A stretch of DNA of 64,000 nt from Heptranchias perlo (Eukaryota), in assembly GCF_035084215.1 (NCBI RefSeq), contig NC_090353.1, forward strand, positions 35,774,001 to 35,838,000. Direction: 5' to 3'. The notes beneath the pieces were generated by a model. The model saw only the letters and a program-made list of their open reading frames with translations. It ran no database searches and had not been told where the DNA came from. Positions 1 to 64,000 of the stretch are shown here, piece after piece. A program made the translations under genes and the position numbers. Numbering within the stretch: position 1 is the first letter of the stretch; the number at the start of each line of letters is the position of its first letter.

Positions 1-1135
1 AGAGAGTGAATGGTGGATGGAGAGAGAGTGAGTGGTGGGTGGAGAGAGAGTGAGTGGTGGGTGGAGAGAGAGTGAGTGGTGGATGGAGAGAGAGTGAGTG
101 GTGGATGGAGAGAGAGTGAGTGGTGGGTGGAGAGAGAGTGAGTGGTGGATGGAGAGAGTGAGTGGTGGATGGAGAGAGAGTGAGTGGTGGATGGAGAGAG
201 AGTGAGTGGTGGGTGGAGAGAGAGTGAGTGGTGGATGGAGAGAGAGTGAGTGGTGGATGGAGAGAGAGTGAGTGGTGGATGGAGAGAGAGTGAGTGGTGA
301 GCAGGGAGAGAGTGAGTGGTGGATGGAGAGAGAGTGAGTGGTGAGCAGGGAGAGAGAGAGTGGTGGGTGGAGAGAGAGTGAGTGGTGGATGGAGAGAGAG
401 TGAGTGGTGAGCAGGGAGAGAGTGAGTGGTGGATGGAGAGAGAGTGAGTGCTGAGCAGGGAGAGAAAGAGTGGTGGGTGGAGAGAGAGTGAGTGGTGAGC
501 AGGGAGAGAGTGAGTGGTGGGTGGAGAGAGAGTGAGTGGTGGATGGAGAGAGAGCGAGTGGTGGGTGGAGAGAGAGGGAGTGGTGGATGGAGAGAGAGTG
601 AGTGGTGGATGGAGAGAGAGTGAGTGGTGGATGGAGAGAGAGCGAGTGGTGGGTGGAGAGAGAGGGAGTGGTGGATGGAGAGAGAGTGAGTGGTGAGCAG
701 TGAGAGAGTGAGTGGTGGATGGAGAGAGAGTGAGTAGTGGGTGGAGAGAGAGTGAGTGGTGGATGGAGAGAGAGTGAGTGGTGGATGGAGAGAGAGTGAG
801 TGGTGAGCAGGGAGAGAGTGAGTGGTGGATGGAGAGAGAGTGAGTGGTGGATGGAGAGAGAGTGAGTGGTGGATGGAGAGAGAGTGAGTGGTGGATGGAG
901 AGAGAGCGAGTGGTGAGCAGGGAGAGAGTGAGTGGTGGATGGAGAGAGAGCGAGTGGTGAGCAGGGAGAGAGTGAGTGGTGGATGGAGAGAGAGTGAGTG
1001 GTGGATGGAGAGAGAGTGAGTGGTGGGTGGAGAGAGAGTGAGTGGTGGATGGAGAGAGAGTGAGTGGTGAGCAGGGAGAGAGAGAGAGTGGTGGATGGAG
1101 AGAGAGTGAGTGGTGAGCAGGGAGAGAGCGAGTGA
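1..1135. repeat. Purine-rich minisatellite, ~22-bp unit GGAGAGAGAGTGAGTGGTGGAT
   Basis: Directly visible tandem array with variants. Confidence 0.95.
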
Positions 1136-1509
1136 TGGGCAGTCTCCACATTCTGCTCTCTGCAGCTCCGTGAAGCCAGTTTAACAGTGGCCTTGATACC
1201 ATCTGGTATTCATTTGGTTCAAAAAAACTCAGCATGAGTAACTATAGGTTGTATCGACACAATTGCACGTGCACATGGACACTCGTGTGCACACGCAGTC
1301 GCACACTGACACGCGCAGGTAAACAATGCCGATTTTATTACTGATCAACTTTTTAACATATCTTTCGTGACACAAATGATGAACGTGCCCCATTCGGAGT
1401 CCAGTGCACGACAGACCCCCCCACCTTCCCCCCTCCCCCTCCCCTCTCTCCCCACTCCCTCCCCCTCACTCCCTCCCCCCTCACTCCCTCCCCCTCACTC
1501 CCTCCCCCT

Positions 1510-1870
1510 ACCATTCACAGGATGCACTGCAGCAACTCGCCAAGGCTTCTTCGACAGCGCCTCCCAAACCCGCGACCTCTACTACCTAGAAGGACAAGGG
1601 CAGCAGGCACATGGGAACAACACCACCTGCACGTTCCCCTCCAAGTCACACACCATCCCGAATTGGAAATATATCGGCCGTTCCTTCATTGTCGCTGGGT
1701 CAAAATCCTGGAGCTCCCTTCCTAACTGCACTGTGGGAGAACCGTCACCACACGGACTGCAGCGGTTCAAGAAGGCGGCTCACCACCACCTTCTCGAGGG
1801 CAATTAGGGATGGGCAATAAATGCCGGCCTCGCCAGCGACGCCCACATCCCATGAACGAATAAAACAAAA
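1510..1870 (+). mobile_element. 3' fragment of a non-LTR retrotransposon
   Basis: Translation SFIVAGSKSWSSLP...LQRFKKAAHHHL resembles LINE ORF2 C-termini; A-rich tail; the same 3' end recurs at ~35500-35620. Confidence 0.6.
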
Positions 1871-2664
1871 ACCCCAACCCCCTCCAGCACACCCCCCCGC
1901 CCCCCCTCAACCCCCGACACCCCCCCGTTACCCTCAAGCGAAACACGGGAAGGATTGATGGATTTTTTTAACAGTTTGGACAGTGCTGCGGTGCAGATTG
2001 AAGCAGCTGCTTGTGTTTCCCTGTAACGTTGGCCAGCCCTCGCGGAGAGGTGGCCAGGACTCCCTGCGGCTCAGGGAGCGCGATCAACGTTCATTTTGTA
2101 AAAGCGTCTTTCACACCGAAGCCATAAAGCTGGAGAGATCAAAGAGGCCGAGACATGAACAGAGGATCAAGCAGCAAAACTTCACACTGGGCTGGGAGGT
2201 GGGCGCTGGCTCCTTATGCCCATTGGTCAAACCAATCTTCTCATCTCCTATATTTTTACAACTAATAAATGAAACTGCTGAAAGAAAATGAAAATAATGC
2301 ACAATGTTTTTTAAACATCCCCCCCCCCCCACATCCTATGATTTTTCTCCCGGGTTTTTGCTCGTGACCTCCTGGAGATTAATCTTTAATTCCTGGAGAC
2401 TCCAGGCCAATCCTGGAGAGTTGGCAACCTCTAATCCAATGATAAGTATTTAGTATGATCGGCTGGTAAAATGTAGGGAGCCCCAAACCCCCCACAACCA
2501 CACCCCCCGACCCCCCCCCCTCTACAAGGCAAACGCCGCAGGGGGCACCAAGTTCCAGTGTGAGATTGGCAGAAACCCCTCATAGAGCGGCCTAGTTGGG
2601 CCTGGTCTGCGGAGTATCCCAGAGTTTCCTGGCTGCCTTGTAAAGGGGGCCCAGGAACCCCCTT

Positions 2665-3120
2665 ACAACAATAACAACCTGCATTTATATAGCGCCTTTA
2701 ACCGTAGTAAAACCAAGTCGCTTCACAAGAGCGATTATCAAACAAAATTTGACGCCAAGCCATATAAGGAGATATTAGGACAGGTGACCAAAAGCTTGTT
2801 CATAGGGATAGGTTTTAAGGAGAGTCTTAAAGGAGGAGAGAGAGGCGGAGAGGTCTAGGGAGGGAATTCCAGAGTTTAGGGCCTCGGCAGCTGAAGGCAC
2901 GGCCGCCAATGGTGGAGCGATGAAAATCGGGGATGGGCAAGGGGCCAGAATTGGAGGAGTGCAGAGATCTCGGAGGGTTGTAGGGCTGGAGGAGGTTTCG
3001 GAGATAGGGAGGGGGATGAGGTCATGGAGGGATTTGAAAACAAGGATGAGAATTTTAAAATTAAGGCGTTGCCTGAACAGGAGTCAGTGCAGGTCAGCGA
3101 GCACAGGGGTGATGGGTGAA
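2665..3120 (-). mobile_element. L2-like LINE 3' fragment; related copies ~20145-20415 (+) and ~22660-23025 (-)
   Basis: Minus strand ends ggcgctatataaatgca(gtt)n and contains WNSLP..LRL..S.SSFKT-type coding remnants. Confidence 0.6.
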
Positions 3121-3354
3121 CGGTCCCTCGGTTTACTGGAAGAAGGGCAAGGATTTCCTCCCAGTATCCCAGCCAACATTCCTCCCTCAAACAACATCAC
3201 CAAAAAACAGATTCACTGGCCGTTCATCTACTTGCTGCTTGTGGGATCGCACTGTGCGCAGAATGGCCTGCATCGAAACAGTGAATGCATTTCCTAGTAG
3301 CTGATTGTCCGTGAAGCACTTTGGGATGTTTGGGGGTGGAGTGAGAAGGCGTCT

Positions 3355-3680
3355 GTGGGGGGAGACCAGAACCAGGGCTCATAAATATAAGATAGCCGCC
3401 AATAAATCCAATAGGGAATTCAGGAGAAACTTCTTTACCCAGAGAGTGGGGAAAATGTGGAACTCGCTCCCACCATGGAGCAGCTGAGGCGAATAGAATA
3501 GATACATTTAAGGGGAAGCTCGATAAACACATGAGGGAGAAAGGAATAGAAGGATATGGGGATAGGGTGAGATGAAGTAGGGAGGGATGAGGCTCGTGTG
3601 GAGCATAAACACCGGCAGGGACCTGTTGGGCCGAATGGCCTGTTTCTGTGCTGTAAATTCTATGTAATTTTATGTAATAT
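3355..3680 (+). mobile_element. CR1 3' fragment; others at ~9130-9300, 11585-11950, 14280-14550 (-), 20783-21116, 29055-29485, 35915-36160
   Basis: RNFFTQRV..WNSLP translation and (ATTCTATGTA) tails. Confidence 0.8.
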
Positions 3681-4854
3681 AAATATACCTCTTTCTTTCT
3701 TACATGGTTTCCATAAGGGGGAACCTTCGGAACATTCTTAAAAAAAAAGCGTATCTAGTCGAACAAAAGGTAATTCACGAGCCCCAAACCCTGACATCCC
3801 AGGCGGTATATCACTTAACATCACAGCTGCTGTAAGTGATAGCTCTGGGTCCCTTCATTGAGTAATACACCCTGAGGAATATGGTTAGTGTGCAACCCGT
3901 CAAAGGATGGCCAGCTTCAGGATCCCGAGAGGCGAAGGATTGATTCTATCCACTGCATTAACCTAACTTTCGAGCCCTCAGACCGAGTGTTGTTTCAGTC
4001 TCCCCTTTCCTGCACTGTAACGTACATCTTCATTACTGATTATTTAACACAAACCTGTCCAGATATTTCATTAATCAGGTACTGTCAGCGCTGAGGAGGC
4101 TGCAATGAGATCGCCCTGTACGCAGTGTATCCAATGCCTTCCGCACAAACAGGTTTCATGAATTGACTAATGCGGGCAACTCCCCAGTGACCCCGATCTG
4201 TTTCCTATTGACGTCTCTGACAGGAGGTTCCGCATGTGGTACCCCCATGGCCTGGGTGGGTAATTGTGCCATCTGTGATAATGCTCAGTCGCACCAGCTC
4301 GGATTGGCCTGAGGTGCAGCCCCATTCTGTGCTGAATTAACTAACATCGGTGAAGTTGACCGTGGGGGGAGGGGGGGTGTATATTTGACCTCAGCGCCCC
4401 TGAGCTAGGGAGAGGGGGAGTGAGGGTAAACACTCAGCCACACTTCCTGCATCTGATCCCCATTCTGTGATCACGGCTGGAAACCGCGTGTGTGGCTGTG
4501 TGTTTCTGTGTGTGTACAAACTTCATGTACCCCTGTGGTTGAATAACCTGCCGGCGCCCTCTCTCCCCGGGTTCACACAGGACACCAAGCAGAGGGGAGG
4601 TCGGGATACTCTGGCAGTAAGCCGGTTGATCTGTCACTTTCCCAACAACGGCACCCCTTAGAATCACTAGTCGCCGCCCCGGGTATTTTGGGGAACTCTC
4701 ACTTTGCTCCAACACCTTTCGCTGGCAACAATCGCCCCGAAGTCGAATGCTTCATGTCTCCGAGGGCAAAGGGGACTCTCCTTTTCCTAATTTTCTCTCC
4801 TTGAAGGGACTGTTTACAGTTCCATTGCAGTTGGATTATTTATTTGTGAGCTTA

Positions 4855-5296
4855 GAAAGAATGAACTTGCATTTAAACTGCAGTTTTCACAACCTCAGGA
4901 CGTCCCAAAGTGTTTTACAGCCAATGAAGTACTTTTTGAAGTGTAGTCACTGTTGTAATGTAAGAAACACTTCGGCCAATTTGCGCACAGCAAGATCCCA
5001 CAAACAGGAATGATATAAATGACCAAGTAATCGGTTTTGGTGATGTTGGTTGAGGGATAAATATTGTCCAGAACTCCCCAGCTCTTCTTCTAAATAGTGC
5101 TACCTGATCATTAACATCTACCTGAGAGGGCAGACAGGGCCTTGGTTTAAGGTATCTATCTGAAAGACGGCATCTCCAACAATGCCGCACTCCCTCAGTA
5201 CTGTACAGAGGTGTCTGCCTAGGTTTTGTGCTTAAGTCTCATGGAGTGGGACTCGAACCCACAACCTTCTGGCATACAGAGGCACTGAGCCACAGC
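4855..5296 (-). mobile_element. DeuSINE-like tRNA-derived SINE
   Basis: tRNA-like head (ggctcagtg...gggttcgagtccc), central gatgagacgttaaaccgaggccc-type core, L2-type tail. Confidence 0.7.
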
Positions 5297-5504
5297 TAAC
5301 ACTTTAAACACAGCTTGTGACGAGTCAACAATGGAAAGGATCATAATCGAGCCTGATTTTGATCTCACCCGATGTTCCCCACCTCAGCTAACTGAGCACA
5401 AGCCAGGGAGTAAGTCTGGAATCTTCCTGGTCAAATGCTCGGGTTCCACATCGGCCGGCGCACTCAATGAGCCATCAGGGGACTTCACCGCCCAACGGCT
5501 TTGG

Positions 5505-6092
5505 GTGTCAGTCGGGGCTCAGTGGTGGAGCACTCTCACCTCTGAGTCAGAGGGTCATGGGTTCAAGCCCCACTCCAGAGACTTGAGCACAAAATCCAGG
5601 CTGACGTACCTCAGCACTGAGGGAATGCCGCTCTGTCGGAAGTGCCGTCTTTCTGGCGAGACGTTAAACCCGAGGCCCCGTCTGCCCTCTCGGGTGGATG
5701 TAAAAGATCCCATGGCCACTATTTTGAAGAAGAGCGGGGGAGTTCTCCCCGGTGTCCTGGGTCAATATTTATCCCTCAACCAACATCACTAAAGTGTCAG
5801 TGGGGACCACTCTTGCCTCTGAGTCAGTAGGTTGTGGGTTCAAGTGAGCACAAATATCTAGGCTGACACTAGATCCTGGCCAATTGTTACCCCTCAACCA
5901 ACATCACTAAAAACAGATTATCTGGTCATTATCACATTGCTGTTTGTGGGATCTTGCTGTGCGCAAATTGGCTGAAGAGTTTCCTACATTACAACAGCGA
6001 CTACACTTCAAAAAGTACTTCATTGACTGTAAAGCCCCTTTGGGACGTCCTGAGGTGGTGAAAGGCGCTATATAAATGCAAGTCCTTTCTTT
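5505..6092 (+). mobile_element. DeuSINE-like SINE (rearranged/nested); family copies ~8420-8820 (+), 19420-19812 (+), 24505-24965 (-), 26440-26795 (-), 37415-37878 (+) and their duplicates
   Basis: Shared consensus ...aaagatcccatggcactatt.gaagaagagcaggggagttctccccggtgtcctgg...gtgaaaggcgctatataaatgcaagtctttc. Confidence 0.75.
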
Positions 6093-6504
6093 CATGCTTT
6101 TAACCTTCAGTCTGGGTATGAAGCTGCCCTCAGAAGTGACAGGATGGGTCTGAGACTCGGCTCGGATCCAGGACACTCAAATCTCTGAAAGGAATGAAGA
6201 AAACAACTGCTGCTTAAACAATCTTCCACATTGACCGAAAAACATAACACGGTTTAAAGAATGTGAAGAATGAGAAGGGACATCCTGAATGGTGCCAAAA
6301 TCCTGGCCCTTTCCTCATTTGGCAGAGACAAAAACAACACTCGCTTTGAGGTGTGGATACAAATACTGGTTGTAAAAATTTGCAGGATGATTGAGAGAAT
6401 GAGTAATGGGCAGAGAGAGGTGCCAAGGTTACATATCAGACAGACTAAACACTCCGTGTCTGTCTCTCTAGACCAAACCTCAAGTTGAATGATTGAGTGG
6501 TTGG

Positions 6505-8143
6505 TGTGAATGACTGACTGGTTAGTGAGAATGACTGACTGTCACTGAGAATGACTAATTGGTTATTGTGAATAACTGACTGGTTACTGAGAATGACTAA
6601 CTGGTTACTGTGAATAACTGACTGGTTACTGAGAATGACTGACTGGTCACTGAGAATGACTAACTGGTTACTGTGAATAACTGACTGGTTACTGAGAATG
6701 ACTAACTGGTTATTGTGAATAACTGACTGGTTAGTGAGAATGACTGACTGGTCACTGAGAATAACTGACTGGTTAGTGAGAATGACTGACTGTCACTGAG
6801 AATGACTAACTGGTTATTGTGAATAACTGACTGGTTAGTGAGAATGACTCACTGGTCACTGAGAATAACTGACTGGTTAGTGAGAATGACTGACTGGTCA
6901 CTGAGAATGACTAACTGGTTATTGTGAATAACTAACTGGTTACTGAGAATGACTGACTGGTCACTGTGAATAACTGACTGGTTAGTGAGAATGACTGACT
7001 GGTCACTGTGAATAACTGACTGGTTAGTGAGAATAACTGACTGGTTAGTGAGAATGACTGACTGGTTATTGTGAATAACTGACTGGTTACTGAGAATGAC
7101 TGACTGGTCACTGAGAATGACTAACTGGTTATTGTGAATAACTGACTGGTTAGTGAGAATGACTGACTGGTCACTGTGAATAACTGACTGGTTAGTGAGA
7201 ATGACTGACTGGTCACTGTGAATAACTGACTGGTTAGTGAGAATAACTGGTCACTGAGAATGACTGACTGGTCACTGAGAATGACTAACTGGTTATTGTG
7301 AATAACTGACTGGTTACTGAGAATGACTGACTGGTCACTGAGAATGACTAACTAGTTATTGTGAATAACTGACTGGTTACTGAGAATGACTGACTGGTCA
7401 CTGAGAATGACTAACTGGTTATTGTGAATAACTGACTGGTTACTGAGAATGACTGACTGGTCACTGAGAATGACTAACTGGTTATTGTGAATAACTGACT
7501 GGTTAGTGAGAATGACTGACTGGTCACTGTGAATAACTGACTGGTTAGTGAGAATGACTGACTGGTCACTGTGAATAACTGACTGGTTAGTGAGAATGAC
7601 TGACTGTCACTGAGAATGACTAACTGGTTACTGTGAATAACTGACTGGTTACTGAGAATGACTGACTGGTCACTGAGAATGACTAACTGGTTATTGTGAA
7701 TAACTGACTGGTTACTGAGAATGACTGACTGGTCACTGAGAATGACTAACTGGTTATTGTGAATAACTGACTGGTTAGTGAGAATGACTGACTGGTCACT
7801 GTGAATAACTGACTGGTTAGTGAGAATGACTGACTGGTCACTGTGAATAACTGACTGGTTAGTGAGAATAACTGACTGGTTAGTGAGAATGACTGGTCAC
7901 TGAGAATAACTGACTGGTTAGTGAGAATGACTGACTGGTTAGTGAGAATGACTGGTCACTGAGAATAACTGACTGGTTAGTGAGAATGACTGACTGGTTA
8001 GTGAGAATGACTGGTCACTGAGAATAACTGACTGGTTAGTGAGAATGACTGACTGGTTAGTGAGAATGACTGGTCACTGAGAATGACTGACTGGTTAGTG
8101 AGAATGACTGACTGGTTACTGAGAATGACTGGTTAGTGAGAAT
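6505..8143. repeat. Minisatellite, ~21-bp unit TGAGAATGACTGACTGGTTAG with higher-order variants
   Basis: Directly visible tandem array. Confidence 0.95.
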
Positions 8144-9711
8144 GGCACCAACAGTGTGTGTCCAAACATTGTTTTTCATTCAAGTGCATCAACCAAATCT
8201 GAACACTGACATCTTGTCACAAAAAAAAGTGTAAATTTAGTGCTCCCAGTCAGAAACCACGATCCAAGGGAATGCGGGTTGGAGAATCGACAATTACAAT
8301 GTGCAGCCCAACCTCTGACCCATGCTCCTGTTATATCCAAAAAAACACTCAACTTGGTGTGGTAATGTGGTGGCTGCTTTTATTTCAAACTTTCTGGAAC
8401 TGCTGCAATGCAGTTGTTCCCACTCCAGAGACTTGAGTACATAATCCAGGCTGACACTCCCGGTGCAGTACTGAGGGAGTGCTGCACTGTCGGAGGTGCC
8501 ATCTCTCGGGTGAGACGTTAAACCGAGGCCCCGTCTGCCTTCTCAGGTGGACGTAAAAGATCCCATGGCCACTATTTTGAAGAAGAGCAGGGGGAGTTCT
8601 CCCCAGGTGTCCTGGGTCAATATTTATCCCTCAACCAACATCACCAAAACAGATTATCTGGTCATTTATCTCATTGCTGTTTGTGGGATCTTGCTGTGCG
8701 CAAATTGGCTGCCGCGTTTCCTACCATTACAACAGTGACTACACTTCAAAAAAGTACTTCATTGGCTTTGGGATGTCGTGAGGTGGTGAAAGGCGCTATA
8801 TAAATACAAGTCTTTCTTTTGTTTCTTTCCCATCTTGTGTTCAATCAACAATATGCGAGTACGATACATACCAGCTCCAAAAGTGGGACTTGCTACAGGG
8901 TAAACTGAATCTACCCTATCACGTCTTGGTGATACTTTATTAACCTTTTAACGTTCTGCACCATGGGCCTTGACCTTACATCTGGGTTCTCAATACAGCA
9001 TAGCTGGTCGGAAGGGACCAAGGGGAAGTGGCTTTGAGCAGCCTGAGACCAGGGTCTAGTGGATGGTACCTCCAAAGTACAAAACTGTCCAAATTTGGAA
9101 GTCCTGGGAGAGTGGGGAACATAGGAACATAGGGGGTCCAGAACGAGGGGTCACAGTCTCAGGATACGGGGTAGGACATTTAGGACTGAGATGAGGAGAA
9201 ATTTCTTCACTCAGAGGGTGGTGAACCTGTGGAATTCTCTACCACAGAAGGCAGTGGAGGCCAAGTCACTGAATATATTCAAGATGGAGCGAGATAGATT
9301 CAGCCCCTCAGGTCTGTTCCCCCATTCAATTAGATCACGGATGATCTGTATCTTAGCTCCATTTACCTACCTTGGTTCCATAACCCTTAATCCCCTTGCC
9401 TAACAAAAATCGATCAATCTCAGTGTTGAAATTTCCAGTTGACCCCCCAGCCTCAACAGCTTTTTGGGGGGAGAGAGTTCCAGATTTCCACTCCCCTTTG
9501 TGTGAAGAAGTGCTTCCTGACATCACCCCTGAACGGCCTGGCTCTAATTTTAAGGTTATTCCTCCTTGTTCTGGACTCCCCCCACCACAGGAAATAGTTT
9601 CTCTCCATCTACCCTATCAAATTTTTTCACCATCTTAAACACCTTGCAAGTGGGACAGGCTGCTGTGTGGGTGATGGAAGAGCTGGTATCTGAGACTGGG
9701 ACAGGCAGTTC

Positions 9712-10395
9712 CTGTACCCCCCAGTACTGTACCCCAGTGTTATACAGTGACAGACCTGTACCCACCAGTACTGTACCCCAGTGTTATACAGTGACAGACC
9801 TGTACCCCCCAGTACTGTACCCCAGTGTTATACAGTGACAGACCTGTGCCCACCAGTACTGTACCCCAGTGTTATACAGTGACAGACCTAGACCCCCCAG
9901 TACTGTACCCCAGTGTTATACAGTGACAGACCTAGACACCCCAGTACTGTACCCCAGTGTTATACAGTGACAGACCTGTGCCCACCAGTACTGTACCCCA
10001 GTGTTATACAGTGACAGACCTGTACCCACCAGTACTGAACCCCAGTGTTATACAGTGACAGACCTGTACCCACCAGTACTGTACCCCAGTGTTATACAGT
10101 GACAGACCTGTACCCACCAGTACTGTACCCCAGTGTTATACAGTGACAGACTTGTACCCACCAGTACTGTACCCCAGTGTTATACGGTGACAGACCTGTA
10201 CCCACCAGTACTGTACCCCAGTGTTATACAGTGACAGACCTGTACCCACCAGTACTGTACCCCAGTGTTATACAGTGACAGACCTGTACCCACCAGTACT
10301 GTACCCCAGTGTTATACAGTGACAGACCTGTACCCACCAGTACTGTACCCCAGTGTTATACAGTGACAGACCTGTGCCCACCAGTACTGTACCCC
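9712..10395. repeat. Minisatellite, 44-bp unit CCAGTACTGTACCCCAGTGTTATACAGTGACAGACCTGTACCCA
   Basis: Period 44 (9721 to 9765), about 15 copies. Confidence 0.95.
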
Positions 10396-10984
10396 ATGTT
10401 CAACGGCTCAAAATGCTCCCTCCCTAGACACAGCGCACATTTGGAGAGACACAATTTAGAATTGTTGGACTGGATAATTTTCACAATTGATGTACGAAAG
10501 TTTCACACACCAATTGGTACATTGGACAGCCCCGAACATTCCCACCTGCGAGTAATATTATCCAGTGGTCCGTACCCACAAGTATTAGAAACTTCACTCA
10601 GTTGACTGTTAAAGCAACGAGGGAGTAAAGATTATAAAATACACTTTAAGATGCAATGGGTTTACATGAAACCCCAATGAGGAAATGCAGCCAGTGCTCT
10701 GCAACCGTAGTCTCCACTGCCACCTGGTGTCCATATCCTGCATCAGCAGCAAGGCTAACACCAGAACCCAACAAGCAAAGGAGCCTGAATTCCTTCGTGC
10801 CCCAAACCGGGGGGGGGGGGGGGCACAGGGGTGATTCCGGCGATGCGCAGTGACAGAGGGCCAGAACGGAGAGGCCCGAGGACTGAAGAAAATCCTTGGG
10901 GCTTGATGGAATAAATTCGGCGAGCTGTGGGAGACAATTATGCCCAATTTTGCCCCATGCCGAGGCCCAGAGGTTAGGTCCAAG

Positions 10985-11485
10985 AGGAGGGGGATGGGGG
11001 GGGGTAGAGAGAGGGTGGAGGAGGCAAGAGAGAGGGGAGGGGAGAGAGAGGGAGGCGAGAGCGAGGAGGGAGAGAGGGGGAGAGACGGGGTAGAGAGAGG
11101 GGAGGAGGAGAGAGGGGAGGGGGACAGAGGGGGGAGAGGCGAGATAGGGGGAGAGGTGAAAGAGAGGGGAGGAGAGTGAGGGTAGAGGGGGAGAGAGGGG
11201 AGAGAGGGGGAGGGGAGAAAGGGGGAGAGAGGGGAAGGGGAGAGAGGGGGAGAGGCGAGAAAGAGGGGGAGAGAGAGCGGAGGGGGAGAGAGAGCGGAGG
11301 GGGAGAGGCGAGAAAGAGGGGGAGAGAGAGCGGAGGGGGAGAGAGAGCGGAGGGGGAGAGGTGCGAGAGGAGGGGCAGAGGCGAGTGAGGGGGGGAGGGG
11401 AGCAGGAGGGGTTGGCAAGTGAGGGGTGGTGAGCGAGAGGAGTTGGAGAGGTGAGTGAGAGTGGAGGGGGGAGGCAAGTGAGATG
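10985..11485. repeat. G/A-rich low-complexity tract
   Basis: Polypurine run; explains the Pro/Leu/Ser-rich minus-strand ORFs. Confidence 0.9.
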
Positions 11486-12006
11486 GGAGAGTTGAGGGTG
11501 GCCCCAGCAGTTGGTTTGTGGAGCCAGGGTGAGGAACTCCTTCTGAATCCACAAAACATTAAACCTTTTCTACATTTTGGGGGCAGGAGGTTGAGGGATG
11601 ATCCGATCGAGGAGTTTAAAATGTTACAAGGATTCGATAGAGTCGATACCGAGAAACTATTTCCTCTCCTGGGGGAATCGAGAACATGGGAACATAATCT
11701 TAAAATTGGAGCTCGGCCGTACCGGGTCACCCGAAGGGGAGTGGAAATCTGGAACTCTCTCCCCCAAAGGCTGTGGATGCTGGGGGTCAATTGGAGCTTT
11801 GGAGGCTGAGATAGATGGATTTTTTGTTGGGTTGGGGTATCGAGGGATACGGAGCAAAGGCGGGAAAATGGAGTTGAGTTGCAGATCAGCCATGATCTAA
11901 TTGAATGATGGAGCAGGCTCGAGGGGCTGAATGGCCTCCTCCTGTTCCTATCTGTGGCCCCTTTGACCGAGGATTCCCCGCTGGAAGCAAGGATTTACCC
12001 CTAACC

Positions 12007-12586
12007 CAGTGCTGTCCAATAACTTAGCCACCAGCCACATGTGGCTAATTGGGATTCCAGATGTGGCTAATTGCATTTCTGATTAGTAAATATAAAATGA
12101 GTAATAGACACCATCGTTGGTCATGTGATCTCAATACTCACACCGCGTAGGCATGTGAACTTTAACCTTTTTGTGAGTTTGTTGGTTAAAAGCAGAGAGT
12201 GCGAGTGATTTTTGATTGTTGTGAGTGTTTTACTTCCGTGGTTACTGAATGGTGGGAGATGTTTATTAAGTAAATATACACGTTACATAGAATTACATTG
12301 TAGTTACAGCACAGAAACAGGCCATTCGGCCCAACGGGTCCATGCCGGCGTTTATGCTCCACACGAGCCTCCTCCCATCCCTCTTCATCTCACCCTCTCA
12401 CCATATCCTTCCATTCCTTTCTCCCTCATTCGTTTATCCAGCTTCCCCTTAAATGCATCTACATGTGCCGTACATTTACCCGTATTGTGTGTGAGGCGTT
12501 TTCGACTAAAATTAGTGCCTGCAGCTAAAATTGTGTCACCGTAGCCTCAGCTGTGGCTGGTCAGTGATTTCTATTGGACGTCACTG
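12007..12586. mobile_element. hAT-Charlie (MER3-like) non-autonomous DNA transposon with an internal CR1 fragment (~12285-12460)
   Basis: TIRs CAGTGCTGTCCAATA / TATTGGACGTCACTG (13/15); subterminal agccacatgtggct; flanks share only CTAA, so the TSD is degenerate. Confidence 0.55.
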
Positions 12587-13364
12587 GGCTAAATGTAACA
12601 ATGAGGATAAAGCCGCTGGATTGGGAATGGCCACCAGATGGGGGCCGAGCCCTGATAAAATGAACCTTGATGGGAAGTCCCAGTGACTCTTCTCTCAGGG
12701 ACTGGCAGCTTAAACTTGCCTTCAATAAGGTTTATGCCACATAAGTGGTCTGATTTCTCCCCTGGATGGCCTGGCTTTAATTTTAAGATTGTGCCCTCTT
12801 GTCCTGAATTCCCCCACCGGAGGAAATAGTTTCTCCGCATCAAACCTATCGGATCCTTTTAACATTTTAAACACCTCGATCAGGTCGCCCCCTCGGTCTC
12901 CTAAACTCGAGGGAACACAGGCCTTTGCTCGTGCCCAGGGGCCCCAGACAAATGTGGGGAGATAGGAACAGGAGTCGTTCTAGAGTTTGGATGGTGCTCG
13001 ATCCTGGTGCAGCCCCGCGCGCGCCTGAAGAGGCCGGGCGGCAGGAACCCGGCAAGTTGGTAAAGGAGCTTTGGGTGCAATTCTTCGGCCCCGGCTCACC
13101 GGTCCCGGTTGGTCGGTAAGATCGGCCGGCTGGGTCGCTGGCCAATCGAGGACCTAGGGTGAGTCCGGGGGGGAGGGGGCAAGCGGGATGGAGGCGGGGG
13201 GGGGGGGGGGGGGGTGGGGGGCGAGCAGGAGGGAGGGGGGGGAGGGGGGCCGAGCGGAGGGAGGGGGTTTAAATGCTGAGTGGGGGAGGGGAGGGACGTT
13301 CCTGCTCCTCCCGTCTCCACATTCAGGGAAGTGTTTTTTTAGAATCATAGAATCGTTACAGCGA

Positions 13365-14283
13365 ATGAAGGTGTCTTGAAGGAAGATTCCACCCCCCTGG
13401 GGTCTCCCTTCCGTCCGTGGGCCTTTCCCCTGCCCGGGGTCTCCTCTGTTTTGGATCCGGATCCTTTCCACATGCGGCCGTTGCTGCCCAGTTCATTTCC
13501 AGGGTCAGCCCTCGTTCCTGTCCTCGTCTCTACTGTCTGACCCTTGTAAGGGGTCTCTCTGTTACGCCACTTTTGAGGGCAGACTCGGGGCCTAGTATTG
13601 CCACAGGAGTTTACCCTATTGGGGGTCTCTCAAAAGGGTGAGGCGGCCAATAGGGTGTTGAGTATCCTTTCAGACAGAGGAAGACGACCGGCCTATTCCC
13701 GACCTCTAGCCTCCATGGGCAACGGGTGATTGAGTGGCCCTCAAGATGTCATACCCCTGTGGCTGACCAATCAGGGGTTTACAACACTGAAGAGGGCCTG
13801 TTTCCTCCACCTGATCTTGTTCTGCGTCTTTCAAGGCCAAAGTCAGCAACTTTGGGTTTACTCGCTCGTATCCCCGGTCTGGTCTCAGGCTGAGAGTTCC
13901 AAGGCCCCATTGTTTGTGTTGGACAGTTACCTCATCTAGTGCCTGGCTCTAACTGCACCTTGTTAGTGAGACTCCTGCTACTGCCCACATCAGCAACTTC
14001 AAAATTCTCTTAATTACATTAGAAGCAGACTGCTTTGTTTCCCATACGCACTTTTAATGATTTTGCAAAACTTAACAGAGTCTAAGTTATATGGTACAAA
14101 ACTCACATGTGCAGAATAGCTGCATTACACCGTCGATTAATACAAAAGGCTCCCATAAAAGCAGTAAAGATTGCGTATCAAAGGTACATGTGGCACATGT
14201 GGATCAAGGCCTACTGATTCTGGAATGGTTTTGTGTTTTTAACCACTATTACTAAATTTGTGTGGAAACTATATTTCCTTACA
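13365..14283. mobile_element. Possible LTR-like insertion interrupting a CR1 tail
   Basis: The CR1 tail agaatcatagaatcgttacag resumes as acagaaggaggccattc at ~14284. The insert has TGAAGG...CCTTACA ends but no clean TSD. Confidence 0.3.
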
Positions 14284-14703
14284 ACAGAAGGAGGCCATTC
14301 TGCCCATTGAGCCCGTGCCGGCTCTTTGTAAGAGCAATCCATTTCCCTGCAGCCCTGCAAATTTTTTCCCTTCAAGTATTTATCCAATTCCTTTTTGAAA
14401 GCCACGATTCAATCTGCTTCCACCGCCCTTTCAGGCAGCGCATTCCGGATCATAACAACTCGCTGCGTAAAAAGGTTTTTCCTCATGTCATCTTTGTTCC
14501 TTTTGCCAATCACCTTAAATCTGCATCCTCTGGTTCTCGACCCTTCCGCCAGTGAGAATTTTTATAAAAACTTCCCTCCCTGGTGACGGCCTCGAGGTTA
14601 TTTCCCAATCACTCACCAACCCATCCCCCTGTGAGAGATTTCACCAGCCAGGCTGTGCTGAGGGACTCGAGTCCTGACCTGATTCTCGAGTAGCTGGGAT
14701 TGA

Positions 14704-14800
14704 GAAACGAAACTGAATTGTTGAATGGGCTTGTGGAGTGTCAGAAATGGAAATAGAAACTGAAACTGGACCTTGGAGCCCAGTAACTGGGAGAGATTCC
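14704..14800 (+). promoter_or_regulatory. ISRE/IRF-E cluster with NF-kB-like site
   Basis: GAAACGAAACTGAA (14704-14717); GAAATGGAAATAGAAACTGAAACT (14744-14767, four GAAA cores with 2-nt spacing); GGGAGAGATTCC (14789-14800). Confidence 0.6.
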
Positions 14801-15019
14801 AATTCTTTCTCCTTTAATTAGGGGCAGCAAAGCAACTGCTGTTTGGAGCAACCAGTTTGACTGAGCTGTTGAGAAATATCGAGAATGCAAATTGGAATCC
14901 AAAACATTTTTTTGTTCTCTCCGACCGTCTCTGTGGGCAGAGGGAGAGAGGGTTTGTTGTTTTAAAGTTTCCAATCAACTTTCATCAGCGTCAATACCGT
15001 ACCTCGGAAATCGAACCAC

Positions 15020-16180
15020 AATCCCACTCTCCCGCTCACTCCCCGCACCCATTAATATCCCACCCAGCCTAAACCCACTCTCCTGCTCACTCCCCGCACC
15101 CATTAATATCCCACCCAGTCTAATCCCACTCTCCTGCTCACTCCCCGCACCCATTAATATCCCACCCAGTCTAATCCCACTCTCCCGCTCACTCCCCGCA
15201 CCCATTAACATCCCACCCAGTCTGATCCCACTCTCCTGCTCACTCCCCGCACCCATTAATATCCCACCCAGCCTAATCCCACTCTCCCGCTCACTCCCCG
15301 CACCCATTAATATCCCACCCAGACTGATCCCACTCTCCTGCTCACTCCCCGCACCTATTAATATCCCACCCAGTCTGATCCCACTCTCCCACTCACTCCC
15401 CGCAGCCATTAATATCCCACCCAGTCTAATCCCACTCTCCCACTCACTCCCCGCACCTATTAATATCCCACCCAGTCTGATCCCACTCTCCTGCTCACTC
15501 CCCGCACCCATTAATATCCCACCCAGTCTGATCCCACTCTCCTGCTCACTCCCCGCAACCATTAATATCCCACCCAGTCTGATCCCACTCTCCCGCTCAC
15601 TCCCCGCACCTATTAATATCCCACCCAGTCTAATCCCACTCTCCCACTCACTCCCCACTTCCATTAATATCCCACCCAGTCTGATCCCACTCTCCTGCTC
15701 ACTCCCCGCACCTATTAATATCCCACCCAGTCTAATCCCACTCACTCCCCGCACCCATTAATATCCCACCCAGTCTAATCCCACTCTCCCGCTCACTCCC
15801 CGCACCTATTAATATCCCACCCAGTCTAATCCCACTCTCCCACTCACTCCCCGCACCTATTAATATCCCACCCAGTCTAATCCCACTCTCCCGCTCACTC
15901 CCCGCACCCATTAATATCCCACCCAGTCTAATCCCACTCTCCCACTCACTCCCCACTTCCATTAATATCCCACCCAGTCTAATCCCACTCACTCCCCGCA
16001 CCCATTAATATCCCACCCAGTCTAATCCCACTCTCCCACTCACTCCCCGCACCCATTAAAATCCCACTCTCCCGCTCACTCCCCGCACCCATTAATATCC
16101 CACCCAGTCTAATCCCACTCACTCCCCGCACCCATTAATATCCCACCCAGTCTAATCCCACTCTCCCGCTCACTCCCCAT
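15020..16180. repeat. Minisatellite, 51-bp unit CCCACTCTCCCGCTCACTCCCCGCACCCATTAATATCCCACCCAGTCTAAT
   Basis: Produces the 17-aa periodic ORFs (SLIPLSCSLPAPINIPP). Confidence 0.95.
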
Positions 16181-16525
16181 ACTCTTTAATATTCCTCTTG
16201 TTCAAGCAGTTATTTAAATCCTTTTTTAATTGCCTGGTTCGAGGGGGCATTGCTGGCACAGCAATAGTTGTCACATTTTCCTACATAACACAGTCACTGC
16301 ACCTCAACAAGTGGCTCCCCGTGTGACGCACATTTAAATATTTAGACAATGTGCTGTATAAATCCAGCCATTTCTTTCTGTCTCCCCTTTGGCCCCCAAT
16401 GCTTCGGATGTTCCCGGAGAGATACTTTCCTCTCCCCAACCATCGGAGTCCGCAGAGTCTTACCCAGAACGTGAAACTGGCCATCGCTCAGCATTACTTC
16501 TCAACATCTCAAGGAACTTTCAGAA

Positions 16526-18678
16526 GTTGATTGGGAGAGTCTGTTGGCAGGCAACGGGACGTCTGGTAAGTGGGAGGCTTTCAAAAGTGTGTTAACCAGG
16601 GTTCAGGGTAAGCACATTCCTTATAAAGTGAAGGGCAAGGCTGGTAGAAGTAGGGAACCTTGGATGACTCGGGAGATTGAGGCCCTAGTCAAAAAGAAGA
16701 AGGAGGCATATGACATGCATAGGCAGCTGGGATCAAGTGGATCCCTTGAAGAGTATAGAGATTGCCGGAGTAGAGTTAAGAGAGAAATCAGGATGGCACA
16801 AAGGGGACATGAGATTGCTTTGGCAGATAAGGCAAAGGAGAATCCAAAGAGCTTCTACAAATACATAAAGGACAAAAGAGTAACTAGGGAGAGAGTAGGG
16901 CCTCTTAAGGATCAACAAGGTCATCTATGTGCGGAACCACAAGAGATGGGTGAGATCCTGAATGAATATTTCACATCGGTATTTATGGTTGAGAAAGGCA
17001 TGGATGTTAGGGAACTTGGGGAAATAAATAGTGATGTCTTGAGGAGTGTACATATTACAGAGAGGGAGGTGCTGGAAGTCTTAACGCGCATCAAGGTAGA
17101 TAAATCTCAGGGACCTGATGAAATGTATCCCAGGATGTTATGGGAGGTTAGGGAGGAAATTGCGGGTCCCCTAGCAGAGATATTTGAATCATCGACAGCT
17201 ACAGGTGAGGTGCCTGAAGATTGGAGGGTAGCAAATGTTGTGCCTTTGTTTAAGAAGGGCGGCAGGGAAAAGCCTGGGAACTACAGACCGGTGAGCCTGA
17301 CATCTGTAGTGGGTAAGTTGTTAGAGGGTATTCTGAGGGACAGGATCTACAGGCATTTGGAGAGGCAGGGACTGATTAGGAACAGTCAGCATGGTTTTGT
17401 GAGAGGAAAATCATGTCTCACGAATTTGATTGAGTTTTTTGAAGGGGTAACCAAGAAGATAGATGAGGGATGTGCAGTAGACGTGGTCTACATGGACTTC
17501 AGCAAAGCCTTTGACAAGGTACCGCATGGTAGGTTGTTACATAAGGTTAAATCTCACGGGATCCAAGGTGAGGTAGCCTATTGGATACAAAATTGGATTG
17601 ACGACAGAAGACAGAGGGTGGCTGTAAAGGGTTGTTTTTCAAACTGGAGGTCTGTGACCAGCGGTGTGCCTCAGGGATCGGTGCTGGGTCCGCTGTTATT
17701 TGTTATTTATATTAATGATTTGGATGAGAATTTAGGAGGCATGGTTAGTAAGTTTGCAGATGACACCAAGATTGGTGGCATTGTGGACAGTGAAGAAGGT
17801 TATCTAGGATTGCAACGGGATCTTGATAAATTGGGCCAGTGGGCCGATGAATGGCAGATGGAGTTTAATTTAGATAAATGTGAGGTGATGCATTTTGGTA
17901 GATTGAATCGGGCCAGGACCTACTCCGTTAATGGTAGGGCGTTGGGGAGAGTTATAGAACAAAGAGATCCAGGAGTACAGGTTCATAGCTCCTTGAAAGT
18001 GGAGTCACAGGTGGATAGGGTGGTGAAGAAGGCATTCGGCATGCTTGGTTTCATTGGTCAGAACATTGAATACAGGAGTTGGGATGTCTTGTTGAAGTTG
18101 TACAAGACATTAGTAAGGCCACACTTGGAATACTGTGTACAGTTCTGGTCACCCTATTATAGAAAGGATATTATTAAACTAGAAAGAGTGCAGAAAAGAT
18201 TTACTAGGATGCTACCGGGACTTGATGGTTTGACTTATAGGGAGAGGTTAGATAGACTGGGACTTTTTTCCCTGGAGAGTAGGAGGTTAAGGGATGATCT
18301 TATAGAAGTCTATAAAATAATGAGGGGCATAGATAAGGTCGATAGTCAAAATCTTTTCCCAAAGGTAGGGGAGTCTATAACGAGGGGACATAGATTTAAG
18401 GTGAGAGGGGAGAGATACAAAAGGGTCCAGAGGGGCAATTTTTTCACTCAAAGGGTGGTGAGTGTCTGGAACGAGCTGCCAGAGGCAGTAGTAGAGGCGG
18501 GTACAATTTTGTCTTTTAAAAAGCATTTGGACAGTTACATGGGTAAGATGGGTATAGAGGGATATGGGCCAAGTGCAGGCAATTGGGACTAGCTTAGTGG
18601 TATAAACTGGGCGACATGGACATGTTGGGCCGAAGGGCCTGTTTCCATGTTGTAACTTCTATGATTCTATGATTCTAT
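16526..18678 (+). mobile_element. CR1-clade LINE, 5'-truncated; uninterrupted ORF2 reverse-transcriptase part 16544..18592
   Basis: RT motifs PGNYRPVSLTS, DFSKAFD, GVPQGSVLGP and KFADDTK; CR1 C-terminus FFTQRVV..WNELP; 3' tail (ATTCTATG)n. The 5' boundary is approximate. Confidence 0.95.
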
Positions 18679-18692
18679 TATCTGTTTTTTTA

Positions 18693-18764
18693 GGACAATT
18701 CCCCTTTGAGAGAGCCGGGCTGAGCCTATCAGTGCAGCTGTGAGCACCATGTGATTTCCAGGAA
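18693..18764 (+). promoter_or_regulatory. Gene A proximal elements: NF-kB-like site, E-box and GAS
   Basis: GGACAATTCCCC (18693-18704); CATGTGAT running into a perfect GAS TTCCAGGAA (18756-18764), about 195 bp before the ATG. Confidence 0.45.
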
Positions 18765-18957
18765 TTTGATGTTGAAATTGTAAATTAATGTTGGAAAACA
18801 CAAATCTAACTGTCACTCAGGCACATTTCACTAAAAGAAAGGCAGGAAGAACTTTCTGCTCAGTGTGTCTATTTTAGATCCTGTCTGACTGCTGCCAGTT
18901 CCCTGCTCCTGCCTGAAGACTAACGTACATTTTTTTAGCTTCTGGGACTACTCCAGA

Positions 18958-21900
18958 ATGCAGAGATTTTTCTGTGCCTCTATCGGAATAAACCATCTCA
19001 GGGCCTTCCTGCTGTTGTGTCTGATGATCGTGATAATCCAGGTGGCCATGAAGGCTCTGTCTCCCGCTCGGCAGAGAGATCACTGCGGAAAGCAGGACGT
19101 TGAGGAGACTGCGCGGCTGGGCAGGGAGGTCAGGCAGCTCCAGAAAGAGAACGGGCACCTGAGGAAACGGCTGGTGAATTTGGAGGCCAATGCCGAGAAG
19201 CTTACGCGGCTCGATCGGATCCGGGAGGAGGCCAAGCGGGAGGAGGTGGTGAGTCACAAAGAATTGGCCCCGGGGGAGGGTGGGGTGTGGGGGTGCCGCC
19301 TGAGACCATCTCAGGAGAGAGGCCAGCCGTGTTTCACCAAAGATACAGAATGTGGAGTGAGAGAGAGAGAGAGACTCACCTACTCCTCTCACCTCTCTCT
19401 GATTTAACATTAAACCGCGGCACAAAATCCAGGCTGATACTTCCAGTGCCAGCACTGAGGGAGTGCAGCACTGTCGGAGGTGCCGTCTTTCAGATGAGAT
19501 GTTAAACCGAGGCCTCGTCTGCCCTCCCAGGTGGACATGAAAGATCCCACGATCACTATTTCGAAGAAGAGCAGGGGGGTTCTCCCCGGTGTCCTGGGGC
19601 CAGTATTTATCACTCAACCAACATCACTTAAAACAGATTATCTGGTCATTATCACATTGCTGTTTGTGGGATCTTGCTGTGTGCAAATTGGCTGCCACGT
19701 TTCCTACATTACAACAGTGACTACACTTCAAAAAAGCACTTCATTGGCTGTGAAGTGCTTTGGGGATGTCCTGAGGTTGTGAAAGGCGCTATATAAATGC
19801 AAATTCTTTCTCTTCTTTTTGTACTCCCAGGGATCTTGCCTCCCAGAAGAATTTACTGTCGAGCATTTATCATTAAAATAAAATAACTGCGCCCACCCAT
19901 CCTCCCTCCCATACTTCTCCATAGCGACTGTAATCCTCTATAGCGACCGTACTTCATGTGTGATCCTAGACAGTGAGTCGGTAGGTTGTTCTACCATGGG
20001 GTGCATCGCAGCCAAGCCTGATATCCAGACACACACTCACAGAATCTTCAGCGGGGTTCCCTAAACCACTTTGCTATTTCCCTCCCCATCATTATAAGCC
20101 TCTTCTCAACTACACTGCCAGGGCATTTTATTATTGTTACTCCAATTCCGGCCTCTTGCCCATTTCCCCCCCCAACTCCCTCCTACCCACCACTGGCGGC
20201 CATGCCTTCAGCTGCCTGGGCCCTGAGCTCTGGAATTCCCTCCCTAAACCTCTCCGCCTCTCTACCTCTCCCTCCTCCTTTAAGACGCTCCTTAAAACCC
20301 ACCTCTTTGTCCTAATATCTCCTTGTGTGGCTCGGTGTCAAATTCTGTTTGATAATCGCTCCTGTGAAGCTCCTTGGGGACGTTAAAGGCGCTATATAAA
20401 TGCAAGTTGTTGTTGTACGGGCTCTATGCAAAGTGCATGCTGTTGTTGAATGGTTGCACTCTGCGTGGTGCATTTACCCACAGAGTCACCAGGACAGTTC
20501 CCCCTCTCCCTCCCCATTGGTGAGTTTTAAAAAGTCACGTTTTTAAGGGGTCTTTCGTTAACTGACCACACGTTGCCGACTCGATCATTTCACTTGCCTG
20601 TGCGGCGGGTCGGTGCTCGTCGGCGATCCTGGCTCATTGTCCCATAGTGCCTGAAAAAGACAACGACAACTTGCGTCTATGCAGCAATATTGGTAACACT
20701 CAGCTTCTGCTCACAACCAACAGTCATACAGTAACTCACCAGTAGTCCACGTGTAACTGGTAGTAATAAGTGTAACACCCAGATGTTTCCACTTGTGGGG
20801 GAGACCAGAACTAGGGGCCATAAATATAAGATAGTCACTAATAAATCCAATAGGGAATTCAGGAGAAACTTCTTTACCCAGAGAGTGGTGAGAATGTGGA
20901 GCTCGCTCCCACAAGGAGTAATTGAGGCGACTAGCCTAGATGCCTTTAAGGGGAAGCTGGATAAACACATGGGGGAGAAAGGAATAGAAGGATATGCTGA
21001 TAGGGTGAGATGAAGTAGGGAGGGAGGAGGCTCGTGTGGAGCATAAACACCAGCACAGACCCGTTGGGCCGAGTGGCCTGTTTCTGTGCTGTACATTCTA
21101 TGTAATTCTATGTAATATCCTATCAATAACGAGTAGTAATCCTATAACCCACTGATATTCACCCTGAAACCACAGCCAGAATCCCTCTGCACTGCACAAA
21201 CTGCAGTCAGGCTCCCCAGTCAATGCCACCTTTAACAGGCCCCATCTCCTTGGACTCTGGTTTGGTCTCGGGTTCCGTGTGAAGGTGACGAACTCTGAAC
21301 CGGGAGCCTCAGTCAGAGCCGATCCGTACTTGAAGTTCACACGTTAAAACCGTCCGGCACAGACCGACCTGACCCTAACTGAGAGATCGCACCAAGGGCA
21401 GAGGGCTGGGTGATTGGGGCACTGCTCACAGGGCACATTGTCCTAAATTCAGCTCATCACCAACATTTCTAAACCATTCCCTGGGCTCGGACTCAACAGA
21501 ATGATAGAAATTACAGCATAGGAGGAGGCCAATAGGAGGATGGGCTCGGAAAGTCCAGAGCCAATCCAAGCCCATCGATGACCCAAGTTCCATGAAGCAT
21601 TTCAATCTCTCTCAGCCCTTTTAATTCTACCATTTATGAGCTGAGGAGAAACTCCCCATCTCACCTTCTCCAGAGGAGCCCCCCGATATTCTGTGCACTG
21701 TCTCCACTCGATGATCAGTAACCCTGTAGACCCACCCTTCACGCCCATCCAAGCTGCTCAATGTCAAAGAATGAGCTGGACTCTGTGAGTCCTCAAACGG
21801 TAAAATGGCCTGAGCTTTGTAAGACACTCAGTGTGTGTATCTTTACACTGTCCCATCAAACACTCCCAGGGCAGGTACAGCACGGGTTAGATACAGAGTA

Positions 21901-24900
21901 AAGCTCCCTCTACACTGTCCCATCAAACACTCCCAGGGCAGGTACAGCACAGGTTAGATACAGAGTAAAGCTCCCTCTACACTGTCCCATCAAACACTCC
22001 CAGGGCAGGTACAGCACGGGTTAGATACAGAGTAAAGCTCCCTCTACACTGTCCCATCAAACACTCCCAGGGCAGGTACAGCACGGGTTTGATAAAGAGT
22101 AAAGCTTCTTGAACACTGTCCAATAATGTGGCTTAATCCCAAGCCTCAGACCAATGCCCCTACAGCACCTGTATGGCATTTTGATCAATTTGGGATTAAT
22201 TTCTGCCAAAATACAGGCAGGCGTTAGATACAGAGTAAAACTCTGCCCAATAGAAACTAGATTAGGGTTTCCCCAAACTCACGTCCCTCAGGATACTGAT
22301 AGTCTGGGGACATTTTCATTCCATCAGCCTAGGCTGGGATCAAACTCCATCCCTGAAGTGAGAGAACAGCGGGGAGACAAATTGCAGATATTGTCTAAGG
22401 CTGTTCTTTTTGAATGTCTTGTTGTCACGTAGAGTGAGCTCAGTCCTTCCTCCTGGGTCTTGTCTCACTGCGTTGTCCATCTTTCCCAAAGGGACCGGAC
22501 AAAAAATTTAGTGATGTCTCATTTTTTTTTTGTGGTGTTTTTAATCTTTTTAAACAGATGTCCCTGCAGGGGAAGATCACAGTTCAGGAGAACACCATCG
22601 CAACCTTACAGAACCAGAGCAGGGACCTGAGCAACAAAAACACTAAACTGCAAGGTCAGTACAGCAACAGCAACAACTTGCATTTATATAGAGCCTTTAA
22701 CGTAGTAAAACGTCCCGAGACGCTTCACAGGAGCGATTATCAAACAAAATGTGACATCAAGCCATATGAGGAGATATTAGGACAGGCGACCAAAAGCTTG
22801 GTCAAACTGGTAGGTTTTAAGGTGCGTTTTAAAGGAGGAGAGAGAGATAGAGAGGCGGAGAGGTTTAGGGAGGGAATTCCAGAGATTGGGACCTAGGCAG
22901 CTGAAGGTATGGCCGCCAATGGTGGAGTGATGGAAATCGGGGATGCGCGAGAGGCCAGAATTGGAGGAGCGCAGAGATCTCGGAGGGTTGTGGGACTGGA
23001 GGAGGTTACAGAGGTATGGAGGGGCGAGAGCCATGGAGGGACAGACTCGCGGATAGAACCCTCCAAGATCCATCGGCCAAATCGCTGCTCTTTATTTTGG
23101 ACACGGATCCCCACTCACAGCGAGGGAAAGAATCTCCAACCAGCCCACTCCAGGGATTCCTGTTTCTGTAGAATAAACCTGGCCAAATTGGACTGAGGAA
23201 AATTGCCAAATTGGAATTGCAGAGATTCCCATTCCCAGTGACCCCTGCAGGACGCCTGAGGACATCAGGCTTGGCTGTGATGCCCCCAAGGTTGAATAGC
23301 CTATTGACTCTCACTATCTGGGCTCAGGCACCAAGAATGGGCAACTTTGGGGTGCTATTTGATCCATGTGGAACTATTATCCCATCAGTAGAGGATGGGT
23401 GAGAATTAGAATCATAGAATGGTTACAGCACAGAAGGAGGCCATTCAGCCCATCGAACCTGCGCCGGCTCTATGTAAGAGCAATCCAGTTAGTCCCATCC
23501 CCTGCTCTTTCTCCATAGCCCTCGAAATTCTTTCCCTTCAAGTATTTATCCAATTCCCTTTTGAAAGCCACGATTGAATCTGCTTCCACCGCCCTTTCAG
23601 GCAGCACATTCCAGATCATAACTACTCGCTGCGTAAAAAAGCTTTTCCTCGTGTCGCCTTTGGTTCTATTGCCAATCACCTTAAATCTGTGTCCTCTGGT
23701 TCTTGACCCTTCTGCCAATGGGAACAGTTTCTCTTTATTTACTTTATCTAAACCCTTCATGATTTTGATCACCTCTATCAATCTCCTCTCAAACTTCTCT
23801 GCTCTAAGGAGCACAACCCCAGCTTTTCCAGTCTATCCACGTAACTGAAGTCCCTCAACCCTGGAACCATTCTAGTAAATCTTTTCTGCACCGTCTCTAA
23901 GGCCTTCACATCTTTCCTAAAGTGCGGTGCCCAGAATTGGACACAATACTCCAGTTGTGGCTGAACCAGTGTTTTATAAAGGTTCATCATGATTTCCTTG
24001 CTTAGGAAAAAAGAAATAAAGGCTTTAACTGACTCAGACCCCTGCTTACTTTGTCTACGATTTCAACAGGTCTTTATTCTTACTTTATCAGATGTTCTTC
24101 AACATTGGGAAGTGAAGTTCTCCGATCTGGAAGAGAAACAAGAAAACCAGGAAGAGGAACTTAATAGAGCGACTAAACGTCTGGATGAGAAGCAGAGAGA
24201 AGTTGAAGAGTGGATTGAGAATCACTCGAGGCTGAATCAGCAACTGTAAGAGGCTGTGTTTTTGCAAGATAAAGTTTTATGTTGAGAAACGTTGGTGAAA
24301 GGCTCGAGGCCCGTCAATCGGGACGCAGCAGCAAGAAAATGGAGACTCAGATATGTACTTGCAAAGGAAAATTTCACTAAGGGGAAGGAGCAGGGGGGAG
24401 TGGGACTAATTGGAAAGCTCTTTTAAAGAGCTGGCACAGGCACGGTGGGCCGAATGGCCTTTCTCCGTGCTGTATGATTCTATGAGAGAAGATGAGGTAA
24501 AAGACAGAAAGACTTGCATTTATATAGCGCCCTTTCACGACCTCAGGACACCCTAAAGCGCTTCATAGCCACTTCACGTTTTAAGTGTAGTCACTGTTGT
24601 GATGTAGGAAACGCTGCAGCCAATTTGCACACAGCAAGATCCCACAAACAGCAATGAGATAATGACCAGATAATCTGTTTTTAATTATGTTGGTTGAGGG
24701 ATAAATATTGGCCCAGGACACCAGGGTGAATTCCCCTGCTCTTCTTCAAATAGTACCATGGGATCTTTTATGTCCACCTAAGAGGGCGGACAGGGCCCTC
24801 GGTTTAAAGTCTCATCAGAAAGACAGCACTCCCGGCAGTGCAGCACTCCCTCAGTACTGGCACTGAAGTGTCAGCCTGGATTATGGGCTCAAGTTACTCT

Positions 24901-27321
24901 GGAGTGAGGCTTGAACCCACAACCTTCTGAGTCAGAGGTGAGAGAGCTACCCACTGAGCCAAGCTGTAGTTGACACCAGGCTGGATAAGCCACCAAGAGT
25001 TAGAAGGGTAAAAATTTACCCAGGCCTGTGTTTGGGATCCAGAATCAGCTCTGCACAGACCCCCAAACCGGCCGGCCTGAAATTGAGCCTTAAAACGGGC
25101 ACAGCGAGGTCCAATTTCTACCCTGAGTCTTCAAGATCAGAAAACAATTTATTCCAGTGCATACTGACCCCCTACTTGACTCCAGGTGGGTTTAAAAACC
25201 TTACGATTGTCAGAGAAAGCGAAGACTGAGGGAAGTTAGGGGTACCATAGTTTTGAGGTGCTGGGAAAGAATAATGAGCTTGAGTGGGAGGCACTGTGAT
25301 ATCAACACATTGAGGAATCAGGGAGGAGGAAGGGTGTGTAGGACAGGGGGTTTGGAGATTAGAGGGAAGAAGAGTGGAAAAGTTATCGGAGCAATGACCG
25401 TAGCGTCAATGACCGTAGCGACAATGACCGTAGCGTCAATGACCGTAGTGTCAATTACCATAGCGACAATGACCGTAGCGACAATGACCATAGTGTCAAT
25501 GTCCATAGCGTCAATGACCGTAGTGTCAATGACCATAGTGTCAATGACCGTAGCGACAATGACCGTAGTGTCAATTACCATAGCGTCAATGACCGTAGCG
25601 ACAATGACCATAGCGACAATGACCATGACGAACTCTGGATTCTTTTACCCTCAGTCTGGTTCAGCAAACACTGAGTCGAATACACCTTTAAAGTTCAACA
25701 GAATTTTATTATCCGCGGGGCTTAGTCTATAGTATCGACATTGACTCCTGACAGAGTCTTGTCAAGTCCAATAGAGCAAGCAAGGTTCCATACAGAGGTT
25801 TACACATTTATACAGTTACAACAGGACTATGAGCATGATTAACAATGATCAACACCAATCATAAGCGGTTCATGTGTAGGCCATGCCTAGGTTACATGAG
25901 GGCAGGCCAATCACAGGTAGTACACGTGCATGATCATGCCGCGGTTACAACAAGAGAGGGATGCATCCTTATCTCCTAACTACGGAATGTTCCTTCGGCC
26001 TTGTACTGTTATTGCTTAACTTCAGAATGTTCCAGCTGCACAGATACCCCAACCAGACCCCTAATCTTATCAAGTCTTGTCAACTGTTGAGACATCACAG
26101 GACTTACACATAAAGAGCTAAGCACACAAACATGAGGCCGAAAAGGGGCCCATTGTTCTACTTCTAGCTAGTAGGCTACTAACTAACTGTTGCTTAACCG
26201 CAATGCTACTTGACAAGTAGGTATTCTACTGAAAGATTGCCACGTAGGCATTCTCAACCATAGCGTCAATGACCGTAGTGTCAATTACCATAGCGACAAT
26301 GACCGTAGTGTCAATGGCCATCGCGTCAATGACCGTAGCGTCAATGACCATAGCTTCAATGACCGTAGCGACAATGACCGTAGCGTCAATGACCGTAGCG
26401 GTGTCAATAAAACCAAGATGAGAAAGACTACAATACAGAAGGAACTTGCATTTATGTAGCGCCTTTCATCTCCTCAGGATGTCCCACAGTCAACTAATTA
26501 CTTTTGAAGTGCAGTCACTGTTGTTATGTAGGCAATCCCGGCAGCCATTTTCAGACCATGATTCCACAAACAGAAATGAAATGCAAGACCAGTTAATGTG
26601 TTTTTGGAGATGTTGGATGAGAGAGGCATATTGACCAGGACACCGAGAAAACTCACCGCTCCTCTCTGAAATATTGCCATGGGATAGCACTCCCTCAGTA
26701 CTGCACTGGAGTATTAGCCCAGACAATGTGCTCACGTCCTGGAGTCAGACTGAACACACAACTTTCAGACCCAGAGGCAAGAGTGCTACCAACTGACAAC
26801 TAAAGGAATTAATGGAGGGCATCAGGAAAGGGTTTAATAGTGGAGATGTGATTGATGGATGAATATTCTGAAGTTTTGCTCAATCCCCTTTGAGCAGCAG
26901 GGAGTGTTTAAACAGAACTTTCCCTTCGGAAGTTAAATGAGTGGCTCGAGTCCATGATAGGGTAACGTGTACATAAGGTATAGAAGGGGATTAAATGGGT
27001 GGGTAGAGTCCATCAGAGGGTAGAGTGTACATTGGCTATGGGAGAAGATTAAATGGGTGGGTAGAGTCCATGACATGGTAGAGTGTTCACAGGCTGTGGG
27101 AGGAGTGGGCGGATGGCCTTTTCTCGTTCTGTGTTTTACGTTCCTATCATTCTTAATATTGAAAATAAATTCTGACTTTGTCTTAATTTACTTCTTACAG
27201 AAACAAGTGTTGGAATCAGCCAGTTAGGTATCATGGAGAATGCAGTTGGTTCACCGTTTTGATTGGCATTGGTGGTTCTTGCCTGGGTTTCGGGTCATGC
27301 TCTAATAATAAATGCAGTTAA
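18958..27321 (+). CDS. Tetherin/BST2-like TM-coiled-coil protein, gene A; join(18958..19248,22558..22654,24092..24245,27201..27321), 220 aa
   Basis: Exon 1 MQRFFCASIGINHLRAFLLLCLMIVIIQVAMKAL...REEV (TM then heptads) ends at gtg|GTGAGT (phase 0). Exon 2 follows tttaaacag| and encodes MSLQGKITVQENTIATLQNQSRDLSNKNTKLQ, ending G|GTCAGT (phase 1). Exon 3 follows ctttatcag| and encodes DVLQHWEVKFSDLEEKQENQEEELNRATKRLDEKQREVEEWIENHSRLNQQ, ending CT|GTAAGA (phase 2). Exon 4 follows cttcttacag| and encodes LNKCWNQPVRYHGECSWFTVLIGIGGSCLGFGSCSNNKCS*. All phases are compatible; sequons NQS and NHS are present. Confidence 0.72.
21843..22121. repeat. 67-bp tandem repeat (about 4 copies)
   Basis: TACACTGTCCCATCAAACACTCCCAGGGCAGGTACAGCACGGGTTAGATACAGAGTAAAGCTCCCTC, period 67. 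Confidence 0.9.
23408..23995 (-). mobile_element. CR1 fragment in intron 2; copies ~39036-39623 and ~54899-55486
   Basis: Minus-strand ORFs LYKTLVQPQLEYCVQFWAP... and FFTQRVVMIWNVLP with a frameshift; ATTCTATG tail. Confidence 0.85.
25391..26400. repeat. 15-bp minisatellite CAATGACCGTAGCGT split by a solo LTR; duplicated in units 2 and 3
   Basis: Arrays at 25391-25625 and 26257-26400. Confidence 0.9.
25626..26256 (-). mobile_element. Solo LTR (631 bp) with 4-bp TSD ACCA; copies 41254..41884 and 57117..57747
   Basis: acca|TGACGAA...TTCTCA|acca interrupts a 15-bp minisatellite. Minus-strand TATA-like motif near 25810 and AATAAA near 25705; CCAAT boxes present. Confidence 0.75.
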
Positions 27322-27646
27322 CGGTGAGTAACCGATAAAGAACAATCAGTGGAAACGGTACCCAGTGTGCCTTGAGGAACGGGGGGAGAGGGAGGGAGGA
27401 GAGAGTGGGAGGGAGTGAGGGCAGGGAGGGACAGAGAGGGGGAGGGAGGGAGAGGGAGAAAGGGAGAGGCGGGAGAAAGGGAGGGGGAGGGACGGGGGAA
27501 AGGAGCGAGGGAGGGAGAGAGGAGAAGGGAGGGGGAGAGGTGGAGGGAGGGGACCGTGGGAGGAAGGAGGGATGGGGAGGTGGGAGGGTGAACTTGGGGA
27601 AGGGGAGAAAAAGCATTTTCAAAAACCTTTTCCTTATGTTGTACAG

Positions 27647-27790
27647 GACTCCGCCAAAATCCTGAGATGATGAAGTGGAACCGTCAACATGCAGAGATGG
27701 AGCAAACACTCCTGTGCCAAGAGATTGAGGCACTGTTGATTGGAGGAAGAAACTATGGTTCTGAGTCTCTGGGTAGCGATCCTCAATAAA
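27647..27790 (+). other. Putative terminal (3' UTR) exon 5 with polyadenylation signal; repeated near 43275 and 59138
   Basis: Donor cg|GTGAGT lies 2 nt after the exon-4 stop (27324). Acceptor ttccttatgttgtacag| precedes 27647. AATAAA at 27785-27790. Confidence 0.5.
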
Positions 27791-30498
27791 AAAACAAACG
27801 CAAACCTGCTTCTCTGTGACACGAATGGGAAACAAGATTCTTGTCCGTTACAACGGGAAGATTGTCCAGTGATGATATCGGAGTTGGTGGCTTTTCACTA
27901 AAGTTCAGATTCTCTTGGTTGCCAAACACCCTCTGGGAGGTTGTCACCCTCCCTGTCCTGTCCCACGTATCTTCATATTAAAAACTGAACCCTTTGTTTT
28001 GAAGAAGTGATGTTGGGCTGGTGATAACTGAGATCTGTAGCACAGGGCGGTTTCAGCCAAACTGGTTCAAGTAACAGTGACAGACAACAGCCTGCCCTAG
28101 AGTTAATATGAACGTCCGAGAGACGGAATGAGAAAAGGCCACTCAGTACATCAGTCTCACTCCTTCCACGGTCCATGTACACTCTACTCCATCACGGACT
28201 CTACCCACCCATTTAATGTCACGGAATGAGAAAAGGCCACTCAGTACATCAGTCTCACTCCTTCCAAGGTCCATGTACACTCTACTCCATCACAGACTCT
28301 ACTCGCCCATTTAATCTCCTCCCATAGCCCATGTAATGTCTACCCCATCATGTCAATGAATCAATCATTCTTTCCCAGTGTCTTAAGACTGTGACACTTC
28401 CTCACCCACCTCAATCCACCCTTCCTGCCTGCAGTCGACAGAATTTTAAAACCTAAGTTGACGTCCATTAACTACTGGACAACCCCTCTGCTCCTTCTCC
28501 TCCCTCCATGGTGTTGTGACCTGCACCCAGAGTCTTGGGCCTCTCAACAAAATCAGGGATTAATTACACAATTGACAGATGCCTCCAATTGGCAAAAAGG
28601 TTGCCTTGACGACATGGTAAGGGGAGGGGATCAATTTTACATTACTACTATTTGATTTCACTGGGGGTTTTTTTTTGCTATGACGGTTAGTGAGCTTGAA
28701 TAACACTGGGTGTTGAGGCTCAGAAACGTGGATTGGTTGGATTTTGCCAGCCTTTGTTTCACCGAGTCCTACACGAGGTTATAATGACCAGAAATGTCTA
28801 TCAGTATTTTTTTTTAGCAAAACATAAGATGTTATCCAGGAACCGAAAAAAAGTCAAAGAAAAGAATCTGACTTTTGCTTCTGTAACAGTTGGTGATGGA
28901 TTTAAGTGATGGGAAGCACTGGGATTTGACACTCTGTAAAGTGGGAGTTGTTACTGCTCCCCCACCCCTCTGATGTACATAGGAACAGGAGCAGGCCATT
29001 CAGGCCCTCAAGCCTGTTCCACATATTTATTGAGTGAGATGTATATTTGTTTCTCAAGAAAGACTAGAGAAGCCGGGATTGTTCTCCTTGGAGCAAAGAT
29101 GGTTAAGGGGAGATTTAATAGAGGTGTTCAAAATTATGAAGGGTTTTGATAGAGTAAATAAGGAGAAACTGTTTCCACTGGCAGGAGGGTCGGTAACCAG
29201 AGGACACAGATTGAAGATAATTGGCAAAGAACCAGGGTGATGATAAGGAGAATTTTTTTTACACAGCGAGTTGTTCTGATCTGGAATGCGCTGCCTGATA
29301 GGGCGGAGGGAGCAGATTCAATAATAACTTTCAAAAGGGGAATTGGATAAATACTTGAAAAGGAGACATTTTCAGGGCTGTGGGGAAAGAGCAGGGCAGT
29401 GGGACTAATTGGATAGCTCTTTTCAAACGGCCAGCTCAGGCACGACGGGCCAATTGGCCTCCTTCTGTGCCGTAAGATTCCATGATAGTTTGTACTAATC
29501 CAGAGACCAATTAACTTAACACCAAATGAATTGTGTGTCTATATCTTTAATATAATATTTCTGTGCATATTTGCAATAAAATATAACAATAAAACCAACT
29601 CTGGTGCCAAGTGAACAGATTTTGTTGCTTCCACTGGTCTCCAGATGAAACTCCAGTCATTCCGAAATCACATCCTGATCGGAGCAAAGCACGTGCCAGA
29701 GACACAGCGATCTGTGACTCCATGGGGTAATGTTCCAGCTTCAAGCTGCAGATTTGCGTTTGCCTGCAAGTAACAGAAACTCAGCACTTGTGGTTTACAA
29801 TTTTCTGACCACTCATTTTTAAATGTTTGAAAAACTGCGCAGCACATGCCCAAATTTCTGATTTGCGTTCCCAGTGAGCAAGGCAGTAAATCAACCCTCA
29901 AAAATAGATCATTGGGACCCCTCGATTACATTCGTTATTCTATATATAAAGCCCCCAAACCCTTTGGATAGATTCTCGCCTCAAGGACCTTGACCAGGGA
30001 GCCATTCCTCACGTGTGAGTCTGGACAGTGAGTGTCCAGATCCTAGGAGTGCAGAGGGCGCTCTGGAGAAAGTTGCCCTCACTGAACGCCCTACTTGTGT
30101 AGGATCTGTCGGGGTTATTGGACACCGAGCCACAGTGGGAGATCCTGCTGCTTTCCCCCCCTCCCCTTGCCCTGGAGCACAATGTAGGACCCTCACTACT
30201 GTGGTGGCTGAGATCAGCCACTTCTGCGCAGTCCAGTGGATTGAGCCCGGAACCTTCTTACTCCGCATGGCTTGGCATTGCACTGGCTCGTGCGTTTTCC
30301 AGCTGAGCCATTGGAAGGGGGAGATTGAACTTTCGATAATCTTTCACATTCAGGTCCTATTTCAATCTGAAGATGTGCGAACAGCAAGGTGGGAAATAAC
30401 GGAGAGCAATAAGCAGTTTCAGAAGGATTTAAAACTTTTAGGAAGTGGGCCAGTAGATGGCTGATGTCGTTCAATGTGAATAAACACAAATAATTAAA

Positions 30499-30673
30499 GC
30501 CCTGATTTCAACCTAACCCACCCAGTGAGAACCGGGAAGCAGTCGGGTCAGGCGCCAGATTTACACTGCACCTATTGGGGTCAATCAGGCGTAAAATCGG
30601 GTGGAGAGTGAATCGCCCGTCTGACCCGAACACGCCTTGATTCTCGCCTGGTCGGTTAGGTTGAAGTCGAGGC
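30499..30673. mobile_element. Short MITE-like inverted-repeat element; copies ~46185 and ~62047
   Basis: gccctgatttcaacctaacc ... ggttaggttgaagtcgaggc imperfect terminal inverted repeats. Confidence 0.4.
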
Positions 30674-31261
30674 GTTAATGTGGGAGCAAGGAATCGAAAT
30701 CTGAAATAAAAACAGAAAATTCTGGAAACATTTGGCAAATCAGGCAGCATCTGTGGAGAGAGATACAGAGTTAATGTTTCAAGTCTTTCCTCAGAACTGG
30801 AAGAAGTTAGAGATTTAACAGTTTATAAGCAAGTATAGAGCCAGAGAAAGGGGCGGGAGGGAGGAAAGAACAAAGGAGAAGGTCTGCGATAGGGTGGAGG
30901 ACAGGAGTGATTAAATGACAAAAGGGATGATGATGCAAGGCAAGGAGGGTGGGAATGGAACACGTAAAGAAGCAAAAGATGGGTCTAGAGAAGTAAATGG
31001 TTTCAGCAGAACCATTACCAGCACTTGCTGTCTGAGAAAGGGGGAATGGTGATTATGATCTGAAGCTCTTGAACTCAATGTTGAGTCTGGAAGGTTGTAA
31101 AGTCCTTGATCTCAAGAGGAAGTGACTCAAGCTGCTGTTGAGTTTCATTGGAACAGTGTAAGAGGCCGAGGACAGAGAGGTCAGAGTGGGAGTGGGACGG
31201 AGAATTAAAATGGCAAGCGACCGGAAGCTCAGGGTCACGCTTGCAGACTTAACGGAGGTGT

Positions 31262-31780
31262 GAAAAGGTGGGTAGGTGGGATTGAAGGATATGGTGAGAA
31301 GGTGGTTAGTTGGGATTGAGGGACATGGTGAGAGGGTGGGTAGGTGGGATTGAGGGAAGTGATGAGAAGGTGGGATTGAGGGACATGGTGAGAAAATGGG
31401 ATTGAGGGATATGGTCAGAAGGTGGGAGATGGGACTGGGGGATATTGTGAGAAGATGGGCAGGTGGGGCTGAGGGATAATGGGAGCAGGTGGGTAGATGG
31501 GGTTGAGGAATATGGTGAGGAGGTGGGTAGGTGGGATTGAAGGTTATAATGAGGAGGTAGGTAGGTGGTATTTGGTGAGCAGGTGGGTAGGTGAGGTTGA
31601 GGGATATGGTGAGGAGGTGGGTAGGTGGGATTGAAGGTTATAATGAGGAGGTAGGTAGGTGGTATTTGGTGAGCAGGTGGGCAGGTGAGGTTGAGGGATA
31701 TGGTGAGGAGGTGGGTAGGTGGGATTCAGGGATATGGTGAGGAGGTGATGAGAAGGATATTGTGGGATTATGAGAAGGTT
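31262..31780. repeat. Degenerate G-rich minisatellite (GAGGGATATGGTGAGGAGGTGGGTAGGTGGGATT) just upstream of the gene B promoter
   Basis: Visible tandem variants; repeated in units 2 and 3. Confidence 0.8.
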
Positions 31781-31798
31781 AGATTGATTTAGCGAAAA

Positions 31799-32028
31799 GG
31801 GACTTTTCCTGCTCCTAAAAATTCTTAAATTCTGAAGTGTGAGTCACCTAATAAGTCAAAGTAAGCAAGAGATTTCAGTGAGAAAAGTTCGTAACCCTGC
31901 AGGGGCTGGCTTGCTGCCACAAACTGAAATGGTTTGAATCATGTGATTTCCAGTAAATGTTGTTCTGTGGGGGGGGGTTTGAAGATTTATGATGATGAGA
32001 GTGATTTTCTGATAAGTAGAAACGTTTC
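31799..32028 (+). promoter_or_regulatory. Gene B promoter: NF-kB-like, AP-1, IRF-like, E-box and GAS motifs; copies near 47485-47715 and 63347-63578
   Basis: GGGACTTTTCC 31799-31809; TGAGTCA 31840-31846; AAACTGAAA 31921-31929; CATGTGAT-TTCCAGTAA (GAS 31948-31956); GAAACGTTTC 32019-32028. Confidence 0.5.
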
Positions 32029-32113
32029 AATACGAAGGCAGCCTGGTGTAGTACAGCTAGTGCAGAGTAGGTACAGGGACCGGTGCTGTGTGGATCAGGC
32101 GGGGCCATTCTAG

Positions 32114-35100
32114 ATGAATAAATCTGACAGTACGATGGGTTCCTCAGGACGCAGAGATTGTATTTTAAAATATTTGGTCGGTTTACTGAGCCTGGTGGCT
32201 TTGATTTTTTTGTCTTCGTTTGTGTATGTGATGAACTCGGACCCTGTCCTCGAGCTGAAACAGTGTGAAAAGCGACTGCAAAACGAAACGTCTATGTTAA
32301 ATGAATGTGAGCAGGCACGGGGGGAGAGCCAGTCCTTATTAAACAACTGCCAGGCTCAATCGGTGAGTAGTAAAACCATCGACAGTCCGTGTGTTATTGA
32401 TTCTAGTAAAGGAAGCCCTTTAAGGGATGATATTTGTTGCTAAAAGTGAAGCAGCTCTTTAGTAAAACTCGGAGGCTCTGTGAAAAAGTCAATTTTTGTT
32501 CATTTTATTTGCAAGTACATAACACATACGTTCAGTAGTGAAGTGGTTATGTTACTGGACTAGTAACCTAGAGACCTGGAATAATTAATCCAGAGTGAAC
32601 GGGAGTTCAACTCCCACCAGGGCAGCTTAAGAATTTGAATTCAGTTTTAAAAAACATCTGGGAAATAAAAAGCTGGTCTCAGTAAAAGTGTCGATAGTCT
32701 TCAGTATACTGGGATGTTATGTTCTCCGTGGCTAACCTGTCTGAACACCAACGACACCTTTGATTGCTGTGATCGTCTCCCAGCCGAGGTGTTGTCGAAA
32801 ACTTAATTACCTATTATACACAATGCATTAACTCCAAACACTTATTTTCAGACAAGTAAGAATTTATTAAGAAACTTGTACAAGTTGGAAGTGTACCTCA
32901 AACAATGGTTGAGGCTACGTCTTCTTCGAACAAAGAAAGCAGTTATCTTTTATACACTTAATTCAGTAATGTCTGTCTATCATTGACTATGGGCGTACAT
33001 GTACACTCTCATTGGTTCAAGTGGTTAGTCAATCAAAAATAGGGAACCCACCCTCTGACATCCGTAGCTCATTCCTGTTTAGGCACTAGGCTTCACAGGC
33101 ATGAGAGAACACTACCTCCCTAAATTACAAGCTGGTTAATCAGTAGGGCTGAAGTCAGAATCAAGGCTACATGGCCTGTCAAGAAACTGTATTCTCATTA
33201 TATTATAAGCCAGCAATACCCTTATCTGAACGGGGGGAGGGGGGGAGGCCAGACAGTACCAAGCACCTGGACAGCCAACTTAATTATCAACGTACCAAAG
33301 ACAATTGTGTCTTTCTGTGTGTGTGTGTGAAATTGTAACTACCCTATGTATGGGAGTCAAGGAGTTAACATTGGTCAAATACCCATCATGCTTTTCTCTT
33401 TTTTTATGGTCAAGTAACTGTTCACGTATTTCTACATTAATGTGGTCTTTATAATTTTCCACAGTGTGATAGGGGGCAGTTGGAAAGATTATCTGTAATC
33501 ACCAGGCATTGTTCTCTGATTATATATGCTGTGCGTTTTTAGAACCCTTCACTCACCTGACGAAGGAGGAAAGCTCCGAAAGCTTGTGATTTAAAATAAA
33601 AAGGCATGGATGTTAGGGAACTTGGGGAAATAAATAGTGATGTCTTGAGGAGTGTACATATTACAGAGGGGGAGGTGCTGGAAGTCTTAACGCGCATCAA
33701 GTTAGATAAATCTCCGGGACCTGATGAAATGTATCCCAGGACGTTATGGGAGGTTAGGGAGGAAATTGCGGGTCCCCTAGCAGAGATATTTGAATCATCG
33801 ACAGCTACAGGTGAGGTGCCTGAAGATTGGAGGGTAGCAAATGTTGTGCCTTTGTTTAAGAAGGGCGGCAGGGAAAAGCCTGGGAACTACAGACCGGTGA
33901 GCCTGACATCTGTAGTGGGTAAGTTGTTAGAGGGTATTCTGAGAGACAGGATCTACAGGCATTTGGAGAGGCAGGGACTGATTAGGAACAGTCAGCATGG
34001 TTTTGTGAGAGGAAAATCATGTCTCACGAATTTGATTGAGTTTTTCGAAGGGGTAACCAAGAAGATAGATGAGGGCTGTGCAGTAGACGTGGTCTACATG
34101 GACTTTAGCAAAGCCTTTGACAAGGTACCGCATGGTAGGTTGTTACATAAGGTTAAATCTCACAGGATCCAAGGTGAGGTAGCCAATTGGATACAAAATT
34201 GGCTTGATGACAGAAGACAGAGGGTGGTTGTAGAGGGTTGTTTTTCAAACTGGAGGCCTGTGACCAGCGGTGTGCCTCAGGGATCGGTGCTGGGTCCGCT
34301 GTTATTTGTTATTTATATTAATGATTTGGATGAGAATTTAGGAGGCATGGTTAGTAAGTTTGCAGATGACACCAAGATTGGTGGCATTGTGGACAGTGAA
34401 GAAGGTTATCTAGGATTGCAACGGGATCTTGATAAATTGGGCCAGTGGGCCGATGAATGGCAGATGGAGTTTAATTTAGATAAACGTGAGGTGATGCATT
34501 TTGGTAGATCGAATCGGGCCAGGACCTACTCCGTTAATGGTAGGGCATTGGGGAGAGTTATAGAACAAAGAGATCTAGGAGTACAGATTCATAGCTCCTT
34601 GAAAGTGGAGTCACAGGTGGATAGGGTGGTGAAGAAGGCATTCAGCATGCTTGGTTTCATTGGTCAGAACATTGAATACAGGAGTTGGGATGTCTTGTTG
34701 AAGTTGTACAAGACATTAGTAAGGCCACACTTGGAATACTGTGTACAGTTCTGGTCACCCTATTATAGAAAGGATATTATTAAACTAGAAAGAGTGCAGA
34801 AAAGATTTACTAGGATGCTACCGGGACTTGATGGTTTGACTTATAGGGAGAGGTTGGATAGACTGAGACTTTTTTCCCTGGAGAGTAGGAGGTTTCAGGG
34901 TGATCTTATAGAAGTCTATAAAATAATGAGGGGCATAGATAAGGTCGATAGTCAAAATCTTTTCCCAAAGGTAGGGGAGTCTATAACGAGGGGGCATAGA
35001 TTTAAGGTGAGAGGGGAGAGATACAAAAGGGTCCAGAGGGGCAATTTTTTCACTCAAAGGGTGGTGAGTGTCTGGAACGAGCTGCCAGAGGCAGTAGTAG

Positions 35101-38100
35101 AGGCGGGTACAATTTTGTCTTTTAAAAAGCATTTGGACAGTTACATGGGTAAGATGGGTATAGAGGGATATGGGCCAAGTGCAGGCAATTGGGACTAGCT
35201 TAGTGGTATAAACTGGGCGACATGGACATGTTGGGCCGAAGGGCCTGTTTTCATGTTGTAAACTTCTATGATTCTATGAAAACTGTTGGGACTATAACCT
35301 AGTGTTGTGCAAGTCCTTATCTCAGTAAAAGTGACTGTGAAGCTGTCAGGTTGTCGAAAAAACCCAACTGGTTCATTGATATCCTTTAGTGTCCATTAGT
35401 TTCCTGCATTACCACAGTGACTAAACTTCAAAAGAATACTTTTATACTGCCTTTCACGCCCTGAGGTCGTGAAAGGCGATATATAAATGCAAGTAAATCC
35501 CACACGGACTGCAGCGGTTCAAGAGGGCGGCTCACCACCACCTTCTCAAGGGCAATTAGGGATGGGCAATAAATGCCAGCCTCGCCAGTGATGCACACAT
35601 CCCTTGAACAAATTTTTAAAAAGTCTTTCTTTTTAGGGAAGGAAGCCTGCTGTTCTTACTCGGTCCGGCTTATATTTGGCTCCAGTCCCTACACCAACGT
35701 GGTTGAATCTTAACTGCCCTCTGAAGTAGTCTAGCAAGCCCTTCAGTTGTGAAAGGAGAGCGAGGGATGGGCAATAAATGCCGGGCTTGCCAGCGATGGC
35801 CACAACCCAAGAATGAATTTTTTAAAAACATAAACATAAATAACAGTGTTGACCACTTTATTGACACAGTGTGAATCTGAGCAACGCAACACTGAAAAGT
35901 TTCAGCTTCAATCGCTCTTTACCCAGAGAGTGGTGAGAATGTGGAACTCGTTACCACAAGGAGTAGTTGAGGTGAATAATGTGGATGCCTTTAAGAGGAA
36001 GCGAGATAAACACATGAGGGAGAAAGGAATAGAAGGCTATGCTGATCGAGTTAGATCAAGAGGGTTGGGAGGAGGCTCGAGTGGAGCATAAACACCAGCA
36101 TGGACCTTTTGGGCCGAATGGCCTGTTTCTGTGCTGTACATTCTATGTAATTTGATGTAATCCCCAGCCTGTGCTGACTTAGCTCATCTCAGCCTAGGTC
36201 AAGTCAAGAGCAAAACAACAATTAGTCTTCCTGCTCTAGGGGTTCTGAAGAGGGTTAAAAAAAAATCAGCCTCGATTCCCGCTCCTGATGGGCATCTGGC
36301 GCCAATTTTAACAGTAGGTGCACAACAGGTCCTCCTATAGTTACTCACGTGACGCCTTTTGAAAGTTATTACTGAATCTGCTTCCTCCGCCCTTTCAGGC
36401 AGCGCAATCCCGATCATAACAACTCACTGCATTAAAAAAAATTCTCCTCATCTCCCCTCTGGTTCTTTTGCCAATTACCTTGGCCAGGATTTTGACCCGG
36501 AGCCGAGAAGGAGGCGGAGGCGGGGTGGGGGTCGAAACGCGGATGGAGACCCGGAAGTACGGGTTTGCCGGACACCCTTACAATTTTTTTTGTTGGTTTG
36601 CCGTCCGACAGGCCGGCCTGATTGACAGGCTGACCTCAGTCAGACCGGAGCAGAGCAAGGAAGAGGATATGAAAGGGTAAGAGTTCAGGTAAGTCTTGGA
36701 TTGTATCGAATGGGGGGGTGGGGGGGGTGGGCATGGGTGAGCATGGGGGCACCGGGGGCATGGAGCAGAGGGCACCAGGGGCACATGGGTACGGGGGCAT
36801 CGGTGGGCATGGGGGCAATCTACACCTACCTGCTCTTTCCAGCAGAGGTCCCTGGGTAAAGATCAGGAGCAGGAACCCCTGGGTTGATTTTATTACTCTC
36901 CCTAACTCAGGGGAACGGTGGCCATTAATAGTGTCTCAACTGTAGACTAGGGGTGGGAGGGGCTGAAACCTGGGAATTTCCTGATCCGTGTTAGCTCAGT
37001 GCCACATACTTTATATTGAATTTCAGACCCCCTCCATCCCACACAGTATTATTCTTTGCCATGGCTCGATACCATGGACGCAGTTCATTAAAACAAGCTC
37101 AAATTACAAGCTCTAAAAACAAAAACACTCACAACTGCAACATGATTTTCCAGCCAGACTTGCTGCCTAACTGCATTGGTGTGGTTTTATTTTTGTTGAA
37201 ACCCTTTGATCACACTGGTAACGCTATGACTTGCTTTTGGTCTTTGCCCTACTTAAAACGAGAAATGAATCTATCTTCTCAGGACCCCGACTGGGTTCAG
37301 ATCAATTCGGTTTCTGTCTCTCCAGGCAGAGAAACATGGATTACTCACCAAAACGGGTTAACTCATTCTTTTGTCAGGATCTGGACTAGTGTTGGGGAGG
37401 GAGGGGCAACTAGGTGTCAGCTGTGGCTCTGTGGGCAACAATTCTGAGTCCGATGGTTGTGGGTTTAAATCCCACATTAGAGACTTGAGCACAAAATCTA
37501 AGCTGACACTCCTGGTGCAGCACTGAGAGAGTGCTGCACTGTCAGAGGTGCCGCCTTTTGGATGAGACGTTAAATCAAGGCCCTGTCTGCCCTCTCAAGT
37601 GGACGTAAAGGGTCCCACGCCATTATTATGAGGGAGAGCAGGTGAGTTCTCCCCGGTGTCCTGGGGCCGATATTTATCTCTCAACCAACATCACTAAAAA
37701 AACAGATTATCTGGTCATTATCACGTTGCTGTTTGTGGGATCTTGCTGTGCGCAAATTGGCCTCTCTGTTTCCTACATTACAACAGTGACTACACTTCAA
37801 AAGTACTTCACTGGCTGTAAAGCGCTTTGGGACGTCCTGAGGTTGTGAAATGTGCTATATAAATTCAAGTCTTTCTTTCCTTTCCATTTTTCTTAAAAAT
37901 ACCAAAACAAAAACAATTCTGGAAAGACTGGGTGGAACTCTGTGCTGGAACCGGGCTTCAAGTCCAGCCCAGACCGATGGGTGAAATTCTCCTCTGTCTG
38001 CTGGTTTTAAAGGTCAATGTTGATTGGCCAGACTCAACCCAATTCTCTGTGGTCACCAAGCCCACAGCACAGAATGGCTAGTGTAGGAAATGGAAAAGTA

Positions 38101-41100
38101 GTGGATGTTAAGGTTAGGGCTGAGACATTGTTCAGATAGTGTAGAGGGAGCTTTACTCTGTATCTAACCCTGTACCTGCCCTGGGAGTGTTTGATGGAAC
38201 AGTGTAGAGGGAGCTTTACTCTGTATCTGACCCTGTACCTGCCCTGGGAGTGTTTGATGGAATAGTGTAGAGGGAGCTTTACTCTGTATCTAACCCGTGC
38301 TGTACCTGCCCTGGGAGTGTTTGGTGGGACAGTGTGGAGAGAGATTTACTCTGTATCTAACCTGTGCTGTACCAAACCGTTTGGTGCTAACAATGAGCGC
38401 CCAAAATGAGGAAGTGTTTCATCTCTCAGCAATGAACCTTGATAAGCACAAAAATTCACAAACTACTTGTGACGTATATATTTTTTTTCCAGGTTGCCCT
38501 GAGTGAGAACATTGTCACATTAGAGAAGAAGCTAAAAGATCTTGAACTCCTCAATACCAACCTGAACAATGAACAAGAGCAACTGAAAGGTTAGAGGCGC
38601 AGAGATCTCGGAGGGTTGTGGGACTGGAGGAGGTTACAGAGGTATGGAGGGGCGAGAGCCATGGAGGGACAGACTCGCGGATAGAACCCTCCAAGATCCA
38701 TCGGCCAAATCGCTGCTCTTTATTTTGGACACGGATCCCCACTCACAGCGAGGGAAAGAATCTCCAACCAGCCCACTCCAGGGATTCCTGTTTCTGTAGA
38801 ATAAACCTGGCCAAATTGGACTGAGGAAAATTGCCAAATTGGAATTGCAGAGATTCCCATTCCCAGTGACCCCTGCAGGACGCCTGAGGACATCAGGCTT
38901 GGCTGTGATGCCCCCAAGGTTGAATAGCCTATTGACTCTCACTATCTGGGCTCAGGCGCCAAGAATGGGCAACTTTGGGGTGCTATTTGATCCATGTGGA
39001 ACTATTATCCCATCAGTAGAGGATGGGTGAGAATTAGAATCATAGAATGGTTACAGCACAGAAGGAGGCCATTCGGCCCATCGAACCTGCGCCGGCTCTA
39101 TGTAAGAGCAATCCAGTTAGTCCCATCCCCTGCTCTTTCTCCATAGCCCTCGAAATTCTTTCCCTTCAAGTATTTATCCAATTCCCTTTTGAAAGCCACG
39201 ATTGAATCTGCTTCCACCGCCCTTTCAGGCAGCACATTCCAGATCATAACTACTCGCTGCGTAAAAAAGCTTTTCCTCGTGTCGCCTTTGGTTCTATTGC
39301 CAATCACCTTAAATCTGTGTCCTCTGGTTCTTGACCCTTCTGCCAATGGGAACAGTTTCTCTTTATTTACTTTATCTAAACCCTTCATGATTTTGATCAC
39401 CTCTATCAATCTCCTCTCAAACTTCTCTGCTCTAAGGAGCACAACCCCAGCTTTTCCAGTCTATCCACGTAACTGAAGTCCCTCAACCCTGGAACCATTC
39501 TAGTAAATCTTTTCTGCACCGTCTCTAAGGCCTTCACATCTTTCCTAAAGTGCGGTGCCCAGAATTGGACACAATACTCCAGTTGTGGCTGAACCAGTGT
39601 TTTATAAAGGTTCATCATGATTTCCTTGCTTAGGAAAAAAGAAATAAAGGCTTTAACTGACTCAGACCCCTGCTTACTTTGTCTACGATTTCAACAGGTC
39701 TTTATTCTTACTTTATCAGATGTTCTTCAACATTGGGAAGTGAAGTTCTCCGATCTGGAAGAGAAACAAGAAAACCAGGAAGAGGAACTTAATAGAGCGA
39801 CTAAACGTCTGGATGAGAAGCAGAGAGAAGTTGAAGAGTGGATTGAGAATCACTCGAGGCTGAATCAGCAACTGTAAGAGGCTGTGTTTTTGCAAGATAA
39901 AGTTTTATGTTGAGAAACGTTGGTGAAAGGCTCGAGGCCCGTCAATCGGGACGCAGCAGCAAGAAAATGGAGACTCAGATATGTACTTGCAAAGGAAAAT
40001 TTCACTAAGGGGAAGGAGCAGGGGGGAGTGGGACTAATTGGAAAGCTCTTTTAAAGAGCTGGCACAGGCACGGTGGGCCGAATGGCCTTTCTCCGTGCTG
40101 TATGATTCTATGAGAGAAGATGAGGTAAAAGACAGAAAGACTTGCATTTATATAGCGCCCTTTCACGACCTCAGGACGCCCTAAAGCGCTTTACAGCCAC
40201 TTCACGTTTTAAGTGTAGTCACTGTTGTGATGTAGGAAACGCTGCAGCCAATTTGCACACAGCAAGATCCCACAAACAGCAATGAGATAATGACCAGATA
40301 ATCTGTTTTTAATGATGTTGGTTGAGGGATAAATATTGGCCCAGGACACCAGGGTGAATTCCCCTGCTCTTCTTCAAATAGTACCATGGGATCTTTTATG
40401 TCCACCTAAGAGGGCAGACAGGGCCCTCGGTTTAAAGTCTCATCAGAAAGACAGCACCCCCGGCAGTGCAGCATTCCCTCAGTACTGGCACTGAAGTGTC
40501 AGCCTGGATTATGGGCTCAAGTTACTCTAGAGTGAGGCTTGAACCCACAACCTTCTGAGTCAGAGGTGAGAGAGCTACCCACTGAGCCAAGCTGTAGTTG
40601 ACACCAGGCTGGATAAGCCACCAAGAGTTAGAAGGGTAAAAATTTACCCAGGCCTGTGTTTGGGATCCAGAATCGGCTCTGCACAGACCCCCAAACCGGC
40701 CGGCCTGAAATTGAGCCTTAAAACGGGCACAGCGAGGTCCAATTTCTACCCTGAGTCTTCAAGATCAGAAAACAATTTATTCCAGTGCATACTGACCCCC
40801 TACTTGACTCTAGGTGGGTTTAAAAACCTTACGATTGTCAGAGAAAGCGAAGACTGAGGGAAGTTAGGGGTACCATAGTTTTGAGGTGCTGGGAAAGAAT
40901 AATGAGCTTGAGTGGGAGGCACTGTGATATCAACACATTGAGGAATCAGGGAGGAGGAAGGGTGTGTAGGACAGGGGGTTTGGAGATTAGAGGGAAGAAG
41001 AGTGGAAAAGTTATCGGAGCAATGACCGTAGCGTCAATGACCGTAGCGACAATGACCGTAGCGTCAATGACCGTAGTGTCAATTACCATAGCGACAATGA

Positions 41101-42949
41101 CCGTAGCGACAATGACCATAGTGTCAATGTCCATAGCGTCAATGACCGTAGTGTCAATGACCATAGTGTCAATGACCGTAGCGACAATGACCGTAGTGTC
41201 AATTACCATAGCGTCAATGACCGTAGCGACAATGACCATAGCGACAATGACCATGACGAACTCTGGATTCTTTTACCCTCAGTCTGGTTCAGCAAACACT
41301 GAGTCGAATACACCTTTAAAGTTCAACAGAATTTTATTATCCGCGGGGCTTAGTCTATAGTATCGACATTGACTCCTGACAGAGTCTTGTCAAGTCCAAT
41401 AGAGCAAGCAAGGTTCCATACAGAGGTTTACACATTTATACAGTTACAACAGGACTATGAGCATGATTAACAATGATCAACACCAATCATAAGCGGTTCA
41501 TGTGTAGGCCATGCCTAGGTTACATGAGGGCAGGCCAATCACAGGTAGTACACGTGCATGATCATGCCGCGGTTACAACAAGAGAGGGATGCATCCTTAT
41601 CTCCTAACTACGGAATGTTCCTTCGGCCTTGTACTGTTATTGCTTAACTTCAGAATGTTCCAGCTGCACAGATACCCCAACCAGACCCCTAATCTTATCA
41701 AGTCTTGTCAACTGTTGAGACATCACAGGACTTACACATAAAGAGCTAAGCACACAAACATGAGGCCGAAAAGGGGCCCATTGTTCTACTTCTAGCTAGT
41801 AGGCTACTAACTAACTGTTGCTTAACCGCAATGCTACTTGACAAGTAGGTATTCTACTGAAAGATTGCCACGTAGGCATTCTCAACCATAGCGTCAATGA
41901 CCGTAGTGTCAATTACCATAGCGACAATGACCGTAGTGTCAATGGCCATCGCGTCAATGACCGTAGCGTCAATGACCATAGCTTCAATGACCGTAGCGAC
42001 AATGACCGTAGCGTCAATGACCGTAGCGGTGTCAATAAAACCAAGATGAGAAAGACTACAATACAGAAGGAACTTGCATTTATGTAGCGCCTTTCATCTC
42101 CTCAGGATGTCCCACAGTCAACTAATTACTTTTGAAGTGCAGTCACTGTTGTTATGTAGGCAATCCCGGCAGCCATTTTCAGACCATGATTCCACAAACA
42201 GAAATGAAATGCAAGACCAGTTAATGTGTTTTTGGAGATGTTGGATGAGAGAGGCATATTGACCAGGACACCGAGAAAACTCACCGCTCCTCTCTGAAAT
42301 ATTGCCATGGGATAGCACTCCCTCAGTACTGCACTGGAGTATTAGCCCAGACAATGTGCTCACGTCCTGGAGTCAGACTGAACACACAACTTTCAGACCC
42401 AGAGGCAAGAGTGCTACCAACTGACAACTAAAGGAATTAATGGAGGGCATCAGGAAAGGGTTTAATAGTGGAGATGTGATTGATGGATGAATATTCTGAA
42501 GTTTTGCTCAATCCCCTTTGAGCAGCAGGGAGTGTTTAAACAGAACTTTCCCTTCGGAAGTTAAATGAGTGGCTCGAGTCCATGATAGGGTAACGTGTAC
42601 ATAAGGTATAGAAGGGGATTAAATGGGTGGGTAGAGTCCATCAGAGGGTAGAGTGTACATTGGCTATGGGAGAAGATTAAATGGGTGGGTAGAGTCCATG
42701 ACAGGGTAGAGTGTTCACAGGCTGTGGGAGGAGTGGGCGGATGGCCTTTTCTCGTTCTGTGTTTTACGTTCCTATCATTCTTAATATTGAAAATAAATTC
42801 TGACTTTGTCTTAATTTACTTCTTACAGAAACAAGTGTTGGAATCAGCCAGTTAGGTATCATGGAGAATGCAGTTGGTTCACCGTTTTGATTGGCATTGG
42901 TGGTTCTTGCCTGGGTTTCGGGTCATGCTCTAATAATAAATGCAGTTAA
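32114..42949 (+). CDS. BST2: Tetherin/BST2-like chimeric gene copy 1; join(32114..32362,38493..38589,39720..39873,42829..42949), 206 aa
   Basis: Exon 1 MNKSDSTMGSSGRRDC-ILKYLVGLLSLVALIFLSSFVYVM-NSDPVLELKQCEKRLQNETSMLNECEQARGESQSLLNNCQAQS|GTGAGT has a short tail, a TM, three ectodomain Cys (51, 65, 79) and an NET sequon. Exon 2 (97 nt, ttttccag|) encodes VALSENIVTLEKKLKDLELLNTNLNNEQEQLK, ending G|GTTAGA. Exons 3-4 match gene A. The symbol is assigned from architecture only. Confidence 0.72.
32793..33463 (-). mobile_element. Solo LTR (671 bp) with 4-bp TSD GTGT; copy 48480..49150
   Basis: gtgt|TGTCGAAAA...TTTTCCACA|gtgt (8/9 terminal inverted repeat). Minus-strand CCAAT, TATAAAA near 32950 and AATAAA near 32865. 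Confidence 0.75.
33553..33589 (+). ncRNA. Minimal type I hammerhead-ribozyme-like motif; copy 49240..49276
   Basis: TCAC-CTGACGA-A-GGAG(gaaag)CTCC-GAAA-GCTT-GTGA: conserved core, stem II GGAG/CTCC, stem I TCAC/GTGA, palindromic AAGCTT in place of stem III. Confidence 0.5.
33600..35278 (+). mobile_element. CR1-clade LINE, 5'-truncated (ORF 33606..35198), in intron 1 of gene B
   Basis: Same family as 16526-18678 with a nearly identical RT translation; ATTCTATG tail. Confidence 0.95.
38139..38372. repeat. 63/67-bp tandem repeat, reverse complement of the 21843 family; longer copy ~53876-54235
   Basis: GTGTAGAGGGAGCTTTACTCTGTATCTAACCCTGTACCTGCCCTGGGAGTGTTTGATGGAACA; unit 2 has two extra 63-bp copies. 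Confidence 0.9.
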
Positions 42950-45900
42950 CGGTGAGTAACCGATAAAGAACAATCAGTGGAAACGGTACCCAGTGTGCCT
43001 TGAGGAACGGGGGGAGAGGGAGGGAGGAGAGAGTGGGAGGGAGTGAGGGCGGGGAGGGACAGAGAGGGGGAGGGAGGGAGAGGGAGAAAGGGAGAGGCGG
43101 GAGAAAGGGAGGGGGAGGGACGGGGGGAAGGAGCGAGGGAGGGAGAGAGGAGAAGGGAGGGGGAGAGGTGGAGGGAGGGGACCGTGGGAGGAAGGAGGGA
43201 CGGGGAGGTGGGAGGGTGAACTTGGGGAAGGGGAGAAAAAGCATTTTCAAAAACCTTTTCCTTATGTTGTACAGGACTCCGCCAAAATCCTGAGATGATG
43301 AAGTGGAACCGTCAACATGCAGAGATGGAGCAAACACTCCTGTGCCAAGAGATTGAGGCACTGTTGATTGGAGGAAGAAACTATGGTTCTGAGTCTCTGG
43401 GTAGCGATCCTCAATAAAAAAACAAACGCAAACCTGCTTCTCTGTGACACGAATGGGAAACAAGATTCTTGTCCGTTACAACGGGAAGATTGTCCAGTGA
43501 TGATATCGGAGTTGGTGGCTTTTCACTAAAGTTCAGATTCTCTTGGTTGCCAAACACCCTCTGGGAGGTTGTCACCCTCCCTGTCCTGTCCCACATATCT
43601 TCATATTAAAAACTGAACCCTTTGTTTTGAAGAAGTGATGTTGGGCTGGTGATAACTGAGATCTGTAGCACAGGGCGGTTTCAGCCAAACTGGTTCAAGT
43701 AACAGTGACAGACAACAGCCTGCCCTAGAGTTAATATGAACGTCCGAGAGACGGAATGAGAAAAGGCCACTCAGTACATCAGTCTCACTCCTTCCACGGT
43801 CCATGTACACTCTACTCCGTCACGGACTCTACCCACCCATTTAATCTCCTCCCATAGCCCGTGTACACTCTACTCCATCACGGACTCTACCCACCCATTT
43901 AATGTCACGGAATGAGAAAAGGCCACTCAGTACATCAGTCTCACTCCTTCCAAGGTCCATGTACACTCTACTCCATCACAGACTCTACTCGCCCATTTAA
44001 TCTCCTCCCATAGCCCATGTAATGTCTACCCCATCATGTCAATGAATCAATCATTCTTTCCCAGTGTCTTAAGACTGTGACACTTCCTCACCCACCTCAA
44101 TCCACCCTTCCTGCCTGCAGTCTACAGAATTTTAAAACCTAAGTTGACGTCCATTAACTACTGGACAACCCCTCTGCTCCTTCTCCTCCCTCCATGGTGT
44201 TGTGACCTGCACCCAGAGTCTTGGGCCTCTCAACAAAATCAGGGATTAATTACACAATTGACAGATGCCTCCAATTGGCAAAAAGGTTGCCTTGACGACA
44301 TGGTAAGGGGAGGGGATCAATTTTACATTACTACTATTTGATTTCACTGGGGGTTTTTTTTTGCTATGACGGTTAGTGAGCTTGAATAACACTGGGTGTT
44401 GAGGCTCAGAAACGTGGATTGGTTGGATTTTGCCAGCCTTTGTTTCACCGAGTCCTACACGAGGTTATAATGACCAGAAATGTCTATCAGTATTTTTTTT
44501 TAGCAAAACATAAGATGTTATCCAGGAACCGAAAAAAAGTCAAAGAAAAGAATCTGACTTTTGCTTCTGTAACAGTTGGTGATGGATTTAAGTGATGGGA
44601 AGCACTGGGATTTGACACTCTGTAAAGTGGGAGTTGTTACTGCTCCCCCACCCCTCTGATGTACATAGGACCAGGAGCAGGCCATTCAGGCCCTCAAGCC
44701 TGTTCCACATATTTATTGAGTGAGATGTATATTTGTTTCTCAAGAAAGACGAGAGAAGCCGGGATTGTTCTCCTTGGAGCAAAGATGGTTAAGGGGAGAT
44801 TTAATAGAGGTGTTCAAAATTATGAAGGGTTTTGATAGAGTAAATAAGGAGAAACTGTTTCCACTGGCAGGAGGGTCGGTAACCAGAGGACACAGATTGA
44901 AGATAATTGGCAAAGAACCAGGGTGGTGATAAGGAGAATTTTTTTTACGCAGCGAGTTGTTCTGATCTGGAATGCGCTGCCTGAAAGGGCGGAGGGAGCA
45001 GATTCAATAATAACTTTCAAAAGGGGAATTGGATAAATACTTGAAAAGGAGACATTTTCAGGGCTGTGGGGAAAGAGCAGGGCAGTGGGACTAATTGGAT
45101 AGCTCTTTTCAAACGGCCAGCTCAGGCACGACGGGCCAATTGGCCTCCTTCTGTGCCGTAAGATTCCATGATAGTTTGTACTAATCCAGAGACCAATTAA
45201 CTTAACACCAAATGAATTGTGTGTCTATATCTTTAATATAATATTTCTGTGCATATTTGCAATAAAATATAACAATAAAACCAACTCTGGTGCCAAGTGA
45301 ACAGATTTTGTTGCTTCCACTGGTCTCCAGATGAAACTCCAGTCATTCCGAAATCACATCCTGATCGGAGCAAAGCACGTGCCAGAGACACAGCGATCTG
45401 TGACTCCATGGGGTAATGTTCCAGCTTCAAGCTGCAGATTTGCGTTTGCCTGCAAGTAACAGAAACTCAACGCTTGTGGTTTACAATTTTCTGACCACTC
45501 ATTTTTAAATGTTTGAAAAACTGCGCAGCACATGCCCAAATTTCTGATTTGCGTTCCCAGTGAGCAAGGCAGTAAATCAACCCTCAAAAATAGATCATTG
45601 GGACCCCTCGATTACATTCGTTATTCTATATATAAAGCCCCCAAACCCTTTGGATAGATTCTCGCCTCAAGGACCTTGACCAGGGAGCCATTCCTCACGT
45701 GTGAGTCTGGACAGTGAGTGTCCAGATCCTAGGAGTGCAGAGGGCGCTCTGGAGAAAGTTGCCCTCACTGAACGCCCTACTTGTGTAGGATCTGTCGGGG
45801 TTATTGGACACCGAGCCACAGTGGGAGATCCTGCTGCTTTCCCCCCCTCCCCTTGCCCTGGAGCACAATGTAGGACCCTCACTACTGTGGTGGCTGAGAT

Positions 45901-48900
45901 CAGCCACTTCTGCGCAGTCCAGTGGATTGAGCCCGGAACCTTCTTACTCCGCATGGCTTGGCATTGCACTGGCTCGTGCGTTTTCCAGCTGAGCCATTGG
46001 AAGGGGGAGATTGAACTTTCGATAATCTTTCACATTCAGGTCCTATTTCAATCTGAAGATGTGCGAACAGCAAGGTGGGAAATAACGGAGAGCAACAAGC
46101 AGTTTCAGAAGGATTTAAAACTTTTAGGAAGTGGGCCAGTAGATGGCTGATGTCGTTCAATGTGAATAAACACAAATAATTAAAGCCCTGATTTCAACCT
46201 AACCCACCCAGTGAGAACCGGGAAGCAGTCGGGTCAGGCGCCAGATTTACACTGCACCTATTGGGGTCAATCAGGCGTAAAATCAGGTGGAGAGTGAATC
46301 GCCCGTCTGACCCGAACACGCCTTGATTCTCGCCTGGTCGGTTAGGTTGAAGTCGAGGCGTTAATGTGGGAGCAAGGAATCGAAATCTGAAATAAAAACA
46401 GAAAATTCTGGAAACATTTGGCAAATCAGGCAGCATCTGTGGAGAGAGATACAGAGTTAATGTTTCAAGTCTTTCCTCAGAACTGGAAGAAGTTAGAGAT
46501 TTAACAGTTTATAAGCAAGTATAGAGCCAGAGAAAGGGGCGGGAGGGAAGAAAGAACAAAGGAGAAGGTCTGCGATAGGGTGGAGGACAGGAGTGATTAA
46601 ATGACAAAAGGGATGATGATGCAAGGCAAGGAGGGTGGGAATGGAACACGTAAAGAAGCAAAAGATGGGTCTAGAGAAGTAAATGGTTTCAGCAGAACCA
46701 TTACCAGCACTTGCTGTCTGAGAAAGGGGGAACGGTGGTTATGATCTGAAGCTCTTGAACTCAATGTTGAGTCTGGAAGGTTGTAAAGTCCTTGATCTCA
46801 AGAGGAAGTGACTCAAGCTGCTGTTGAGTTTCATTGGAACAGTGTAAGAGGCCGAGGACAGAGAGGTCAGAGTGGGAGTGGGACGGAGAATTAAAATGGC
46901 AAGCGACCGGAAGCTCAGGGTCACGCTTGCAGACTTAACGGAGGTGTGAAAAGGTGGGTAGGTGGGATTGAAGGATATGGTGAGAAGGTGGTTAGTTGGG
47001 ATTGAGGGACATGGTGAGAGGGTGGGTAGGTGGGATTGAGGGAAGTGATGAGAAGGTGGGATTGAGGGACATGGTGAGAAAATGGGATTGAGGGATATGG
47101 TCAGAAGGTGGGAGATGGGACTGGGGGATATTGTGAGAAGATGGGCAGGTGGGGCTGAGGGATAATGGGAGCAGGTGGGTAGATGGGGTTGAGGAATATG
47201 GTGAGGAGGTGGGTAGGTGGGATTGAAGGTTATAATGAGGAGGTAGGTAGGTGGTATTTGGTGAGCAGGTGGGTAGGTGAGGTTGAGGGACATGGTGAGG
47301 AGGTGGGTAGGTGGGATTGAAGGTTATAATGAGGAGGTAGGTAGGTGGTATTTGGTGAGCAGGTGGGCAGGTGAGGTTGAGGGATATGGTGAGGAGGTGG
47401 GTAGGTGGGATTCAGGGATATGGTGAGGAGGTGATGAGAAGGATATTGTGGGATTATGAGAAGGTTGGATTGATTTATCGAAAAGGGACTTTTCCTGCTC
47501 CTAAAAATTCTTAAATTCTGAAGTGTGAGTCACCTAATAAGTCAAAGTAAGCAAGAGATTTCAGTGAGAAAAGTTCGTAACCCTGCAGGGGCTGGCTTGC
47601 TGCCACAAACTGAAATGGTTTGAATCATGTGATTTCCAGTAAATGTTGTTCTGTGGGGGGGGGGTTTGAAGATTTATGATGATGAGAGTGATTTTCTGAT
47701 AAGTAGAAACGTTTCAATACGAAGGCAGCCTGGTGTAGTACAGCTAGTGCAGAGTAGGTACAGGGACCGGTGCTGTGTGGATCAGGCGGGGCCATTCTAG
47801 ATGAATAAATCTGACAGTACGATGGGTTCCTCAGGACGCAGAGATTGTATTTTAAAATATTTGGTCGGTTTACTGAGCCTGGTGGCTTTGATTTTTTTGT
47901 CTTCGTTTGTGTATGTGATGAACTCGGACCCTGTCCTCGAGCTGAAACAGTGTGAAAAGCGACTGCAAAACGAAACGTTTATGTTAAATGAATGTGAGCA
48001 GGCACGGGGGGAGAGCCAGTCCTTATTAAACAACTGCCAGGCTCAATCGGTGAGTAGTAAAACCATCGACAGTCCGTGTGTTATTGATTCTAGTAAAGGA
48101 AGCCCTTTAAGGGATGATATTTGTTGCTAAAAGTGAAGCAGCTCTTTAGTAAAACTCGGAGGCTCTGTGAAAAAGTCAATTTTTGTTCATTTTATTTGCA
48201 AGTACATAACACATACGTTCAGTAGTGAAGTGGTTATGTTACTGGACTAGTAACCTAGAGACCTGGAATAATTAATCCAGAGTGAACGGGAGTTCAGCTC
48301 CCACCAGGGCAGCTTAAGAATTTGAATTCAGTTTTAAAAAACATCTGGGAAATAAAAAGCTGGTCTCAGTAAAAGTGTCGATAGTATTCAGTATACTGGG
48401 ATGTTATGTTCTCCGTGGCTAACCTGTCTGAACACCAACGACACCTTTGATTGCTGTGATCGTCTCCCAGCCGAGGTGTTGTTGAAAACTTAATTACCTA
48501 TTATACACAATGCATTAACTCCAAACACTTATTTTCAGACAAGTAAGAATTTATTAAGAAACTTGTACAAGTTGGAAGTGTACCTCAAACAATGGTTGAG
48601 GCTACGTCTTCTTCGAACAAAGAAAGCAGTTATCTTTTATACACTTAATTCAGTAATGTCTGTCTATCATTGACTATGGGCGTACATGTACACTCTCATT
48701 GGTTCAAGTGGTTAGTCAATCAAAAATAGGGAACCCACCCTCTGACATCCGTAGCTCATTCCTGTTTAGGCACTAGGCTTCACAGGCATGAGAGAACACT
48801 ACCTCCCTAAATTACAAGCTGGTTAATCAGTAGGGCTGAAGTCAGAATCAAGGCTACATGGCCTGTCAAGAAACTGTATTCTCATTATATTATAAGCCAG

Positions 48901-51900
48901 CAATACCCTTATCTGAACGGGGGGAGGGGGGGAGGCCAGACAGTACCAAGCACCTGGACAGCCAACTTAATTATCAACGTACCAAAGACAATTGTGTCTT
49001 TCTGTGTGTGTGTGTGAAATTGTAACTACCCTATGTATGGGAGTCAAGGAGTTAACATTGGTCAAATACCCATCATGCTTTTCTCTTTTTTTATGGTCAA
49101 GTAACTGTTCACGTATTTCTACATTAATGTGGTCTTTATAATTTTCCACAATGTGATAGGGGGCAGTTGGAAAGATTATCTGTAATCACCAGGCATTGTC
49201 CTCTGATTATATATGCTGTGCGTTTTTAGAACCCTTCACTCACCTGACGAAGGAGGAAAGCTCCGAAAGCTTGTGATTTAAAATAAAAAGGCATGGATGT
49301 TAGGGAACTTGGGGAAATAAATAGTGATGTCTTGAGGAGTGTACATATTACAGAGGGGGAGGTGCTGGAAGTCTTAACGCGCATCAAGTTAGATAAATCT
49401 CCGGGACCTGATGAAATGTATCCCAGGACGTTATGGGAGGTTAGGGAGGAAATTGCGGGTCCCCTAGCAGAGATATTTGAATCATCGACAGCTACAGGTG
49501 AGGTGCCTGAAGATTGGAGGGTAGCAAATGTTGTGCCTTTGTTTAAGAAGGGCGGCAGGGAAAAGCCTGGGAACTACAGACCGGTGAGCCTGACATCTGT
49601 AGTGGGTAAGTTGTTAGAGGGTATTCTGAGAGACAGGATCTACAGGCATTTGGAGAGGCAGGGACTGATTAGGAACAGTCAGCATGGTTTTGTGAGAGGA
49701 AAATCATGTCTCACGAATTTGATTGAGTTTTTCGAAGGGGTAACCAAGAAGATAGATGAGGGCTGTGCAGTAGACGTGGTCTACATGGACTTTAGCAAAG
49801 CCTTTGACAAGGTACCGCATGGTAGGTTGTTACATAAGGTTAAATCTCACAGGATCCAAGGTGAGGTAGCCAATTGGATACAAAATTGGCTTGATGACAG
49901 AAGACAGAGGGTGGTTGTAGAGGGTTGTTTTTCAAACTGGAGGCCTGTGACCAGCGGTGTGCCTCAGGGATCGGTGCTGGGTCCGCTGTTATTTGTTATT
50001 TATATTAATGATTTGGATGAGAATTTAGGAGGCATGGTTAGTAAGTTTGCAGATGACACCAAGATTGGTGGCATTGTGGACAGTGAAGAAGGTTATCTAG
50101 GATTGCAACGGGATCTTGATAAATTGGGCCAGTGGGCCGATGAATGGCAGATGGAGTTTAATTTAGATAAATGTGAGGTGATGCATTTTGGTAGATCGAA
50201 TCGGGCCAGGACCTACTCCGTTAATGGTAGGGCATTGGGGAGAGTTATAGAACAAAGAGATCTAGGAGTACAGATTCATAGCTCCTTGAAAGTGGAGTCA
50301 CAGGTGGATAGGGTGGTGAAGAAGGCATTCAGCATGCTTGGTTTCATTGGTCAGAACATTGAATACAGGAGTTGGGATGTCTTGTTGAAGTTGTACAAGA
50401 CATTAGTAAGGCCACACTTGGAATACTGTGTACAGTTCTGGTCACCCTATTATAGAAAGGATATTATTAAACTAGAAAGAGTGCAGAAAAGATTTACTAG
50501 GATGCTACCGGGACTTGATGGTTTGACTTATAGGGAGAGGTTGGATAGACTGAGACTTTTTTCCCTGGAGAGTAGGAGGTTTCGGGGTGATCTTATAGAA
50601 GTCTATAAAATAATGAGGGGCATAGATAAGGTAGATAGTCAAAATCTTTTCCCAAAGGTAGGGGTGTCTATAACGAGGGGGCATAGATTTAAGGTGAGAG
50701 GGGAGAGATACAAAAGGGTCCAGAGGGGCAATTTTTTCACTCAAAGGGTGGTGAGTGTCTGGAACGAGCTGCCAGAGGCAGTAGTAGAGGCGGGTACAAT
50801 TTTGTCTTTTAAAAAGCATTTGGACAGTTACATGGGTAAGATGGGTATAGAGGGATATGGGCCAAGTGCAGGCAATTGGGACTAGCTTAGTGGTATAAAC
50901 TGGGCGACATGGACATGTTGGGCCGAAGGGCCTGTTTTCATGTTGTAAACTTCTATGATTGTATGATTCTATGAAAACTGTTGGGACTATAACCTGGTGT
51001 TGTGCAAGTCCTTATCTCAGTAAAAGTGACTGTGAAGCTGTCAGGTTGTCGAAAAAACCCAACTGGTTCATTGATATCCTTTAGTGTCCATTAGTTTCCT
51101 GCATTACCACAGTGACTAAACTTCAAAAGTATACTTTTATACCGCCTTTCACGACCTCAGGGCGTCCCAAAGCGCTGTAAAGCGCTTTGGGACGCCCTGA
51201 GGTCGTGAAAGGCGATATATAAATGCAAGTAAATCCCACACGGACTGCAGCAGTTCAAGAGGGCGGCTCACCACCACCTTCTCAAGGGCAATTAGGGATG
51301 GGCAATAAATGCCGGCCTCGCCAGTGATGCACACATCCCTTGAACAAATTTTTAAAAAGTCTTTCTTTTTAGGGAAGGAAGCCTGCTGTTCTTACTCGGT
51401 CCGGCTTATATTTGGCTCCAGTCCCTACACCAACGTGGTTGAATCTTAACTGCCCTCTGAAGTAGTCTAGCAAGCCCTTCAGTTGTGAAAGGGGAGCGAG
51501 GGATGGGCAATAAATGCCGGGCTTGCCAGCGATGGCCACAACCCAAGAATGAATTTTTTAAAAACATAAACATAAATAACAGTGTTGACCACTTTATTGA
51601 CACAGTGTGAATCTGAGCAACGCAACACTGAAAAGTTTCAGCTTCAATCGCTCTTTACCCAGAGAGTGGTGAGAATGTGGAACTCGTTACCACAAGGAGT
51701 AGTTGAGGCGAATAGTGTGGATGCCTTTAAGAGGAAGCGAGATAAACACATGAGGGAGAAAGGAATAGAAGGCTATGCTGATCGAGTTAGATCAAGAGGG
51801 TTGGGAGGAGGCTCGAGTGGAGCATAAACACCAGCATGGACCTTTTGGGCCGAATGGCCTGTTTCTGTGCTGTACATTCTATGTAATTTGATGTAATCCC

Positions 51901-54459
51901 CAGCCTGTGCTGACTTAGCTCATCTCAGCCTAGGTCAAGTCAAGAGCAAAACAACAATTAGTCTTCCTGCTCTAGGGGTTCTGAAGAGGGTTAAAAAAAA
52001 ATCAGCCTCGATTGCCGCCCCTGATGGGCATCTGGCGCCAATTTTAACAGTAGGTGCACAACAGGTCCTCCTATAGTTACTCACGTGACGCCTTTTGAAA
52101 GTTATTACTGAATCTGCTTCCTCCGCCCTTTCAGGCAGCGCAATCCCGATCATAACAACTCACTGCATTAAAAAAAATTCTCCTCATCTCCCCTCTGGTT
52201 CTTTTGCCAATTACCTTGGCCAGGATTTTGACCCGGAGCCGGGAAGGAGGCGGAGGCGGGGTGGGGGTCGAAACGCGGATGGAGACCCGGAAGTACGGGT
52301 TTGCCGGACACCCTTACAATTTTTTTTGTTGGTTTGCCGTCCGACAGGCCGGCCTGATTGACAGGCTGACCTCAGTCAGACCGGAGCAGAGCAAGGAAGA
52401 GGATATGAAAGGGTAAGAGTTCAGGTAAGTCTTGGATTGTATCGAATGGGGGGGGTGGGGGGGGTGGGCATGGGTGAGCATGGGGGCACCGGGGGCATGG
52501 AGCAGAGGGCACCAGGGGCACATGGGTACGGGGGCATCGGTGGGCATGGGGGCAATCTACACCTACCTGCTCTTTCCAGCAGAGGTCCCTGGGTAAAGAT
52601 CAGGAGCAGGAACCCCTGGGTTGATTTTATTACTCTCCCTAACTCAGGGGAACGGTGGCCATTAATAGTGTCTCAACTGTAGACTAGGGGTGGGAGGGGC
52701 TGAAACCTGGGAATTTCCTGATCCGTGTTAGCTCAGTGCCACATACTTTATATTGAATTTCAGACCCCCTCCATCCCACACAATATTATTCTTTGCCATG
52801 GCTCGATACCATGGACGCAGTTCATTAAAACAAGCTCAAATTACAAGCTCTAAAAACAAAAACACTCACAACTGCAACATGATTTTCCAGTCAGACTTGC
52901 TGCCTAACTGCATTGGTGTGGTTTTATTTTTGTTGAAACCCTTTGATCACACTGGTAACGCTATGACTTGCTTTTGGTCTTTGCCCTACTTAAAACGAGA
53001 AATGAATCTATCTTCTCAGGACCCCGACTGGGTTCAGATCAATTCGGTTTCTGTCTCTCCAGGCAGAGAAACATGGATTACTCACCAAAACGGGTTAACT
53101 CATTCTTTTGTCAGGATCTGGACTAGTGTTGGGGAGGGAGGGGCAACTAGGTGTCAGCTGTGGCTCTGTGGGCAACAATTCTGAGTCCGATGGTTGTGGG
53201 TTTAAATCCCACATTAGAGACTTGAGCACAAAATCTAAGCTGTCACTCCTGGTGCAGCACTGAGAGAGTGCTGCACTGTCAGAGGTGCCGCCTTTTGGAT
53301 GAGACGTTAAATCAAGGCCCTGTCTGCCCTCTCAAGTGGACGTAAAGGGTCCCACGCCATTATTATGAGGGAGAGCAGGTGAGTTCTCCCCGGTGTCCTG
53401 GGGCCGATATTTATCTCTCAACCAACATCACTAAAAATACAGATTATCTGGTCATTATCACGTTGCTGTTTGTGGGATCTTGCTGTGCGCAAATTGGCCT
53501 CTCTGTTTCCTACATTACAACAGTGACTACACTTCAAAAGTACTTCACTGGCTGTAAAGCGCTTTGGGACGGCCTGAGGTTGTGAAATGTGCTATATAAA
53601 TTCAAGTCTTTCTTTCCTTTCCATTTTTCTTAAAAATACCAAAACAAAAACAATTCTGGAAAGACTGGGTGGAACTCTGTGCTGGAACCGGGCTTCAAGT
53701 CCAGCCCAGACCGATGGGTGAAATTCTCCTCTGTCTGCTGGTTTTAAAGGTCAATGTTGATTGGCCAGACTCAACCCAATTCTCTGTGGTCACCAAGCCC
53801 ACAGCACAGAATGGCTAGTGTAGGAAATGGAAAAGTAGTGGATGTTAAGGTTAGGGCTGAGACATTGTTCAGATAGTGTAGAGGGAGCTTTACTCTGTAT
53901 CTAACCCTGTACCTGCCCTGGGAGTGTTTGACGGGACAGTGTAGAGGGAGCTTTACTCTGTATCTAACCCTGTACCTGCCCTGGGAGTGTTTGATGGAAC
54001 AGTGTAGAGGGAGCTTTACTCTGTATCTGACCCTGTACCTGCCCTGGGAGTGTTTGATGGAACAGTGTAGAGGGAGCTTTACTCTGTATCTGACCCTGTA
54101 CCTGCCCTGGGAGTGTTTGATGGAACAGTGTAGAGGGAGCTTTACTCTGTATCTAACCCGTGCTGTACCTGCCCTGGGAGTGTTTGGTGGGACAGTGTGG
54201 AGAGAGATTTACTCTGTATCTAACCTGTGCTGTACCAAACCGTTTGGTGCTAACAATGAGCGCCCAAAATGAGGAAGTGTTTCATCTCTCAGCAATGAAC
54301 CTTGATAAGCACAAAAATTCACAAACTACTTGTGACGTATATATTTTTTTTCCAGGTTGCCCTGAGTGAGAACATTGTCACATTAGAGAAGAAGCTAAAA
54401 GATCTTGAACTCCTCAATACCAACCTGAACAATGAACAAGAGCAACTGAAAGGTTAGAG
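38597..54459. repeat. Tandem segmental duplication unit 2 (15,863 bp)
   Basis: Offset 15863 to the next unit (38634 to 54497); same junction ggttagag|gcgcagagatct. Confidence 0.95.
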
Positions 54460-57400
54460 GCGCAGAGATCTCGGAGGGTTGTGGGACTGGAGGAGGTTAC
54501 AGAGGTATGGAGGGGCGAGAGCCATGGAGGGACAGACTCGCGGATAGAACCCTCCAAGATCCATCGGCCAAATCGCTGCTCTTTATTTTGGACACGGATC
54601 CCCACTCACAGCGAGGGAAAGAATCTCCAACCAGCCCACTCCAGGGATTCCTGTTTCTGTAGAATAAACCTGGCCAAATTGGACTGAGGAAAATTGCCAA
54701 ATTGGAATTGCAGAGATTCCCATTCCCAGTGACCCCTGCAGGACGCCTGAGGACATCAGGCTTGGCTGTGATGCCCCCAAGGTTGAATAGCCTATTGACT
54801 CTCACTATCTGGGCTCAGGCGCCAAGAATGGGCAACTTTGGGGTGCTATTTGATCCATGTGGAACTATTATCCCATCAGTAGAGGATGGGTGAGAATTAG
54901 AATCATAGAATGGTTACAGCACAGAAGGAGGCCATTCGGCCCATCGAACCTGCGCCGGCTCTATGTAAGAGCAATCCAGTTAGTCCCATCCCCTGCTCTT
55001 TCTCCATAGCCCTCGAAATTCTTTCCCTTCAAGTATTTATCCAATTCCCTTTTGAAAGCCACGATTGAATCTGCTTCCACCGCCCTTTCAGGCAGCACAT
55101 TCCAGATCATAACTACTCGCTGCGTAAAAAAGCTTTTCCTCGTGTCGCCTTTGGTTCTATTGCCAATCACCTTAAATCTGTGTCCTCTGGTTCTTGACCC
55201 TTCTGCCAATGGGAACAGTTTCTCTTTATTTACTTTATCTAAACCCTTCATGATTTTGATCACCTCTATCAATCTCCTCTCAAACTTCTCTGCTCTAAGG
55301 AGCACAACCCCAGCTTTTCCAGTCTATCCACGTAACTGAAGTCCCTCAACCCTGGAACCATTCTAGTAAATCTTTTCTGCACCGTCTCTAAGGCCTTCAC
55401 ATCTTTCCTAAAGTGCGGTGCCCAGAATTGGACACAATACTCCAGTTGTGGCTGAACCAGTGTTTTATAAAGGTTCATCATGATTTCCTTGCTTAGGAAA
55501 AAAGAAATAAAGGCTTTAACTGACTCAGACCCCTGCTTACTTTGTCTACGATTTCAACAGGTCTTTATTCTTACTTTATCAGATGTTCTTCAACATTGGG
55601 AAGTGAAGTTCTCCGATCTGGAAGAGAAACAAGAAAACCAGGAAGAGGAACTTAATAGAGCGACTAAACGTCTGGATGAGAAGCAGAGAGAAGTTGAAGA
55701 GTGGATTGAGAATCACTCGAGGCTGAATCAGCAACTGTAAGAGGCTGTGTTTTTGCAAGATAAAGTTTTATGTTGAGAAACGTTGGTGAAAGGCTCGAGG
55801 CCCGTCAATCGGGATGCAGCAGCAAGAAAATGGAGACTCAGATATGTACTTGCAAAGGAAAATTTCACTAAGGGGAAGGAGCAGGGGGGAGTGGGACTAA
55901 TTGGAAAGCTCTTTTAAAGAGCTGGCACAGGCACGGTGGGCCGAATGGCCTTTCTCCGTGCTGTATGATTCTATGAGAGAAGATGAGGTAAAAGACAGAA
56001 AGACTTGCATTTATATAGCGCCCTTTCACGACCTCAGGACGCCCTAAAGCGCTTTACAGCCACTTCACGTTTTAAGTGTAGTCACTGTTGTGATGTAGGA
56101 AACGCTGCAGCCAATTTGCACACAGCAAGATCCCACAAACAGCAATGAGATAATGACCAGATAATCTGTTTTTAATGATGTTGGTTGAGGGATAAATATT
56201 GGCCCAGGACACCAGGGTGAATTCCCCTGCTCTTCTTCAAATAGTACCATGGGATCTTTTATGTCCACCTAAGAGGGCAGACAGGGCCCTCGGTTTAAAG
56301 TCTCATCAGAAAGACAGCACCCCCGGCAGTGCAGCACTCCCTCAGTACTGGCACTGAAGTGTCAGCCTGGATTATGGGCTCAAGTTACTCTAGAGTGAGG
56401 CTTGAACCCACAACCTTCTGAGTCAGAGGTGAGAGAGCTACCCACTGAGCCAAGCTGTAGTTGACACCAGGCTGGATAAGCCACCAAGAGTTAGAAGGGT
56501 AAAAATTTACCCAGGCCTGTGTTTGGGATCCAGAATCGGCTCTGCACAGACCCCCAAACCGGCCGGCCTGAAATTGAGCCTTAAAACGGGCACAGCGAGG
56601 TCCAATTTCTACCCTGAGTCTTCAAGATCAGAAAACAATTTATTCCAGTGCATACTGACCCCCTACTTGACTCTAGGTGGGTTTAAAAACCTTACGATTG
56701 TCAGAGAAAGCAAAGACTGAGGGAAGTTAGGGGTACCATAGTTTTGAGGTGCTGGGAAAGAATAATGAGCTTGAGTGGGAGGCACTGTGATATCAACACA
56801 TTGAGGATTCAGGGAGGAGGAAGGGTGTGTAGGACAGGGGGTTTGGAGATTAGAGGGAAGAAGAGTGGAAAAGTTATCGGAGCAATGACCGTAGCGTCAA
56901 TGACCGTAGCGACAATGACCGTAGCGTCAATGACCGTAGTGTCAATTACCATAGCGACAATGACCGTAGCGACAATGACCATAGTGTCAATGTCCATAGC
57001 GTCAATGACCGTAGTGTCAATGACCATAGTGTCAATGACCGTAGCGACAATGACCGTAGTGTCAATTACCATAGCGTCAATGACCGTAGCGACAATGACC
57101 ATAGCGACAATGACCATGACGAACTCTGGATTCTTTTACCCTCAGTCTGGTTCAGCAAACACTGAGTCGAATACACCTTTAAAGTTCAACAGAATTTTAT
57201 TATCCGCGGGGCTTAGTCTATAGTATCGACATTGACTCCTGACAGAGTCTTGTCAAGTCCAATAGAGCAAGCAAGGTTCCATACAGAGGTTTACACATTT
57301 ATACAGTTACAACAGGACTATGAGCATGATTAACAATGATCAACACCAATCATAAGCGGTTCATGTGTAGGCCATGCCTAGGTTACATGAGGGCAGGCCA

Positions 57401-58812
57401 ATCACAGGTAGTACACGTGCATGATCATGCCGCGGTTACAACAAGAGAGGGATGCATCCTTATCTCCTAACTACGGAATGTTCCTTCGGCCTTGTACTGT
57501 TATTGCTTAACTTCAGAATGTTCCAGCTGCACAGATACCCCAACCAGACCCCTAATCTTATCAAGTCTTGTCAACTGTTGAGACATCACAGGACTTACAC
57601 ATAAAGAGCTAAGCACACAAACATGAGGCCGAAAAGGGGCCCATTGTTCTACTTCTAGCTAGTAGGCTACTAACTAACTGTTGCTTAACCGCAATGCTAC
57701 TTGACAAGTAGGTATTCTACTGAAAGATTGCCACGTAGGCATTCTCAACCATAGCGTCAATGACCGTAGTGTCAATTACCATAGCGACAATGACCGTAGT
57801 GTCAATGGCCATCGCGTCAATGACCGTAGCGTCAATGACCGTAGCTTCAATGACCGTAGCGACAATGACCGTAGCGTCAATGACCGTAGCGGTGTCAATA
57901 AAACCAAGATGAGAAAGACTACAATACAGAAGGAACTTGCATTTATGTAGCGCCTTTCATCTCCTCAGGATGTCCCACAGTCAACGAATTACTTTTGAAG
58001 TGCAGTCACTGTTGTTATGTAGGCAATCCCGGCAGCCTTTTTCAGACCATGATTCCACAAACAGAAATGAAATGCAAGACCAGTTAATGTGTTTTTGGAG
58101 ATGTTGGATGAGAGAGGCATATTGACCAGGACACCGAGAAAACTCACCGCTCCTCTCTGAAATATTGCCATGGGATAGCACTCCCTCAGTACTGCACTGG
58201 AGTATTAGCCTAGACAATGTGCTCACGTCCTGGAGTCAGACTGAACACACAACTTTCAGACCCAGAGGCAAGAGTGCTACCAACTGACAACTAAAGGAAT
58301 TAATGGAGGGCATCAGGAAAGGGTTTAATAGTGGAGATGTGATTGATGGATGAATATTCTGAAGTTTTGCTCAATCCCCTTTGAGCAGCAGGGAGTGTTT
58401 AAACAGAACTTTCCCTTCGGAAGTTAAATGAGTGGCTCGAGTCCATGATAGGGTAACGTGTACATAAGGTATAGAAGGGGATTAAATGGGTGGGTAGAGT
58501 CCATCAGAGGGTAGAGTGTACATTGGCTATGGGAGAAGATTAAATGGGTGGGTAGAGTCCATGACAGGGTAGAGTGTTCACAGGCTGTGGGAGGAGTGGG
58601 CGGATGGCCTTTTCTCGTTCTGTGTTTTACGTTCCTATCATTCTTAATATTGAAAATAAATTCTGACTTTGTCTTAATTTACTTCTTACAGAAACAAGTG
58701 TTGGAATCAGCCAGTTAGGTATCATGGAGAATGCAGTTGGTTCACCGTTTTGATTGGCATTGGTGGTTCTTGCCTGGGTTTCGGGTCATGCTCTAATAAT
58801 AAATGCAGTTAA
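47801..58812 (+). CDS. BST2: Tetherin/BST2-like chimeric gene copy 2; join(47801..48049,54356..54452,55583..55736,58692..58812), 206 aa
   Basis: Near-identical to copy 1 with the same splice sites; carries S60F (TTT at 47978-47980). Confidence 0.72.
49287..50973 (+). mobile_element. CR1-clade LINE, duplicated copy (ORF 49293..50885)
   Basis: Segmental-duplicate copy of 33600-35278. Confidence 0.95.
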
Positions 58813-61800
58813 CGGTGAGTAACCGATAAAGAACAATCAGTGGAAACGGTACCCAGTGTGCCTTGAGGAACGGGGGGAGAGGGAGGGAGGAGAGAGTGGG
58901 AGGGAGTGAGGGCGGGAAGGGACAGAGAGGGGGAGGGAGGGAGAGGGAGAAAGGGAGAGGCGGGAGAAAGGGAGGGGGAGGGACGGGGGGAAGGAGGGAG
59001 GGAGGGAGAGAGGAGAAGGGAGGGGGAGAGGTGGAGGGAGGGGACCGTGGGAGGAAGGAGGGACGGGGAGGTGGGAGGGTGAACTTGGGGAAGGGGAGCA
59101 AAAGCATTTTCAAAAACCTTTTCCTTATGTTGTACAGGACTCCGCCAAAATCCTGAGATGATGAAGTGGAACCGTCAACATGCAGAGATGGAGCAAACAC
59201 TCCTGTGCCAAGAGATTGAGGCACTGTTGATTGGAGGAAGAAACTATGGTTCTGAGTCTCTGGGTAGCGATCCTCAATAAAAAAACAAACGCAAACCTGC
59301 TTCTCTGTGACACGAATGGGAAACAAGATTCTTGTCCGTTACAACGGGAAGATTGTCCAGTGATGATATCGGAGTTGGTGGCTTTTCACTAAAGTTCAGA
59401 TTCTCTTGGTTGCCAAACACCCTCTGGGAGGTTGTCACCCTCCCTGTCCTGTCCCACGTATCTTCATATTAAAAACTGAACCCTTTGTTTTGAAGAAGTG
59501 ATGTTGGGCTGGTGATAACTGAGATCTGTAGCACAGGGCGGTTTCAGCCAAACTGGTTCAAGTAACAGTGACAGACAACAGCCTGCCCTAGAGTTAATAT
59601 GAACGTCCGAGAGACGGAATGAGAAAAGGCCACTCAGTACATCAGTCTCACTCCTTCCACGGTCCATGTACACTCTACTCCGTCATGGACTCTACCCACC
59701 CATTTAATCTCCTCCCATAGCCCGTGTACACTCTACTCCATCACGGACTCTACCCACCCATTTAATGTCACGGAATGAGAAAAGGCCACTCAGTACATCA
59801 GTCTCACTCCTTCCAAGGTCCATGTACACTCTACTCCATCACAGACTCTACTCGCCCATTTAATCTCCTCCCATAGCCCATGTAATGTCTACCCCATCAT
59901 GTCAATGAATCAATCATTCTTTCCCAGTGTCTTAAGACTGTGACACTTCCTCACCCACCTCAATCCACCCTTCCTGCCTGCAGTCTACAGAATTTTAAAA
60001 CCTAAGTTGACGTCCATTAACTACTGGACAACCCCTCTGCTCCTTCTCCTCCCTCCATGGTGTTGTGACCTGCACCCAGAGTCTTGGGCCTCTCAACAAA
60101 ATCAGGGATTAATTACACAATTGACAGATGCCTCCAATTGGCAAAAAGGTTGCCTTGACGACATGGTAAGGGGAGGGGATCAATTTTACATTACTACTAT
60201 TTGATTTCACTGGGGTTTTTTTTTGCTATGACGGTTAGTGAGCTTGAATAACACTGGGTGTTGAGGCTCAGAAACGTGGATTGGTTGGATTTTGCCAGCC
60301 TTTGTTTCACCGAGTCCTACACGAGGTTATAATGACCAGAAATGTCTATCAGTATTTTTTTTTAGCAAAACATAAGATGTTATCCAGGAACCGAAAAAAA
60401 GTCAAAGAAAAGAATCTGACTTTTGCTTCTGTAACAGTTGGTGATGGATTTAAGTGATGGGAAGCACTGGGATTTGACACTCTGTAAAGTGGGAGTTGTT
60501 ACTGCTCCCCCACCCCTCTGATGTACATAGGAACAGGAGCAGGCCATTCAGGCCCTCAAGCCTGTTCCACATATTTATTGAGTGAGATGTATATGTGTTT
60601 CTCAAGAAAGACTAGAGAAGCCGGGATTGTTCTCCTTGGAGCAAAGATGGTTAAGGGGAGATTTAATAGAGGTGTTCAAAATTATGAAGGGTTTTGATAG
60701 AGTAAATAAGGAGAAACTGTTTCCACTGGCAGGAGGGTCGGTAACCAGAGGACACAGATTGAAGATAATTGGCAAAGAACCAGGGTGGTGATAAGGAGAA
60801 TTTTTTTAATGCAGCGAGTTGTTCTGATCTGGAATGCGCTGCCTGAAAGGGCGGAGGGAGCAGATTCAATAATAACTTTCAAAAGGGGAATTGGATAAAT
60901 ACTTGAAAAGGAGACATTTTCAGGGCTGTGGGGAAAGAGCAGGGCAGTGGGACTAATTGGATAGCTCTTTTCAAACGGCCAGCTCAGGCACAACGGGCCA
61001 ATTGGCCTCCTTCTGTGCCGTAAGATTCCATGATAGTTTGTACTAATCCAGAGACCAATTAACTTAACACCAAATGAATTGTGTGTCTATATCTTTAATA
61101 TAATATTTCTGTGCATATTTGCAATAAAATATAACAATAAAACCAACTCTGGTGCCAAGTGAACAGATTTTGTTGCTTCCACTGGTCTCCAGATGAAACT
61201 CCAGTCATTCCGAAATCACATCCTGATCGGAGCAAAGCACGTGCCAGAGACACAGCGATCTGTGACTCCATGGGGTAATGTTCCAGCTTCAAGCTGCAGA
61301 TTTGCGTTTGCCTGCAAGTAACAGAAACTCAACGCTTGTGGTTTACAATTTTCTGACCACTCATTTTTAAATGTTTGAAAAACTGCGCAGCACATGCCCA
61401 AATTTCTGATTTGCGTTCCCAGTGAGCAAGGCAGTAAATCAACCCTCAAAAATAGATCATTGGGACCCCTCGATTACATTCGTTATTCTATATATAAAGC
61501 CCCCAAACCCTTTGGATAGATTCTCGCCTCAAGGACCTTGACCAGGGAGCCATTCCTCACGTGTGAGTCTGGACAGTGAGTGTCCAGATCCTAGGAGTGC
61601 AGAGGGCGCTCTGGAGAAAGTTGCCCTCACTGAACGCCCTACTTGTGTAGGATCTGTCGGGGTTATTGGACACCGAGCCACAGTGGGAGATCCTGCTGCT
61701 TTCCCCCCCTCCCCTTGCCCTGGAGCACAATGTAGGACCCTCACTACTGTGGTGGCTGAGATCAGCCACTTCTGCGCAGTCCAGTGGATTGAGCCCGGAA

Positions 61801-64000
61801 CCTTCTTACTCCGCATGGCTTGGCATTGCACTGGCTCGTGCGTTTTCCAGCTGAGCCATTGGAAGGGGGAGATTGAACTTTCGATAATCTTTCACATTCA
61901 GGTCCTATTTCAATCTGAAGATGTGCGAACAGCAAGGTGGGAAATAACGGAGAGCAACAAGCAGTTTCAGAAGGATTTAAAACTTTTAGGAAGTGGGCCA
62001 GTAGATGGCTGATGTCGTTCAATGTGAATAAACACAAATAATTAAAGCCCTGATTTCAACCTAACCCACCCAGTGAGAACCGGGAAGCAGTCGGGTCAGG
62101 CGCCAGATTTACACTGCACCTATTGGGGTCAATCAGGCGTAAAATCGGGTGGAGAGTGAATCGCCCGTCTGACCCGAACACGCCTTGATTCTCGCCTGGT
62201 CGGTTAGGTTGAAGTCGAGGCGTTAATGTGGGAGCAAGGAATCGAAATCTGAAATAAAAACAGAAAATTCTGGAAACATTTGGCAAATCAGGCAGCATCT
62301 GTGGAGAGAGATACAGAGTTAATGTTTCAAGTCTTTCCTCAGAACTGGAAGAAGTTAGAGATTTAACAGTTTATAAGCAAGTATAGAGCCAGAGAAAGGG
62401 GCGGGAGGGAGGAAAGAACAAAGGAGAAGGTCTGCGATAGGGTGGAGGACAGGAGTGATTAAATGACAAAAGGGATGATGATGCAAGGCAAGGAGGGTGG
62501 GAATGGAACACGTAAAGAAGCAAAAGATGGGTCTAGAGAAGTAAATGGTTTCAGCAGAACCATTACCAGCACTTGCTGTCTGAGAAAGGGGGAACGGTGG
62601 TTATGATCTGAAGCTCTTGAACTCAATGTTGAGTCTGGAAGGTTGTAAAGTCCTTGATCTCAAGAGGAAGTGACTCAAGCTGCTGTTGAGTTTCATTGGA
62701 ACAGTGTAAGAGGCCGAGGACAGAGAGGTCAGAGTGGGAGTGGGACGGAGAATTAAAATGGCAAGCGACCAGAAGCTCAGGGTCACGCTTGCAGACTTAA
62801 CGGAGGTGTGAAAAGGTGGGTAGGTGGGATTGAAGGATATGGTGAGAAGGTGGTTAGTTGGGATTGAGGGACATGGTGAGAGGGTGGGTAGGTGGGATTG
62901 AGGGAAGTGATGAGAAGGTGGGATTGAGGGACATGGTGAGAAAATGGGATTGAGGGATATGGTCAGAAGGTGGGAGATGGGACTGGGGGATATTGTGAGA
63001 AGATGGGCAGGTGGGGTTGAGGGATAATGGGAGCAGGTGGGTAGATGGGGTTGAGGAATATGGTGAGGAGGTGGGTAGGTGGGATTGAAGGTTATAATGA
63101 GGAGGTAGGTAGGTGGTATTTGGTGAGCAGGTGGGTAGGTGAGGTTGAGGGATATGGTGCGGAGGTGGGTAGGTGGGATTGAAGGTTATAATGAGGAGGT
63201 AGGTAGGTGGTATTTGGTGAGCAGGTGGGCAGGTGAGGTTGAGGGATATGGTGAGGAGGTGGGTAGGTGGGATTCAGGGATATGGTGAGGAGGTGATGAG
63301 AAGGATATTGTGGGATTATGAGAAGGTTAGATTGATTTATCGAAAAGGGACTTTTCCTGCTCCTAAAAATTCTTAAATTCTGAAGTGTGAGTCACCTAAT
63401 AAGTCAAAGTAAGCAAGAGATTTCAGTGAGAAAAGTTCGTAACCCTGCAGGGGCTGGCTTGCTGCCACAAACTGAAATGGTTTGAATCATGTGATTTCCA
63501 GTAAATGTTGTTCTGTGGGGGGGGGGGTTTGAAGATTTATGATGATGAGAGTGATTTTCTGATAAGTAGAAACGTTTCAATACGAAGGCAGCCTGGTGTA
63601 GTACAGCTAGTGCAGAGTAGGTACAGGGACCGGTGCTGTGTGGATCAGGCGGGGCCATTCTAGATGAATAAATCTGACAGTACGATGGGTTCCTCAGGAC
63701 GCAGAGATTGTATTTTAAAATATTTGGTCGGTTTACTGAGCCTGGTGGCTTTGATTTTTTTGTCTTCGTTTGTGTATGTGATGAACTCGGACCCTGTCCT
63801 CGAGCTGAAACAGTGTGAAAAGCGACTGCAAAACGAAACGTCTATGTTAAATGAATGTGAGCAGGCACGGGGGGAGAGCCAGTCCTTATTAAACAACTGC
63901 CAGGCTCAATCGGTGAGTAGTAAAACCATCGACAGTCCGTGTGTTATTGATTCTAGTAAAGGAAGCCCTTTAAGGGATGATATTTGTTGCTAAAAGTGAA
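54460..64000. repeat. Tandem segmental duplication unit 3 (truncated by window end)
   Basis: Colinear near-identical copy of units 1 and 2. Confidence 0.95.
63664..63912 (+). CDS. BST2: Exon 1 of a further gene-B-type tetherin-like copy; continues beyond the window
   Basis: Same translation as 32114..32362 (S60), followed by a GTGAGT donor. Confidence 0.7.

Follow-up and report, generated by a model that had tools for sequence, protein, structure and literature searches.

The Heptranchias perlo locus studied here, in a 64,000-nucleotide stretch of DNA (the window), comprises two old paralogs, A and B, flanking two B/A hybrid genes. We read it, with a probability of about 0.7, as a shark tetherin/TMCC(aT) locus in which a triplication made the hybrids and B is predicted to be a TM/GPI rod that tethers budding viruses. 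Its assignment to the tetherin/TMCC family in the broad sense is highly probable.

Gene models and spliced transcripts

The first-pass annotation had proposed an expanded cluster of tetherin/BST2-like genes from four exon-1 open reading frames, each with a short tail, a TM segment, and heptads. All four were confirmed, one of type A and three of type B (Table 1). Its claim that three of them are spliced into proteins of 206–220 aa with a non-coding last exon was also borne out: gene A, hybrid 1, and hybrid 2 are joined at GT-AG sites in phases 0, 1, and 2 to give proteins of 220, 206, and 206 aa, and exon 5 of hybrid 1 comes after the stop. The models of gene A and hybrid 2 agreed letter for letter with RefSeq proteins P0017 and P0004, respectively, and P0005 (206 aa, in the cluster of P0004) is presumably the hybrid 1 product. 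Native B, a protein of 189 aa with a GPI-signal-like end, corresponds to P0003; its downstream joints were taken from the model rather than from reads. A and B agree in the length of exon 2, in the phases of their introns, and in where the stop lies. The RefSeq labels of these genes are generic or misleading (kinesin-binding, LRR, and homer-like).

The thresholds of a filter for a TM followed by a charged helix were chosen with the targets already known. Of 23,428 open frames across 926 kb, five passed it: the four exon 1s and that of PLVAP. This rarity indicated that the exon-1 pattern is not due to chance. Twelve more matches to a looser filter, applied to part of the region, were non-coding as judged by eye.

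The joints of exons 1-2, 2-3, 3-4, and 4-5 were seen as GT..AG in RNA-like runs, which were recognised as spliced once aligned and came, like the DNA run, from one sample. In this sample, the joints of hybrid 1 included the splice from B exon 2 to A exon 3, which all three RNA-like runs contained and the DNA run lacked. The B side of that joint consisted of 25–28 letters, below the 31-letter bar of the tool used, and A exon 2 matched it at just 20 of 30 letters. One RNA contig carried 25 unplaced letters ahead of 32052. The existence of at least one hybrid gene is very likely.

Table 1 Features of the A/B locus (positions in the window; values beyond 64000 extend past its end).
Feature	Position	Strand	Remarks
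Gene A first coding exon: tail, TM (~aa 16–34), coiled-coil start	18958..19248	+	type A; single copy in genome
Gene A exon 2 (97 nt, phase 0 to 1)	22558..22654	+	model = P0017; joints from model, not reads
Gene A exon 3 (154 nt)	24092..24245	+	splice model
Gene A exon 4: weakly hydrophobic Cys-rich tail, stop	27201..27323	+	
Gene A non-coding exon 5	27647..29593	+	end estimated from distal AATAAA; acceptor by homology to RNA joint at 43275
Tandem unit 1 (15,628 bp): A exons 3–5, spacer, B exons 1–2	22969..38596	+	
Hybrid 1 B-type first coding exon: tail, TM (aa 21–39), C51/C65/C79, N57 sequon	32114..32362	+	joint to 38493 in RNA runs X6, X7
Hybrid 1 B-type exon 2	38493..38589	+	RNA runs
Duplication junction 1: opening bases of B intron 2 fused to A intron 2, 3-bp microhomology	38590..38600	+	
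Tandem unit 2 (15,863 bp)	38597..54459	+	
Hybrid 1 A-type exon 3	39720..39873	+	B2-to-A3 joint in RNA-like runs
Hybrid 1 A-type exon 4 with stop	42829..42951	+	no gap or letter change among RNA contigs listed
Hybrid 1 non-coding exon 5	43275..45266	+	3' end estimated, AATAAA at 45261
Hybrid 2 B-type first coding exon	47801..48049	+	one amino-acid change; model = P0004
Hybrid 2 B-type exon 2, then junction 2	54356..54452	+	
Tandem unit 3 (16,063 bp)	54460..64000	+	continues to ~70522, past window
Hybrid 2 A-type exon 3	55583..55736	+	
Hybrid 2 A-type exon 4 with stop	58692..58814	+	
Native B first coding exon	63664..63912	+	type B; model = P0003
Native B exons 2–5	70416-70512, 73249-73360, 74638-74751, 76243 on		past window end; in L coordinates L001:6416-6512, L001:9249-9360, L002:638-751, L002:2243 on

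Tandem triplication and the hybrid genes

The repeat unit is composed of A exons 3–5 and B exons 1–2, measures 15.6–16.1 kb, and is present in three copies that are 99.5–99.6% identical. Unit 1 starts inside a short repeat in A intron 2, which we labelled SINE-like, and a junction identical to junction 1 occurs after 54452. With this content arranged in tandem, copies 2 and 3 form the B/A hybrid genes; because both introns are of phase 1, the hybrid was kept in frame and in heptad register. We propose that one microhomology join of B intron 2 to A intron 2 duplicated the segment from A exon 3 to B exon 2, and that unequal crossing-over may then have produced a third unit bearing an identical junction. 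The cluster thus does hold multiple genes, but as two old paralogs plus a near-identical, hybrid-making triplication; four independent tetherins were rejected, since three of the exon 1s are near-identical copies within one tandem array.

The copy number was taken from the assembly. An assembly error, in which haplotypes were set in tandem and fewer hybrid genes exist than were assembled, would fit the near identity of the units, the alleles in DNA contigs that match no single unit cleanly, and the lack of a piece bridging the genomic junction among the DNA contigs listed. However, the three units are about equally diverged from each other (0.38–0.49%), with a bias to transitions (45/60, 57/76, and 44/68 differences), the region contains no N, and a junction absent from both parent genes occurs twice. 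Moreover, the hybrid splice in RNA is not normally expected from an A-then-B order without duplication. We regard a partial error of this kind as quite unlikely.

Predicted coiled coil and membrane anchors

All four genes encode a tail of 15–20 residues followed by a TM (19-residue hydropathy 2.49–2.53), from which we infer a type II orientation. The hydropathy period of the ectodomain was 3.50–3.52; out of 1000 shuffles, none reached its value for A, one for the hybrid, and none for B. A single-sequence AlphaFold model of B consisted of a TM helix (13–41) and one long helix (44–188), with a mean pLDDT of 85.5; the model of A had a TM helix and a continuous helix 44–186. The seven ectodomain Cys of B are all multiples of 7 apart (14, 14, 49, 21, 7, 7), and the spacing 49-21-7 recurs in four of the five listed B-type proteins of other sharks, with one bamboo shark variant; gene A has one N-terminal ectodomain Cys.

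A homodimer model of B residues 42–167 scored 0.57 versus 0.00 for the best of three controls, with 100% agreement of contacts between runs and a pLDDT of 91. It was parallel and in register, its top contacts including 51-51, 65-65, 79-79, 128-128, 149-149, and 156-156. Twenty-one of 30 solved homodimers and none of 23 monomers attained the mark that it passed. In eukaryotes, 17 of 29 did so, but just one of seven for which no older relative had been solved, and the pass may thus stem from coiled coils that the predictor had already learned. For B, the prediction from these models is a parallel dimer linked by disulfides.

The C-terminus of native B is hydrophobic to its last residue, as in five of five other elasmobranch relatives (hydropathy of the last 15 residues, 1.63–2.40), and looks like a canonical, putative GPI signal. 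The A-type tail, present in A and the hybrids, reaches a hydropathy of 1.79 in its best 13-mer, which is followed by 8 polar residues (mean of the last 15, −0.08), and forms a low-confidence hairpin in the AlphaFold model. By a simple hydropathy test, A and the hybrids carry no GPI-type C-terminal signal, a result compatible with a weak TM or a lipidated tail. Hence the hydrophobic end ascribed earlier to the three spliced proteins is present but weak, and a second anchor in A and the hybrids is doubtful; the full layout was found instead in the fourth gene, B, which ends past the window. Anchoring by the A-type tail is possible but less likely than not. An alternative frame of A exon 4 is more hydrophobic, a hint of an old frameshift; the frames scored alike against B-type tails, and no indel was found in this exon of hybrid 1 among the RNA contigs listed.

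In the proposed mechanism, two parallel B chains joined by disulfides would form a rod, held in the membrane by a helix at its front end and by a GPI anchor at its far end, and this rod would tether budding enveloped viruses. That B tethers virions is fairly probable. The hybrids would combine the C-terminal half of A with the tail and TM of B, its glycan site, and its three N-terminal Cys. Since the A half has a weak tail, A and the hybrids are probably not full tethers and would serve as TMCC(aT)-like partners with a single anchor or a weak second one.

Relatives, neighbourhood, and variation among sharks

Native B resembles tetherin (BST2/CD317, PF16716) in its type II layout of tail, TM, coiled coil, and GPI-like end, in the predicted Cys-linked parallel dimer, in an N-glycan sequon just past the first ectodomain Cys, and in its length of 189 aa. 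It differs in having seven ectodomain Cys versus three and no significant sequence match, and A and the hybrids differ in lacking a clean GPI-type end. Pfam BST2 was absent from the rows listed for all these proteins (the best 25 in one search), and Pfam and PDB sequence searches gave generic coiled-coil rows only, among those listed. Solved BST2 chains scored E values of 0.4–0.85 amid unrelated coiled coils, a BST2 family search of the genome yielded four weak matches, none at this locus, and a Foldseek search gave no match. According to PMC10617486, non-mammalian tetherins are recognised by position and structure, not sequence, and the missing BST2 profile match therefore counts little. In the ESM Atlas, the top match of native B was a BST2 cluster (0.94, 208/256 features); rows at 0.91–0.92 for the hybrid included CCDC194, PLVAP, and BST2 clusters, and the structure rows, below the bar for naming, were long helices from bacteria.

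The same source (PMC10617486) places non-mammalian tetherins between CILP2 and PLVAP. Here, a CILP gene whose CILP domains end 58.5 kb before the window is located 77 kb upstream in the same orientation, separated by one small gene. By its YjeF_N neighbour, which is paired with CILP2, this gene appears to be CILP2 rather than CILP1. PLVAP, identified by its PV-1 exon 1, lies about 600 kb downstream on the same contig and strand, beyond Ras-, PDE4-, and Ig-domain genes. The order known for these genes is tetherin, then TMCC(aT), then PLVAP. In filter scans, no further TM-coiled-coil first exon was found near PLVAP, nor any separate CCDC194-like gene, and two weak profile matches there were rejected as repeat sequence. 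The expected CILP2/PLVAP neighbourhood was thus matched loosely: CILP is near and PLVAP is on the contig, but at a distance at which the shark genes do not adjoin it. PLVAP (PF06637) belongs to a TM-coiled-coil sister family and is a separate gene; PF06637 had no match in the A/B genes, its sole genome match being the distant one.

B matched an axolotl protein automatically named CCDC194-like (E 7.5e-4; hhalign profile probability 96% over 103 columns), the sole alignment-level relative outside cartilaginous fish, so B may be orthologous to either tetherin or TMCC(aT); the match of A to a CCDC194-type protein was not significant (E 0.053). Word-index protein searches missed relatives found by HMMER, and blanks from them are weak. 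It is quite conceivable that B, carrying a GPI signal, represents the CCDC194/TMCC(aT) ortholog of sharks or an undivided tetherin/TMCC(aT) ancestor, with A in the tetherin position. Besides the profile alignment, the scans near PLVAP, and the order of tetherin, TMCC(aT), and PLVAP, this would agree with the back-search, in which the axolotl protein matched only the B exon 1 copies in the genome (weakly, E 0.61). Reptile TMCC(aT) proteins, moreover, restrict HIV-1 release, as stated in PMC10617486, citing Blanco-Melo 2016. TMCC(aT)/CCDC194 resembles the shark genes in its TM-coiled-coil layout and its tandem position beside a sister gene; A and the hybrids, though not B, fit its lack of a GPI signal. 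Against it stand the BST2 cluster as top Atlas match, the automatic name and the mildly hydrophobic end of the axolotl protein, and the features common to A and B, which fit a shark-side duplication equally well. A GPI-signal-like end such as that of B is missing in mammalian and short avian TMCC(aT) (PMC10617486). The tethering mechanism could be the same, with only the names differing. For the BST2 identity first put forward, topology, CILP nearness, PLVAP on the contig, and the Atlas cluster speak in favour, but the alignment link is CCDC194-like.

We consider it unlikely that these proteins lack an antiviral role and serve as membrane rods in structure or trafficking, like PLVAP or as organisers of rafts, and that the triplication is a neutral copy-number variant. 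No ISRE core was found in the 1.5 kb around each of the four ATGs, nor in the 2.5 kb that precede hybrid 1, although the true promoter may be further upstream, and one GAS-like site before A occurred at about the chance rate. Microhomology junctions can arise by chance, and the unit copies hold two coding differences in 623 nt, both amino-acid changing, too few for a selection test. Nevertheless, B-type proteins are 35–43% identical across sharks with the layout kept, which is tetherin-like behaviour, the topology by itself suffices for tethering according to PMC3715405, and N-terminal variety on a common C-terminal half recurs in the annotations of other sharks.

For the tetherin/TMCC(aT) reading, a shark locus is expected, as tetherin is older than the shark/bony-fish split (reported in PMC6002735, citing Heusinger 2015) and duplicated in bats and ruminants. 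The duplicated tetherins of Myotis bats, sheep, and cattle are likewise tandem copies with altered C-termini, and sheep tetherin B and bat isoforms lack the GPI signal; passages of PMC9599465 describe duplications, deletions, and splice isoforms for them, whereas the shark genes are front/back hybrids of long-diverged paralogs made at one junction.

In the catshark annotation, three different first exons stand on one common C-terminal half, and the first exon of isoform X1 is homologous to gene A exon 1 (blastp E 2e-8). The first exon of bamboo shark P0011 was not significant by blastp against A exon 1; its local score (z 5.7, 0/2000 shuffles) makes kinship only a lead. Among the top 8000 candidates scored, none from other species carried an A-type C-terminal half. 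Judged from these annotations, half-shuffling may recur in sharks. The hybrid-forming duplication in Heptranchias perlo and the alternative first exons in catshark would then be two forms of module mixing, in which front halves are repeatedly recombined with back halves into a variable-plus-constant restriction-factor locus maintained through conflict with enveloped viruses, a scenario we regard as somewhat unlikely. In mammals, viral antagonists target the tail and TM of tetherin.

The literature matches listed included no paper on an elasmobranch tetherin locus, and this analysis adds RNA-backed structures for genes that carry misleading RefSeq names. With four natural variants in one genome, the requirement for anchors becomes directly testable. 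As B is like both BST2 and CCDC194, these sequences may help to date the tetherin/TMCC(aT) split. An expressed hybrid of two old paralogs, together with isoforms on a common C-terminal half, suggests that swapping of halves may vary a candidate antiviral protein whose function depends on topology.

Gene models and transcription

The first-pass annotation had proposed four exon-1 open reading frames and three spliced models with GT-AG introns, and both were borne out, all introns being GT-AG in phases 0, 1, and 2. The models comprise gene A (220 aa) and two hybrids, in which exons 1–2 of B are spliced to exons 3–5 of A. Exons 2–5 of the fourth gene, native B, lie beyond the window end, and its 189 aa product equals the RefSeq protein P0003. 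The same proteins are present in RefSeq for this sevengill-type shark, Heptranchias perlo, as homer-3-like, LRR-like, and kinesin-binding-like. Exon 1 of A had one match in the genome and exon 1 of B three, all at the locus. Out of 23,428 open frames across 926 kb, five passed a filter for a TM segment followed by a charged helix, with thresholds chosen when the targets were already known: the four exon 1s and PLVAP exon 1.

Coordinates of gene models, tandem units, and an upstream gene (L036, a DNA piece outside the window on the same contig)
Feature	Position	Strand	Basis
Gene A exon 1	18958-19248	+	spliced model
Gene A exon 2	22558-22654	+	spliced model
Gene A exon 3	24092-24245	+	spliced model
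Gene A exon 4	27201-27323	+	spliced model
Hybrid 1 (206 aa gene)	start 32114	+	spliced model
Hybrid 2 (206 aa gene)	start 47801	+	spliced model
Tandem unit 1	22969-38596	+	self-comparison
Tandem unit 2	38597-54459	+	self-comparison
Tandem unit 3 (runs past window)	54460 to ~70522	+	self-comparison
C6orf120/UPF0669 single-ORF gene	L036:6383-7051, ~43 kb before window, between CILP and gene A	-	Pfam E 1.5e-76

RNA junctions, which the annotation had proposed mapping, were found when four runs from one sample (three RNA-like, one DNA) were aligned to positions 32000–45400, covering hybrid 1. GT..AG joints were confined to the three RNA-like runs: the exon 1–2 joint appeared in two, the third having a matching loose end, and the exon 3–4 and 4–5 joints in all three. 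The B2-to-A3 joint, which is specific to the hybrid genes, was also present in 3/3, with a short side of 25–28 letters, below the 31-letter bar of the method; A exon 2 fits that end at only 20/30. Splice-acceptor-like sites lie upstream of both ATG exons (18930–18940 and 32045–32053) and one RNA contig carries 25 unplaced letters 5' of 32052, so an untranslated upstream exon is likely. Sequence close to the ATGs yielded no interferon element; a kB-like motif occurs at 31799.

Tandem array and probable origin of the hybrids

The three units are oriented head-to-tail, and each contains A exons 3–5, a spacer, and B exons 1–2; since the fourth gene continues into its own exons 3–5, the genes run A, hybrid, hybrid, B. 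The units differ pairwise at 60/15,628, 76/15,611, and 68/15,741 aligned bases, mostly by transitions, and the two coding differences are too few for a selection test. At both unit junctions the start of B intron 2 is fused to A intron 2 via 3-bp microhomology. The array probably arose by one non-homologous duplication, followed by unequal crossing-over. Because the two introns share phase 1 and the exon 2s of A and B have the same length, 97 nt, the hybrids keep the frame and the heptad period (3.52, reached by 1/1000 shuffles). A and B are old paralogs, their local alignment score of 94 being matched by 0/2000 shuffles. None of the DNA contigs listed spans the genomic duplication junction, and the hybrid copy number thus depends on the assembly. 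A LINE with long reverse-transcriptase-like ORFs, presumably CR1-like, occurs at 16475–18589, 33600–35195, and 49287–50882 (~98% alike); one such ORF lies inside B intron 1 and was duplicated along with the unit. The very high contig depth indicates an abundant family.

Half-sharing also occurs in the annotations of other sharks. There, the consecutive catshark RefSeq isoforms X1–X3 have different first exons (A-type in X1, E 2e-8, z 14.4; B-type in X2 and X3) and an identical C-terminal half of 102–104 residues with a hydrophobic end. Two bamboo shark models, from different annotations, have 102 C-terminal residues in common and different N-termini. It is a tentative and rather doubtful idea that sharks repeatedly recombine front and back halves at the tetherin locus. 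In the bamboo shark proteins P0011 and P0015, a 42-residue coiled-coil segment occurs three times ahead of the shared half, which would make the rod longer.

Neighbourhood and family assignment

The suggested synteny with CILP2, PLVAP, and CCDC194 held in part. Upstream are YjeF_N and CILP exons, both on the same strand, and after them the small UPF0669 gene. PLVAP exon 1 is on the same strand downstream, but ~600 kb away, with Ras-, PDE4-, and Ig-domain exons in between (6/20 frames of the intervening-gene scan had a match), and the open-frame filter found no other TM-coiled-coil first exon near PLVAP. Downstream of gene B, exons at L003:5099-6797 (-) and L013:6131-6454 (+), pieces of the same contig, gave no Pfam match; we take them to be PGPEP1 (pyroglutamyl peptidase)-like and MFSD14-type transporter-like, respectively. 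Two inverted copies of a ~15 kb element, 95–99% alike, flank PLVAP exon 1 (pieces L053–L057, C32:36.420-36.465 Mb), the second directly 3' of it. Its open frames look retroelement-like by eye; a Pfam scan of four gave no match. The segment with PLVAP exon 1 could have been inverted through this pair.

The proposed tetherin/BST2-like identity was upheld at the level of the group. HMMER on 1.84 billion representatives gave 10 matches. Besides the query, these were seven proteins of other cartilaginous fish, a CCDC194-like protein of the axolotl (E 7.5e-4), and a repeat protein, set aside as spurious. The native B profile aligned with the axolotl protein at 96% probability. In the ESM Atlas, the BST2 cluster ranked top for native B (0.94, 208/256), and a hybrid reached CCDC194, PLVAP, and BST2 clusters at 0.91–0.92, but neither Pfam BST2 nor solved BST2 chains gave a significant match with the locus proteins. 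Together with the gene neighbourhood, these comparisons assign the locus to the tetherin/TMCC(aT) group, at the level of the locus rather than of the single genes. Tetherin reportedly predates the shark/bony-fish split (PMC6002735), active orthologs are described as far back as coelacanth (PMC5758531), and multi-copy loci are described in bats (PMC9599465). The top-ranked results of a literature search held no publication on the H. perlo locus or shark hybrid tetherin genes. We concluded that this shark locus of the tetherin/TMCC family is real, expressed, and mis-named, and that it carries an in-frame hybrid array.

C-terminal tails and predicted function

All three spliced proteins had been said to end in a hydrophobic segment. 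The segment is present in the A-type tail common to gene A and both hybrids, but it is weaker and followed by eight polar residues (last-15 mean hydropathy -0.08). This tail, whose frame is fixed by the exon 3–4 RNA joint, modelled poorly. In A exon 4 and its copies, a shifted frame is more hydrophobic than the one in use, a hint that the tail may be a frameshifted old anchor signal; against B-type tails, however, the frames had similar scores. Gene A and the hybrids resemble the GPI-less sisters sheep tetherin B and TMCC(aT), for which restriction is described as weak, via other routes, or full in reptiles (PMC9599465, PMC10617486).

Native B was modelled as a TM helix and a single long helix, with seven ectodomain Cys spaced at multiples of seven; three Cys are described as the dimer feature of tetherin (PMC2912774). 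Its dimer model was parallel and in register, Cys opposite Cys (score 0.57 versus 0.00 for the best control; 100% agreement between runs, pLDDT 91). The score mark was reached by 21/30 solved homodimers and 0/23 monomers, and the pass may reflect the predictor's recall of coiled coils. The hydrophobic run of native B extends to the C-terminus, as it does in 5/5 relatives, which belong to a skate and other sharks (hydropathy of the last 15 residues, 1.63–2.40), and looks like a putative GPI signal. In these predictions native B fits the tetherin layout. Parallel dimers that carry two anchors at either end trap virions irrespective of sequence, antagonists targeting the TM, tail, or ectodomain (PMC3715405). 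By this analogy, native B is predicted, with fair probability, to trap virions in the manner of tetherin.

Follow-up and report, generated by a model that had tools for sequence, protein, structure and literature searches.

The window analyzed here, a 64,000-nt stretch of the Heptranchias perlo genome, contains two spliced, in-frame fusion genes between their intact parents, genes A and B. Each fusion joins exons 1 and 2 of B to exons 3 and 4 of A, giving the array order intact A, two fusions, and intact B. We assign a probability of roughly 55% to the full reading, in which the product of these genes is likely a weaker variant tether; that the DNA and RNA anatomy is as described here we consider close to certain. 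The observation that led to this analysis, made in a preliminary description of the window, is confirmed, and the interpretation offered with it is partly supported.

Repeat array and fusion junction

Unless stated otherwise, all features lie on the forward strand. The first exon of gene A (18958..19248, phase 0) encodes the initiating ATG, a hydrophobic helix, and the start of a coiled coil. It is followed by exon 2 (22558..22654; 97 nt, phase 0/1), the native copy of exon 3 (24092..24245; 154 nt, phase 1/2; three matches in the genome search), and exon 4 (27201..27323), which encodes a hydrophobic, cysteine-rich C terminus. Because the stop codon of exon 4 precedes the donor by 2 nt, the predicted exon 5 (27647..27790, with AATAAA at 27785) would be noncoding. 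Thus, of the earlier assignment of exons 3 to 5 to gene A and to the fusion, exons 3 and 4 stand, while exon 5 codes for nothing. A frameshift in exon 4, giving a longer hydrophobic run and an exon 5 open in another frame, was considered and rejected because the annotated C-terminal motif is conserved in four other sharks.

Chimera 1 consists of a B-type exon 1 (32114..32362) encoding the tail, membrane helix, C51, C65, C79, and the N57 sequon; a B-type exon 2 (38493..38589; 97 nt); an A-type exon 3 (39720..39873), reached across a new intron of 1130 nt (38590-39719); and an A-type exon 4 with the stop (42829..42951). The corresponding exons of chimera 2, which carries S60F in its first exon, are found at 47801..48049, 54356..54452, 55583..55736, and 58692..58814. 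Native gene B begins at the window's edge with exon 1 (63664..63912), and its exons 2 to 4 lie beyond it at window-equivalent positions 70416-70512, 73249-73360, and 74638-74751. The terminal B copy therefore splices past 64000 to different, native exons 3 and 4, as had been predicted. All four spliced models are identical, letter for letter, to database proteins: A to P0004 (RefSeq XP_067824623.1), chimera 1 to P0003, chimera 2 to P0002, and B to P0001 (XP_067824625.1). The in-frame fusion originally proposed is thus borne out, and RefSeq already holds models of both fusions for H. perlo, although under uninformative names. Fusion residues 1 to 115 are 98% identical to B, whereas the A and B proteins share 23% identity over 107 aligned residues.

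The repeat unit extends from A intron 2 to B intron 2, measures 15.6 to 16.1 kb, and is present three times. U1 (22969..38596; 15,628 bp) comprises distal A intron 2, A exons 3 to 5, intergenic DNA, and B exons 1 and 2; it is followed by U2 (38597..54459; 15,863 bp) and U3 (54460..70519; 16,060 bp, using the adjoining assembly; window part, 54460..64000). In a self-BLAST of the window, 22969-28220 matched 38597-43848 and 54460-59711 at 99.5 to 99.6%, in agreement with a unit start at 22969 within A intron 2. Outside tandem tracts, the copies are 0.36 to 0.40% apart.

Junction 1 (38590..38599) contains 7 nt of B intron 2, including the GTTAGA donor, and a GCG microhomology at 38597-38599; junction 2 (54453..54462) is identical in sequence. 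At the break point, the sequence is ...GGAGGA GCG CAGAGA in native A, ...GTTAGAG GCG TTTATC in native B, and ...GTTAGAG GCG CAGAGA at each of the chimeric junctions. Because B sequence stands to the left of GCG and A sequence to the right at both junctions, the break occurred 7 to 10 nt into B intron 2, within the 3-bp microhomology; the earlier placement inside this intron holds, and its exact value of 7 nt gives way to this range. Homologous recombination at the junction was also considered and rejected, as the shared sequence amounts to just 3 bp and the breaks fall 7 to 10 nt past B exon 2 versus ∼315 nt past A exon 2.

The direction of the event can be read from a LINE-tail repeat in A intron 2 (22665..23041, reverse strand), whose reverse-strand translation resembles the C terminus of a LINE ORF2 and which we take to belong to the L2 group. 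The repeat is uninterrupted across 22969. Of its 25 non-self matches in 264 kb, 12 other copies (2666-3032 included) cross the equivalent position by at least 30 nt on each side, which upholds the claim that the element is unbroken in A and decapitated at the junctions. Only 2 of 50 matches span the chimeric join, and these are the two junctions themselves. The occurrence of separate A and B genes in other sharks, a comparison that the preliminary description had called for in related species, likewise makes the junction the derived state. Together, these data support a derived junction and exons 3 and 4 that are native to A.

A single nonhomologous, microhomology-mediated duplication would have produced the first fusion, and unequal crossing-over or conversion between units may then have produced the second. 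The identity of the two joins indicates that a single junction arose and was subsequently copied; the original suggestion that duplication repeatedly manufactures fusions is not sustained. Two features let the join work: A and B, as ancient paralogues, share one exon layout (an exon 2 of 97 nt in both, as first noted, common phases 0/1/2, and a stop 2 nt before the exon 4 donor), and the break spared the B donor by 7 nt and kept the whole upstream region of B.

The copies do not diverge evenly along their length. Of 13 differences in the first 2.2 kb, 11 set U1 apart (permutation p = 0.008), so that U2 matches U3 there, which favors recombination between units as the source of the second fusion; over the following 2.4 kb, tandem tracts excluded, U2 matches U1. 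Haplotype stitching could also generate this pattern, and the distances between copies are near allelic levels; conceivably, one fusion is real and what appears as a third unit is the alternative haplotype placed in tandem by the assembly. We consider such an inflated copy number quite improbable, given that private changes are similar among the three units over the last 11 kb (18, 22, and 19), that indels of up to 299 bp also separate the units, and that the examined region contains no N. DNA contig depth was 22.8 to 26.6 over the A part and 12.5 for the contig leaving at 38599, values that do not measure copy number.

Transcription and predicted product

The splice from 38589 to 39720, which the preliminary description had singled out for RNA confirmation, was recovered as joint 38587>39718 (GT..AG, cut +2; skipping 1130) in the contigs of 3/3 RNA-type runs (X5, X6, and X7) and in 0/1 DNA run. 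Contigs bearing the joint reached depths of 1956.7, 1033.9, and 49.8 in X5, X6, and X7, respectively, compared with just 8 to 12 for intron contigs in X5 and X6. Continuation from exon 1 to exon 2 of the chimera was seen as contig loose ends in X5 and X6, and from exon 3 to exon 4 as a loose end in X5. The GTTAGA donor, the disuse of which would have spoken against a fusion transcript, is thus in use, and in-frame splicing of the fusion in RNA contigs is supported. All four runs derive from a single sample, which may also have supplied the assembly, and the RNA type of X5 to X7 is a computed guess rather than a recorded attribute. The short side of the joint measures 27 to 30 letters, just below the 31-letter bar for bridging; its 25 to 28 exonic letters are B specific, as the second exons of B and A agree at only 20 of their final 30 positions. 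Runs of other organisms contain 0.07 to 0.24 of the query words, probably owing to the repeat.

None of the contig pieces listed from the one DNA run spans 38597. As to whether the junction might be absent from reads, the assembled RNA contigs carry the joint, and no listed DNA contig piece bridges the junction. Of the three conditions named at the outset as able to overturn the proposal, none was borne out, with reads judged here through assembled contigs. A misassembly, with the RNA joint arising by back-splicing, trans-splicing, or a retrocopy, would account for the latter. This explanation is hardly credible: the junction occurs twice within a 39-Mb contig and has a defined microhomology, the DNA run lacks the spliced joint expected of a retrocopy, and the depth of the joint contigs (50 to 1957) exceeds that of the intron contigs in X5 and X6.

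The fusion is predicted to form a tetherin-like, coiled-coil rod dimer that has lost the GPI-type tail. Its dimer model scored 0.50 versus 0.01 for the best control, with runs agreeing in 100% of contacts and pLDDT of at least 87; in benchmarking, the mark was reached by 21/30 solved pairs and 0/23 single chains from microbes and by 7/16 animal pairs, and coiled coils may pass through likeness to solved coils. In the model, the heptad register is unbroken across residues 115/116 and C51, C65, and C79 self-pair; together with C170, these cysteines occupy one heptad position. The tail and membrane helix of B (residues 21 to 39 in B and the fusions; Kyte-Doolittle [KD] 2.49 by hydropathy) would insert the fusion as a type II membrane protein, and a continuous coil over residues 44 to 171 would dimerize in parallel through C51, C65, and C79. 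That the protein is made and reaches the surface seems reasonably probable.

Tetherins normally trap viruses by means of a lipid-anchor tail. The fusion loses three conserved cysteines and the GPI-type tail of B and gains the weaker, cysteine-rich hydrophobic end of A. Judged by hydropathy, its C terminus is polar rather than GPI type (KD of the last 12 residues, -0.21), and its best 15-residue hydrophobic stretch (KD 1.69) is followed by 8 further residues. The preliminary description had credited the fusion with the distal coil and anchor of A; the coil register is indeed kept, but the "anchor" is a less strongly hydrophobic stretch followed by polar, cysteine-containing residues. This end is conserved as hydrophobic in 5/5 A-type proteins, and it could serve as a second, non-GPI membrane contact, for which we put the chances slightly above even. 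Measurable restriction of virus release by the fusion is possible but somewhat doubtful. Human tetherin is described as unable to do without its GPI anchor, and sheep tetherin B, which lacks one, as much weaker (PMC9599465). Because tetherin is described as acting independently of sequence (PMC10617486), changed anchoring or antagonist sensitivity is likelier than the new restriction specificities first proposed.

Should the end of A not be held in a membrane, the GPI-less fusion might instead pair with B and either dampen it or absorb viral antagonists. The first 115 residues, shared with B, would mediate such pairing, and the polar C terminus fits a protein with a single anchor. Budding virions are reported still to take up GPI-less tetherin (PMC3715405), and a short human isoform is described as dominant negative on signaling (PMC3989765). 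The conservation of the hydrophobic end in all A-type proteins argues against this role, which we regard as rather unlikely.

Gene B as a candidate tetherin

Gene B likely encodes the shark tetherin, based on its membrane helix, coiled coil, GPI-type tail, and position between a CILP-family gene and PLVAP; its orthology to tetherin appears probable. A CILP-family exon, presumably of CILP2 judging from human gene order, lies 77 kb upstream of A, with NDUFA13 further upstream, and PLVAP lies ∼600 kb downstream with other genes between. The best Atlas feature match of B was a BST2-like cluster (score, 0.94; 208/256 features), 88% of whose members carry PF16716; gene A had no informative Atlas match. 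B proteins from 5/5 sharks are hydrophobic to the last residue by hydropathy (last-12 KD 1.76 to 2.37; 2.0 in H. perlo B), with small residues ∼25 from the end. All seven B ectodomain cysteines share one predicted heptad position, and the ectodomain contains one N-glycosylation sequon (N57), compared with two in the fusion (N57 and N159). The N57 site and the three cysteines that the fusion lacks are invariant in 5/5 B proteins.

B could alternatively belong elsewhere in the tetherin/TMCC(aT)/PLVAP cluster and serve a nonantiviral membrane role, in which case the fusion would be unrelated to restriction. The Pfam BST2 family (PF16716) was unmatched in B, A, the fusions, and 10 other relatives scanned, as well as in the genome; no BST2 chain occurred among the solved-structure matches, and all matches from the Pfam and solved-structure searches were to generic coiled coils, below the cutoff. 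Moreover, 22/30 Atlas matches of B are chordate clusters without a name, PLVAP scores 0.81, and the CILP gene lies closer to A than to B. The tail of B (P0001) has a single tyrosine ahead of the helix and no YxY or dual-tyrosine motif; the 1 kb preceding the start codon contained no ISRE-like motif in either A or B. We nevertheless give this alternative a low probability. The complete tail-helix-coil-GPI-type plan is present in B but not in A and is conserved in 5/5 sharks, and family profiles found no further A/B-family paralogue or exon at a meaningful score in the ∼750 kb from the CILP gene to PLVAP. A helix-plus-coil heuristic likewise retrieved only the first exons of A and B; because it missed its PLVAP control, a TMCC(aT) gene in this region may have escaped detection. 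Low homology is expected outside mammals, where tetherins are described as defined by position and plan instead of sequence (PMC10617486).

Other sharks, selection, and precedents

B-type and A-type proteins were each found in four other sharks. With leave-one-out profiles, 10/10 parental-type proteins had both halves from one family, whereas P0002 had a B front and an A back; no such protein was present among the other-shark matches. In the A C terminus, G206, C208, G210, F211, and G212 are invariant in 4/4. Gene models of two bamboo sharks (Chiloscyllium; XP_043577410.1 and XP_072450482.1) contain the reciprocal fusion, with an A front and a B back. These models, which might reflect a deletion, a read-through splice, or a modeling error, hint that anchors have been swapped here more than once.

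The fusions may instead be neutral passengers: a young copy-number change, perhaps a polymorphism, that is transcribed through the inherited B promoter and has no selected function. The unit divergence is about twice the nucleotide diversity given for another shark (0.002; PMC10587355), the data come from one sample, a B-front/A-back protein was not among the matches from other sharks, and expressed chimeras are described as a common product of tandem duplications (PMC5460883). At 7e-10 per generation (epaulette shark), 0.4% divergence corresponds to ∼3 million generations (1.4 to 14 million over the published rate interval), an estimate that is too loose because of conversion and ancestral polymorphism. 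Coding differences among the copies number two, both nonsynonymous, and are too few to show constraint. However, both fusion frames are intact, exons 3 and 4 show 0 changes among three copies (although few are expected), the junction has been copied a second time, and two bamboo sharks have the modeled reciprocal fusion. Neutrality is thus unlikely on balance, if a serious contender.

At the other extreme, the shark tetherin locus could be a recurrent module-swapping device, in which compatible exon phases and heptad register let rearrangements repeatedly create double-anchored tethers that restrict viruses and are selected for altered surfaces under antagonist attack. The sevengill B-front/A-back form would then exchange GPI for a protein anchor, and the bamboo shark A-front/B-back form would give the sister protein a GPI tail. 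We view this broader proposal as distinctly unlikely.

Tetherin is thought to work by shape, not sequence, and to share a common origin with neighboring sister genes; support for this idea comes mostly from engineered swaps. Natural ones are available here: a candidate tetherin under a misleading RefSeq name, a sister gene, an expressed fusion, and a modeled reciprocal fusion elsewhere. The locus could show whether, in nature, a non-GPI tail can take the place of a lipid anchor; an inert fusion would leave a clean but ordinary chimeric gene from tandem duplication. Among known systems, B resembles tetherin/BST2 in its tail, membrane helix, cysteine-linked coiled coil, GPI-type tail, and CILP-PLVAP position. 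BST2 duplicates are described in sheep, cattle, opossum, wallaby, and vesper bats, and copy growth and GPI-less variants are known (PMC9599465; PMC10617486). The variants described in these sources are whole-gene duplicates, deletions, and splice variants, whereas the shark copies are fusions with a 23%-identical sister. Gene A, a helix plus coil without a GPI-type signal that adjoins the tetherin candidate, is like the tetherin sisters TMCC(aT)/CCDC194 and PLVAP; it differs from them in its conserved hydrophobic, cysteine-rich C-terminal motif and in lying on the CILP side of B, and none of the searches retrieved a CCDC194 sequence. The addition of a GPI signal reportedly confers restriction on tetherin sister genes, and reptile forms are active even in its absence (PMC10617486; PMC9599465). 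Artificial tetherin (Perez-Caballero 2009, as described in PMC3989765) shows that modules from unrelated proteins can form a working tether as long as two anchors and a flexible coil are retained; that protein was engineered with a true GPI signal, in contrast to the natural shark fusion with its putative second anchor.

The mechanism by which the fusions arose is already known; the instance is undescribed. Glycophorin Dantu (DUP4) GYPB-A, as reported in bioRxiv 10.1101/083634, likewise comprises two front/back hybrids of neighboring surface-protein paralogues. In that account, the hybrid junction lies in sequence identical between the genes, full GYPB is absent, and protection has been shown; the shark fusion has a nonhomologous break with 3 bp shared and leaves both parents intact. 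Chimeras from tandem duplication in Drosophila yakuba, as described in PMC5460883, follow the same mutational route, with duplication ends in two adjacent genes; in the shark case, shared exon phases and heptad register yield a seamless rod. As for a chimera produced by tandem duplication, the shark fusions take their 5′ part from the downstream gene and their 3′ part from the upstream gene, with intact parents on both sides.

Organization and origin of the fusion genes

Self-comparison of the locus resolved three tandem repeat units, U1 (22969-38596), U2 (38597-54459), and U3 (54460-70519), the last extending past the end of the window (contig positions 35774001-35838000); coordinates above 64000 are window-equivalent. 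The analysis covered ∼750 kb of uninterrupted assembly sequence, beginning 70 kb before the window and reaching as far as PLVAP. The exon order is A exons 1-2, three repetitions of A exons 3-5 with B exons 1-2, and then B exons 3-4. B exon 2 and A exon 3 each gave at least three matches in the 3.25-Gb genome, all at this locus. The spliced products are A (220 aa), two fusions (206 aa each), and B (189 aa), identical to the last letter to four RefSeq proteins of the sharpnose sevengill shark, Heptranchias perlo (A, XP_067824623.1; fusions, XP_067824624.1 and XP_067824632.1; B, XP_067824625.1). Their database names refer to Homer, a leucine-rich-repeat protein, and TRAK1. Both fusions are thus already in the automatic annotation, unrecognized as such.

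The preliminary description held that the last B copy should splice to native exons of its own. Read past 64000, the third B exon 2 indeed runs on into a different intron, followed by B's own exons 3 and 4. The LINE-type fragment said to be continuous across 22969 and decapitated at 38597 and 54460 behaves as described: the copy of this LINE-tail repeat in A intron 2 is complete, like 12 further copies among 25 non-self matches, and the repeat is cut off at both chimeric junctions. These junctions are identical, with GCG the only sequence common with both parents. Because the breaks in A and B are not at homologous positions, the first step would have been a nonhomologous duplication with GCG microhomology.

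Counted in the 15,435 alignment columns that lie clear of gaps, U1, U2, and U3 carry 34, 24, and 39 private substitutions, respectively; without 19 sites in tandem tracts, the counts are 29, 23, and 26 (0.36 to 0.40% pairwise). In the first 2.2 kb of the units, 11 of 13 sites set U1 apart (p = 0.008), which fits a middle unit produced by unequal crossing-over or conversion. The likeness of U2 and U3 could instead reflect another haplotype stitched in by the assembler, which could yield a similar pattern at these sites. The route to the fusion genes is a known one.

Young LINE copies with a reverse-transcriptase-like frame, presumably CR1-type and 97 to 98% alike, occur at 16512-18678, 33600-35279, and 49287-50972, with more outside the window (65150, 90738, and 105616). 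The copy within B intron 1 was carried along when the unit was duplicated.

Transcription across the junction

The region 38400-40000 was compared with one of four DNA runs (X1) and three of four runs guessed to be RNA (X5, X6, and X7), all from one sample of this organism. The RNA joint anticipated by the preliminary description, 38589 to 39720, was seen in contigs (rather than reads) of X5, X6, and X7, skipping 1,130 nt with GT..AG borders, and was absent from X1. Loose contig ends place B exon 1 ahead of exon 2 (X5 and X6) and, in X5, lead from exon 3 into A exon 4. Cover confined to exons, together with the spliced joints, fits RNA for X5 to X7. Among the contig pieces listed for X1, none crossed 38597.

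The short side of the joint comprises 25 to 28 letters plus 2 shared, below the 31-letter bar for bridging; this would be explained by 31-mer assembly, in which a contig can extend no more than 30 letters up to a fork. These letters cannot derive from A exon 2, because the last 30 nt of exon 2 are identical between B and A at 20 of 30 positions. Only 2 nt separate the fusion stop codon from the donor of exon 4, so that, by the general rule, the fusion transcript should escape nonsense-mediated decay. The fusion genes are genuine features of the assembly, and RNA from one animal carries them in spliced form.

Parental genes and their relatives

B is likely a tetherin, judging from its plan and position. 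Its plan (20-residue tail, membrane helix, coil, and hydrophobic C terminus) and sequon N57 are conserved in all five sharks, and all seven ectodomain cysteines occupy one heptad position of the coil. The closest cluster in a feature-based protein comparison is BST2-like (0.94). A CILP-family gene lies on one side of the locus and PLVAP on the other, the position used as the criterion for nonmammalian tetherins (PMC10617486). Against this reading, the Pfam BST2 model matched neither B nor its relatives in protein and genome scans, BST2 was absent among the matches of a solved-structure search, neither a YxY motif in the B tail nor an ISRE-like motif near the ATG was found, and PLVAP is ∼600 kb distant. 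The candidate is not adjacent to PLVAP, because other frames stand between (136323-136793 and 190131-190454); we take these to resemble heparan sulfate 2-O-sulfotransferase and MFSD14. A single open frame between the CILP gene and A (L018; 223 codons, minus strand, -43617 to -42949) presumably resembles C6orf120/UPF0669.

A second sequon, N106 (exon 2, 38493-38589), is present in the four other sharks and lost in H. perlo B. Native B also has Gly88 (70430), where both fusions (38506 and the U2 copy) and the four other sharks have Glu; the parental copy thus carries the derived residue.

With 23% identity over 107 residues and the same exon plan, A is a distant paralogue of B. At its C-terminal end, 2 to 8 residues follow a conserved hydrophobic motif rich in glycine and cysteine. 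The plan of A (helix and coil) resembles that of TMCC(aT), although the N-terminal helix may instead be a signal peptide that is cleaved off. The frame is open for 23 codons 5' of the annotated ATG (18889-18957), with a pyrimidine tract and AG ∼20 nt before it; an upstream exon could extend the tail and add a tyrosine-containing motif.

Searching 1.84 billion representatives with the fusion retrieved 11 matches (E ≤ 0.001): A and B themselves, four B-type proteins (Pristiophorus, Carcharodon, Scyliorhinus, and Chiloscyllium), three A-type proteins (Pristiophorus, Mustelus, and Stegostoma), one lizard protein, and a repetitive protein that was set aside. The lizard protein (Rhineura floridana, XP_061456667.1), a weak match (E = 3.7e-4), is unnamed, has the same tail-helix-coil-hydrophobic-tail plan, and is possibly an unannotated tetherin. 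A profile search (7 of 3,825 candidates matched) added an A-type Hemiscyllium protein and a 264-aa Chiloscyllium plagiosum model. In leave-one-out profiles, all 10 parental-type proteins had both halves from one family, in keeping with the expectation that related species hold A and B separately, while the fusion scored as B-front/A-back. The absence of fusions elsewhere is weak evidence, because 50%-identity clusters could hide them.

Predicted properties of the fusion protein

From B, the fusion keeps residues 1-115, with the tail, helix, C51, C65, C79, and N57. Missing from it are C128, C149, and C156, which are invariant in five of five B proteins, as well as C163 and the GPI-type tail. 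A contributes its coil, sequon N159 (from exon 3), C170, and its end, and the heptad is unbroken across the join. Modeled as two copies, residues 40-175 pair in parallel and in register (score of 0.50 versus 0.01 for the best control; contact agreement, 100%; pLDDT ≥87). For comparison, 21 of 30 solved pairs but none of 23 single chains (microbes) attained the mark; among animal pairs, 7 of 16 attained it. The model supports self-pairing of the fusion, with the caveat that likeness to solved coils may be enough for a coiled coil to pass. Hydropathy of the last 12 residues is -0.21, versus 2.0 for B.

Passages of PMC9599465 call the GPI anchor of human tetherin essential, report weak restriction by the GPI-less sheep tetherin B, and describe restriction by PLVAP given a GPI signal. 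Parts of two other reports describe restriction by reptile TMCC(aT) without a GPI signal (PMC10617486) and a functional artificial tetherin built from unrelated parts (PMC3989765). On this basis, we favor a weaker variant tether, in which A's end would replace the GPI-type tail as second anchor. In the main rival readings, the fusion would be a neutral passenger or a damper with a single anchor.

Among the papers listed by literature searches, none was on shark tetherin or an A/B fusion; Heusinger 2015, Blanco-Melo 2016, or their supplements may list cartilaginous-fish tetherins. Fusion of a likely tetherin with an old sister gene, the anchor swapped, appears to be an undescribed instance, and one that can be tested directly.

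Two Chiloscyllium models (P0016, XP_043577410.1, C. plagiosum; P0017, XP_072450482.1, C. punctatum) join an A-type exon 1 coil, a 42-residue segment in three repeats, to B-type exons 2-4. The front of P0016 shares 87% identity with Hemiscyllium A, and its back shares 88% with Chiloscyllium B; P0017 lacks the A-type helix, and an older C. punctatum model (P0009) has a normal B front. Known from gene models alone, these could be read-through or annotation merges. With this reciprocal A-front/B-back arrangement, the sister gene would acquire a GPI-type tail.
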